A DNA stretch of 62,437 bases, taken from positions 168,095-230,531 of the forward strand of contig NC_068985.1 in NCBI RefSeq assembly GCF_001194135.2. The letters run 5' to 3'. The stretch is from Octopus bimaculoides (lineage: Eukaryota). A program made the position numbers and the translations under genes. Of this stretch, positions 1 to 62,437 are shown piece after piece (the stretch's first letter is position 1; every line of letters starts with the position of its first letter). The notes beneath the pieces are model-generated. The model ran no database searches. It was given only the letters and a program-made list of their open reading frames with translations, and was not told where the DNA came from.

Positions 1-67
1 TATATATATATATATATCTCCATATATGTATATAGAAATATCCATGTATGTATATATAGAAATATCC

Positions 68-98
<31 letters not shown>

Positions 99-117
99 CA
101 TATATGTATGTATATAA
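1..117. repeat. (TA)n-rich minisatellite
   Basis: Repeated tatagaaatatcca and atatctccatatatgt units embedded in (TA)n. Confidence 0.8.
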
Positions 118-461
118 TATTTGCACCCATTCTTTTTCCGATGCAACATATGAAGGTGGATGATTACTTAAAGAGCCATGTCATGGAGGAATTTGTAGCT
201 GTAATATAGTGAGAAAAAAAAAAAAACATTTCTAATAGTAAAATCAATCTATAAATTATTTTGCAATTTGGCTGTCTCTCTCTTTTGCTTATTGCTTTTA
301 TACAGATCTTTGTGTGCATGTATATGTAACTTTGTATGATTGTATCCATGTGCTTCATTCTTGCCACATTACATGACAACCTTTAAAAAATAAAAACACC
401 AAACAAAGCGTAACAATAGAAGAAATATACATAAAAAAGAAACAATAAAAAAAATCCTTAA

Positions 462-473
462 ATGATGATGATG

Positions 474-510
<37 letters not shown>

Positions 511-562
511 GTGATAATAATAATAATAATGATAATAATAATAATAATGATAATAATAATAA
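462..562. repeat. Compound (GAT)n/(AAT)n microsatellite
   Basis: Read directly from the sequence. Confidence 0.9.
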
Positions 563-1721
563 CGTTAGTAATCAGAAGAATTATAATCCACTTTTTTTTG
601 TTTTTTGATCCCTGAAAAATAGTTTCAAAAAATGATTTTAAAAAAATTTCTATAATTTCTGCTGTCCTTGTTGTGTGTACTTATTTGAGTTTGCGTCTTT
701 CCTTTATGTAACCATTAAAACATTTGTGAATACATACATATATAATATGAAATTTTCTTTATCAAATTTCTGTATTGCTGTTCAATATATTTTATATTTT
801 AAAGGAATTGTGTATGTAGGTAGATGTGTGTCTGTAAATAAGTGGTAGTGTTCTTCTGAGAGTAGTGTTTTTGTTTTTAATTTAGAGGAGAGGTGGTTTG
901 GTTATTTGCTTTATATCATATTGCAATAATCCTCCTCTATTCACTGATTTCTTCCTTCTCCCTAATCAATACACACCACCACCGAGAGTGAAAAAATATG
1001 TTAAATGAAAATAATGGCAACAACAGTTCATTTTTTTTCTTTGATCTGAGCTTGTTATTTGTTGTGCATTCTTTCTCATGGAATTTTGCTTCCATGTTTT
1101 ATGACACCGTTAAAAATTATTACCAAATAATAATAATAATATCTAATGAATAAATAACTTTATTTACCCAGTTTCAATGATCCCTTATAGTGAATGAGTG
1201 TCTGTGTGCCTGCTTATGTTTGCATGCGTGTACATGGAAGTGAGTAGCTGATGCATATAGAAATTTATAGACATGGTTTTATGTTCAGTGGCTTCAAATA
1301 TTTCCTGCATCTTCCTCTTTGTTTTCTTTCTAATTAAAAAATATTGTTTTCCTTTTTTTAAAAGTTTTTCATTCAAAATTTCCATACCTATATTCTTCAT
1401 GCATGTGTGCGTGCATGTGTATGTACATACGTGAGTGTATGTATAGTGAGAGAAAGAGAGAGAGACTGGTTTCCATCTGTAACTCTAAATACATCTCATA
1501 TCTTATTAATGCTACACTGTTCCTAAGTCAACTTGTCAAGTACTATAACAGAAAAAAAAAAATAAATATTAAAAATATAATTAAAAAACACTTCTTTGTG
1601 TGCCAACTTTTCCAATAACAAATTTATCCTAGATTGTCACTTTCTTTTTTTTTTTTTTAAATATTTTTTTTTCTTCAATTGAACTGTCTCCATTAAACAA
1701 AAATTAAGGAGTTGTTTCGAT

Positions 1722-1727
1722 TTTATT
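1722..1727 (-). promoter_or_regulatory. Candidate polyadenylation signal AATAAA
   Basis: AATAAA on the minus strand about 30 nt after the stop codon; the region is AT-rich, so a chance match is possible. Confidence 0.3.
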
Positions 1728-1754
1728 GAAATATATTTCTTTTAATCTTTAGAT

Positions 1755-2024
1755 TCAAAGTAAGCCAATGGAGATTATAAGAATAAAAATAAGAGTTAGA
1801 GATGGTGCTCTTGGAGGATTTGCAGTTCCTGTATAATAGGTATGTGGATAAATCTTTATCTGTACTATGGTGGTTGTAGTCTTTGAGCAAGGTTGTGGGG
1901 TATGTATTGGACGTTTTTTACATAACTGTTCTGATGGAGGCCGAAGCCAAATATGAATTCCATTGATTTGGAAATTTTTATTCAACATACATGCTGGTAA
2001 ATAATCTTTCTGAAGTCCAGTGAA
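1755..2024 (-). CDS. Terminal coding exon (F), 89 aa plus TGA
   Basis: Acceptor tttatttgtttttgcag|TTC, phase 0; open frame FTGLQKDYLPACML...GIHIWLRPP...TGTANPPRAPSLTLIFILIISIGLL*, part of ORF 1755..2066. Confidence 0.9.
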   Translation of the reverse strand, partial: FTGLQKDYLPACMLNKNFQINGIHIWLRPPSEQLCKKRPIHTPQPCSKTTTTIVQIKIYPHTYYTGTANPPRAPSLTLIFILIISIGLL

Positions 2025-2089
2025 CTGCAAAAACAAATAAAAAGAAAACAAATAAATAACAAGCATATATCAATATTTGAAAAATATCT

Positions 2090-2755
2090 ATGCATATCAA
2101 ACAAAATCCTGCCAAAAATGATCTGCCATTCAAACCAAAAAGAATGAAGCTGTTCCATTTCTTTTATGGTTTTACCTCTTTTCTTGGTGATTACAATGCT
2201 CTTATCCCTGGAACAGTATTTTGGATATGAGCTAAAATCCATTCCTTGTCATGAATAGTTGTAAATACCATTGTCCATTGAGCCATAAGCATGAGCGATT
2301 GCTACCATCTTTTCACCTTTTCATAGTGTTTGATTATTGCCATTTTATCATCCAAAGGAACTGTATTACACTGAAGGTCACCAGGATTATATTTAGAAGT
2401 AGGGCCTTTTGTGAGGGCATGGTGGTTTAAGAAAAGCACAAATTTATACACAGTAAACATAAATGCATGCTTGAATTTCCTGGTACACACTACAATGCTA
2501 CCTTACAGTGGAAGGCTAGAACTATTGCTCCTGTTAACCATGTAAATAGTCTAAACTTTGTAATATGTATATTTTAAAAAATTATTAGCTTTTATCTGCT
2601 TTTATCAATAATCTGCTCATATTTTCATATGTATTTTATTTGATTTTCCACTCCAATACTGGTTTTTAAAAGAAAATTTTTTTATTCTTTTAAATACGTT
2701 TGCTGACATGAACAGAACACATCAGATAAATTGACTTAAGTTGAGGTGTATTTTT
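2090..2755 (-). mobile_element. Tigger/pogo transposon 5' half (HTH-psq/CENP-B-type N-terminus, decayed)
   Basis: Frameshifted VPLDDKMAIIKHYEK...KSIVITKKRGKTIKEMEQLHSFWFEWQ; TIR-like tgacttaagttgaggt at 2732-2747. Confidence 0.75.
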
Positions 2756-2949
2756 TTCCATTGATTTCTTTAAAAGCAGATAGTGTACATCACCTGACAG
2801 CAGGGTCACCAGTTCAATGATCTCCGGTTACTATGTTTACATATCGTAGCCATTTGTGAGACAAAAATTTTGAAACTGAAATTACTCACCCTGCTTCTGA
2901 ACAATTACGAGGGTGTATTCATTTATCTTGATATGAGTGACATGGAGTA

Positions 2950-3985
2950 TTCATCATCATCATTATGCATTCGTTTTCCATGAAGGTATGGGTTGGACAG
3001 TTAGACGGTAGTTGGCCGGTGGAAGAGCTGTCCAGGCTCCACTTGTCTGTTCTGGCATGGTTTCTATGGCCGGATGATGTCCTTCCTAACGCCAACCACT
3101 TTACAGCGTTTACTGGGTGCATTTTACAGCGCACCAGCACAGGGGTTTTGTACTTGGCTCTGAACAAGTGCTTTTCTGCTTGGCACTGGTACAGGTGCTT
3201 TCTATGTGACACTGGCATGGGTGCTTTCATGTGATGCCAACACCTGTGAACCCTAAGGACAAGGATCACTTGGCTGATAGAGGGATGTGCCTGTATGTTT
3301 AGATGGACAAGATTTTACTTTGCTTGATGTGTCTTCCCAAGCACAGCAAAGCTCCAGAAACCTTGTCATCTCCTCAGCATCTGAAGATCCTTTCTCACCA
3401 CTTCATCCCATTTGTCTATTTTCCTACTTACTAGGACTTTGGTCCTTGCTCCATCAACTCTAAGGCCCTTAGCTTCTAGACCTTGCTTCCACACTTGAAA
3501 TTTCTCTAACTTTGGTAGCAATTCAGTTATAAGAACATGGTCATCAGCATAGAGGAGCTCCCAAGGGCAGCTAGTTTTAAATTCTTGTTATGGCCTGGAG
3601 GACTATCATAAACAAGAGGGGGCTGAGAACCAATCCTCAGTGTACTCGTACACTAAATTCCTTGCTATACTCATTGCCGACTTGCACCTTACTGACAGCA
3701 TCCCTGTACAACTCTCACCAACCACTCATCTCTCCCAGCTTCCACATTGCCCATCAAATAAGGGTGCAGGGGAAGTTGTCAAAGGCTTTTTTCATGTCAA
3801 CAAAAGCCAAATGCTGAGTTTTATTTTGGCTAAATAGTTCTCCTGTACTTGCCTTACCTGGAAGATAGCATCAATAGTGCTATCTTCTACCAGGCACAAA
3901 ACCAAACTGCATCTCATCTAGACTAACTCTCTGCCTAATTAATTGAGCTATGACCCTTCATCACCTGGTCAAGCAATTTGATACC
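2950..3985 (-). mobile_element. RTE-clade LINE remnant (RT fragment plus 3'UTR and GAT tail)
   Basis: Reverse strand reads GCPWELLYADD near 3545-3575; shared 3' end and (ATC)n at 2950. Confidence 0.85.
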
Positions 3986-4429
3986 TCTGTAATTATTTCT
4001 TAAAATCTGGGCCTGGAAACAAATATGATCTTTTCAGATCTTGGTGGTTAAAAAGGAGCGCATTCAAACTCAACATCCAGTGCAGAAAGCCCAGCTGCTA
4101 CATGTAACAGTAAAAGCCAGTAAAAAGGTTTTCTGTTCAGACGGCTTAGAAAAATAAAATCAACAACAGTGGCACCCAGTGAAAGGAGTTGCTGGTCCCA
4201 AGGCAGCTCCCTGGTACGAGACCTTGTCGGGTAAAAACCAGGAAGTGTTTAAGAATAAGTCACTCTACCAAGATAACCAAGAGATATATAAACTCCCTCT
4301 CCCAGCCAGAACCAGCAGAGAGAAATTAGAGTCACACTTAAATCGACCAACAATAAAGGAAAGAACAACCAGGAAGAACCCTATCACAACAATGCTGCCC
4401 TCTCGATGAGAATAAGACAGAGGATGTCC

Positions 4430-5515
4430 AGCAATCAATAGTCAAGAAGTACTGTAAAGAGAAGCAAGTTCCATTTGAGATTCTCTGCGAAATGTCCTGG
4501 ACTTTCATCATAATATCACTTTTGTTTATATACCTCCTAACACCACTTCTTTACTGCAACCTATGGGACCTGGCTAGCATTTCTAAGTGTTACTTCCAAA
4601 GGCAGGATGTACTCAGGCAGGATGTAATAGCAACTGAAACGGAGGAAGGCACCACACTCTATGATTTTTGGAAGACATAATATTTGTAAGGCTATTCTTA
4701 GTATCAACTCAACATGGAAGAATGTATCAGAAATGTTTATGAATGCCATTTGGAAGAAACTGTGCATCGAATTTGAGGACAATTTCAAAAGCTTTGACGG
4801 TTCAGATGCAAATAGAGGAGAACCTTGTTGAAAGAACTAAAAATGGATTTGGAGGAAGAAGATTTCAATGCATTAAATGATGCTGTCATACAACCACTCA
4901 CAAATGAAGAGTTAATGGATCTTCATGAACAGAAACCATGAGAAGAGCAGCAACCAGAATGAGAACAAAAACATTTCATCACTAAAATGCAGCAAGCTTT
5001 TATGTATATTAAGAAATTACTAGCCATTTTCGAGGGGTTGCATCCTGATCCTGAATGCTTGGCTAAAGTTATGGGGGCTCTTCACACCACTTATGCTCCT
5101 TATTGGGTTATCCTAGATGATAAAAGTAAAACTATTTCACTATTCCAGACAAGTTTTTGCTGCACATTGAAAGTTGACTGAATTGGAAACCTCTGATGGC
5201 CAACCTGTTCCTTTGACATCAATGCTGTAATCCATGCTTCTCCTCCAACCTCCTTTTCTGACCACTCAAGCACATTGAAAGCAGCAATCAGGTAAATGAT
5301 TCTATATTTTTAAAATTCTTTGGTTCTTTTATTATTTCTTGACATTCACAATTTTTTTTATTTGTATTTAAATGTTTAAAATACAATATTTTATACCAGC
5401 TTGAAGTCTTTTTTTAATGAATTTCGATGACTTTTTTACATGATTTTTTCCTGTCATGTTTTTGAGTTAAGTCATATTTTGGAAGCAAACACTGACATAA
5501 GTTGAGGTACACCTG
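4430..5515 (+). mobile_element. Tigger/pogo transposon 3' half (DDE region plus TIR)
   Basis: YCKEKQVPFEIL...TSLLQPM...TTLYDFWKT...MNAIWKKLC; ends tgacataagttgaggtacacctg followed by TA. Confidence 0.85.
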
Positions 5516-5739
5516 TACACATTTATTTGCTTAAAATATCAGGTGAAATTTGTTGAGGTAGTCTATCCTTCTTGTTGCCATCAAGTTAATGTTTACAAGC
5601 AAGTTAATATTTCCACATGGCCAGACATGTTTTTACAGGCTAGAAATGAATGACATTGCCTGTAGGATGATGATGATGCATGCTTGCAATAAGTGCATGA
5701 TATCAAGACAGGGTATAGACAAACGCATGCATGCACACA

Positions 5740-5915
5740 CACACACAAACACACACACATATCTATATAAACCCATGTATACATAGACACACAATGGCCC
5801 TCTTTCAGTTTCTTTCCACTAAGTCCATTCAATAGGTTTTGGTCAGTACAAAGCTACAAGTGGAAGAAACATGCCCAAGATATCATGTGGTCGGCTTGAA
5901 CATGAGACTACATAA
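5740..5915 (-). mobile_element. Partial tRNA-headed SINE
   Basis: Degenerate reverse match to the 5' half of the SINE at 38712-39125. Confidence 0.6.
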
Positions 5916-5968
5916 CTTTACCATACATCAGATACATACATAAACATACATGCATGCTTATGTATGTA

Positions 5969-7224
5969 TTAGATCATCAAGTATGACACTTGTAGAAAAG
6001 AAAGGAAAGTTTGTGCTTTATAAATACAAGGAATAGTTTTATTCATCGAAGTATGCACCCATATTATCAATACACTTTTGCCATTTCAGCAGTAGCTTGT
6101 CCAGCCTGGAACTGTAAAAGCCTGGCAACAAAATCTTGGAAGGCCTGTTTCACAGCGTCATCGAAATTAAATTTTTTCCTATCAAAAAGTTATCCAAATT
6201 CTGGAAGAAGTGGTTGTCAGTAGGGGCAAGATCAGGTGAATATGATGGATGAAGGAGAACTTCCAGCTCCTGTACTTTTGCCAATGTCATTTTTGTGATG
6301 TGTAATCTGGCATTGTCTTGCAATAAAATAGGAGTGGATCTGTTGACTAATCTCGGCTGCTTTTTTGTAAGTTTCTGCATCATTTGGTCCAGTTGGCTGC
6401 AGTATACTTTGGCCGTGATTGATGAGCCAGGTTTAATGAAATCCTAATGGATCACACCTACACCAGGCCATCAAATACACACCATCAGCTTCTTTTGATT
6501 AATTTTGCTGTGTTTTGGTGGTTTGTCTTTGTCCAACCATTGTGCTGAACATTTACGGTTGTTGTATTGGATCCATTTCTCATCACATGTTACAATTCGA
6601 TTAAAAAATGATTCATTTTTGTGGCGAGAAAGTAGCTTAATGCAGGCTTCCAAACGTTACTGTTTCTGATTTTCATTGAGTTCATGTGGAACCCACTTAT
6701 CCAACTTTTCCACTTTACCAATTTGAACTAGGTGAGTCAATATTGTTTGCTCGCTAACACCAAACAACAACGATAATTCACGGGCACTTTGAGATGGATC
6801 TGACTGAACGGTGCCTTCCAGTTCGTCATTATCCACCTTTGTTTCTGGCTGACCACGCTGCTCATCTGTGAAGTCAAAGTTACCAGAATGAAATTTTGCA
6901 AACCAATTTGATACTGTCTGCTGTATAATAACGTTAGAATGAAATACTCCTTTAACATTCCAAGCAGTCTGTGATGCTGTATTTCCAAGAAAGAACTCAT
7001 ATTTCAAAACTGTACGAATTTCCAACTTATCCATCTCTAAACAAAAATAGCAAAAAATGATTTTTAAATACTTTATAAAGTACAAAATGAGTTAGAACAA
7101 AGAAATAGATGTGTCAGCTTTCTAACAAAAAATAAAGATTATCAAAATATAAGAATGGTGCAAAATGAGCAGCTGTCAAAGTTTACCATCTACCTTACTA
7201 CAAATTTCATACTTGGTGACCTAA
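5969..7224 (-). mobile_element. Full-length mariner (DD34D) element with both TIRs; transposase 7034-6039 broken by stops and frameshifts
   Basis: TA-flanked TIRs ttagatcatcaagtatgacacttg and (reverse complement) ttaggtcaccaagtatgaaatttg; MDKLEIR...WVPHEL, IVTCDEKW, LLQDNAR, HPSYSPDLAPTD. Confidence 0.95.
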
Positions 7225-7427
7225 TATATATGTATATATGGAGATAAATGTTATATATCATATATTAACATTGGTTATGAATATACTGATGTATACCTGA
7301 ATAAATACCTAATGAAACAGACATATCATTAGTCTGTTTATCTATCAATTTTTCTACGCGCACTTGTGCATATGCAGACACAGACACAAGTATAAACGTT
7401 TGTTTATGTGTGTAATATATATTTGTA

Positions 7428-7968
7428 TCATCATCATTTAATGTCTGTTGCCCATGCTGGCATGGGTTGTACGGTTTGACCAGGGCTGGCAAGTTGGAAG
7501 GCTGCACCAGATTCCAGACTAATTTGGCATGGTTTTTACTGCTGGATGCCCTTCTTAATGCCAACCACTCTGAGAGTGTTTTACATGCCAGCAGCATGGG
7601 TGGCATCTTCGTGACACCGGTGTCTGCCACAACTGCAATTTTACTTGGTTTGATTAGTCTTCTTTTCAAGCATGACACAATGCCAAAGATATTGGTCATT
7701 GTCTCCCAACACTTGAAAGGGGCTTTTCACGTGCCACTACCATCAGTCATGTTGCCTCTATGAGGCCCAATGCTCGAAATGTGCTTTTTACATTCCACTG
7801 GCACAGGTGCCAATTTTGTGACACCAGCATCAGCAATGACGGTTTCACTTGGCTTGATGGGTTTTCTCAGGCACACCATATTGCCAAAGGCCTCAGTCAC
7901 TAGTCATTGCCTCCATGAGGCCCAAAGTTCGAAGATCATACTTCACCACCCCGTCCCATGTCTTCCTC
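7428..7968 (-). mobile_element. 5'-truncated RTE 3'UTR copy
   Basis: (ATC)n then tttaatgtctgttgcccatgctggcatggg...ggatgcccttc; a second short tail lies at about 8028-8080. Confidence 0.85.
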
Positions 7969-8394
7969 TGAGTGTGTATATATATATATATATCTATATA
8001 TATCTATATATTTTTATATGTATATTTGTATCGTCATTTAATGTCCATGTTCCATGCTGGCATGTGTTGGATGTTTTGATAAGACTCCGATGTGTCTAAG
8101 GACTGTATATATGTCTGTGTGTTATATTACAGCAGAAGTAGTATTAGTTTAAAACAGTGATCTGTGTATCACACTAAATGCAGATAAAACACAGAAAACC
8201 AAATTAACTGCAGTATTTGTCCTGAGAAAACAGGCCAACAAAGTTTTTTTCTTTGCTGTCAAGAACTTTGAACCTGAATTAGGGTTTTGACTCAGAATCT
8301 GAATATAACATCTGTTTACTACCATCACATCAAGATTTTAAGATCCTGGACCCAAAGAATTTCATTGTTTTTTTTTTTGTTTTCAATAAAATAG

Positions 8395-9780
8395 CTTATG
8401 AGGAACAAAGCATAACATAAGGCAACTGTAGGAAAAACATTTAGCTAAGAATAAACGTCTGTATTTGGTTTTTCTTGACTTGAAGAAAGCCGCTGACTAG
8501 GTCCCCCATGCCCTCATCTGGTAGATAATGCAGAAGAGGAATTCATGATTGACTTCCTTTGGGTACATATCTATGTTGATGTCTTTGTTCTTGTTGGTGA
8601 ATCACTGAGTTAGAGAGGAAATTTCTGTTTCTGGAAGCAAGATCTGGAATCCGAATAAGGAAAACAGACAAATCACAAATACCTTCAGGGAGATGGCTCT
8701 GCTCAATATGTTGGAAAAGTATTGGTAGAAACTGCATACAGTGTACCCAGTGCAAGCTATGGACACATAGGAAGGGCAGTGGTATCACAGGAAGATTAAC
8801 AGAGAAAGTAGTCTTTGAGTGTGGCAGATGTGCAGGTAGAATAAATACGAAGAATGTATAGAGAATAGACTTCTTCGAGTGTTTGGCAGAGTTCTTAGAA
8901 GTAGTAAATAACTTGTGTTACCTAGATGACCAAGTCAGTAGTGGGGGAGAAAGTTTTGAAATTGTAGTTGCTAGAATTAGAGTTGGCTAGGCAAAGTCCA
9001 GAGAGCTACTATCTTTGTTGATAACAAAGGGCCTCTCCCTCAGAGTGAAAGTCAGATTGAATGATGTCTGTATGAACAGCTGGACTACATGATAGTGAAA
9101 CATGGGCTATGACTAGAGAGGACTTGATAAGGTTTGAAAGAAATGAAGCCAGCATGCTCCGCTGGATGGGTTATGTCGGTGTGAATGTATGACAGTGTAT
9201 AAATGACTTAAGAGAAAAATAGGTATAAGAGGCGTCAGGTGTTGCATGCAAGAAAAAAGACCACTGGTCATGTGATGAGGACAGCTGCATATAGAAGTGC
9301 TAACCTCTAATTGTGGAGGAAACGTGTGGAAGAGGTAGACCCAGGAAGACATGGGATGAAGTGGTGAGAAAGGATTTTCAAATATTGGGGTTGACTAAGG
9401 AGATGATGAGTGACTGAGACTTCTGGCCTCTTGTGTTTGAGAGGACATCTCAAGCTAAGTAAAATTGTGGTTGTCCTTGCATACAGGTATGTACCTGCAT
9501 CCCTCTTCAGCAGAACTGATCCTAATCTTACAGGCTCATGGATGCTGGTGACACATAAAAACCAACCATGCCAGTACCATGTAAAAATCATCCATTCTGG
9601 TGTTGCATAAACGCACCCAGTCTACACTCTGTAAAGTGGTTGGTGTTAGGAAGGACATCCAGCCATGGAAGCCATGCTGAAACAGACATGGAGCCTGGGC
9701 AGCTTTTCAGCTTGCCAGATGCTGTCAAACTGTTCAACCCATACCAGCATGGGAAATGGATGTTAAATGATGATGATGAA
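8395..9780 (+). mobile_element. Degraded RTE LINE 3' part
   Basis: EKHLAKNKRLYLVFLDLKKA; RFERNEASMLRW; GRPRKTWDEVV; ends gttaaatgatgatgat. Confidence 0.85.
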
Positions 9781-10526
9781 TTTACTAAACAAGGAATCAC
9801 AATAATAACTAAAGAGAATTTTAAGTTATAAATTCCTCAGGATATGAATAATAACTGGAGTACTGCAATCAACTTCCAAAATTGCATCTGTTCTATCTTA
9901 ATTAATTTCAAAAGATTTTATAAATGAAAATTCAGTACAAAACAAACCACTTTTCTGTTTTGGAGGAATGAAGGTTAAGCAAGGTAATTTCAAAATAAAT
10001 CATAAATGAATGTTTCAAACATCCTCTTGTATTGATTGAAGATGATACACAAATATTTACTCTGTAAAGAGGATACTCTAGTCTTTAGTCAGCAAACAGT
10101 GATAAAGGTTTACACAAATTACATTCAACATCAACAACATATTGAGCAAATTTCTAAAGCAACTCCTTATTCTAATCAATGAAAAAAGGAATAAAGCATT
10201 AGCAGAAGACAGTTAGACAAGACAATTAACCATTTCCATAAGGAACCAGGATTTAATGATAGTTGGAAGGAATATACATGTGAACCATCATCAGTGATCA
10301 TATTCAAACACATTAGCTTTTAAAGAACATATTTTCTACAGACTAAAATTATTGACTTCACTGGAAGATATAATTGCTTGGATAAGCTAAGTCTAGGCAA
10401 TACCAAAATCTTTGAAAAAGAATGGCACAATTGTATGAATAGTTTCTGTTGAAAAAAGTGTGTATATATATATATATATATATAAGTAGTTAAATTTCAT
10501 CCTTATATTTAATTTTATGTATGTGC

Positions 10527-10583
<57 letters not shown>

Positions 10584-11393
10584 GGTATGTGTACGTGGGA
10601 AAATATATATGTATAATATACAATATGTCGATAGATACGTACGTCTCTGTCTTTACTGATTCTTAAAATAATCCTTGTCTTGCAATCATTATTAATTTAG
10701 TATTTTGACACCAGTATTGATGGAAAGGTTTGACCGACTTACTGGAGGATAAAAATATGGTGCCAGACAAGTGACCTACAATTTTTCACATTAGGATGTA
10801 TATATTTATGTGTACAAGAATCAAAAACTATAATATACAGTAACTGATCAATTCAAGGCAATCAGATGAGATGATGCCATATTCATTAAACAGAAAACAG
10901 ATTAGAGGGCAAAATGGCACTTGCAATACACTTCCATCCAAATGCTAAAATTAATCATGTCATCTTCATTTAATATGAGGCTGTGAAGTGAGTGTTGTCA
11001 TAAGATAATGTTTGTAAGAAACCAAGTGTGTGAAATAGTTTTGATTCTCAGTTACAAGTGCTTCCGTCATAGTTTTAATGATATGAATTTTAAAATTTTG
11101 CAGTTATCTCTCATTATGAAACAAACATATTAGGCCTGTATAAAGGTTACTCATTTCAAATATCAGAGAACTCTTGGTAATCCTAGAGAATACTCAGGTA
11201 TTCTCTTTGGTGAAGGCCCAGCAAAACCATAATCAACCTACTATAATCTCTGAAAGAGTTTTAATTTTAAAAAACATATTTATATTAAAAAAAAAAAATA
11301 TTTATCAAAAATGATGTAAAGCAGTTTGAAGATTTTCTTCTGGAAATGGAATTTGTATTTATATAAAAAGTGAGAAAATATTTGGCCACTTAC

Positions 11394-11569
11394 TGCATAC
11401 AAATTTGGTGGAAGATAATACCAATCCAGGCCAAATTTATTATTTTTTGGTGGCTTCCCTTGAAACATCCACCCAAAGGCACCCAATTTTCCATCAGTGT
11501 ATGTGAGAAATACAGGGTATAGTTCTTCACAGTTTAACTTCTTTGAAAGGTTCATGAAATAATGTGTTC
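11394..11569 (-). CDS. Internal exon E (phase 1 to 0)
   Basis: ttttttatgcag|GA ACA CAT TAT ... TAT GCA|gtaagt; encodes (G)THYFMNLSKKLNCEELYPVFLTYTDGKLGAFGWMFQG...LYA. Confidence 0.92.
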
Positions 11570-11939
11570 CTGCATAAAAAAACGAAAAAAAGAACCATTT
11601 TCAAAACATGTCTTCTTGCAAGACTTCAACTGGTGGGAAATACAGAATACAGGAGGGGGTAACAGAACGAAATATTTGGTTCAATTCTGAAATCTTTCTA
11701 ATTTCGAGTGACGTTAGCCATAGAGAAGATAAGATCCTATGATTTGACTTATAAGGCAAATTTACAAATGTGCCATTTATGACTGAAACACATTTCTCTT
11801 ATTTGGAATCAAATCTGTTGGAATGAAGTTGATGTTACATTTTCAATGGCTACAGCAACAGACAGAGAAGTTTTTAAAATAGCAAAATAGAAGCAGTGTT
11901 ACTGTGTGTGTGTGTGTGTGTGTGTGAATCACAATCAAA

Positions 11940-12375
11940 AATGTAAATTGTAGTTGTGGCCGATGCCAGTGCCATCTGACTGGTTCTCATGCTGGTGGCA
12001 TGCAATAAGCACCACTCTTGAGTGGGTCGTTGCCAGTGCCACCTGACTGGCTCCCCGTGCCAGTGCCATGTAAAAAGCACCATCTGAACGTAGTCGATGC
12101 CAGCCCCCCCCCCCCCCCCCGCTCCTGTGCTGGTAGCACATAAAAGCACTATCTGAATGTGGCTCATACCAGGGCCGCCAGACTGGCTCCTGTGCCGGTG
12201 GCACATAAAAAGCACCCTCTACACTCTCAGAGTGGTTGGTATCGGGAAGGGCATCCAGCTGTAGAAACTCCGCCAGATCAGACTGGAGCCTGGTGCAGCC
12301 TCCTGGCTTCCCAGACCCCAGTCGAACCGTCCAACCCATGCCAGCATGAAAATGGATGTTAAATGATGATGATAT
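11940..12375 (+). mobile_element. RTE 3'UTR copy with hairpin units and GAT tail
   Basis: gtgccggtggcac units; ccaacccatgccagcatg...gttaaatgatgatgat. Confidence 0.88.
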
Positions 12376-12879
12376 GTATAACATATTTATTCTTAAAACT
12401 GAACCATTTCAGAAGATAAATTAATCACTTTTGATATGGCTAGATCCATTTTAGAATTCTTTGTTATTGTCTTTTCATCTTCCTAAATAATAAAGAAAAT
12501 ATAAAAAAGCCTGAAGCTAAATGAAGATTTATTTTACAGACTTATATGCAAGCTGAGTAGATTAACAGGTTTTTATTTCAGGAATATGTAAAGATTATCA
12601 AATCATTGCTTTTGGTTTGATAATTAGTCAATATTCTATTTTATTCTGTAATGAATTATTTCTAGCTTTTCTTATTTCAAGAAAACTTTGAAATAAAAGT
12701 ATTTTCTTGTAATGCACGTATACACACACACACACACACACACACATTTCTAACAATTGATCACTAACTAAATACTCTTAAGTGTCCATTTTAAAATTCA
12801 GTCTGTATATGGAGAAGTCCACTGGCAGGATCAGAAGATCAGAAGTTCAGACAAAAGGTTGTCATTTTAAATTCTGATT

Positions 12880-13268
12880 TCTTTTATTCTTTTACTGCTT
12901 CAGGCATTGGACTGGGGCCATGCTGGGGCCATGCTGGGGCACTGCCTTGAAGAACTTTCAGTTGAACAAATCAACCCCAATTCTAATTGTTTTTTTTTTA
13001 AGGCCTGGTACTTATTCTATTGGGCTGTTTTTGCTAAGCGGCTAAGTTACAGGGATGTAAACATACCAACACTGGTTGTCAAGCAATGGTGGGGGGACAA
13101 ACACACATGGCAAGCTTCTTTCAGCTTCTGTCTACCAAATCCACTCACAGGGCTTTGATTAACCCAGGGCTATAGTAGAAGACACTTGCCCAAGGTACCA
13201 GGCAATGGGACTGAACCTGGAACCATGTGGTTGGGAAGCAAACTTCTAACCACACAGCCACACCTGCA
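12880..13268 (-). mobile_element. tRNA-headed SINE lacking the central microsatellite
   Basis: Reverse match to 38712-39125; small internal ggggccatgct duplication. Confidence 0.85.
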
Positions 13269-13414
13269 TCTAAGTTCAAATTCTACACAAGTTGGCTTTT
13301 CTATTCCTTCTTTTGGAGCTTGTATTAGCTGTGAATTGGTAATCAATTTAATAGTTTGTTTCCAAATTTTATATGAATTTATATCAAAAATTATGATTGC
13401 TATTATTAGCATTA

Positions 13415-13530
13415 AGTAGTGGCAGAATCAGTAATGTGCCAGAATAAATGCTTAAAATATGTAATTTTATTTCTTTATATTCTAAGTTCAAATCTTACTC
13501 TTTTCATTCCTGTAAGTTGATCCAACTGAC
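13415..13530 (+). mobile_element. Degenerate 5' fragment of the second SINE family (59385-59610 type)
   Basis: tggcagaatc...aaatgctta...ttctaagttcaaat pattern. Confidence 0.5.
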
Positions 13531-13844
13531 TATTTTTTTTCTCCTGATAAATCACATCCCCAATAAATACGATGTTAAACTCCCTTCCAACTGCTTTTTA
13601 TTGCGTTCATTATTTAAACCAATATTCCAGCATTATGCAAATCTACAAATTTGAAAAATAAAAGCAAAATAACTTTACTCCCAGCAAGCACAACTTTGGT
13701 CACAAGAAGGTTTCTCCAATACATTAAAAATAATAAAACTTCTATAAAGATTATATTTAGACTTCCTGTTTAGGTTTGAAAAAAACCCCAAAAGTATTTT
13801 AGAGGATGACTAAATGAAAATTCTTAATCAATCTTAGACTTAAT

Positions 13845-14350
13845 TAGTGTGCTCCAAGTGTTTAGTCAGAGATTTGCTTCTCAACCATGCGGTTTTGAGT
13901 TGAGTTCCACTGCATGGCACCTTGGGTAAGTGTCTTCTGTTAGAGTTCAGGATTGACCAAAACCTTGTGAGTGGATTTGGTAGACACAAACTGAAAGAAG
14001 CCCTGTGTGTGTGCATGTTTCTCATGGCTTGTAAACAATGGCTTCCTGCCACTATCATTGGCTTGCAGTCCGCCACAAAATGATGTCCAAGGAGGATCCT
14101 GACATGTCTTCTTGACATGTGTGATCTCTGTAAAACACAAGGCCCCGTAATCAGAGTTGTTTCCAGTCCCTTGCACAAAACATGCCTAGGCTGTTATTTG
14201 TTCTTAAGATTATGAGATTATGACCTTACCTAGAAATAAGTGGAGATTTGGCAACTGGAATGATATTCAGCTATAGAAAAACTCTGCCTCAATGTTCTGT
14301 TGTCTTGCTCATTCTAGTATGAAGTAGTTAGATGTTAAAATGATGATGAT
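13845..14350 (+). mobile_element. tRNA-headed SINE with an alternative body and RTE-like GAT tail
   Basis: Head matches 38712 up to gaaagaagccc; 3' end gatgttaaaatgatgatgat. Confidence 0.6.
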
Positions 14351-14847
14351 TGTGTTGTAGTTTAATTTCTGGTCTGTAGATTATTTGTAGATAGTCTGCA
14401 AGAGCTATGTTAAACGCAGACCAAGATGTCTAGTTATTGATACACTTTAATAGTGTTGGTTAATACCAGTAATTGTATAACAATGACTAAATATATGCAA
14501 TAAGGCCAATTTTTTCTTCTCCTGAGTAAAATAGGTAGAAAACTAAAGTACATAAAGCTTATCTGGCAAACATATATTATTTCTGATTTGTTGATGAATA
14601 TAATTACCTAATTGCATGAAATCTTTAATTATGATGAAATAACTTGGTTATGTGTAATATAAGAGTATGTTGGGAGGCACAACTTAGTACAAGGGCCAAC
14701 CAGTTTGCACCACAACACTAATCAGCTAACGGAAATGTATGTTACATAAGCTTACAAAAAATCAGTTCTGCTTCTTGTGTTTCTTATAATATGTGTGTGT
14801 GTGTGTGTGTGTGTATACAGATCAAAGTATGTATATATGTATCTTAC

Positions 14848-15021
14848 CCATTTTTGCAACACATTCTGCTTTTTTCCATTCTTTTGATAATTTTTCCAGC
14901 TTCAACGGTATCTCCATGTATTCCTTTTCTGGATCGTTACCCATCTGTATGTACAAGCCTTTATATTCTTTTGCATCTTGAGCACCAGGGTTACAGATAA
15001 GTCGAGGGTGTTTAAAATAAG
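14848..15021 (-). CDS. Internal exon D (phase 1 to 1, 174 nt)
   Basis: tttgttaaatttcag|CT TAT TTT ... AAA ATG G|gtaaga; encodes (A)YFKHPRLICNPG...LYIQMGNDPE...WKKAECVAKM. The ORF track misses it. Confidence 0.92.
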
Positions 15022-15275
15022 CTGAAATTTAACAAAAAAATTGCATTTAACGATTATTTTTATGGAAGAAAAATGGTATTTCATACTTTTTGAAGTCTGA
15101 GATTAGAAGACAATCAAATAGAAATTATTAGAAAATTATGGAAACAAAAATAGTTTGAGGTTTGGCAGAGTTATCTCCCTTAGTTCAGCTGGAGAATTTT
15201 ATGCATTTAAGGAGCGAAAGGGAAACTTCACTACGAGGACGGTTCTCATACATGCATACATACATATTGTCAAGA

Positions 15276-15346
15276 GGCGCAATGGCTCAGTGGTTAGGGC
15301 AACAGACTCGCAGTCGTAGGATCGAGGTTTCGATTCCCAGACTTGG
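15276..15346 (+). mobile_element. Isolated tRNA-like SINE head (A and B boxes)
   Basis: TGGCTCAGTGG A box and GTTTCGATTCC B box; related degenerate longer copy at about 57805-58080. Confidence 0.7.
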
Positions 15347-15416
15347 TCTATTAACATATAAATACTACATAAGTATTTATTGTCTGAAAACCTTCAGTCT
15401 TTTTTTTTTTCAGTTT

Positions 15417-15454
<38 letters not shown>

Positions 15455-15584
15455 TGTATATTAAACTCAAACTGTTATATTTAATTTGTTTAATCTGCAT
15501 AATTGCCTCTCTCTCTCCCCGTCTCTCTATATATATGCAGTGTTGAGCACTCATTCTTATTGTACGACATTTATGTATATATAT

Positions 15585-16160
15585 CATCATCATCATCATC
15601 CTCATCATCCTTTAGCGTCTGTTGTCCATGCTGGTATGGGTTGGACAGTTTAACTGGAGCTGGCCAGCTGGAAGGCTACACTAGACTCCAGTCTGGTCTG
15701 ACATGGTTTCTATGGATGGATACCCTTCCTGATGCCAACCATTCCAAGAGTGTAATGGCTGCTTTTACATGCCACCAGCATGACCTCAGTATCTGCGATG
15801 ACAGTGATTTTGCTTGGCTTGATGGGTCTTCTCCTCAAGCATGACATAATGCCAAGGGTCTCAATCATTGCCTTCATAAGGCCCAACACTCGAAAGGAGC
15901 TCAGCCACTTTGCCTCTGTGAGGTCCAATGCTTGAAAGGTGTTCTTTCTGTGCCACAGGCATGGGTGCCAGTTACAGGGAGCTCAACTCCTTTGTCAGTC
16001 ATTAGGATAGTGCCTCTGGGGCTATTGAGTTGTTTTGACTCTTATTTCTAGCAATGCCGGTGCTAAGTAGTGCCCTTTGTCACTTTAGTGGCATATATGC
16101 TTCTGCCTTTAGGTTGTGTCCAACCCATGCCAGCATGGACAACAGACGTTAAATGATGAT
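15585..16160. mobile_element. Minus-strand RTE 3'UTR copy (15585 to about 16000) plus a short plus-strand tail (16112-16160)
   Basis: About 45 bp of inverted identity: gtctgttgtccatgctgg(t/c)atgggttggaca. Confidence 0.8.
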
Positions 16161-16182
16161 ATATACATATATACATATATAT

Positions 16183-16455
16183 ATTTGAAGTAAAGCAACA
16201 AAAATTCAATAGGTTATAGCAGTACGTACGTTTCGTACAAGCTCCATTTATTCATGTAGTGAGAACACTACAGAAAATACAATGAAAATGTACTCCTCAG
16301 CTGCATAAAGGAATTTCATTTTAGAAAGTCATTTTGAAGATGTTTGCAAAAAACATGCGTAAGAGAAGAAAACACATCTCGACTATGCTGTTGTTTCACA
16401 GACGAAACGTACGTACTGCTATAACCTATTGCATTTTTGTTGCTTTGCTTCAAAT
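16183..16455. mobile_element. MITE-like element with TIRs of about 55 bp
   Basis: atttgaag(t/c)aaagcaacaaaaat(t/g)caataggttatagcagtacgtacgtttcgt at both ends in inverted orientation; non-coding interior. Confidence 0.8.
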
Positions 16456-16561
16456 TTTATTCACCAAATCTCTTGATTTTGTTTTTGGTTTTTATCCTAC
16501 CAAATTCTGGTGCCTCAAACATTTTAAGTACTACATTTAATCTTTTGATTAAATCTATATA

Positions 16562-16595
<34 letters not shown>

Positions 16596-16599
16596 CACA

Positions 16600-19222
16600 C
16601 ACTCTTCTAGGAAGACAACTGTGATGGGGCAGGAGGCATTGGCATACTTTTAGCAGAGAAATGGATAAGTAAGGTGATAAGCAAGGTAGTCAGATTATGT
16701 GACAGGGTACTTAAGCTCTGACTAATCTGGTGACCATGCTAGCCAGATCGACTACATTCTCACCAGAAAGTGGATTCATGGCTGCTCATAAATGCAAAGT
16801 CCTTCCCCAGTGAAGAGTGTACCCCTCAGCATAGGCTACTCATTAGTGACTTCAAACTGCAGGCACAAAGGATTCCAGGAAGCAAGCTAGTTTGGAAAAG
16901 AAAAAATCTGGAAACTTAAGGATCTTTTGAATAGTCAAAGGTTTAGGGATTTCCTAATTGAAGGATTTGATGAGAAGGAGAAGTTACAGACTTGCAATAT
17001 CGAGGATAACTGGAAGTTCCTATGAGACAACTTATTGAAAGCCACAGACCAAATTTGTGGGTGGTGCAAAGTCCCAACCATTCCGAGAGTTATATGGTGG
17101 TGGAGCAATGTAGTTGACAGGGCCATTGGAGCTATATCAGGCAGCTAGAAAGGAAGCTAGGTAGCAGGTATACTTAGCCAGGGGTGAAGCAGAAAGGAAG
17201 AAGTTTGCCAATGTTCTGCAGTGTGAGGATCAGCAGCTTGAAGGGTTTCAGTTTGCAAGACAGTGTGCCAGAGGAGATTGTGATGTTGCGGGAGAGAAGT
17301 GTGTTCACAGTAAGTGACTCTGCAAAGAAAGAGGCTATGAAAGGCTACTAAATATAGAGAACTCATGGGAAAAGGAGAGGCTGCCTGATGTTGATCTAAG
17401 AGAAGGGACCAGCAATCCGAATAGGACAGTAGCGTTGTAGACAAAGCCATGAAGGATATGAAAATGGGGAAAGACCCTGACCCATGAGGAATAATCATTG
17501 AGATACTTAAAATATCTGGCAGTGTGGATTATGGTCTAGTTACTCCTATAGTTAATCAGGTGGTGTATGAAAGAGTCATACTCAATGACTGGTATACCAG
17601 CATCATAGTCAACTGCTACAAAGGTGAAGGTGATGCTTTAAATAGAAATAATTTTAGAGGCATCAAACTGTTGGATCAGGTGCTAAAGTCATGGAGAGGG
17701 TCATAACCCAATTAATTAATGAGAGAGTTAGTCTAGATGAGATGCAGATTGGTTTTGTGCTAGGGAGAAGCACCATTGATGTTATACTTCTGGTAAGGCA
17801 GCTGCGGGAGAAGTACCTCGCCAAAGATAAACCTCTATCCTGGGCTTTTGTTGACATGGAGAAAGCCTTTGACAAGGTCCCTTGATCCCTTATCTGGTGG
17901 TCAATGAGGAAACTAGGGATATATGAGTGGTTGGTGAGAGTTGTACAAGCCATGTACAGGGACACAATAAGTAAGGAGTGAGTTGGCAATGAGTGTAATG
18001 ATAAATTCAGGGTACAAGTAGGGGTTTACCAAGGATCATTTAAGATGGGCTGCCCCTGGGAGCTCCTCTATGTTGATGACCTTATTATTATAGCTGAATC
18101 ACTACTGGAACTAGAGAAGAAATTTCAGGTGTGGAAGCAAGATCTAGAATCGGAAGGTAAAAACCAAAGTATTAGTAAGTAGAAAAGCAGACAAACTACA
18201 AATGCCTTGAAGTAGATGGCTCTACTCGACCTGTGAGAAAGGCTTAGGTAGAAATTCCATAAGCTATGGACACGTAAGAGGTGCAGCAATATCAGGGGAA
18301 GGTTAACTAGGAAAATAGTTTTTGTGTGTGGAAGGTACAAAAGTACAATAAACACTGAAAATGTACAGAAAATAGACTCCATCAAACGCCAGTAGGGTAA
18401 GCTGAAGATAGTTGATAGCTTGTGTTATCTGGGTGACCCAGTCAGTAGTGGAGGTGGATGCTCCAAGAGAGTAGCAGCAAGAATAGGAATAGGCTGGACA
18501 AAGTTCAGAGAGCTCCTTACTTCTGCTGACAACAAAAGGGCCTCTCTGTCAGAGTGTAAAGCAGGCTGTATGATGCCTGTGTGTGCACAGGCTATGCTAC
18601 ATGGTAGTGCAGCATAAGTTGTGGCTGCTGAGGTCATGCGTAGGCTTGAAAGAAATGAAACCAGTATGCTTTGCTGGATGTGCAATGTCAGTGTGCATCT
18701 ACGACAAGATGTAAACATCTGGAGAGAAAAGTTTAGCATAAGAAGCATCAGATGCAAGAGTGATGACTACACTGGTATGGCCTAGTGATGTGTATAGATG
18801 AGGACAGCAGTATGAAGAAGTACAGATATCTAACTGTGGAGGGAACCTGTGGAAGGGGTAGACCCAGGAAGACATGGGACGAGGTTGTGAAGCATGATCT
18901 GTGAATGTTGGGCCTCAAAGGGGCAATGACTTGCGACCGAGACCTTTGGCAATATGCTGTGCTTGAGAAGACCCATCAAGCCAAGTGAAATCTTAGTCAT
19001 GGCAGATACTGGTGTCACGTAACTGGCATCTTGGCTGGTGCTACGTAAAAGGTACCCCTTACACACTCAGAGTATTTGGTGTTAGGAAGGGCATCTAGCC
19101 ATAGAAACTGTGCCAAATCAGACTGGAGTACAGTGCAGCCCCTCAACTTAGCAGCCTTGGTCAAACTGTTCAACTCATGCCAGCATGGACAATGGACGTT
19201 AAATGATGATGATGATGATGAT
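16600..19222 (+). mobile_element. Long decayed RTE LINE (linker, RT, 3'UTR, tail)
   Basis: WWSNVVDRA, RGIKLLDQV, QIGFVLGRSTID, AFVDMEKAFDKVP, GCPWELLYVDD, LCYLGD, GRPRKTWDEVVK; (GAT)n at 19205-19222. Confidence 0.93.
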
Positions 19223-19250
19223 ATAGATATATATATATATACATACAAGC

Positions 19251-19300
<50 letters not shown>

Positions 19301-20419
19301 GTAATATAATATGTGACAATTATTTGGTCGGAGCAGTTGCAGTTTTTTGCCCCGACATCCGAAACTCAGAGTCTTACAGATAAATTCCTCTATTTACATG
19401 ATATTGAGGTCTCATTCTTTCTTTTGTTGTCTTACCATTACCATTAATATGTATATATATATATATACATGCACACACACTGTATCTCTTGAGCTGATTC
19501 CTTCATGATTGCACTGCAACTATAGCTGATTTTCAAAGAATTCTCACGCTGAACCTTGCTAATTAGATCAGGCATGCAGTGACATGTGAGAAGTATATGA
19601 AACAGAAATCTAATCAAATACACCAAACGAAACGAAACAGGTGATAAAAAAATATTTAAACACTCCAACAATTTAAAACTATTTCCTTAACCAAAGAATT
19701 CTTGTCATAAACACTTGACTATCCAAGGGGTGCAACTCACATTTAAATAGCGAAGAGTTATCACTCTTCCCAAAGCAGCTGCATTCATCCGTAAGCAACA
19801 TTTTTTTTGTTTTCTTGGAAAATCATAAGCTGCTAATGACCATCTTGAGTTATAACCTAAGACTACTTGAGTAACGAAGTGGTGATTGCTGGAATAAGCT
19901 CAATTATATATCTTTCTTGAAACATGAAACTCAAGTTGTCATAAATGTTATAAAATACTGTATACACATATTCATAAGTCTCAAATGTAATGGAATACTT
20001 TAATTTGCTCAGCCTAAAAGAAAAAAAAACAGGATGTGTGTGTGTGTGTTGCTAAGCCTACATTTGCTATCATCCATAACATCCTTGACGCACTATAATT
20101 TTCTTGATGCTCTTCGCGTATCTCTCTATTTCTCATCTTTCTACTGTCTGTGCTAATGGCACTCTAACTCTTCGTTTGGTCTACGTATAAAAGACTACAT
20201 CACACTCTCCTCATCACTTCTCCTCTATCTTCTATCATTTGACCTATAAATAACCGATTGTGCCAAACTGTCTCTACCCAATACACAGTAACTTAGTGTT
20301 TCAGTACTGACAATAATCCCTCTCTCTTTCTCTCCTCCACTACCTCCCACCCTACCCTGCTTGATTCCACATTTTCTTATCCATATTCTCCTCAACATCC
20401 ACATTTTACACTGTCCTCC

Positions 20420-20885
20420 TTCATCTGAGAGTGTAGTGGGTGCTTTTACATGCCACTGGCACGAGGACCAGTCAGGCAGTACTGGCCATGCTCAAATGGT
20501 GCTTTTTATGTGCCACTTGCACAGGAGCCAGTCCAGCAGCACAAGCAATGACCTCACTTGAATGTTTTTTCATGTGCCAGTAAGGCGACACTGGTAACAA
20601 TCACGCTCAAATGGTGCTATTTATGTGCCACTGGCACAGAAGCCAGATTGCTGCTCTGGCAACGATCATGCTTGGATGGTACTGTTATCACTCCACTGGC
20701 ACAGGTGCCAGTCACCGAATTTGGTTCGATTTCAATTTCACTTGCCTCAACAAGTCTTCGCAAGCAGGGTTTTGTGTCCAATGAAGGAAAGGTACGCATA
20801 AGTGGGCTGGCTACACCCCTGGCAAAGGCCACGGGTTATGGTCTCACTTGGCTTGTCGGGTCTTCTCACACACAGCATATTTCCA
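20420..20885 (-). mobile_element. RTE 3'UTR fragment with several hairpin repeat units
   Basis: Repeated ggtgctttt..gtgccactggcac units. Confidence 0.8.
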
Positions 20886-21315
20886 AAAGTGAGAGTACTA
20901 TACCAACTTACTGAAGTAGTTATGAAAAGCTATCAAGACCAAATACCCAACAAAACTGACAAAAGGGGCCTTGTTTCTTCAGGACAATGTTCCAGTACAG
21001 AAGTCATTGGTTTCAATGTCTGCTGCTGTGCATGTTTGTGGCTTTGATCTCCCTCCCTATTCTCCTAGTTTAGCTCAATCTAACTCTCATCTGTTCCCCA
21101 ACATGGAAAAACACTGGGCTGGGAACCAGTATCACAGTGATGATGATGTCATATTTGCTGTTGATGACTTTGAGCAATAGGATGAAAGCTTATTAACCAA
21201 TGGGATCTAAGCACTGCAATACTGATGGAGGAAGTGTATGGACCACAAGGGGAACTATGTTGAAAAATAAACCTCATTTGGTCACATTCTATGAGAATAT
21301 TTTGGTAAGCCTGCT
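20886..21315 (+). mobile_element. Mariner transposase 3' fragment
   Basis: LFLQDNVP...LPPYSPSLAQSNSHLFP...WRKCMDHKGNYVEK*. Confidence 0.85.
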
Positions 21316-21729
21316 GGATCTTTTTGTTTTATTACTATTTTGATTTGATGTGTTTTCCTAAATTTGTAGGCTCGTTAACCTTTGGATGTTGCATCACNNN
21401 NNNNNNNNNNNNNNNNNNNNNNNNNNNNNNNNNNNNNNNNNNNNNNNNNNNNNNNNNNNNNNNNNNNNNNNNNNNNNNNNNNNNNNNNNNNNNNATATTT
21501 TGGTAAGCCTGCTGGATCTTTTTGTTTTATTACTATTTTGATTTGAAGTTTTGTGTGATGTGTTTTCCTAAATTTGTAGGCTCGTTAACCTTTGGATGTT
21601 GCATCACTCTTTGGAATCTGGATTTGTCACACCAGGAGTTTTTTGTAGTTCAGGTTTTTTTTTGTTTTTCTTTTAGGTCTTTTCCAGAATTTGCTCATGT
21701 ACATGGGACACACTTGTTTAGATATCATT

Positions 21730-23035
21730 GCCAATGATGTTCCAAACATCATTTTGTCTTCTTTATATACTCTGATCCAATCTCATTAGCTGTATCCAGA
21801 AAATTGCATGCAGTGGATAAAAATCTGTACATGAAATGAAGGTGGTAGAGGCCTGAGATCAGTTTAGACGGCCTTCATATGGTATCAATCAGGCAACATC
21901 TGCTAAACAACAGCAGCAAAAATAAATATATAAATGCAATGCTGAAAAGTGAAGTGAGCAACATTATAGGAGTTGGCATTGAAACCCTCAAGAAACGCTC
22001 TCTTCCTGATGATCTCCTATATAGCCCCAAAACAGCTAGGCTCTCTTACCCCAGAGAAGCCCTGGATGGAAAGCACTCAACATACAAAAATAGACCATGC
22101 ATGGGTATGTTGTCTGGAAGCTTGAAGAAGACAGTAGAATTAACATGAAACACAGCCTCTCTTGGACACAAGACCACTACATCACACTTTGAAGGCTATG
22201 CATTTGCAATCCAGGAAGAGGAAATTGCTCCGAAGTACCTGGTGAATAAGAGAGACAGTGATGCTCTTGCAGTCCCAAGGTGCAACCACATGTCTAGGCT
22301 ATGTCATGTTTCTGTGGAAGACATCATGCATGTAATTAGCAGCTGTCCTAAAATGTCATCACGGTTCTACTTCCCTATGTGGCACAATGTTGTTGCTAAA
22401 ACAATTTTCAATGCTATCTGCAAAAGAGACTGTCCTGAAATAAACTTAGAAAATCCCTCAGTTATAAAATTTATTCATAAACACCAATTCAAGGGATACC
22501 GGTGGAATATTCCCATCAAAACATCTGTCAAATTTAAAACATAACAGACTGGATATTGTTGTTTGGGACAGTGGAGCAAAGGTATGTACCGTCGTAGGGG
22601 TCAGCTCCCCTGCAGATATAGATATCTCTTTGAAAATCAAAGAAAAAGAGGCTATCTATGGACAACTGCTTCAAAACCTCCAGCTTCTTTATCCAAACTA
22701 TGAATTCATATTCCTACCAATAATAATTGGAGCATTAGGTTTTGTTCGTAAATGCTTAAAGGAGAATCTGGATAAACTGGGATTTTCAGAAAGAGAAATC
22801 AACCGGCTAATTTGTACATTACAAGTGCAATCTGTGAGTGGAACAGTAAAAATATGCAAGACTTTTCTCAAGTTCTGAACGTGAATTTGTCTGTGTTAAC
22901 TACATCCCAAAGATGGAGCCTTGTATTTTGTTGGAAACTGGTTCTCTCCTCAGTGTAAGATTTATAATCATTAAAAAATAGAGACATACATACATGTTTG
23001 GAGACAGCAAAAATAGGACACTCACTCGCACAGGG
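21730..23035 (+). mobile_element. 5'-truncated RLE-type non-LTR retrotransposon (R4/Dong or NeSL-like)
   Basis: EGYAFAIQEEEI; zinc knuckle (S)RLC..EDIMHVISSC; WHNVVAK; LDIVVWD..CTVVGVSSPAD; PIIIGALG. Confidence 0.88.
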
Positions 23036-24062
23036 GCAATAAACACCAAAGATGTACAGAAAATAGATTCCATCACATGCCAAGGGAAAAACCAGAAGTT
23101 GTTGATAACTTCTGTTATCTAAGTGACCAAGTCAGTAGCAGGGATGGATGCTTTGTGAGCATGGCTGCTAGAATAAGAATAGCCTGGGCAAAGTTCAGAG
23201 AGTTCCTACCTCTGCTGGTAACAAAGAACCTCTCACTTAGAGTAAAAGGTAGACTGTATGATGCATGTGTACGGACAGCCATGCTACACGGCAGTGAAAC
23301 ATGGGCTGTGACTGCTGAGGATTTGCATAGGCTTGAAAGAAATGAAGCTAGTATGATCCGCTGGATGTGTAATGTCAGTGTGCATGCACCACAGAATGTA
23401 AGCACCCTGAGAGAAAAGTTGGACAGAAGAAGCATCAGATGTGGTCTGCAGGAGAGATGGCTTCAATGATCATGTGGTGTGTATGGATGAGGACAGCGGT
23501 GTGAGGAAGTGCCACACCCTAACAGTGGAAGGAGTCTGTGGATGAGGTAGACCCAGGAAGACCTGAGATGAGGTGGTGAAGTATGATCTTCAAACGTTGG
23601 GCCTCATGGAGGCAATGACAAGTGACCGAGACCTTTGGAGATATGCTGTACTTGAGAAGACCCAGCAAACTAAGAGAGATTGTATCTGTGGCCTATGCCA
23701 ATGTCATATAACTGCCCTGTTTAAAAGCAGCCTTCAATCGTTGGGCAATATGCTGTGCTTGAGAAGACCTGTTGAGTCAAGTGAAATTTTTGTCATGGCC
23801 AATGCCATTGTTGCCTGACTGGTACCCATGCCAGTGGCACGTAAAAAGCACCATTCAAGCATGGTCATTGCCAGTGCCACCTGACTGGCCCCGATGCTAG
23901 TGGCATATAAAAACACCCACTACACTCTCAGAGTGGTTGGCACCAGGAAGGGCATCCAGCTGTAGAAAATCATGCCAGAACAGACTGAAGCCTGGTGCAG
24001 CCTCCTAGCTTGTCAGTCCTCAATCAAACCGTCCAACCCATAAATGATTATGATGATGATAC
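23036..24062 (+). mobile_element. RTE LINE 3' end
   Basis: ORF 23077..23469 FCYLSDQ...KGRLYDACVRTAMLHGSETW; 3'UTR and GAT tail. Confidence 0.92.
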
Positions 24063-24389
24063 ATGCAAAAATATCCTGTTGTTGATGCTGAAATTTCTAT
24101 GAAGGAGTCTTGGATTTTGGTTAGAAACCGACTCTTTCTCGATTGGCAAGAAATCTTGAAATAAAACGGAATAATGAGATACATACGTACATACATACAC
24201 ACACACACACACACAGCCATTTCACACCATGCATCAAGCTATAAACATCCACAGGTACATGGTATATAGTAATGTAGATGGCTGTAAGGTACAAGTTTAT
24301 TATACAAATTAATCCATACAAGCCCATCCAATCTTAAAACATAAATTTGATTAATTTTATTAAAGTTATGCCAGAAAGTCTATACTTAC

Positions 24390-24516
24390 CTGTAAGAGTA
24401 TATAACTTTACATCTTTCTTAATGGTCTCACCCACCATAAATGGAGGCATCGTTTTTGGTGATGGAATGCGTATAGTGTTATTGTTAGAGTCAAAACCTT
24501 CCAAACGGCCTTTGAT
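24390..24516 (-). CDS. Internal exon C (phase 0 to 1)
   Basis: tctgaatttcag|ATC AAA ... CTT ACA G|gtaagt; encodes IKGRLEGFDSNNNTIRIPSPKTMPPFMVGETIKKDVKLYTLT, within ORF 24334..24591. Confidence 0.88.
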
Positions 24517-26554
24517 CTGAAATTCAGACATATTTCTAATTTCAACCCAAAGAATAATCAGAAGGAAAATAATACAAGGAAGACTTGACAAATAAATGAA
24601 AAATATTTTTGCATTTTGATATTTTTTTTTTTTTTATTGTTTAGCATGGCAGAGAAGAAAATGTTTTACAAGTGTTGGTCTCATATGAGCGTGAAGAACA
24701 TTCTGTCCATTCAGAAATCAATTAAATAACAGTCATAGTGCAAAATTCACTCTGCATCAGCTTGATAATTTAGGGTGGAATCTCTTCTTTGTTGAGTAAA
24801 GTAAATAACAGATATATTAATGCTTTACATATCCACCTCCAAAAAGAGAGGAATCTTCTGATTTGTGTTCAAACGAAGGTTATTAACTGATCTGAATTAA
24901 ATGAACACTTAATAGGATTAATTACTCAGAAAATTTCAAAAGACATCATAACTTATTTTCTGACTTGGAACTTTATTGCATATTGAAACTACTTTGACAA
25001 CAACTACCTCCACTTCAACTAAATAATGACAGTTCTAAACACCACAGTTCTAAATACTACAATACACTCACCAGTAACTCTAGAGGTAGAATCTATGCTC
25101 TGTACACAAGACATACAATGAAATGGAACATTTATTACGTTTTATAATGAACAGTTGTGCAAGTTGCTGGAAAACAGAGGAAGATGCAAAGAATAGCATA
25201 AGATTTCTTTGTTGAGAAAAATTTGAAGAAAGGTTTTATAATGGCACTAACTGCTAATAGTAAGTGGACTGGACAGTTGCCAAAGAAAGCTTTCGACTAA
25301 CTTTGTTTTGTTTCGATTCTTTTTAACCTCCTTCAAACATGTGTTCAAGCATAAAGAGCTCCCACACTTTCGAATATCTTCCAGAGTTCTATTTTTGTTC
25401 TGAAGAATCTGAAGTGTGTGTGTGGGGGGGGGGGCAGAGAAGGTATTGATAAAAGATATTATATGTGATTCATACACATGTACAAATAATAGTGACATTC
25501 TCTGAGAATAGTTACAGGGGAAAAAAAAAAGGCAAAGAAAAATATAGAGATATAAAACATTTCACATTGCATGAAATGTGCCTGGCAAAAGTCAGTTATT
25601 TATGTTTAGAAAATGGTATTAAAAAAACTATTATGTAACTGGCTATTTTGACCCAACAGTTGATTTCTGAAATGGTTATGATAGTTGTAGAATATTCTTG
25701 ATGCAATGCCAATAATTGTCAGTCTGTGAGTTATTGTAATTGTTGGAGGTCTCATTGCAAATTTGTAATTTAAGACAGAAATTTAATTATAATTATACTT
25801 TAGAAACATAAATGACTTGGGTTGAATACTTGTACAGATGAACAGAAATGGAAATTTTATGCAGAAATTGCAAGTAAAGAAGTATTAAAATAAATTAGAT
25901 TGGTTTCATTACTGCTACAAATAACCAAGCATAAGAACAAAACAGTTTCTTCAGAAACCTAATGTCCTGTTTTGTACTATGTCCAGTCTTTCAAGGAGGA
26001 AAAAAAAAAAAAAAAAGAGAAATTGCATTGTCTCTACAGTAAACTATACAATCTATTGGAGAATTGGCTAAAAAGACAAAATGAAATTTTCTTTGGGTTA
26101 AAAAGTGATTTTTCTATTTTGAATACATCTACACAGAAAGGATTTCATTCATTCTTTCAAAAATTATATAACAGAATAAATAGAATCAAACAGAAATGAA
26201 TTTTTATTTGATTTTTCTTTAAACAAATAATCAAGGTGAATTGCTGTTGCAGTTAGGGTTATTATTGACAATGGAAACTACTTCATTTATGTTCATAAAT
26301 GTCCTTAAATACTAAAGGATGTTTGTATAAAGATAATAACTACAGCATTCATTGTATATGAAACTATATCAAAGAGCTTATCCAAACTAATTTCTCATCT
26401 AAATACTTCATTTTTAATATCTGATAAAACATAATAATTAAATTTCACTAATAAAGATTATTTTGATAATCATTTACATTTAAAGATTATTATCTTTAAT
26501 TTTTTTATAATAATCTTTTAAAAAATAATTGTTTCAAATTTAAGCACAAAGCCA

Positions 26555-26928
26555 GCAATTTTAGTTATGTTGACCTCAGAATTTGACTGGTACTTCATTT
26601 TATTGACCCCCAAAAGGGTGATGGGCAAAAGTAGCCCATGAGTGATTTGAACTCAGAGTGAAGAGTTGGTAGATGTGCTAATGATTTTGCCAACTTAATA
26701 TCTTAAATATTACTTTCTACTCTAGGCACAAGGTCTGAAATTTTGGGGGAGGTGCCAGTTGATTAAATCTACCCCAGTACACAACTAGTTCTTAATCTAT
26801 CAATCTCGAAAGGATGATAGGCAAAGTCAACCTCAGTGGAATTTGAACTCAGAATGTAGCGGCAGACGAAATACCGCTAAGCACTTCGCCCGGTGAGCTA
26901 ACGTTTCTGCCAGCCCGCCGCCTTTCAA
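26555..26928 (-). mobile_element. Two tandem copies of a tRNA-headed SINE (Nin-domain-like body)
   Basis: Reverse match to 59385-59610: ttctgagttcaaattc...tttgcct.tcatcctttcg...; older copy 26555-26700, younger copy 26705-26928. Confidence 0.8.
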
Positions 26929-27383
26929 CATCTTAAATATTGCATATGGCAAGTGAGTGAGCTGACCAGAGTTACCGTCGGCACAAAAGTAACAACCAAG
27001 TTAGGATTAATACACAAACTATATAAAGGAAAAAAACATCTAATAATAATATTCATGTTGCCAAGAGAAATGTTCGTGTATGGATGATATATTGATATAG
27101 TGATTCAGTGATTATTAATCTGACAAACGTAAGAAAGGGTACTTAAATTGATATAAGGTTTTCTTCTCTTAATTGCATAAGCATTTTTGTTAAGGATTTT
27201 TTTTTCCTTACTACAGGAAATAAGATAGCATTCTCTTAACTATGGACAACATATATGGACACAACTGGTCAAGGTTAACTGAAAAGAGAATATCACATCT
27301 AATTAAAAATATGAGATGAGTAAAAATTAGAATAAGATTTCCATGGTCTTCCTTGATTGTATACAATGAAATCTTATACTTAC

Positions 27384-27481
27384 TGCTGACTGAAGTCCTA
27401 CAATCAAACCATTGTTGTCATATATAGGCTGTGAGAGAAGGTCATCGGGTCGCTGCCAAAGAAAACCATGATAATATTTTG
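27384..27481 (-). CDS. Internal exon B (phase 1 to 0)
   Basis: aattttctttgcag|CA AAA TAT ... TCA GCA|gtaagt; encodes (T)KYYHGFLWQRPDDLLSQPIYDNNGLIVGLQSA. Confidence 0.9.
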
Positions 27482-27969
27482 CTGCAAAGAAAATTTAAAG
27501 GCCCTTAGAAATATATGGAAAATAGATCAAAAATGAATTATGATTTTTAAATCTCATTCCAAGAAGATTTTCTTGTAAAATAATTGCAATGTTTACAATA
27601 GTAAAGAGAAAGATCCAAAACTCAGCTCTTACAACTGAGTCTCGTAGCTCAGCAACATTATCCAACAAACAAACGAGGAAACTAAATTTCACTTGGGACA
27701 GTAGCCATTTTGAATAGTCCTAATCATGCTGCAACCATTTTGTTCACTTGTTCATTTGTTTGTCTTTCTATCCTGGCATAAGTTGGACAGGCATTTATTT
27801 AAGGAAGTATTTTTATAGTTAGATGCTCTTCTTGTGGTTAACCCCTTTAAGCTTTTACAAGTAATAGGGTATTTTTATTCCACTCCTTAGCAAGCAGGAA
27901 TGTAAACATGATGAAACTGTGTTTTGGCTCAGACAATCTCCTGCAAGAAGTGGAAATAATAACTTTTAT

Positions 27970-28008
<39 letters not shown>

Positions 28009-28184
28009 TGTTATTCACTCATTTGTTTTAGTTCTGTTTCTCAGTGCTAGCATTGGTTAGACACACACACGCACATATATATACATATATACATACATAT
28101 ATATATATATACATATAATCAAAGCATTATTTTGCAGCCAGATGCCCTTCCTGTCACTAGCCCATACCTGCTTTTCAAGTAACA

Positions 28185-28485
28185 ACAACCTTGGACACCT
28201 TTTTGAGTTCCATATGACAAACACTCATGGACATGATTACAAAATCAAAAAAACAACACAGCAGCCATGACTTTTGGAAACATTTTTTCACGCTCAGAAT
28301 TGCTGGACCATGGAATAAACTACCCGTATCCCTCATTAGCTGTTGAGACACTACGTCCTTCAAAACTTCCATGCTTCCTGATATCTGCCAACAGTACACC
28401 TGATGGCCTTTTTTTTTCTTAGTTGTAGTGTTGTAGTGCACCTGAGCACTGTATACAACAATTTCTTTCATATATATATGTAAGG
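28185..28485 (+). mobile_element. CR1/L2-type LINE 3' end
   Basis: THGHDYKIKKQHSSHDFWKHFFTLRIAGPWNKLPVS...FKTSMLP...YT*. Confidence 0.8.
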
Positions 28486-28711
28486 GAACTTTTATTTCAG
28501 ACCTCATTGAAAGCATAAAGTGTGTGGATGATTTTTTTTGAAGTGACAAAAATACCAGTCATTGAGAGTGACACTTGTAGAGAATAAATGTAAGTACATA
28601 AACACATAGACACAAGCATGCATGTACACGAGTGCATTCATACATTTACATCATCATTATCACCATCGTGGTTGTTGTCCTCCTCCTCCTCCTCATCCTC
28701 CTCCTCCTAAT

Positions 28712-29120
28712 AGGCACAGGTGCTGCCATGTGATTCGGAGCTTGCTTCCCAACCACATGGTTCCAGGTTCAGTCCCACTGTGTAGCACCTTGGGAAAGTG
28801 TCTTCTCCTGTAGCCTCAAGCTGACCAAAGCCTTGTGAGTGGATATGGTAGGCGGAAACTGAAAGAAGCCTGTTGTATATATATTATAAGTCTATATTTA
28901 TTTGCGTGTGTTTGTGTCTATGTCCTCCTACCATCACTTGACAACTGACGTTGGTGTGTTTATGTACCCGTAACTTAGCAGTTCAGTAAAAGAGATTGAT
29001 AGCATAAGTATTAGGCTTACAGAGAATAATTGCTGAGGTTGACTGTTTCAACTAAAAACCTTTTAAAGTAGTAATCTAGCAGAAGTTGAAATGACTGAAA
29101 CAGGTAGAAGGATGAAAGAA
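28712..29120 (+). mobile_element. Near full-length tRNA-headed SINE
   Basis: Colinear with 38712-39125. Confidence 0.85.
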
Positions 29121-29149
29121 TCCTCCTCCCCTTCCTCCTCCTCCTCATC

Positions 29150-29640
29150 ACCAAAAACAACGTCAAGTGTCTGTTTTCCATGCTGGCATGGGTTGGATGG
29201 TTTGACAAGATCTGGTGAGCTATAGAGCTTCACTGAGCTCTAGTGTCAGCTTTGGCAAGGCTTCTATAGGTGGATGTTCTTCTTATATGACCGTCCCCAT
29301 CAACATTTAACTTCTGTTTTCTATGCTGGCATGGGTTGGATGGCTAGGCCAAGGCAGGTTCCAAAGTCTATCTTGGTTTGCTTTCTTCAGCTGGATCCCC
29401 TTCCTTAAGCCAACCACTTTTTATGTGGCATTACCACCAGTGCTTATTATGGGACATCATGGTTTTAGGATCTCAATTCTGTTGTGGTGGGTGGGTCTTC
29501 TTGATGTGCCTCCTATCTTCATCCTCTGTCATCTCCTTTGTTAGGCTCAGTATTTTGAGATCAGCCTTCAATACTTTGTCCTTGTCCTCCTGGGTCTCCC
29601 TTTTCAACAATGTCCCTCCACTTCAAGTGTATACATGTGT
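29150..29640 (-). mobile_element. Two adjacent degenerate RTE-tail copies
   Basis: ttttccatgctggcatgggttggatgg at about 29175 and about 29320. Confidence 0.7.
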
Positions 29641-30129
29641 GTGTGTGTGTGTGTGTGCGTGTGCGTGTGCGTATGTAGTCCACTGATGAGGTCCAGAGTT
29701 TCTCCATATAAGAGACACTAAGTAGTGCTCCAAAGATTCAAACTTAGACTCCGGTGTCTTTACAAGGGATTCGTACCGCAAAGTAAAGAATGGCTGTAAG
29801 AGGGATCAAGTTGAGTAGATATAGAGGCAATTATGTGGATCAACAAATTAGGTACATTAAATATATTAATTATAATAGTTTGAATATGAAATACAAAGTA
29901 TGTCTATATGTATACATGCAAAAGGTGGAAACTTTCAGAAGATGGATTTCTACGTATAAATATATAAATATTTATATTAATAAGTCCAACTTACACAGAG
30001 TACAAATGACAGAGAAAATTAAAAGGGTGGAAGAAAGGTGTTATAAGTCCAACAGCTGTTTTTGCGGGGCTCAGAGATCCATAACAATGCTGGTAGATGT
30101 GATTCATCTCAATATGTGGCTGTAATGGA

Positions 30130-30458
30130 TACAATATAATCAACATTGAATGAGACCTCCATCATCAGAGTAGGGAAGATCTTACATTTCAGATCTTAAT
30201 GCAGAGAAGCTCAAAGAAGTTCCTACCCCAACTATTATATTTGATATATTTAATGTAATTAATGTACCTAATTTGTTTATTTGCATAATTGTCCACCCCC
30301 CCACTATCTTCCCCTCTCTCATTCCTTTCTGTCGAAGAGCATAGGCTCAAAACATAAATGAATTTTCCATTCTTCCTGAGTGTCAAACCATTACACTTGC
30401 TTGCTGTTTCTGCACCTGTTTTCGTCTTGTTTTTCTGTAAATTTGAACTATATATATA
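30130..30458 (+). mobile_element. Penelope-like element terminus (putative)
   Basis: ctgtcgaagagcataggctcaaaac motif resembling PLE ends; partial inverted copy of its AT-rich segment at 29843-29880. Confidence 0.45.
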
Positions 30459-30504
30459 NNNNNNNNNNNNNNNNATATATATATATATATAAAACATATA
30501 TATG

Positions 30505-30680
30505 AGGGGAAGTGTGGCTGAGAAGTTTGCTTCCCAACCACATGGTTTTGGGGTTAGTCCCACTGTGACACCTTGGGAAACTGATTTCTACTTTAGCCCT
30601 AGGCCAACCAAAGACTTATATGAGTGGATTTTGTGGATGGAAACTGAAAAAGCCTGTCATATATACTTGCATATCTGTAT
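30505..30680 (+). mobile_element. 5' half of tRNA-headed SINE
   Basis: gtgtggctgagaagtttgcttcccaaccacatgg...actgaaaaagcc. Confidence 0.75.
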
Positions 30681-30849
30681 GTATATATGTGCAACCACAG
30701 TTTCTGTCAAATAATAATAATAATAAGTTATTGGTTAACTTGAGTCAATGGTAGAAGTCACCAAGTTGCTGCTGCACTGTGGGCCTGAGACTAAGATTGT
30801 GAAGTGATCTTTACAATGATGCCCACACCTCAGCCATGCTTCTGTCTCA

Positions 30850-33240
30850 CTTGTAACATTTCTACGACCATGAAAGACGAAGTGTGTTGGTCAATATATC
30901 TTCGTGGCTTACAAATTCTTTACCATTTTTACAGTTCCTGCAAGGTAACAATGTGCTACTAAGTTTCTCTGAGGATTAGTATGGTTTAGTAGTGTTAACA
31001 ATATGAGAGGTTTGGGCGAGTGAAGATTAGTAACAGTAGTATTTTGAAAAATTCATCTTAACCTGAAATCACTTAATGAAGAAGCGACTCCACAGAAGAA
31101 GCTGGTAACATTGACCCATTGGCAGTATTTTCATGATTAACAGATGTGCTTCAGGGAAAAAATATTTAGAAGTTATTTGACTGCCAAATAGTTTGTTTGC
31201 TGGAGAAGATTTGTATCCACCAATTGCATTGTAATGGCTGATTTAACAGAAGCTTTAATAAATATTTATTAAAACATTTCAGTTGATGGACTGGAACTAT
31301 TTAATGCAGACTTAATTGTTTGCACAGCCATTTCTGGTATGCCATTAGTTTTGGAGTATAGGTTGGACTTTTAATTTTCTTACTGCCAAATCAGTTTAAC
31401 CATTCCTTTAACTGAATGAACTCTGGTCAGTTGTCTGATTTGGACGCCAAAAAAAAAAAAAAAAAAAGAAAGGCTTCACTCTAAGTAGCAACTAAGTCAA
31501 CTACGAGCAGCAGATTCCCAGCATTTTGTGCATATCCTCAGTCCATCATCATCATCTCTGTTTAACGTCCTCCTTCCATGCTGGTATGGGTTGGACGGTT
31601 TGACAGGAGCTGGCCAGGCAGGAGCCTGTGCCATGCTTCTGTGTCTATTTTGGCAGGTTTTTTTTTATGGCTGGAAACACTTAACACTAACCACTCCACA
31701 AAGTAGGCTGAGGGCTTTTTACATGGCACTCGAACAGGTGAGGTCAGTTTTGGCATGTTGTTTTACAACTGGATGCCCTTCCTAATGCCAACCACTTCAC
31801 AGTGTGGACTGGGTACTTTTAAGTGGCACCTGCACTGGCAGGGTCACCAAGTAACTTTGCAAGACAAGGAATCTTTGAGAGGTGGTGGTGGTGGTGGTGG
31901 TGGGGGTGATTAGAAGAGGTAATCTTGTGTCAGATGATGAAAGGTTCGAGTGTGACAGAGAGACAGAAATAGATATCTTGCTGTAGAGGAGGTACATGGT
32001 TACCCAGTCAGAGAGAGGGGGAGAGAGAGAGGAAGAGAGGGAAACACAGATGAAATGCCATTAAGCGTTTTGCCCTGCACAGTAATGATTTGGCCATCTT
32101 ATGTTTACATAGTAAGAATACAACAAATATAACACAAAGCTTTGGCAACAAGAGTCAGTGTAGATGAGTTTGTAAAAGGAGGTTCTAAATCGACTTCACA
32201 ATTTTATTCTTAGTGGTCTCTAAATAGAATAAAAATAAGGATGTTTTACTGCATTGCAAATTATAAGTGACAAAATAATGAGACAAACTGTAAATGATGA
32301 TTCTACTTCAACAGATCTGAACAGCAATCCAAGGTGAAAAAGTGCTTGATATTAAAGAAATTTTGGCTATAGTGGAGGAAATAAAAATGATTGGCTGTCA
32401 TCATATAAAGGCTGGATGAAAACCTAAGATTGCTCAAAGCATTTTACAGCATTCTTCTGAGACATGAGAATTTAAAATTTATTCAGAAGCTTTATAGTGA
32501 AACTTGACTGTGAGATGCATTACATCCTTTCAGCTCTGCCTAACATATATTCATACACAAACCTATCAACATATCCAGGATTTATAGGCAATGACTGAAA
32601 AGAAACTGAGCTGCTCCTTGTTCTTTTCGCATACATTTTTCTTGCTAATTGATATTCAAGGATTATGAAAAGAACAGATAATTGGAATGAGAACTAAATG
32701 CTTCAATACTCTCAAAACAATTCACAAAGAAAATGTAAATAAGTATTATGTACCTAATAAAAACTGTGGGTGTTATAGCTGCTGATATATTAGAGCTAGC
32801 AAACCGTTTCAAAATTGTTTGCATATCTTCTAAAACTACTACATAAAGACTTCTCCATTTGCTCATTGAAGCCTTGTTGAAATACAGCTCAATTTTTTTC
32901 TGTTTAAATTATTAAAACTGTACTAAATAAAGTACAACTGAAACACTAAAAAAATCTCTTGACACATATCAATGTTCCAAACAAATTTAATAACTTGTGA
33001 TTCTCAATCTATCCGTTCAATATGGCCTTAATAAAGGAATATTGAAGCCTTGATGTAGTCACTTAATCTGTTAGAAATAAGTGCAATGTCTCCCACAATG
33101 TTCACTCTCAAACCTTAAAAAGTACTTGTAGATACTCTTCCTCCTCCTCCTTCTCCTTCTTTGAAGAGGAATTTCAAAATACTGCACCTGAAATCGCTAA
33201 TCCTCCATTTCCAGTTAGTGTTTCTACCAATAACACCAAA
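30850..33240 (-). mobile_element. Highly decayed Gypsy-type LTR pol (RNase H to integrase), interrupted at about 31540-32035
   Basis: Integrase-like LLLVVD, SDN*PEF, SPTYTP-(TN)GIPEMAVQTIKSAL; RNase H-like QPIIFISSTIAK. The upstream limit is uncertain. Confidence 0.6.
31540..32035 (-). mobile_element. RTE-tail element of a different subfamily inserted in the Gypsy relic
   Basis: Shared terminal about 170 nt with a different upstream body containing (GGT)n. Confidence 0.75.
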
Positions 33241-33249
33241 TGTAATTCA

Positions 33250-34210
33250 GTGGTTTTTGTCTTCTCTAAAATAGCTGTTGACAGCAAAGCCTACTCTGCA
33301 TTGAAAAGTAGAGTAGGCTTTATTCAACGCCTACTTTGGATGGATAGAATGTGTCCCTAATTCTTCCCTTTTATCTTGTGCTCATGCTATGAAATGTTTT
33401 GAGTCATCATAAGGAGCCTGGTATGAGTACCATCAAGACAGTCTTGAAGCTTCTTTACCTTAGTTCAGATTCTGAGAAGAGAGAAGAATGCTCTCTAATA
33501 TGCCCTGAAGAAAGCCAGCCTTTTATCCTTTTGTTGACTTCAAAATGCTTGATTGCTGGATGTTTTAAAGCTTGTTACATGTACTTCAGGCTTATCCAAG
33601 GTATTTGAAGTTCTTGACTTCCTTGAGTCGAGAACTATTGTTGTAAGAATCTGGCAGGTTGTTTTCCTCTGCATTGATGGTCATGAATTCAGTCTTTTTT
33701 ACATTGAGAAACAGGCTGACTTTGGCTGCAACATTCTCAAGATGTACCAACAAATCTTGCCTTCATACAGCCGATAAGCTGTGAGGGTAAGATCATCAGC
33801 ATAATCCGAGAGAAATGTGGTCTACTGATGTGTTGACTGCTTCTGCTTGAAGGCAAGGCTTTGTCTAGGATGGAATCAAGACTTTACCTAAAGATGTAGT
33901 CACAAAGAGAAAAAGAGATAGGGTCTTCAGGAAAGATGCCTGCTATTGCTGGAAACTCTTCAGTTGGACTGTCTGTGCTTTGCATAAAACTTGATTGGAT
34001 TTTGTACATGATGATGATTGCTTTGCCAGTCTCATCTGGGGTACCATAGTTCAATAGTATATGTAACATGGTCTTTCTATTTGCTCTATATCAACTGCCT
34101 TGAAGAAATCCACAAATAGACTTCATGCCTTTTGCTTGGAGATTCTAACCTTTTGTGATTTTTCTAGGAGCAAGGGTCTGTGATAGTGTCAATTTGTCTT
34201 TATGAAAGTG
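33250..34210 (-). mobile_element. Decayed RTE-X-like LINE RT fragment
   Basis: LHILLNYGTPD..KAIIIMYK..DSPTEEFPAIAGI; LSDYADDL; VKNFKYLG. Confidence 0.75.
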
Positions 34211-34639
34211 TTTTGATTCCATTTTAAGATCGGTTCAGTATGAATTCAAAATGCAAAATCACATTTTTGTCAACAGGAAAAAACAACAACAATATCTGTG
34301 TACAAACAGTACATTAGATCCATTGAGGGTTGTGACACTCCTACTTGGGTCCTTAATCTGTCTATAAAAAAAAATCACAACAAATTACAAGCTACACTAC
34401 AGTATCCTTTGGTTATCACAGATTGCCCAGAGACCAATTTACTGAACAAATGTACAAGTAAAAATGCATACTAGAGGTAAAGGATCTGCTGGACATACAA
34501 GGGGCATACATTTTGTCGCAGCAAATTCTAAGCCTGCTCAGTCACCATTACTTGAAGAAAAATCCCTTTCAAACAACTAAAGAACTACACAACTCTGTTA
34601 AACATGACTGCAACATCATATTAAGACTATTTTTCCAAT

Positions 34640-36115
34640 CTAATCTGGACAGCACTGGCATCGGCCATGACTATGATTTCAATGGATCTTCATAAGCACA
34701 GCATGTCACCCAATGATTGAAGGGTGCTTTTAACGGGCCAGTTATGCAACACTGGTATCAGCCATGACTATGATCTCACTTGGCTCGACAGGTCTTTTCA
34801 AACACGCCATGTCTCCAAAGGTCTTGGTTGCTTATTATTACCTCTGTGAGGCCCAATGATTGAAGGTCATACTTCACCATCTCATCTCAGATCTTCCTGG
34901 GTCTACCTCTTCCACAGATTCCTTCCATTGTTAGGGTGTGACACTTCTTCACACAGCTGTCCTCATCCATTCACAACACATGCCAATACCAGCACAGTTG
35001 TCTCTCCTGCAGACTACATCTGATGCTTCTTCTGTCCAACTTTTCTCTCAGGGTGATTACATTCTGTGGTGCATGCACACTGACATTACACATCCAGTGA
35101 GGCAAACTAGCTTCATTTCTTTCAAGCCTATGCATGTCCTCAGCAATCACGGCCCGTGTTTCACTGCCATGTAACATGGCTGTTCGTACACATGCGTCAT
35201 ACAGTCTGCCTTTTACTCTGAGTGAGAAGCCCTTTGTCACCAGCAGAGGTAGGAATTCTCTGAACTTTGCCCAGGCTTTTCTTATTCTTGCAGCCACACT
35301 CACAGAGTATCCACCCCCACTACTGATTTGGTCACCAAGGTAATGGAAGCTATCAATTACTTCTAGTTTTTCTCTCCTGGCATGTGATGGAAGCTGTTCT
35401 CTGCACATTTTCAGTGTTTATTGCCCCCAAGTATTTGCCACACACAAAAACCATCTTCCCAGTTAACCTTCCTTTGATATTGCTGTACCTCTTATGTGTC
35501 CATAGCTTACACTGAGTACATTTTATAGAGTTTCTACCTACGCCTTTTCTACAGATTGAGCAGAGCCATCTACCTGAAGGGATTTGTGATTTGTATGCCT
35601 TTCTACTTGCTAAGACTTTGTTTTTTGCTAGCTTAACTCTAAGGCCCTTCAATTCTAGACCATGCTTCCACACCCGAAACTTCTCTAGTTCTGGTAGTGA
35701 CTCAGCTATAAGAGCAAGGTCATCAGCATAGAGGAGCTCCCAGGGGCATCCTGACTTGAATTCCTCTGTTATTGCCTGGAGGATTAAATGGAGGCTGAGG
35801 ACTGATCCTTGGTGAACCTTTACTTGTTCCCTGAATTCTTCACTGTACTCATTGCCAGCCCTCACCTTACTGCCAGCATCCCTGTACATGGCTTGTACAG
35901 CTCTCACCAACAACTCTATCCCTAGTTTCCACATTGACCACCAGATAAGAGACCCCCTATCAAAAGTTTTTTTTTTCCATGTCTTTGGCTATGTATTTCT
36001 TCTGCAGTTGCCTTACCAGAAATATAGCATCAGTGGTGCTTCTCGCTGGCACAAAACCAAACTGTATCTCATCTAAACTAACTCTCTCCCTAATTAGTTG
36101 GGCTATGACCCTCTC
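34640..36115 (-). mobile_element. Best-preserved RTE RT region in the window
   Basis: ORFs 35353..35934 (HQGSVLS, GCPWELLYADD, Cys/His cluster) and 34971..35408 (FHYLGD, KGRLYDACVR). Confidence 0.95.
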
Positions 36116-36299
36116 CGTGACAGATATCAGAAATAATCAATCCCCAATATGCTCTTAATTATACAATCATTAAAAAGTAAATAAATTAAACTAATTTTAG
36201 TAATTATGCCTAGAATATGAAGATGATGTCATTACACAACTTTATTCCGGTTACATTCGTTTCCTGTGACCAGAGGAAGTATTTCATAGCTATAAATTG

Positions 36300-36915
36300 G
36301 TTTGTATGGGTGCTTTTTGCGTGGCACCAGCAACCATGAGCCTGCAAGGTTAGGAATGCTCAGCTGGAGAGAGATGCCAGGGACAGCCTGCATACAAGGA
36401 TAACCATGCTTTTACTGAGCTTCACATGTTTTTTTCAAGAACAGCAAACCACCAAGAGTCTCTGTCCCCTGTCATCCGCTCTGTGAGTCCTAACGTCCAT
36501 AGATCCTTTCTCATGATTTCATCCCACATCTTCTTGGGTCTACCCCTTCCACATGTTCCCTGTACAATTTGAGATCATCATCTCTTGATGCAGCTGTCTT
36601 CATTCATATACATTACCTTTGCCATACCAGCACAGTCTTCTCTCTTGCACACTTTGTATGATGTCTTGTATATCCAATTTTCTCACAAGTCACTTACACT
36701 CTGTCGTATATGCTTTTGCATGTCCTCAGTAGTCACAACCCATGTCTCACTGCCATGTAGCATAGCTGTTTGTACATAGGCATCATACAATCTACCTTTC
36801 ACTCTGATGGAGAGGTCCTTCATTATGAACAGTGGTAGTAGCTCTCTGAACTTTGCTTAGTCTATTTGTATTCTAGCAGACATGCTTTCACAACAATCTC
36901 TCCACTACTATTGAT
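36300..36915 (-). mobile_element. RTE 3' fragment of another subfamily
   Basis: Reverse KGRLYDAYVQTAMLHGSETWVV and GRPKKMWDE; distinct 3'UTR. Confidence 0.8.
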
Positions 36916-37001
36916 CACTTAAGAAACAGCAACTGTCTACTCCCCACTGACATTTGAGTGAGTCCTGGGTACAGGTACATGGAGGGACACAGCACTGTTG
37001 C

Positions 37002-37081
37002 TTTGAGACTGCAACCTGTTGACTGACAAAATTCTGTGCTGCATCACGGAATTTTGTCAGTGAACAGGTCACAGTCTCAAA
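37002..37081 (-). other. 80-nt hairpin, 37-bp stem and 6-nt loop
   Basis: tttgagactgcaacctgttgactgacaaaattctgtg / cacggaattttgtcagtgaacaggtcacagtctcaaa; 33 of 37 positions are Watson-Crick. Confidence 0.85.
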
Positions 37082-37179
37082 ATGACGAAAATATTTTGGC
37101 AAATTAAATTTAAATGTTGAAGTGAATCTAACGGTTTTTGTGTGTTTCTTAAATAGCTTATAAATACCTTCCACGCTGC

Positions 37180-37670
37180 AATTATATCTATAAAACTTAC
37201 TGGAAACTACAGACCAAATCTGTCACTGGTGTAAAGTTCCAACCTGACCTAGGGTGACATGATGGTGGAACAACGCAGTTGACAGGGCCACTAAAGCAAA
37301 GAAACAAGCCTAGAAGAACTGGAAGGGTGACATTAGCAAAAAACTACATTAGATAGCTAGAAGGGAAGCTAGTAGGTAGGCATACTTAGGTAGGAGAGAA
37401 GCAGAAAGGTAGAAGTTTGCCAATGTTCTGTGGCATGAGGACTGGTGGGTTGAGGTGTTTTGGTTTTCAAGACAGTCATCATCATCATCATCATCATCAT
37501 CGTCATTTAACGTCTGCTTTCCATGCTGGCATGGGTTGGACGGTTTGACTGAAGACTGGTGAGCCAGAAAGCTGCACCAGGCTGCAATCTGATCTGGCAA
37601 AGTTTCTACAGCTGGATGCCCTTCCTAACACAAACCACTCCGAGGGTGTAGTGGGTGCTTTTACGTGCAC
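37180..37670. mobile_element. Plus-strand RTE linker fragment (37180-37470) abutting a minus-strand RTE tail (37475-37670)
   Basis: WWNNAVDRATKAKKQA, KFANVL; then (ATC)n tttaacgtctgctttccatgc. Confidence 0.8.
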
Positions 37671-37689
37671 AATCTGCTTCCCACACCCC

Positions 37690-38000
37690 TAAAAATGCCT
37701 AAAATATCATCTAGAAAACCAAAGATCATGATTGGAAATTTCAATAGCCACAACATGTAGTAGAGACACAAAGACAGCAACCAGCAGAGAGGGAAATGCA
37801 GTTGAAGTAGGGGCTGAAAATAACAAGATTAATTTGGTCCACATTACTGAGGGGCTGAAAATAACAAGATTAATTTGGTCCACATTACTGAACAACCAAA
37901 GTCCTTCTACAGTAGTTAATTACAGTCAAAGTACATGGCTTGATTAATTCTCACTAGCTGTTCATTTATTCCTAGCTTCTGATCAAGGACTGAAAGTGCC
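37690..38000 (+). mobile_element. APE endonuclease fragment of a non-RTE LINE with a 41-bp tandem duplication
   Basis: IMIGNFNSHN...GNAVEVGAENNKINLVH resembles IIxGDFNSH...W; 37810-37850 is identical to 37851-37891. Confidence 0.6.
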
Positions 38001-38711
38001 TGTCAAAGGCTTTCTCCTGGTCACCAAATGCCTAACAGAGCAATTTAGATTTAGAGAGATATTGTGATGCTTGCAAATGTTGTAGGGGCTTGAAGTTATA
38101 GAGGCTGATATGGCTGAGCTGCTTGTGCCTCATTGAGATAGATTATTTAATGAGGAGCTGATGCTGTTTAAAGAAGAAGATGAGAATACAGAAATTCCAT
38201 CAACTGAGTTCATACATTGAGTTGTACAAAGAGATGATGCACCATAAGCATCACACAAGTCTGGATAAGTTCTTTGTTCCCTCTTTGTGGATATTGATAA
38301 CAATGAACTATAAGACAAAAGACAGTGTTCCTCATCCTCTGAGTAACTTGCATTTCACCTCAACCACTTTCTCTGAAACACTAATCAACATCTTCTGTGG
38401 TAAGAACATACCCTATCATACTATGATTCTTATTGACTCCCTAACATATTTCTCTTCTGATGTTTTCATGTATGGATATTGTATTGTGTATGTTTATTTA
38501 GAAATTATTTCTATGCATAAAAATGGCTGTGTTGCTGGTTTGTTTTCCTTCTTTCTGTTGAAAAATCTGTTATAACAAAATGATTTTCCTATTTCAGGAT
38601 TCCTGAGTTATGACAAATCTTTCTTCCATGACATGATGGATTCTTGTATTCTATTCTTCGTATGCAACTTGATCATGTAACAGGAACACCATAAGAAGGA
38701 AACACAAACAT

Positions 38712-39125
38712 AGGCACAGGAGTGGCTGTGTGGTAAGTAGCTTGCTTACCAACCACATGGTTCCAGGTTCATCCCCACTGCATGGCACCTTGGGCAAGTG
38801 TTTTCTACTATAGTCTTGAGCCGACCAAAGCCTTGTGGGTGGATTTGGTAGACAGAAACTGAAAGAAGCCCGTCGTATATATGTATATATATGTATATGT
38901 ATGTGTGTGTATGCATTTGTGCGTCTGTGTTTGTCCCCTCAACATCGTTTGACAACCGATGGTGGTGTGTTTACATCCCCATAACTTAGCGGTTCAGCAA
39001 AAGAGACCGATAGAATAAATACTAGGCTTCCAAAGAATAAGTCCTGGGGTTGATTTGCTTGACTGAAGGCGGTGCTCTAGCATGGCTGCAGTCAAATGAC
39101 TGAAACAAGTAAAAAAGTAAAAGAG
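38712..39125 (+). mobile_element. Full-length tRNA-headed SINE with central (TA/TG)n
   Basis: ggcacaggagtggctgtgtggtaag (A box) ... ggttcatccc (B-box-like) ... caccttgggcaagtg ... gactgaaacaagtaaaaaagtaaaaga. Confidence 0.9.
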
Positions 39126-39768
39126 CTGCAAGCATTTCACCATCTTTTCTTAGTAAAGGTAATTTGTTTAAATGTTTTCTTCATATATGAGTGGGACATA
39201 TTATAAGAGACCAATATTATCTCTTTCCTTCTTTCACCCCTCTATTTCATTTTTTTCCCAACCCCCACTCATCTATTCTCCTTCATTTTCTTTTCTCCAG
39301 GTTTTGCCTTAAGAAGTAGAGCTTTTTGATCTTTTGTCCTTGACCATTTGGAAATGAAAAATTCTGTATCTTCAGCTTAAAATATGATATCGAATAAGTA
39401 GAAATATATTAGTTTCATACGGGAGAGATTTTATTATGGATGTTAGTTACACATGTGGGATTAATATTTAAAATATAACAATCTGATGGAGAATTTTTTA
39501 AAAATGTGGTTAGAGTTGTGTACTAAAATTCCGATGGTCACATTAAAGCATTTACACAGAGAATAAACCCATAATACTGCATCTTGTGTTTGTTTAAAGA
39601 ACGGAAACAAGTTTGAAATGTTTAAGTACAGAAGTTTGGGTTATACATAAACTGAGAGAGCAGGAGAAGTAAGTGAAAATAATGGGATTCAAACCAAGAG
39701 CAGCCAAATAGGAGGAGACCTTATATGAGTATCTGAAAACAAACGATTGAAACAAGAAACAGACTTAC

Positions 39769-39855
39769 TTCGACATACACTATTTTTTCTTTGATAATGA
39801 TTTCTTTCTGCTTCTTGTACTGTGCGTGGTGGTGTGTACCATTTTCCATATCTCA
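39769..39855 (-). CDS. Internal exon A (phase 1 to 1)
   Basis: aattttctttcag|TG AGA TAT ... TGT CGA A|gtaagt; encodes (V)RYGKWYTPPRTVQEAERNHYQRKNSVCR. Confidence 0.87.
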
Positions 39856-40419
39856 CTGAAAGAAAATTTGGAAGATATAAACAGTATGGATTATTTCTGT
39901 ATTTGACTCAAATTAATTGAAAAAGGTAAATATTATAAGTTTTAAAGGTTAGAACAAGTTAGAAATACTTTTAAGCTTCAGTGATTAAAAAATAAAGCAT
40001 TTTAATGCAGAATAGATTTTTAAAAAATGGTGGTGCTCCAGTGTGGCCAAAACTCACTGATTGAAATGAGTAAAGGAATAAAGAAGAAAAACCCCTTACA
40101 ACAAAGGTTTAATAGACTTTATAAGCTTAAAATGGATTTTAGCTAGACACTAATCTAATATCAATTCTATACTTAAACTTTACAAATATAATTTTAGTTA
40201 GAATAACTGCATTATGTAATATTTACACCAGCAGTTTACATTCCATGGAAATAAAATCAAATTTGTCATGCTTCCCCAAAAGATTTTGATGCAATTTCTA
40301 GATGTAGATTCACATAATTTCTTGGGTTCTAATGCTGCAATATGTAATGGCCACTTCATTTTTCTTTTTAACATTTTTTTTGGAGTTTTTATGTCTTTGT
40401 AAATTTTAAAGTCAATTGA

Positions 40420-41510
40420 AATCATCATCATTGTTTAATGTCCGCTTTCCATGCTGGCATGGGTTGGACGATTTGACATGGAGCTGGCCAGCTGAGAGCT
40501 TCTTGGACTCCAATTGTCTGTTGTGGCATGGTTTCTACAGTTGGATGCCCTTCCTAGTGCCAGCCACTTAACAGAGTGTGCCGGGTGCTTTTTACATACC
40601 ACTAACATCATCATCATCATCGTCGTTTAACGTCCGCTTTCCATGCTAGCATGGGTTGGACGATNNNNNNNNNNCCGGGTGCTTTTTACATACCACTAAC
40701 ATCATCATCATCATCGTCGTTTAACGTCCACTTTCCATGCTAGCATGGGTTGGACGATTTGACTGAGGACTGGTGAAACCAGATGGCTACACCAGGCTCC
40801 AATCTGATTTGGCAGAGTTTCTACAGCGGGATGCTCTTCCCAATGCCAACCACTCAGAGAGTGTAGTGGGTGCTTTTACGTGCCACTGGCACGAAGGCCA
40901 GTCAGGTGGTACTGGCAACGGCCGCGCTCAAAATGGTGTATTTAATGTGCCACCCGCACAAGAGCCAGTCCAGGGGCACTGGCAACGATCTCGCTCGAAA
41001 GTCCTTACACATGCCGCGGGCACAAGTGCCAGAAAGGCGACGCTGGGCACAGGTGCCATCATAATTTCGCTTGCCCCAATAAGTCTTCACAAGCTGAGTT
41101 TCATGTCCAATGAAGGAGTACGCAGCACCGGCACCTAACGAGAGGGGTCTGTATGTGTGGAAGACAGCAATTTTACTTAGCTTGACATGTCTTATCAAGT
41201 ACAGCAAATCGCCACATCTCCCTATCCCTTGTCATTTTCTCAGTGAGGCCCAGTGTCTGAAGATCCTTTCCCACCACTTCATCCCATGTCTTCCTGGGTG
41301 TACCCCTTCTACAAGTACCCTTCACAATAAGAGTTCAGCACTTTTTCATGCAGCTGTCATCAGCCATATGCATCACATGACCAAACCAACTTAGTCTTCT
41401 CTCTTGCACACAACATCTGATGCCTGTTATACCCAGTCTTTTCTCTTAATTCATTTACACTCTGTCATGCATGCACACTGACGTTACCCATCCAACAGAG
41501 CACCCTAGCT
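40420..41510 (-). mobile_element. Young RTE 3' copy (about 40605-41510) nested in or abutting an older tail copy (40420-40600)
   Basis: Near-consensus tail tttaacgtcc(g/a)ctttccatgctagcatggg; hairpin units; RT C-terminus at 41270-41510. Confidence 0.85.
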
Positions 41511-42199
41511 TGAAATGTAAGTCCTAATTTGAAGAGTTGTCTATAGAAGTCTTTTGTTGAAAGAAATGTTTCTTATTTAGACTACAAACCAAGTAATACA
41601 TCAATAACATTATAATCATTATTACAAACAATGCTTTATTATTAACCAAAATATATTACAATATTGAATATACAGTCTGACATACATTTCTTCCGTTATT
41701 GTTTATAATGCTGGAAGTTAATATTTTAGTATTGACTTGTTTAAAAATAGATTTAATATTTCCCTTTATTGAAAGAAAAAAGAAGTTAGGAAACTAAACA
41801 CCAGTTAATATTGCAAATGGAAAAATCATAATTTAAACCAAAAGATACCTGCTGATGATATTATCAACCTATCATAGGCCCAACTTACCCAGACACATAT
41901 AAGATAAATCAGGAGTTTAAACAAAACATTTGTCTGCCATTTTACAGTTTATCTTCTTTTTACTTTTTATCTCTACAAAGTATTTTCCAGAGAAAAAGAA
42001 AAGAAACATTGCACTATTTGTTACGCTAATGACTAAAGTTTGTTATATAAAAAAGCAAAGTTGGTGACATAAATCGGTTAACTGCCACGAGAACGTAGTA
42101 CAATTGATTATATATACACACCATTGACAGTATATAGTTTACTATATTGTTTTTCAAGCAGACCAGTTCATATGTCATTACCACCATCAGTATAGTATA

Positions 42200-42660
42200 A
42201 AAACCATTTTACATTAGGGTTGGAAGGTTTGACAGGAACTGATGAGCCATAGGACTGTGCTGCACTCTACTATCTGCTTTGGTATGGTTTGTAACACCAA
42301 GGGTTATACAGAGTGTTCTGGGTGCCTTTTTCATGGTACTGCCATTTGTGAGGTCAGCAAGTAACCCACAAGACAAGACCTCTCGACTGAGCAGGGTTGT
42401 AGTATTGAGGGATGTGCTAAGAAGTATTGCAGAAGGACAGGAAAAGATGTCTTGCCGTAGAGGAAACACATGGCTTCCGAAGTTGGAAAGAAAGAAAAGA
42501 GATGGTGAGGGTTTACCCTCAAGCTACAAGGGGTGAATATATGAAAGAATAGAGATGGAGAACTGGAAAGGGTGGGTGGATAGGTAAGTTCCCAAAAGTG
42601 GGAAAGGAAAGTAATGGATGGTTAAAGCTGTGAGTACAAATAACTCAAGAAAATTACTGA
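42200..42660 (-). mobile_element. Degenerate RTE-tail element of another subfamily
   Basis: gggttggaaggtttgacaggaactg...gagtgttctgggtgcctttt. Confidence 0.55.
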
Positions 42661-42829
42661 ACAGAGGTCTTGTGCGTCACGTTTTGTATTCAGCGATCAA
42701 AAAAATGAACAGTACAACCTGTACTATGAACCCTGACTAGTTGGGATTGATTGCTCATCCACACTAAAAGTTGACTGATTGATTACTGGGAGGTACCATA
42801 TCAAATGACTGGTGCTGTAGTACCATTAT

Positions 42830-43630
42830 CACCTGCTGTCACATGGTAAAGGAAATGCTCGAGGACAGAGGAATGAAGTTGTTGGAACACAATACGAAAG
42901 TAACAGAAAGTGTTATAATACAAGAGGTTAGGAAGAGAATTAGCTTAAATAAGATGTAATTCAGGTTTTAAAACACAAATTAAAAAAAAAACATTAAGGA
43001 ACAGGTTATAGCTACAAAATACTTTGTAAACAAGAGGGACAAAGAAACCACCAAAACACTATGTTGTGATAAAAAATGTTGGCTCTGCTCTACCAGTGTG
43101 GAAGATATCACCTACATCATCAGCAGCTTCCCCAAGATGTCTATGAGATACAACCTGTCCTTGAGGGATGATATGGTTGCAAAGACTATTTACAATGCTA
43201 TCTACAGGAAGGACTGCCTTGACGTATACATCAAAGCCATGTCAGAACCAGCAGATGTTTACACCTTTAAAAACAACAAACACGAGTAGAACGATCCAAT
43301 AAAAACATCAATTTTGTGCAAGCATAACAAACCTGATATTGTTCTGTAGGACAGGGAACCATGCACTGTTGTAGAGGTCAGTTGTCCAGCAGATGTGAAT
43401 GTATAATCATAAAAGACCATTTATGGAAAATTAATGTGGAACTTACAGCTCTTGTATCCTGACAATGAAATTCTTATCTATACCTTTCATCATAGGTGCA
43501 TTAGGTTATGTACCAACAAATATGCACAAAAACCTAAAAATTCTCAGTTTCATGGGGAAAGAGCAAAGGAAACTGGCGCAGATTCTCTAAATCCAATCAA
43601 TAAGTAGCACAGTAAAGATTTGCAAGACAT
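42830..43630 (+). mobile_element. Second, more decayed copy of the RLE-type LINE at 21730-23035
   Basis: EDITYIISSFPKMS..DMVAKTIYNAI; KHNKPDIVL; TVVEVSCPADVN; IIGALGYVP. Confidence 0.82.
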
Positions 43631-43964
43631 TCCAAAAATGTTTCCATGAGATTCTAATGTAAATAGATGCACACACTTGGGCATCAACAGGTCAACTAAT
43701 ACACCAACTGAGCCACATATTCACAAACACTGGGAACTCAGAAAATTTTATTACTTTAGTAGCATCTGGCTTTAGCTATACCCACTAGCTATTCTAGCTT
43801 TAATCTCCAGTCCCATCTAAAGACCAGAAACAAAGTTAGGAGTAATGGTCAGTGTTATTCCGAGTAAACTGCTTCATGATTTCTAGATCTTGATTTTGCT
43901 GTTACTTAGGAATCCACAGAGATTGGACACAGTAATGGAACAGCTTGTTAAATGGAAGAACTTT

Positions 43965-45135
43965 TATTCAATATGGAGCTGATCCACTTTTGGCATCGAC
44001 TGCAGCCTAAGTACTTTGAGGAATTGACTCATTCAGGTTCTGAATGGTTGTAAAGAGAAATTTTTTAACCCATTTTCTCTCTTTCAGTGATACAAGAAGA
44101 AAGAAGCTGCTCTTTACCTACTGCTCCAAAATGCATGTATTTTTGGTTATATTGACACCTGTTGATAGTGGAGGGCCAACCCAACTGGTTTACCATCACT
44201 TTTGTGCTCCTTGTACCAATTTTGAATAATGTTAGCCATGTGAATCACATTATCGTCTTGGAAGATCGCACTACCATTAGGAACAATGATCAACCAAAGT
44301 ACTCAGATAATCCTTAACATTAACTCTGCCATGTAGAACAACGAAAGGGCTAAGAAAATTTCCATGCTTTATATTAGGGTCCAAACAGTCAGCATTGAAT
44401 ATTTCTTTGGGATATCTCTAGACATAAACTCAACTCTTTAAAAGTTGTGAATGATGATTCAATAGGGAAGATGACATTATTCCATTGAGCCATTGACTAT
44501 ATTTGATTGTCGTCATCATCATCATTTAACGTCTGTTATCCATGCTGGCATGGGTTGGATGGCTTGACCAGGGTGGCAAGCTGGAAGGCTGCACCAGGCT
44601 CCAATATGACTTGGCAATGCTTCTACAGCTGGATGCCCTTCCTAATGCCAACCGCTCTGAGAGTGTAATGGGTGCTTTTACATGCACAGGTGCCATTTGC
44701 ATGACACCAGTATCTGCCATGAATATGATTTTACTTGGCTTCATGAGTTTTCTTCTCATGCACGGCATAATGCATAATGCTTAGACACCATTTTTTCTGT
44801 TTACCAGTCTTCCTGGAAGACAGGAGAGGTTTAGTAATTATAGTTCTTTGGTATTCCAGCTTTTAATGGAACTTATTGATGAATGGGTTTGGTTGGCTAC
44901 CATAGTTTGATGGCTTTTAGACGCAACACATTTCATTATTCTGTGGTCCCTCTCTGTGAACTTTACCTTTTATTGAGAATTATGCTTGTCAGAATAAGTT
45001 TTGCCTTGGTTTTGGAAAGTCAGCAAGATTTTAGAGACAGTTATTCTTGAAACACTAAACAATTTAGTGACTGAACTTACAGCTCGCTTCACTCAAACAA
45101 TTTGTCCTCTTTGGAAATCAGACAACTCACACATT
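43965..45135 (-). mobile_element. Decayed Tc1 (DD34E-type) transposase split by an RTE-tail insertion at about 44510-44775
   Basis: MCELSDFQRGQIV; KFTERDHRIMK; WNNVIF..ESSFT; PNGSAIFQDDN; IQNWYKEH. Confidence 0.82.
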
Positions 45136-47214
45136 TTAATGTATTCACATACACATATCAACAAACAGAGAAAAGCTGAGAGCTACACTGCGAAGTACAA
45201 GACATACAAAATGTATATGAACACACATGTACATACAACAGTCCTGAATTTGATGGCAAGAGAAATCAATTACATGTGACTGCCTGTTAAGCTGACTTCT
45301 TTCCAATAGAAGTAGTTTTCTGCTATATTCATACAAAAAAAATGATAGATGTTCTCCAAGTTCAGTTGTGTCTTTTAGAGAGGTGAATGTTGCTTGACAA
45401 GTGTTTCGCTTGATGATGAGTTGCTGATAATTTATGACAAAAAGTTCTGTATTTACCTTCATTAGTAAGTATGAATATGATTTGGCAGTGCTGGAACAAT
45501 GAAAGCCAACTGGAATACACTATGCAAATTCAAATGCAAAGTAATCAATTTGTTTTACCATAATGACTATCAGCAAATGATTGACTGCTTATAAGGTTAA
45601 GGTAGTTGTCAAACAAAGACTAAACTTTTAAGGTATTATCTAATATTTAAAAGAGGCAGCTGCTTGAGAACTTTACAAGTGACAGAAGTAGTTCACCAGA
45701 TAGCAGCTTCGGTGTTCATGTAATTGCTTTAGACATCTTCAATTTTGACAATGTATAACATAATTGCTTCATGATATGATGAGCTATGGTATATCTGGTT
45801 GAGTCTTTTCCATTATCAAATAATTTCTAACAGCAAGCAATCTGAAAGTTGCTGGTCATTCTGCTAGCATTTATTAAACCAATATAGGTATGCCTCAAGT
45901 ATCTATTCTGAGACCTACATACTTCCTGCTATCTCTACATCTCTCTATAACTTCATCTCTGCCCACAATTTCCAACTAGCTATTACATTACAAATCAAAA
46001 GTTTTGTTTATATAACCAAAATACCTGAGAAATAAAGAGAAAACAACATGAGTTGAATACTAAGTGTGAAATATTTTTTTCTTATTCATCTTTCTGGATA
46101 TATTTTTCTTTTTAAATATAATTTTAATACAGAAATCTATTCTTTGAATCCTCTTGTCTTGATTACAGATCTATCTATGCTTCTAAAAGCCTAAAATGGC
46201 AATAGATTCTACTCCTCTACACAGAGATAAAATATAACAGTGTTTACAAGCTACATGCATCCTACATAATAATAATATTGTTGTTGAATTAGACAGGCAC
46301 AGCATGTAAAGTTTCTCAGTGAAACATACTTCATACTGTCAATAACATAGTTTTGAGGAAACAAGGTTCATCATAACTATGTTATAACTCATAGTATTAT
46401 CTTTATAGCACCAAGTGTCTACATATTCCACACTTAATCTAGTCATAATCTGGAAGTATGTACTAAAATTGAAGTACAATAATACTAAACAGTACTTTAT
46501 CTGCCTTACTCTACTTATTTAAACCATTGATATTTTTGTTTAGTTGAGAAGTTGGCAATAGAAAATCGTTGAGCAAAATATTTTAAAAAGCATTTACTTC
46601 TACAATCTGTATTGATATGCAAATTTTTCCCAAACATCTTGCCTCTGCAAGCTTGGCATTGTTCATATATTCATCACTCCCATTATGCACTTTCTACACC
46701 CACAGTTCATAGACATTATATACAAAATGGGAGTAGCTGAGCAGCAACTACTCAGCAGTACACATCTTCCTTCTCATTAGCGGATTTTAGCTTCAGTATA
46801 ACCACTGTATATATTCATTATATGCATGATATAAGTGTGTCTGTAAGAATTATTAACGAAAGAAAACCAAAAATCAACAAATACAAGTGATAATGAAGCA
46901 GTGAAGAGGAAACAGGGAGAGGAAACCATAAATCACAAATGACTTCTGATCCTCTTATCTGGTCTCACATTGAAAGAACAACTGAAATAATTATGGTTAA
47001 TGGAGACAAACAGCTTTTTTCTTTTGTTCCATTTTCTGTTTTTCTTTTTTGTTTTTGTGTCACTAAACTGCAGTCTGTAACTGTGTTTGCTGTTGAAACT
47101 AGCTGGCAGCCATCCATCTAATATAAAAACGCTGAGCACTGTGAGAGAAAGGGGGGAGGGAGAGAGAAAGAGGGAGAAGATGGAGTGGAAATTAAGGCTT
47201 CAAAGCAGTAGAAA

Positions 47215-47750
47215 GATGAATCATCATCATCATCATCGTTTTATGTTTAATTTCCTAGTAGCAGAGGGTGGGTGGAGCAATGTCTGCAAAACTTGTTATT
47301 GATAACCACTGCTTTCATAAATTGATACACACATGTATCATTTGACTTTGTTTCTAGGGCTGGATGCCCTTCTTGATGCCAACCATTTTACAAAATGTAT
47401 TGGGTGAATTTTTTTTGTGTCAATAACACGAGAAAAGTTAATTAGTTATCTTGCAAGACGAGAAAAGAGAGTTTATACATCTCAAAATAGATAGAAAATG
47501 AAAAAAAAAAACCCCACCAAAGCAAGATAAAACAAAAACTGAAAAATGTGTGTAACGATAATCTATTGTAATTTGATTGACATCTCGCCATCATTATCAT
47601 CATTTAATGTCTGTTTTCCATGCTGGTATGGGTTGGATGGTTTGACAGGAGCTGGCCAGGCTGGAGCTGTACCAGGCTCCATTGTCTGTTTTCGCATGGT
47701 TTCTATGGTGAGATGCCCTTCCTAATGTCAATCACTTTGCAGAGTGTACA
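47215..47750 (-). mobile_element. Two degenerate RTE-tail copies
   Basis: (ATC)n tails at about 47220 and 47590; ggatgcccttc motif in both. Confidence 0.7.
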
Positions 47751-48119
47751 ATTACCACAAGTCATCACACCAAATATCATCATCAATTTGCATTGAGCAA
47801 TTAGCAAAACAATCGAGTTAATTATGAAATAGTTAATATGCAGAACTAAATGATAAACAAATTAGAACAATTTGTTGTTGAATGTGTTGAAGAGCAGACT
47901 GAAAATCTAAAACCTGAGAAATAATAATAATAAAATGATTCAAATGAATTTTGGGAATGAACACTCATGTTTTAGAGTTTAAGAAATAAAGACACTGTTT
48001 TTCAATACAGGTATGAATTTCATTTGCATATTACTGTTGCCTCTGATAGAGAAGCCAATTCCTGTTAATATACATAAACTGGTCAAGATGCCAATAATAA
48101 TAAATAATAATAATAACAA

Positions 48120-49760
48120 TCTACTACCAGTGGAACAAAAAGGGTGTAGACATAGGAGCAGAGGAACAAAGCTGATTGCAAGAAGAGACTCAAAAATTTG
48201 GTGATGGCATGGGTGAACTACAGGAAAGCATACGAATGGTCACACACTCGTGGATTATTGAATGGCTTAAACTGCTTAAGATCTCACTCAATATCCTGAA
48301 GTTAATACAAAACTCAATGACAACGGGGTGAACTGAACTCACAACATGGGGAGATAAGCTGGGAGAGGTAAATATCAAAAGAGGAATCTTTCAAGGGGAC
48401 AGTCTGTCGCCTCTCCTATTTGTTGTCTGTATAGTGCCACTAATGAGCGTTTTAAGGAAGATGCATGTGGGGTACATGCTAAACAGGGTGAAAGTAAACA
48501 ATCTGTGGTTTATGGATGACTTAAATCTATTTGTTATGACTGAGAAAGAAATTGAGAGTTTGACAGCAAAGGGGCAGATGATTGGCAAAGATGTTGACAT
48601 GGAATTTGGGATCGAGAAATGTGGTGTAATGATTCTCAAAAGGGGGAAATCAGTAAAAGCCATGGGATCAAGCTGGAAAGTGGTGAAATTATGAAGGAAA
48701 TCGGAGAGGAAGGATATAAGTACCTGGGTATCATTGAAAGAGATAAGATGAATGAACACAAAATGAAAGAAATGCACAGGAAAGAGTATTTGAGGAGAAC
48801 TCGGCTTACACTCCAGTCGAAGCTAAATGGCTAATCTATAAAATTAGAGCAATTAACACTTGGGCTGTTGCTTTGATGAGATATAGGACAGGAATAGTAT
48901 CTTGGAAGAAGCATGAATTACAAGAGATTGACTGGAGAACACATAATGACAATGAACAAGGATTTACACCCCAAGAGTGATGTGTCAAGATTGTATGTAA
49001 AGAGGAAAGAAGGAGAACAAGGATTGGTGTATTGTGAAAGTTGTGTAAGGGAAGAGGAGACTAGCCTGGCTTGGTATGTCAAGGAGAGTAAAGAAGAAAT
49101 GACTGAAGCAGTGAAAATGCAGGGAACCTTAAAAGTGAACGAAGCTGTAGATCCAACACAATTTAAGAAAGACCAGAGAGAGTAGATGAAGAAAATTTGG
49201 CAGGACAAGAAAATGCACAGTCAGTTCTTCAAAGATAAAGATAGTTGAGATTGATTGGAATAGAACCTGGTAGAAAGGAGACTTAAAAGGGCCCACTGAG
49301 GCATTAGTGTGCAATGCTCAAGAACAAGCTCTGAGAACAAACTATTCGAAATATCACGTTGATAAAAGCACTGACTTGCCACAGTGTAGAATGTGCTCTG
49401 AGAAGGGAGAAAGTATAAGCCATATTGTTAGTGAGTGCTGTCAGCTTACACAATGGGAATACAAAAGGAAACATGACAGTGTGACCTGATATGTCCACTG
49501 GCTGCTGTGTGGTAAAGCAAACCTCAAGAGAGCTGAACAATGGTATGAACACAAGCCAGAGGGAGTAATGGAAAATGAACATTATAAAATACTCTGGGAT
49601 TTTAACATGCAGTTCAACCAAGTCATAGAGGTGAGACAACCAGATAGCGTGCTCATCCATTAAAATGAAAAAGAAGTAAAAATAATAGATGTTGCAATAC
49701 CAGGCGATTCGAGGGTGAAATGTAAGGAAACATAAAAGACTGAAAAATACCAGCGTAACT
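48120..49760 (+). mobile_element. R4/Dong-clade non-LTR retrotransposon, truncated at both ends
   Basis: EQKGCR..SRGTK; RGIFQGDSLSPLLF; LWFMDDL; GYKYLG; LHPKSDVSRLY; CRMC..ESISHIVSEC; ILWDF; QPDS..IIDVAIPGD. Confidence 0.92.
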
Positions 49761-49874
49761 CTTGTTCTTTTGCTATTCATTGATATTGCACTTTGTACTG
49801 ACCTGATGCTTTACTCTAAAGAATAAGTATACTGAGTTTTAACAAAGGATTAAGCCTCTGCCTAACTCAAATCA

Positions 49875-50378
49875 TTATTTAAAGACCTGTTGGGGCAAGC
49901 GAAAGTGAAATCGTGATGGTACCTGTACCAGTAGATCACTAAGAGCACCGTCCGAGTGTGATCATTGCCAGAGCACCAGCTGACCAGCTTCCATGCCGGT
50001 GGCACGTAAATAGCACCATTTGAGTGTGATCGTTACCAACATCGCCTTCTTGGCACTTGTGCCAGTAGCACGTGAAAAGACATTCGAACGAGATCGTTGC
50101 CAGTACCGCTGGACTAGCTCCTGTGCAGGTGGCACGTAAAATACACCATTTCGAGCATGGCCATTGCCAGTACCTGCTGACTGGCCTTCGTGCCAGTGGC
50201 ACATAAAAGCACCCACTACACTCACAGAGTGGTTGGCGTTAGGAAGGGCATCCAGCTGTAGAAACTCTGCCAAATCAGATTGGAGCCTGATGTAGCCATC
50301 TGGTTCACCAGTCCTCAGTGAAATCGTCTAACCCATACTAGCATGGAAAGCGGACGTTAAACGATGATGATGATGATA
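49875..50378 (+). mobile_element. RTE 3'UTR with 4-5 hairpin units and GAT tail
   Basis: gtgccagtggcac-type units; ends ggaaagcggacgttaaacgatgatgat. Confidence 0.9.
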
Positions 50379-50385
50379 TATATAT

Positions 50386-51224
50386 NNNNNNNNNNNNNNN
50401 NNNNNNNNNNNNNNNNNNNNNNNNNNNNNNNNNNNNNNNNNNNNNNNNNNNNNNNNNNNNNNNNNNNNNNNNNNNNNNNNNNNNNNNNNNNNNNNNNNNN
50501 NNNNNNNNNNNNNNNNNNNNNNNNNNNNNNNNNNNNNNNNNNNNNNNNNNNNNNNNNNNNNNNNNNNNNNNNNNNNNNNNNNNNNNNNNNNNNNNNNNNN
50601 NNNNNNNNNNNNNNNNNNNNNNNNNNNNNNNNNNNNNNNNNNNNNNNNNNNNNNNNNNNNNNNNNNNNNNNNNNNNNNNNNNNNNNNNNNNNNNNNNNNN
50701 NNNNNNNNNNNNNNNNNNNNNNNNNNNNNNNNNNNNNNNNNNNNNNNNNNNNNNNNNNNNNNNNNNNNNNNNNNNNNNNNNNNNNNNNNNNNNNNNNNNN
50801 NNNNNNNNNNNNNNNNNNNNNNNNNNNNNNNNNNNNNNNNNNNNNNNNNNNNNNNNNNNNNNNNNNNNNNNNNNNNNNNNNNNNNNNNNNNNNNNNNNNN
50901 NNNNNNNNNNNNNNNNNNNNNNNNNNNNNNNNNNNNNNNNNNNNNNNNNNNNNNNNNNNNNNNNNNNNNNNNNNNNNNNNNNNNNNNNNNNNNNNNNNNN
51001 NNNNNNNNNNNNNNNNNNNNNNNNNNNNNNNNNNNNNNNNNNNNNNNNNNNNNNNNNNNNNNNNNNNNNNNNNNNNNNNNNNNNNNNNNNNNNNNNNNNN
51101 NNNNNNNNNNNNNNNNNNNNNNNNNNNNNNNNNNNNNNNNNNNNNNNNNNNNNNNNNNNNNNNNNNNNNNNNNNNNNNNNNNNNNNNNNNNNNNNNNNNN
51201 NNNNNNNNNNNNNNNNNNNNNNNN
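50386..51224. other. Assembly gap (largest; others at 21398-21494, 30459-30474, 40665-40674, 60033-60062)
   Basis: Runs of N, mostly bounded by (TA)n or by duplicated flanks. Confidence 0.99.
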
Positions 51225-51294
<70 letters not shown>

Positions 51295-51296
<2 letters not shown>

Positions 51297-51925
51297 TCGC
51301 ACACCATTGTTGTTTTGGCATGCACTGGGCCCACTGCCAATAAAATTATTAAGTTGGTAAAACTTTCAAAAGCAACAGTTTGTCTTGTGTATAGAAAATT
51401 TAAAGAAGAGGGAAAGGTTGATAGGAAAGAAAACAAAACTCCAAACACAATCCTAAGTTTCTTGCTGACCTTAAACGTTCGATTGAAGCCAACCCATCCA
51501 CATCCATGACAACTCTAGCAAAGAAATGCAATGTGTTCCTTTCGTCAGTGTCTTGGAACTGTGAACAGGAACCTTGGCATGACTAGCTATTTTCGATGAC
51601 GCCATCACCTCCGAACAGCCAAGGCCAAAACAAACAGAGCTGAGAAATGCCCAAATATTCTGTCATTCATCAAGCATCAGGGTGCAGGAAAAACTCTCAT
51701 GTTTGTGGATGAGAAGAAGTTCACTGTGGACGCTGAGGTGAATCACAGAAATTCTAGAGTGATTACATACAACCCTTCTGACGTCCCCTGTGTTTGAGAC
51801 TAAGAATCCTGCCTCTGTGATGGTATTTAGGGCCATATCAAGTGATGGAAGTATCATGATCCACACTTCATTGAGTCTGGCTTGAAGATCGGCATAAAGG
51901 AATATCTTGACATCCTGAAGAACTC
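51295..51925 (+). mobile_element. maT/DD37D-type transposase 5' portion (decayed)
   Basis: LKRSIEANPSTSM; LMFVDEKKFTVDAEVNHRNSR; TKNPASVMVF.AISSDG. Confidence 0.82.
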
Positions 51926-52589
51926 TGTTTTTCTTGTAACTACTTGATAATACTCTATTTCTGCTTTCCTTCTATAGTTTCTAAGCCTGACTTTTAGCTT
52001 TTATAGTTCTAATTACTGTATCATTCCATTTTTGTGTTTTGGTTTGGTTGGGACTATGCACGAGCCACATACCAAGCAATGGGATTTAAGGGGCTTTGCA
52101 ATGGTTCACATGAACCAGCTACTAAAATTACCCAAGTACAATGAACCAATTCTTAAATTCTATGACTTATTGACAATGTAGCTACTAACTCCTTATTAAC
52201 ACACTCAGGAAAGAAGCTAAAAAGGTGTTGACTTCAATATGGCTAAATGAAATAAAATACAGGAGACTGACCAGTGAAAGTTATCTCTACAGATATTCTC
52301 TAGAAATTATAGCCAGCACTGATTTTTGTTACTCTTCCACAGTTTCTGTTTAGTTGGTGAGGCTCGACACTTTTGTATGCAACAATTAGTTTCCATATAT
52401 AGCATATATGCCTCTCCCAGCACAGAAACTGTGGAAGAGTAAAATGGAAGAAAATATGGCATGAAGTGGTGAAGCTGACCTGAAGATGCTGCATCTCATG
52501 ATAAATGATCATTGATGATGTGCATTGCTATTGAAAACCTATCCATCCATGACTATATTTACATTAACAACTGGGTAGTGTGTGTGTGT

Positions 52590-53110
52590 GTGTGTGTGTG
52601 TATTCCCTGTGAAGCCCAACTTAACACTGCTCATCTCACATCCCCTCTTATTTTGTATCCTTACTCTCACTCCATGATTCACATAACTTCATCACTCCCA
52701 GCCTCCTCATCTCACCTATTACACTCATTCTATTGTACTCCTAACTACCACATTCTCTCCCAGGCCACTCTATTGCCATCAAACATTTCCACTTGCTTTT
52801 ATCTCAGTACCCAACATTACAAATCTATCCTATCTTTTAGCATTTTTCTCTTACTGCACTCACATGATTTCTCTTCAACATACATCTTTTTACTTACACA
52901 TCCATTAGAACATGTTAGCTCCTTTCTTTCTATTTATTTGCAAGTCTCCTTCATTTAAGGCCCATATCTTGCTATCATGTGACATAGCCGTACTAACACA
53001 AGTCAAACAGTTTGTCCTTCATTTTGATGGAAAAGACATTTGCCTGGCTACTATGCTTTTAAGACGATCATCTTCCCTGCTAATTATGTCTTCTAGATAT
53101 GCACTTGAAT
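52590..53110 (-). mobile_element. Ancient RTE C-terminal fragment
   Basis: KLFDLCVSTAMSHDSKIWAL is a decayed RLYDACVRTAMLHGSETWA. Confidence 0.6.
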
Positions 53111-54351
53111 TCTGCCTTTAATACTAAAATAGTTCTTCACACTTGATTTTGAATTCTAAGTTTCAGTATAATATTACAGATTGTGCAGAGTGTTTCTTGG
53201 ATGAGCATAGACAATTGTAATCGCAAGCAACACGAATGTAGTGGATCCTTGTTAATCTTGAAGTGTGACAGAAAAAAAAAAACATTTCTACAACAGTGTG
53301 TGAATAACACAAGTGTTAAGTGAGAATATGAATTTAAAACATTGAACAAGAAATCCATTAAATGAACCAAGTAGTGGCAATACTAAATTCTTGACCAAGA
53401 GTTAGTACATGAATAGCTAGTACATTAGTGGTAGTCATTGCAGAAATAACTGGTAAATAAATAATAAACACTATCAATAACTGCTATAACATTAACTGTA
53501 GCCACTAAAATCACTCTTATACTGAAAGATTACTTCATATTTTATGTATTATTGGATTGAATAAATATTTGCACTTTGCTAAAATGGATTTGCTCTGAAT
53601 GTTTTCTGTAGTACAAAGTAAATTTAATTTCGGGGATCATTGACATTAATTTTCTAAGTAATAGGTTTCTAGAAATGTCTTGTCAAATTTAAATCAGCAG
53701 ACTGAATAAGTTAATTTATTACTGTAACCTTCTTCACCTGACTTCATATCCATTTGTGCTATGACTATTTGACCGTTATCATGCTAAAGACAGATGATTA
53801 AAAGCCTAATGGATTATTACCAATGATTATTACGACTGATTTTTTAAAAATCCACTCATTTTTACCCACTAATTCCCATGTGATAACCAAGGCTAGAAAT
53901 CACTAAATATGTAGCTCAGCATTCTGATTTTCACACTGCCTTTTTATCAATTCTGGTTGCTAATATATAGCCAACTGGTGCCTAGCTTAACAAGATCTTT
54001 TTGGTTTGAGCTATTTCTAATTTTATTGAAATTTTCCACATTAATATAGTTTTCATACAATTTATAAAAATCACAACCATTTTTTTCAAGAAATTAATAA
54101 AAAAAATTGTGAACCTTTAAAGATAGAATTTGTAATTATAATTCTAGTCAATCAAATCCACTCCTTCTTGGAATGCTGTCATGAACTTATTTAAGGCACT
54201 AGTTTTGTTCTTGTTTTGGTTTTAATTTTTGAAACATTTTCTAAAATAATTAATAATAAAACTGTTACAAACCTTGTAAAGTTGAGGAATATTTTAATGA
54301 AAGAAAATGAAACCAAACAAATTAAAATTTACAATGACATAATTTTGTAAT

Positions 54352-54770
54352 GCAGGTACAGGCAAGACTGTGTGGTTAAGAAGTTTGCTTCTGAATCACA
54401 AGGTTCAATCCCACTGCACAGTACCTTGGACAAATATCTTTTATTGTAACCCAGGGCTGATCAAAGCTTTGTGAGTGGATTTGAAACATGGAAAGTGAAA
54501 AAGGTTTGTGTAAAAGCATGAAATCTTCTGCTCTTTAGTCACTCTGTACCTTCTGCTGACTAATAATACATGCATGTGTGTCTGTGTGTCTCTCCTAGTC
54601 CTATTGTCATGGGGTGGTTATAAATGAGCATCACTATCATATAAACAGTATCATTCATTTTTAATCATCAGTGATATGTCTGACCAAGGGAAAATATTAC
54701 TTTGCTTGGAAACATGCGAGAGTTGGTGACAGGAAAGGCATTTCACAATAAAATGATGATGATAATGACT
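54352..54770 (+). mobile_element. Degenerate tRNA-headed SINE ending in an RTE-like GAT tail
   Basis: ggcaagactgtgtggttaagaagtttgctt...; ends ggtgacaggaaaggcat...aaatgatgatgat. Confidence 0.6.
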
Positions 54771-54771
54771 A

Positions 54772-54900
54772 AAAATCCTAAACCCAATCCTAAACTTAGA
54801 CCTTCACCCTAAACACTCTAAAACCTTACTCTAAATCCTCTAAGCCTTAATCCTATCCTTAAATCCTGATCTCTAAAACCTAATCCAACTCTGACCCCAA
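54772..54900. repeat. Degenerate (CCCTAA)n-like array
   Basis: cctaaacccaatcctaaactt...accctaaac...aacctaatcc. Confidence 0.6.
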
Positions 54901-55053
54901 AATGGTTTTGATTGGTTACTATGGGAACATATACAAATAACATCATCTGTTGGATGGGATGTTCAGAAATGTGGCTAAAATTACAAATGATTTCAATCTT
55001 TAAAAAATTTTTATCATTAATTCTCCCCTACAAAAATGGTTTTGAAATACTAC

Positions 55054-55136
55054 CTTGAAATTTGCAATAAAACTGGAATAATTAGTTGAAACCAAAATAA
55101 TTTATTTAATGTATTAGAATGTCGCCATGTGTTCAT
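55054..55136 (-). CDS. Candidate first coding exon with signal-peptide-like sequence (unconfirmed)
   Basis: ATG...MNTWRHSNTLNKLFWFQLIIPVLLQIS, then AG|gtagta. It ends in phase 2, so a bridging exon would be needed to reach exon A. Confidence 0.2.
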
Positions 55137-55629
55137 AATCACCAATTTGCATTAAACACTGTTTTTTCTTTTTTTAAAGAAACTTGCCAAGCACTGAATA
55201 TCCTTATCATAAACATTTGACTTTGGTGACATTTGTTTTGATTTTCATATCATTAAAAGGAAACCTGATGGATTTATGACCAGAAAATGATTAATCATAT
55301 TTACTGATTATAAGTCACATGAAAAGAAAATAATGATAAAGAAATCCAAGTTCAAATTACATTCTAGAAAGCAATCATCATCATCAACATCATCAAATAT
55401 ATGTATGTGTTTGTTTGTGTGTGTGTTAGGAAGTCAAATGTTATGGCTGGTCAGAGAGTGGCCATTGGTTTCACACCTATAATGTGCTTAACCAAATAGG
55501 TGACTCATCATACTCAAGGATATATCATATGGCTACCTGCTTTATAGGTGCAAAACCAATGGTCATTCTCTGACTGGGCATAAACGTTCAACTTGGCAAA
55601 AAAATATATTACAGCTTTAATGTTTTAGA

Positions 55630-56500
55630 GTGTGCTTCTTTTTACACTCTTGGAGTGGTTGGCATTAGGAAGGGCACCCAGTTGTAGAAACCATGCAAAA
55701 TCAGACTGGAACTTGGTGCAGCTCTCTGGCTTACCAGTTCCAGTCAAACCATCTAACCCATGTCAGCATGGAAAGTGGACGGTCAATGATGATGATGATG
55801 ATGAAGAAGAGGATGTATATATATATCATCATCATAATCATAAGATCATTTAGTGTCTGTTTTCCATGCTGACATGGGTTAGACAACTTGATTGGAACTG
55901 GTAAGCCAGAGAGTTGTACCAGGCTCCAGTCTGATTTTGGCTCAGGTTTCCATGGCTTGATGCCCTTCCTAACGCCAATCACTCCCTGAGTGTAGTGGGT
56001 GCCTTTTACATGTTACCAGTACAGGTGCCTTTTATTTGTCACCAGCACAAGTGCTGCTGTTTACATGCAACCAGCATAGGTCACTGGGACTGTCCGCAAC
56101 TATAGTTTCACTTGGTTTGATGAGTAATTCTCAAGCAAGCAAATTATCAAAGGTCTCAATCACTGTGAGACCCAATATTCAAAGATCATGTTGCACTGCT
56201 TTGTCCCAGGTCTTCCTGGGTCTACCTCTTCCACAGGTTCCTTCGACAGTTAAATATTGGCACATTTTACACAGCTGTTCTCATCCATACACATCACATG
56301 ACCATATCGGCACAGTCGTCTCTCTTGTACATTGCATCTGATGTCTCTTATACCCAATTTTGCTCTCAAAATGCTTGCACTCTGTTGCACATGCACACTG
56401 ACATTGCACATCCAGTGAAGCACACTAACTCCATTTCTTTCAAGTCTCCACATCTCCTCTGCAGTCACAGCCCATGTTTCACTGCTGTGTTGCATGGCTG
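55630..56500. mobile_element. Tail-to-tail RTE copies: plus strand 55630-55805, minus strand 55825-56500
   Basis: (GAT)n and (ATC)n tails meet at a (TA)n; the minus copy extends into the RT C-terminus (SETWAVTAEEM). Confidence 0.88.
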
Positions 56501-57584
56501 TTTGCTCTATATATAAACAATCAGCACAGAAGAATAGTTCAGCAATATGAATACTCTCATGTGTGGCTTTGAAAAGTGGGGAAGAAGTGAATAGTCCTAA
56601 AAATAGAGATAGCCATTGCTCAGTCTGACTGAGAAGGGATGAGCCATCTTAAAGCCATCAGAATAATACTATAAAAATTACATTTTTATGAAAATACAAA
56701 TTGAAATTGTTATTTTGACTGAACAGGAAGGGAACTGTAGTGTTAGTTACATAGATATATTTTTATGGTCAGTTATAAATATGTTCTATGGCATGGATAT
56801 ATAACATGCTTAATTACTGTATTGATCTGAATGAATATGTAATGATACATGCTAATACTATGCCTGGCTTGGCTTCATGCTCTTGCCTGATAGGGCTGGG
56901 GTCATTCCAAGTTAGTGGTCCCAGTGGTATTATTATGCGTAGAGCCGACCAGTTTCACCAGTGCTTTTCAGTGCTGGCAGTCCTGTGCCAGCCCCTCTGC
57001 ATCTTCCGAAGTGATGTCGAACAATACTATGTCAGTATGAACATAAAATAGGAGGGAAAATGATTAAGCTTGGAATGCATATATTATGAGAATAGACTAT
57101 GTAGGACAGATGAAAAGGATCAACCAAATATAGGGAGGAAGCAACACACATCCCTATCACACCATCTTACAGATGAGACTGTGAAAGAAAATTCAAGGGA
57201 TTTATATTAAAATATGAAGAAAAAAAGTGCTTGATAAACGAATAAAAATAGAAAAATTTCCACACCATGTGTGCACATGAACACACACACACACACACAC
57301 ACACGTTTACAGACAACAGAGTGAGGGAAGGTGAGAGCTAGCTGTGGCTAGAAGCAGTCACACCAGTCTCTATTGAGTATCAAATTGTTCTCAGTAAAAC
57401 TTTACATCCTTTCACCACTGAGTATTGTATTGATGGAAACATTTTGACTTCATTGATTTGAACAGTTGTTGTAAATGATACTTTTGCACTTTTCTCTCTC
57501 TCTCTCCTGGAACTTCTAAATACACAAACTACAATACTATACCACTGAGACTGTACATAGTTTTTAAATCACAACTTTCTTACT

Positions 57585-57621
<37 letters not shown>

Positions 57622-57804
57622 TTTCGATACTTCTCTTTACATTGGTCTTTATATCATTTTGCAAATATTTCTTCTCTCTCTGGACCTCTGAAGTCTGACA
57701 AAGTATTTTCACTTCTCTTAATGTGATACCAGTCTAGAAAAATTCATGAACATCATGGTGATATTTCAATATTTGAACCTTTACATGTGTTTGTGTGTGT
57801 ATAA

Positions 57805-58078
57805 TATATGGCTTAATGGTTAAGGTGTTGCACTCACGATCATGTGATTGTGATTTCAATTCCTAGACTGAGCAGTGAAGTGTGCTCTTGAGAAAAACAC
57901 TTCATGCCATATTGTTCTTCGATGCATAGTACACTGTGCACCTGTCCAGGTAAGGTAGATTTGATTGAGAGAGTGAGCTAATGTATAATGCATACATTTG
58001 ATCACTATAAACAAATTATTTGTGTAGGTCATTTGGCAAAAACTGAACACTCATCTGCTGTCTTTAACAGGTGAGTCC

Positions 58079-58080
<2 letters not shown>
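57805..58080 (+). mobile_element. Degenerate tRNA-headed SINE of the 15276 family
   Basis: ggcttaatggttaagg...atttcaattcctagac head; microsatellite on both flanks. Confidence 0.55.
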
Positions 58081-58117
<37 letters not shown>

Positions 58118-59384
58118 CCAGTGTCTGTAAGACATGTAAAACACCAATACATAAATTTATCTATGCAAATATTCTTATTCAGTTATATCAGAATCCAGCC
58201 AATATTCTATTTTCTTCATTATTTTCTAATATCAAGGTCTTACATGCTAAAATGCTACAGTGATTAGAAAATAACATCCTCAGGATAACTACAAAAATGA
58301 TTCTGGCAGAATATTGCAGTATAAAGAAACTAAAGGGTCTAATGATCGATAAAATGCCTAGGACTTATAAAGTGAAAAGAAAATTGCCCAAGTAGATCGA
58401 ACTCTCAACAAGGATACTGTCAAGAATGCCAGAGACCTGTCAGGTCTGTCAAATCCAAAGCTGTTCTAGTTCTGTGATGGTTTTGAAACAGTTCAATTGT
58501 TTGCAAACCTTGCACTCTGAACTTCTTATTCTGTTAAGACCATTTGCATTTTGATTGATTCATATTATATCTCATTTATGTTTCTTTGGTGATATTTTTC
58601 TAAAACGTTAGAATGTAGATTTGTAAAATGAGAAACAGATATTATTTTAGAAAGGATAGAGGTATACGATATTAGTATTGAAAGAAAAGGTTGAAAGGAA
58701 ATAGTTGAAGTTATAAAACAAATTAGATATTTATTCCTAATTATTGAGGAGAATTAATTCATTTAAAAATATAATTTTTATTGAGAAAGACGAAACTTAA
58801 AATAGAATCATGACATGAAACTACCAAACTGATAAAGAACACACTTTCTCACTGTCACAATAAACATAAGAGTTCTTTGTAATTGACATGCAATCATTTC
58901 TAAAGATGGTTTCTGAATTTATATTTTGTGACTCCACTTTAATTACTTATCCCAATTGCAAATTTATTCCAGTGGTTTTGAATGGGCGAAAGATGACAAT
59001 AACCTTAACAGAAGTATAAACTTGTCTCCTTTAATTATCACCTGTACCATTCACTTGAGAGTTAAAGATATGGATCCAACTCATATTTTAATTGCTGTAG
59101 TATGAAAAAATAAATATGGAATAATGATAAGTGGATACTGAAATTTTAATCGTTTTCTTCACTGAGATTACATTAACAACACATATGCACACGCGCACGC
59201 ATGCCTACAAACACACACACACACACACATATATGCCAGTAAAGAAGCAAAAATATCAATACATATAAGGCCTAAAAGTCAGAATATAAAGTTAAACATT
59301 CCAGCCTTCACAAACACAATGAGAAGTCAGTGCCTGTAGAGGTAACGTTACAAGAATGGTAAGAATTGTTGTAATATTTTGCAT

Positions 59385-59610
59385 GGTAAAGGTGGTGAGC
59401 AGGCAAAAACATTAGAATGCCGGGCAAAATGCTTAGTGGTATTTTGTCTGTCTTTATATTCTGAGTTCAAATTCGACTGAGATCGACTTTGTCTTTCATC
59501 CTTTCAGGAGTTGATAAATTAAGTACTAGTTGCATACTGGGGTCAATCTAATTGACTGCCCCCCCACCTCCCCCAAAATTTCAGGCCTTGTGCCTAGAGT
59601 AGAAAGGAAT
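59385..59610 (+). mobile_element. tRNA-headed SINE with Nin-domain-like body
   Basis: ggtggtgagcaggcaaa...ttctgagttcaaattc...ctttcatcctttcagg.gttgataaattaagtac; inverse of 26705-26928. Confidence 0.82.
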
Positions 59611-59992
59611 ATTTTACCTGTTAAAAATGAAGCTGATCGATTTGAAAATCTGAACAACAGTTGAAGGCTTGATGTCACGACTGGTGTAAGGTTTATATCT
59701 TTCCATTTTCGTTGATGTTTATTATAATTTATATATAACTTTAATTTATTTATGAGATAACAATTTTATTAAACATCAGTGGAATTTTAAAATAAATCCT
59801 ACATAGAGAACTTTAAAAACATGCAGAAAGGCATATTGCCATCGGCCTGCTTTCATATTTGGCTCTACTTTTAGATAAATTTGTTATACTCTTCATTCCT
59901 TCTCTGGAATGATGAATAGAATGAAGCAAAAAAAGAGTCAGAAGCCAAAGAATGAGTCAAAATGGTCATACACATATATACACACACACACA

Positions 59993-60032
<40 letters not shown>

Positions 60033-60062
60033 NNNNNNNNNNNNNNNNNNNNNNNNNNNNNN

Positions 60063-61372
60063 TTTCCATGCTGGCATGGGTTGGACGGTTTGACTGAGGA
60101 CTGGCGAGCCAGGAGGCTGCACCAGGCTCCAATCTGATCTGGCAAGGTTTCTACAGCTGGATGCCCTTCCTAACACCAACCACTCTGAGAGCATAGTGGG
60201 CGCTTTTTATGTGCCACCAGCATGGGAGCCAGTCATGTGAGACTGGCATCGACCATGCTCAAATGGTGCTTTTTATGTGCTACCAACATGGATGCCAATC
60301 AAGCAGCACTGGCATCGGCCACAACTACAATTTCACTTGATTCAACAGGTCTTCTCAAGCACAGCATATTGCCCAATGATTGAAGGGTACTTTTAAACAG
60401 GGCAGTTATGCAACACTGGCCACGGCTATGGCTACGATCTCAGCTTGCCGGGTCTTCTCAAGCACAGCATGTCTCCAAAGGTCTCAGCATATCTCCAAGA
60501 TCTCAGTAGCAGGGGTTGGTGCTCTGAGAGCATAGCTGCTTGAATAAGAATAGTTTGGGGCAAAGTTCAGAGAGCTCCTACCACTGCTGGTAACAGAAGG
60601 CCTCTTGCTCAGAGTGAAAGGTAGACTGTAAGGTGCATGTATGCAAACAGCCATGCTACACGGCAGTGAAACACGGGCTGTGACTGCTGAGGACATGCTT
60701 AGGCTTGAAAGAAATGAAGCTAGTATGCTACACTGGATGTGTAATGTCAGTGGGCATAAAAGACAGAGTGTAAGCACCCTGAGAGAAAAGTTGGACATAA
60801 GAAGCATCAGATGTGGTGTGCAAGAGAGATGACTGAGCTGGTATGGTCATGTGCTGCATATGGATGAGGGCAGCTTTATGAAGAAGCGTCATACCCTAAC
60901 AGTGGAAGGAACCTGTGGAAGAGGGAGACCCAGGAAGACCTGGGATGAGGTGGTGAAGCATGACCTTCAAACGTTGGGCAATGACAAGTGACCAATACCT
61001 TTGAAGATATGCTGTGGTTGAGAAGACCCAGCAAGCCAAGTGAGATCATAACTGTGGCCTATGCCAGTGCAGCATGACCAGCCCATTTAAGAGTACCCTT
61101 CAATCATTGGGCAATATACTGTGCATGTGAAAACCTGTTGAATCAAGTGAAATCATTGTTGTGGCCGATACCGATACTGCCTGACTGGCACCCATGCTGG
61201 TGGCATGTAAAAAGCACCCACTGCACTCTCAGAGTGGTTGGCATTAGGAAGGGCATCCAGCAGTAGAAACATTGCCAGATCAGATTGGAGCCTGGTGCAG
61301 CCTCCTGGTTGTCAGCCATCAGTCAAACCGTCCAACCCATGCCAGCATGGAAAGCAGACGTTAAACGATGAT
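60063..61372. mobile_element. Head-to-head RTE copies: minus strand 60063-60490, plus strand 60500-61372
   Basis: Both carry the full 3'UTR; the plus copy includes TAMLHGSETRAV...GRPRKTWDEVVK. Confidence 0.9.
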
Positions 61373-61397
61373 TGATATATATATATATATATATACA

Positions 61398-62170
61398 CAG
61401 GGTGTGGAAAATAAACTGTCGTCTAAATTATGCAAAAATGAAAATAACACTGACATCTCATTTTAACAGATATATTTACCAAAATTACATAAAAATATCT
61501 TCAAATACTAAAGAGTAAATTTATTCAATAAAATCGCAATTGGCTTCAACCAGTCTCCAGGTGACTTCAGAATGTTCTGCAACTCTTCTGTTTAACTTGG
61601 TGAATGCTTCCATAACCCTTGCCTTCAATTCATCATTGGTGTTACAAGGAGTTTTGTTGGTCCCTTGCTTAACTGCCCCATACATAACAATCAAGGGGGT
61701 TGCAGTCTGGGGAGTTAGGTGCCCAGATGTTAGGGGTGAAGTGGTCACAGAAATTGTCTGACAGCCATGACCAGGTTATCCTGCTTGTGTAGTATGGTGC
61801 AGAATCCTGTTGCCAGACACAGGATCTTCCAGCAGCCACTCTCTTGACCCAGGGCAGCATACCTCCTCCAAACACTTGATGTAGGCTTCTGTGTTGAGTC
61901 TGAGGCTGTGTGGGAAGATGAATGAAGGCATAATGTTGCCATCACTAGAGATCACTTCAAACACCAAGATGTTGACTGAATGTTTGATTTTTATCACTCT
62001 CGGTACATGTCCTCAGATTGACACCCAAACACTCTGAAATGTTGGTATTGGAGCTTCTGACATGAATGCCAAAAGATGCAGCATATCATTTCCAAATTTC
62101 TGGCAGAGTGAATTGTGTCATGGTGCTGTTTTTCTTACAGACAGTGCCCAACTGACCCTACAATACTGAG
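61398..62170 (-). mobile_element. maT/DD37D transposon 3' portion with one TIR
   Basis: ILVFEVISSDG; VWQQDSAP; WAPNSPDCNPLDCYVWG; terminus cagggtgtggaaaa next to (TA)n. Confidence 0.85.
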
Positions 62171-62239
62171 TAGTTGACAAAATCCAAAACAAACAATGTG
62201 CATGTGCAAAATAAAAAATGGCAACAATTTACCCATCGC

Positions 62240-62290
<51 letters not shown>

Positions 62291-62339
62291 GTATATGTGT
62301 GTATGTGTTTATATATATGTCTGAATGAGTGTGTGCATG

Positions 62340-62437
62340 TATCATCATCATCATCATCATCATCGTCATTTAACGTCCGCTTTCCATGCTAGCATGGGCT
62401 GGACGATTTGAATGAGGACTGGTGAAACCGGATGGCA
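62340..62437 (-). mobile_element. RTE tail truncated by the window end
   Basis: (ATC)n tttaacgtccgctttccatgctagcatggg. Confidence 0.85.

What the first reader, a model, noticed from the sequence alone, without database searches (positions are those of the whole stretch)
1755..39855. Hidden six-exon orphan gene: only about 930 coding nt spread over 38 kb of transposon debris
Seen: six exons with canonical splice sites join without stops into a 310-aa protein with 7 Cys and two N-glycosylation sequons (NNT, NLS). Exons A, B and D do not appear in the ORF track. Recall (not a search): the motifs PRT..EA, YD.NG.I.GLQ, AYF..P..IC, LYIQ.G..P, C...MG.HY, PVFL.Y..GKL.AFGW and HIW match a widespread invertebrate family usually annotated only as uncharacterised. 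I know of no assigned function.
Basis: partly seen in the sequence, partly recalled or inferred. Interest (0 to 1): 0.7.

Follow-up and report, generated by a model that had tools for sequence, protein, structure and literature searches.

The report
Annotated octopus surface-glycoprotein gene, function unknown
The six exons are real, but they are exons 2-7 of an already annotated Octopus bimaculoides gene (LOC106868193) that encodes a probably lipid-anchored cell-surface glycoprotein from an old, widespread protein family with no known function.

Summary
Six minus-strand exons (39855-39769, 27481-27384, 24516-24390, 15021-14848, 11569-11394, 2024-1755) have AG/GT borders. They splice into 932 nt and 310 aa, with 7 Cys and NNT and NLS sequons. 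Both assembly gaps are intronic and hide nothing.

The peptide is 100% identical to residues 41-350 of RefSeq XP_052824076.1 (O. bimaculoides LOC106868193), so the gene is neither hidden nor an orphan. That exon is not in the window, and the annotated gene spans 363 kb.

An oyster ortholog has all six introns at the same positions and phases, and decapod cephalopod transcripts carry the uninterrupted ORF. Orthologs occur throughout molluscs. Shorter secreted relatives occur in cnidarians, brachiopods, annelids, nemerteans, amphioxus and protists. All are annotated as uncharacterised.

There is no Pfam, NCBIfam or PDB sequence match. High-confidence AlphaFold models (pLDDT 77 and 91) have no significant Foldseek neighbour in PDB.

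Best reading: a signal peptide, a three-disulfide alpha+beta ectodomain, a Thr-rich stalk and a GPI-type C-terminal tail. Its biochemical activity is unknown. The mollusc clade has lost an acidic residue that is invariant in the short family. Interest is modest.

The parts
39769..39855 (-). It starts in phase 1 (the TG of Met41) and encodes RYGKWYTPPRTVQEAERNHYQRKNSVCR.
   Evidence: Acceptor ttttctttcag| and donor |gtaagt. Identical to XP_052824076.1. The oyster intron has the same position and phase.
27384..27481 (-). Coding exon 3 (B), 98 nt; carries the YDNNGLIVGLQ motif.
24390..24516 (-). Coding exon 4 (C), 127 nt; carries the clade-invariant N-x-T sequon (NNT) and the MPPF motif.
   Evidence: N89, P95, P101 and P102 are invariant in 38 mollusc orthologs. 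Oyster intron match.
14848..15021 (-). Coding exon 5 (D), 174 nt; AYFKHPRLIC ... LYIQMGNDP ... CVAKMG.
11394..11569 (-). Coding exon 6 (E), 176 nt; THYFMNLS (NLS sequon) and PVFLTYTDGKLGAFGW.
1755..2024 (-). Coding exon 7 (F), 270 nt including the TGA stop at 1755-1757. It holds the end of the domain (CM..., GIHIW, last conserved Cys), the Thr-rich stalk KTTTTIVQ, and a 14-residue hydrophobic C-terminal tail, LTLIFILIISIGLL.
39856..62437 (-). 3' part of intron 1. The signal-peptide exon 1 lies upstream of the window.
   Evidence: Exon 1 of XP_052824076.1 and of its orthologs is not found in the window by tblastn or regex. The annotated gene range is 363 kb.
30459..30474 (.). Assembly gap inside intron 2, within a (TA)n microsatellite.
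21398..21494 (.). Assembly gap inside intron 4. The flanks overlap (21297-21397 matches 21495-21607 at 89% identity), so this is probably an unmerged contig join.
44194..44239 (-). First exon of the superseded RefSeq model XP_014768843.1 (MANIIQNWYKEHKSD). It is probably not part of the real coding sequence.
   Evidence: Located. The current RefSeq model and all orthologs start with a signal peptide instead.
6150..7085 (-). Mariner-type transposase remnant in intron 6; an example of the intronic transposon debris.
   Evidence: Pfam HTH_48 at E=9.6e-11 and DDE_3 at E=5.8e-4.
1722..1746 (-). Two candidate polyadenylation hexamers, ATTAAA (1746-1741) and AATAAA (1727-1722), 8 and 27 nt after the stop.
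   Evidence: Motif only; use not shown.

Best explanation
The region holds coding exons 2-7 of Octopus bimaculoides LOC106868193. The gene is very intron-rich, and its first coding exon (signal peptide) lies far upstream of the window.

The product most likely enters the secretory pathway. It would fold into a roughly 260-residue alpha+beta ectodomain held by three disulfides and carrying N-glycans. It would then be tethered to the outer face of the plasma membrane through a short Thr-rich stalk and a GPI anchor added at a C-terminal signal (small residues G-T-A-N, spacer PPRAPS, then 14 hydrophobic residues ending the protein).

The ectodomain belongs to an ancient eukaryotic extracellular family that has no Pfam model and no recognisable solved-structure relative. 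Its biochemical activity is unknown.

In the short secreted relatives a fixed polar set (Asp, Gln, His, Glu/Asp-His, His) suggests a metal or catalytic centre. The mollusc membrane-anchored clade, including this gene, has deleted the acidic residue. I therefore infer that it acts as a cell-surface binding or recognition module rather than as the ancestral enzyme.

Shown: exon structure, identity with the RefSeq protein, family membership, conservation pattern.
Inferred: secretion, disulfides, glycosylation, GPI anchoring, and binding rather than catalysis.
For: - Exons and splice sites.
- 100% identity to residues 41-350 of XP_052824076.1.
- Gene range of 363 kb in O. bimaculoides and 192 kb in Argonauta.
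- All six introns at identical positions and phases (1,1,0,1,1,0) in the oyster ortholog.
- Uninterrupted 342-aa ORF on a 1,245-nt Logan contig of a decapod cephalopod, i.e. a spliced mRNA. Sister sequences are seen on up to 97 contigs.
- Signal peptide in the full-length protein and its orthologs, with N-terminal hydrophobic cores of KD about 3.
- Six Cys conserved from protists to molluscs.
- The N-x-T sequon is invariant in 38 mollusc orthologs.
- Most of the 32 long-clade members examined have a short hydrophobic stretch at or within about 13 residues of the C-terminus, and in the octopods it ends the protein.
- Family breadth: 526 representatives at E<=1e-3.
- Fusions only with extracellular modules (PAN, trypsin, C-type lectin).
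- Acidic residue E/D in 107/107 short-family members and deleted in 23/23 long-clade members; H285 replaced by R in 6/23.
- Confident AF2 models, pLDDT 77 and 90.6.
Against: - No RNA-seq from O. bimaculoides itself was examined. The junctions rest on homology, conserved intron positions and RefSeq models.
- Exon 1 is not in the window, so secretion is inferred from the database protein.
- No GPI predictor or experiment was available. The 14-residue tail could instead be a short transmembrane or tail anchor.
- A few long-clade orthologs have longer or charged C-termini.
- The functional reading of the conserved polar residues was made without 3D coordinates, so whether they cluster is unknown.
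- H205 and H285 are retained in octopods, so catalysis is not excluded.
Confidence: 0.7

Rival explanations
1. The protein is an extracellular, membrane-tethered enzyme. It would be metal-dependent and use the conserved His205 and His285 plus Asp91 and Gln100, acting on an extracellular substrate like its secreted relatives.
For: D, Q, H and H are nearly invariant from protists to molluscs and are retained in octopods. The motif blocks MGxHY, FGW and HIW/HIY are very strongly conserved, which is typical of active-site scaffolds.
Against: The 100% conserved acidic residue of the short family is deleted in every long-clade member. H285 is Arg in 6/23 and H205 is Leu in 2/23. There is no match to any enzyme family by sequence or fold.
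Confidence: 0.2
2. The ectodomain is a LolA/ependymin-like open beta-barrel that carries a hydrophobic (lipid) ligand.
For: The best, non-significant Foldseek hits of the high-confidence model include several LolA-superfamily proteins (9tp6 at E=0.058, plus 3buu and 3bk5) and other hydrophobic-ligand barrels. Like ependymins, this is a secreted, disulfide-bonded, glycosylated family of marine invertebrates. That comparison is from general knowledge and was not tested.
Against: E-values are 0.06-1.4 with probabilities of 0.05 or less, TM-scores of 0.08-0.14 and rmsd of 12-19 A, so there is no real superposition. The octopus model gave unrelated top hits. The Pfam Ependymin model was not hit at E<=5 by any of 39 members.
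Confidence: 0.1
3. The protein is a single-pass or tail-anchored membrane protein, or is simply secreted, rather than GPI-anchored.
For: No predictor was run. Some bivalve and gastropod orthologs have charged residues after the hydrophobic stretch, as transmembrane proteins do.
Against: In cephalopods the hydrophobic run is only about 14 residues, ends the protein and has no cytosolic tail. It is preceded by small residues and a polar spacer, which is the classical GPI-signal layout (general knowledge).
Confidence: 0.2
4. The six exons are a decaying or unexpressed pseudogene, or a prediction artefact in repeat-rich DNA.
For: The exons make up only 2.4% of a repeat-rich span. The older RefSeq model had a dubious first exon.
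Against: The frame is intact and all splice sites are canonical. Protein identity is 77-80% to Argonauta and 70-74% to the decapod protein. Intron positions are conserved with oyster. No repeat overlaps any exon, and there is a single copy in the window.
Confidence: 0.03

Closest known systems
RefSeq gene LOC106868193 of Octopus bimaculoides (XP_052824076.1, 350 aa; older model XP_014768843.1, 325 aa), 'uncharacterized protein'
   Same: It is the same gene. The window's six exons encode residues 41-350 with 100% identity.
   Different: The older RefSeq model replaces exon 1 with a 15-codon exon at 44239-44194 that no ortholog supports.
Mollusc 'long' orthologs, e.g. Argonauta hians LOC106868193-like, Saccostrea cucullata LOC134231150, Aplysia LOC101851793, Mizuhopecten LOC110462080
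   Same: They share the architecture of signal peptide, domain, low-complexity stalk and C-terminal hydrophobic tail. They also share six Cys, the invariant N-x-T sequon, and identical intron positions and phases in oyster.
   Different: Stalk length and composition vary (343-467 aa in total). The genes are far more compact in bivalves (42 kb in oyster against 363 kb in octopus).
Short secreted paralogous family (about 270-300 aa), e.g. Branchiostoma belcheri LOC109472673, Lingula LOC106162480, Nematostella LOC116601181, and Porites, Owenia, Cerebratulus, Stygamoeba and Rhodelphis proteins
   Same: It has the same domain, with E-values of about 1e-37 and weaker to the mollusc profile, six conserved Cys, and the motifs LTAYF..P..IC, MGxHY[WF] and P.FL.Y..G.L..FGW.
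   Different: These proteins end at the last Cys, with no stalk or tail. They keep an invariant acidic residue plus His (the 'EHP' motif) that the octopus clade has deleted. The octopus clade also has an inserted loop carrying the N-x-T sequon.
LolA superfamily / ependymin-related proteins (secreted beta-barrel carriers of hydrophobic ligands)
   Same: Both are extracellular, beta-rich and of similar size. LolA-like structures are the top, non-significant Foldseek hits.
   Different: There is no significant structural or sequence similarity: E>=0.058, TM<=0.14, and no Pfam Ependymin or LolA hit. This is a resemblance only, not membership.

Membership tests
LOC106868193-type mollusc membrane-anchored clade (unnamed; no Pfam model) | Full-length collinear similarity to clade members | tested here: met
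   E=4.5e-180 to 1.2e-51 for six members. 38 mollusc proteins at E<=1.4e-76 with the profile.
LOC106868193-type mollusc membrane-anchored clade (unnamed; no Pfam model) | Six conserved cysteines and the invariant motifs (AYFKHP..C.P, MG.HYF, LYP.FL.Y..G.LGAFGW.FQG, P.CM, N-x-T sequon) | tested here: met
   The invariant columns of A1 and A2 are all present in the window-encoded peptide.
LOC106868193-type mollusc membrane-anchored clade (unnamed; no Pfam model) | N-terminal signal peptide | tested here: inconclusive
   It is present in the full-length RefSeq protein and in orthologs. The exon encoding it is not in this window.
LOC106868193-type mollusc membrane-anchored clade (unnamed; no Pfam model) | Conserved exon-intron structure | tested here: met
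   The six introns have identical positions and phases in the Saccostrea ortholog.
GPI-anchored surface proteins | N-terminal signal peptide plus a C-terminal signal: small omega-region residues, a polar spacer, and a 10-20 residue hydrophobic stretch ending the protein | tested here: inconclusive
   The layout is visible in the sequence: GTAN, PPRAPS, LTLIFILIISIGLL, with best 12-residue KD of 3.27 and 0 residues after it. No dedicated predictor was available.
GPI-anchored surface proteins | Release from membranes by PI-PLC, or a mapped omega-site | not testable with these tools
   Needs an experiment.
Any Pfam / NCBIfam family | Score above the curated threshold | tested here: not met
   No hit passes any threshold for 39 diverse members at E<=5 (Pfam) or E<=1 (NCBIfam).
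LolA superfamily / ependymin | Significant structural superposition on a LolA-like open barrel, or a Pfam Ependymin/LolA match | tested here: not met
   Foldseek best E=0.058, probability 0.03, TM 0.08-0.11. No Pfam hit.
Delta-class carbonic anhydrase (considered because it is a family of extracellular proteins of marine protists with no solved structure) | Sequence similarity to TWCA1/TweCA-delta | not tested
   No delta-CA sequence was available to compare. Among the roughly 150 proteins listed, none of the names that sources give mentions carbonic anhydrase. The paper read gives no sequence features. Dropped as unsupported.

The most novel reading that the evidence does not exclude
The ectodomain may represent a previously undescribed protein fold and an unnamed, ancient eukaryotic extracellular family found in protists, cnidarians, lophotrochozoans and cephalochordates. 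No vertebrate or arthropod protein is among the named hits. The secreted members would be metal-dependent enzymes. A mollusc-specific clade, including this octopus gene, would have been converted into a GPI-anchored, non-catalytic surface receptor.
Probability: 0.2. Interest if true: 0.55.

Novelty: already known. Interest (0 to 1): 0.3.

Why it matters
For genome annotation the result is a correction, not a discovery.

The wider point is modest but real. This is a well-conserved extracellular domain family with hundreds of representatives from amoebae to amphioxus. It shows tandem expansions in amphioxus and gastropods, has no Pfam model and no literature, and gives confident AlphaFold models that match no solved structure. 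That makes it a reasonable target for structural genomics and for asking what a GPI-anchored derivative does on mollusc cells.

It also illustrates cephalopod gene architecture: about 1 kb of coding sequence spread over 363 kb.

Tried and rejected
1. Search for the signal-peptide exon in the window. I used tblastn with Argonauta, decapod and O. bimaculoides exon-1 peptides, and a regex for W..[ILVM][ST] followed by a phase-1 donor. Nothing was found. The gene range of 363 kb explains this.
2. Old RefSeq first exon (44239-44194) as a Tc1/mariner transposase remnant. By eye it resembles the ..FQ(Q/D)DN..H.. region. Pfam and BLASTP against the window's own mariner remnant are not significant, so this stays an unverified lead.
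3. Sequence matches to known families. I tried Pfam on single proteins and on 39 members at E<=5, NCBIfam, and PDB by phmmer and by profile. All were negative.
4. Fold matches. I ran Foldseek with the octopus model against PDB and BFVD, and with the pLDDT-90.6 Branchiostoma model against PDB. No hit has E<0.05 or TM>0.2.
5. Delta-carbonic-anhydrase idea. No support was found and no sequence was available to test it.
6. Literature by locus and accession names for 17 family members and one SRA run. There were zero papers.
7. Conserved nesting inside a tRNA-synthetase gene, as in the oyster locus. No such exons are in the window.
8. Hidden extra or duplicated exons near the gaps. There are none; the ortholog tblastn finds each exon exactly once.
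Full report
**What the window is.** The window is AT-rich eukaryotic DNA (37% GC, CpG observed/expected 0.25) with five runs of N. The ORF list shows many short frames typical of interspersed repeats and microsatellites. Protein searches identify it as Octopus bimaculoides.

**Checking the observation.**
- I read the flanks, located the peptide pieces and assembled the exons.
- The six exons are 39855-39769, 27481-27384, 24516-24390, 15021-14848, 11569-11394 and 2024-1755.
- Each follows a pyrimidine tract plus CAG, and each except the last is followed by GTAAG.
- They total 932 nt (2.4% of 38,101 nt) and give 310 residues once the split initial codon (A|TG) is completed.
- Exons A, B and D are absent from the list of ORFs of at least 70 aa.
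- tblastn with five family proteins finds each exon once, in order, and nothing else.

**The gaps.** Neither gap touches an exon.
- Gap 30459-30474 sits in a (TA)n run in the intron between exons A and B.
- Gap 21398-21494 sits in the intron between exons C and D. The 101 bases to its left recur immediately to its right at 89% identity, which is the signature of two overlapping contig ends joined with Ns.
- The frame is carried by splice phases, not by gap length.
- Orthologs align across the A/B and C/D junctions without any extra segment.

**Not hidden, not an orphan, and not complete.**
- The concatenated peptide hits XP_014768843.1 (O. bimaculoides LOC106868193) at E=4.5e-180.
- Its 90% cluster also holds the current model XP_052824076.1 (350 aa) and the O. 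vulgaris and O. sinensis orthologs.
- The window peptide equals residues 41-350 of XP_052824076.1 exactly.
- Exon A begins at an acceptor site. The missing 41 codons (MLAGSLPSMDLLFLVLAVMLLSLLAATSAQDDELMWSNIS plus the first base of Met41) form a signal peptide. They are not in the window.
- The annotated gene range is 363 kb in assembly GCA_001194135.2 and 192 kb in Argonauta hians. The rest of the window (39856-62437) is therefore part of a very long first intron.
- The older RefSeq model instead starts at 44239-44194 (MANIIQNWYKEHKSD). No ortholog has this N-terminus. By eye it resembles a Tc1-type transposase fragment, but neither Pfam nor BLASTP confirms that.

**Independent support for the splice junctions.**
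- In the Saccostrea cucullata ortholog (locus L002) I solved all six introns exactly. They fall at the homologous residues with the same phases (1,1,0,1,1,0) as in the octopus.
- A decapod cephalopod ortholog (342 aa, 70-74% identical) is encoded without interruption on a 1,245-nt Logan contig, so it is an assembled mRNA. Near-identical sequences occur on up to 97 such contigs.
- I did not examine O. bimaculoides RNA-seq itself.

**Transposon debris.** This is supported as a lower bound.
- 32% of the gene span is repeated within the 62-kb window, at depth up to 89, and no repeat overlaps an exon.
- Pfam recognises mariner HTH_48 (E=9.6e-11) and DDE_3 remnants at 6150-7085. Outside the finding's span, at 48434-48694, there is a borderline RVT_1 match (E=0.01, below the curated cut-off).

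**The family.**
- A profile search finds 38 mollusc proteins (cephalopods, bivalves, gastropods) at E<=1.4e-76, and every name a source gives is only 'uncharacterized', 'hypothetical' or 'unnamed'.
- An exhaustive HMM search of 1.84 billion representatives gives 526 hits at E<=1e-3 and 231 at E<=1e-10.
- Named members include Porites and Dendronephthya (Cnidaria), Branchiostoma, Stygamoeba (Amoebozoa) and Rhodelphis.
- A third search adds Lingula, Nematostella, Hydractinia, Owenia, Cerebratulus and many marine metatranscriptome contigs.
- Several paralogs lie on the same contig in Branchiostoma, Babylonia and Patella.
- A few members are fused to PAN, trypsin or C-type lectin domains.
- Most relatives are about 270-300 aa: a signal peptide plus a domain that ends at the last conserved Cys.
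- The mollusc clade containing the octopus gene adds an internal loop with an invariant N-x-T sequon, a low-complexity stalk and a C-terminal hydrophobic tail.

**Attempts to name the domain.** All failed.
- No Pfam hit passes threshold for single proteins or for 39 members at E<=5.
- There is no NCBIfam hit and no PDB sequence hit by phmmer or profile.
- AlphaFold2 gives a beta-rich alpha+beta model for the octopus protein: pLDDT 77, with the core at 85-95. It gives a very confident model for a Branchiostoma short member: pLDDT 90.6, pTM 0.85.
- Foldseek finds nothing significant in PDB or BFVD.
- The best hit is a LolA-like protein at E=0.058 with TM 0.08, which is not a real superposition.
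- No paper in the searchable library mentions any of 17 locus names or accessions.

**How it probably works.** The following is inference from sequence features plus general cell biology.
- The signal peptide directs the protein into the ER.
- Six Cys conserved from protists to molluscs imply three disulfides, hence an extracellular life.
- The clade-invariant NNT sequon is probably glycosylated.
- The C-terminus is G-T-A-N, then PPRAPS, then 14 hydrophobic residues that end the protein. This has the layout of a GPI-attachment signal, and most of the long-clade orthologs examined carry a comparable tail.
- In the short family, Asp101, Gln110, His212, an acidic residue at 255 (E or D in 107/107) and His285 are essentially invariant. 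That pattern suggests a metal or catalytic centre.
- All 23 long-clade sequences delete the acidic residue, and some replace the histidines.
- I therefore favour a surface-tethered binding or recognition role for the octopus protein over catalysis, with low confidence. Octopods keep both histidines, and I could not inspect the model coordinates.

**Verdict.** The 'hidden orphan' reading is not. The finding is a correctly spliced but 5'-truncated view of an annotated gene of unknown function. Residual interest lies in the family, which is widespread, unnamed and without a structural relative, rather than in this locus.

Noticed in passing
window 44194-44239 (-), context 44150-44400: The superseded RefSeq model XP_014768843.1 takes its first 15 codons from here. 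The open frame continues on both sides (..NGSAIFQDDNVIHMANIIQNWYKEHKSDGKPVGLALHYQ) and looks like a decayed Tc1-type transposase to the eye. Pfam and BLASTP do not confirm this.
   Followed up: partly
window 21297-21607: The 97-N gap at 21398-21494 is flanked by overlapping sequence: the left 101 nt match the right 113 nt at 89% identity with a 12-nt indel. This suggests two contig ends, possibly two haplotypes, that were scaffolded rather than merged.
   Followed up: yes
window 18049-19315, 7808-8086, 37355-37671, 44510-44773, 60503-61399 and many others, both strands: A very abundant short interspersed repeat reaches an intra-window depth of 89. Its translation recurs in many listed ORFs as ..LQSDLAEFLQLDALPNANHSESV.GAF... 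It is often adjacent to (TA)n or (CA)n microsatellites. The repeat family was not identified.
   Followed up: no
window 34670-35952 (-) and 23033-24042 (+): Two copies of one element encode related ORFs (..LPLLVTK.LSLRVKGRLYDACVRTAMLHGSETWAVTAEDLHRLERNEAS..). The first also contains a YADD-type motif suggestive of reverse transcriptase. Pfam gave only weak PHD/C1 hits.
   Followed up: partly
whole window; gene range: About 1,050 nt of coding sequence is annotated over 363 kb in O. bimaculoides, against 192 kb in Argonauta and 42 kb in oyster. Intron 1 alone must exceed the 22.6 kb seen here by an order of magnitude.
   Followed up: partly
L002 (Saccostrea cucullata JAVVLV010013172.1, 71012-115066): The oyster ortholog lies entirely within the range of an opposite-strand class-I tRNA-synthetase gene (Pfam tRNA-synt_1e). 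No corresponding exons are present in the octopus window.
   Followed up: yes
window 50386-51224: The largest gap (839 N) is flanked on both sides by (TA)n and (CA)n microsatellites. It lies in intron 1, outside the finding.
   Followed up: no
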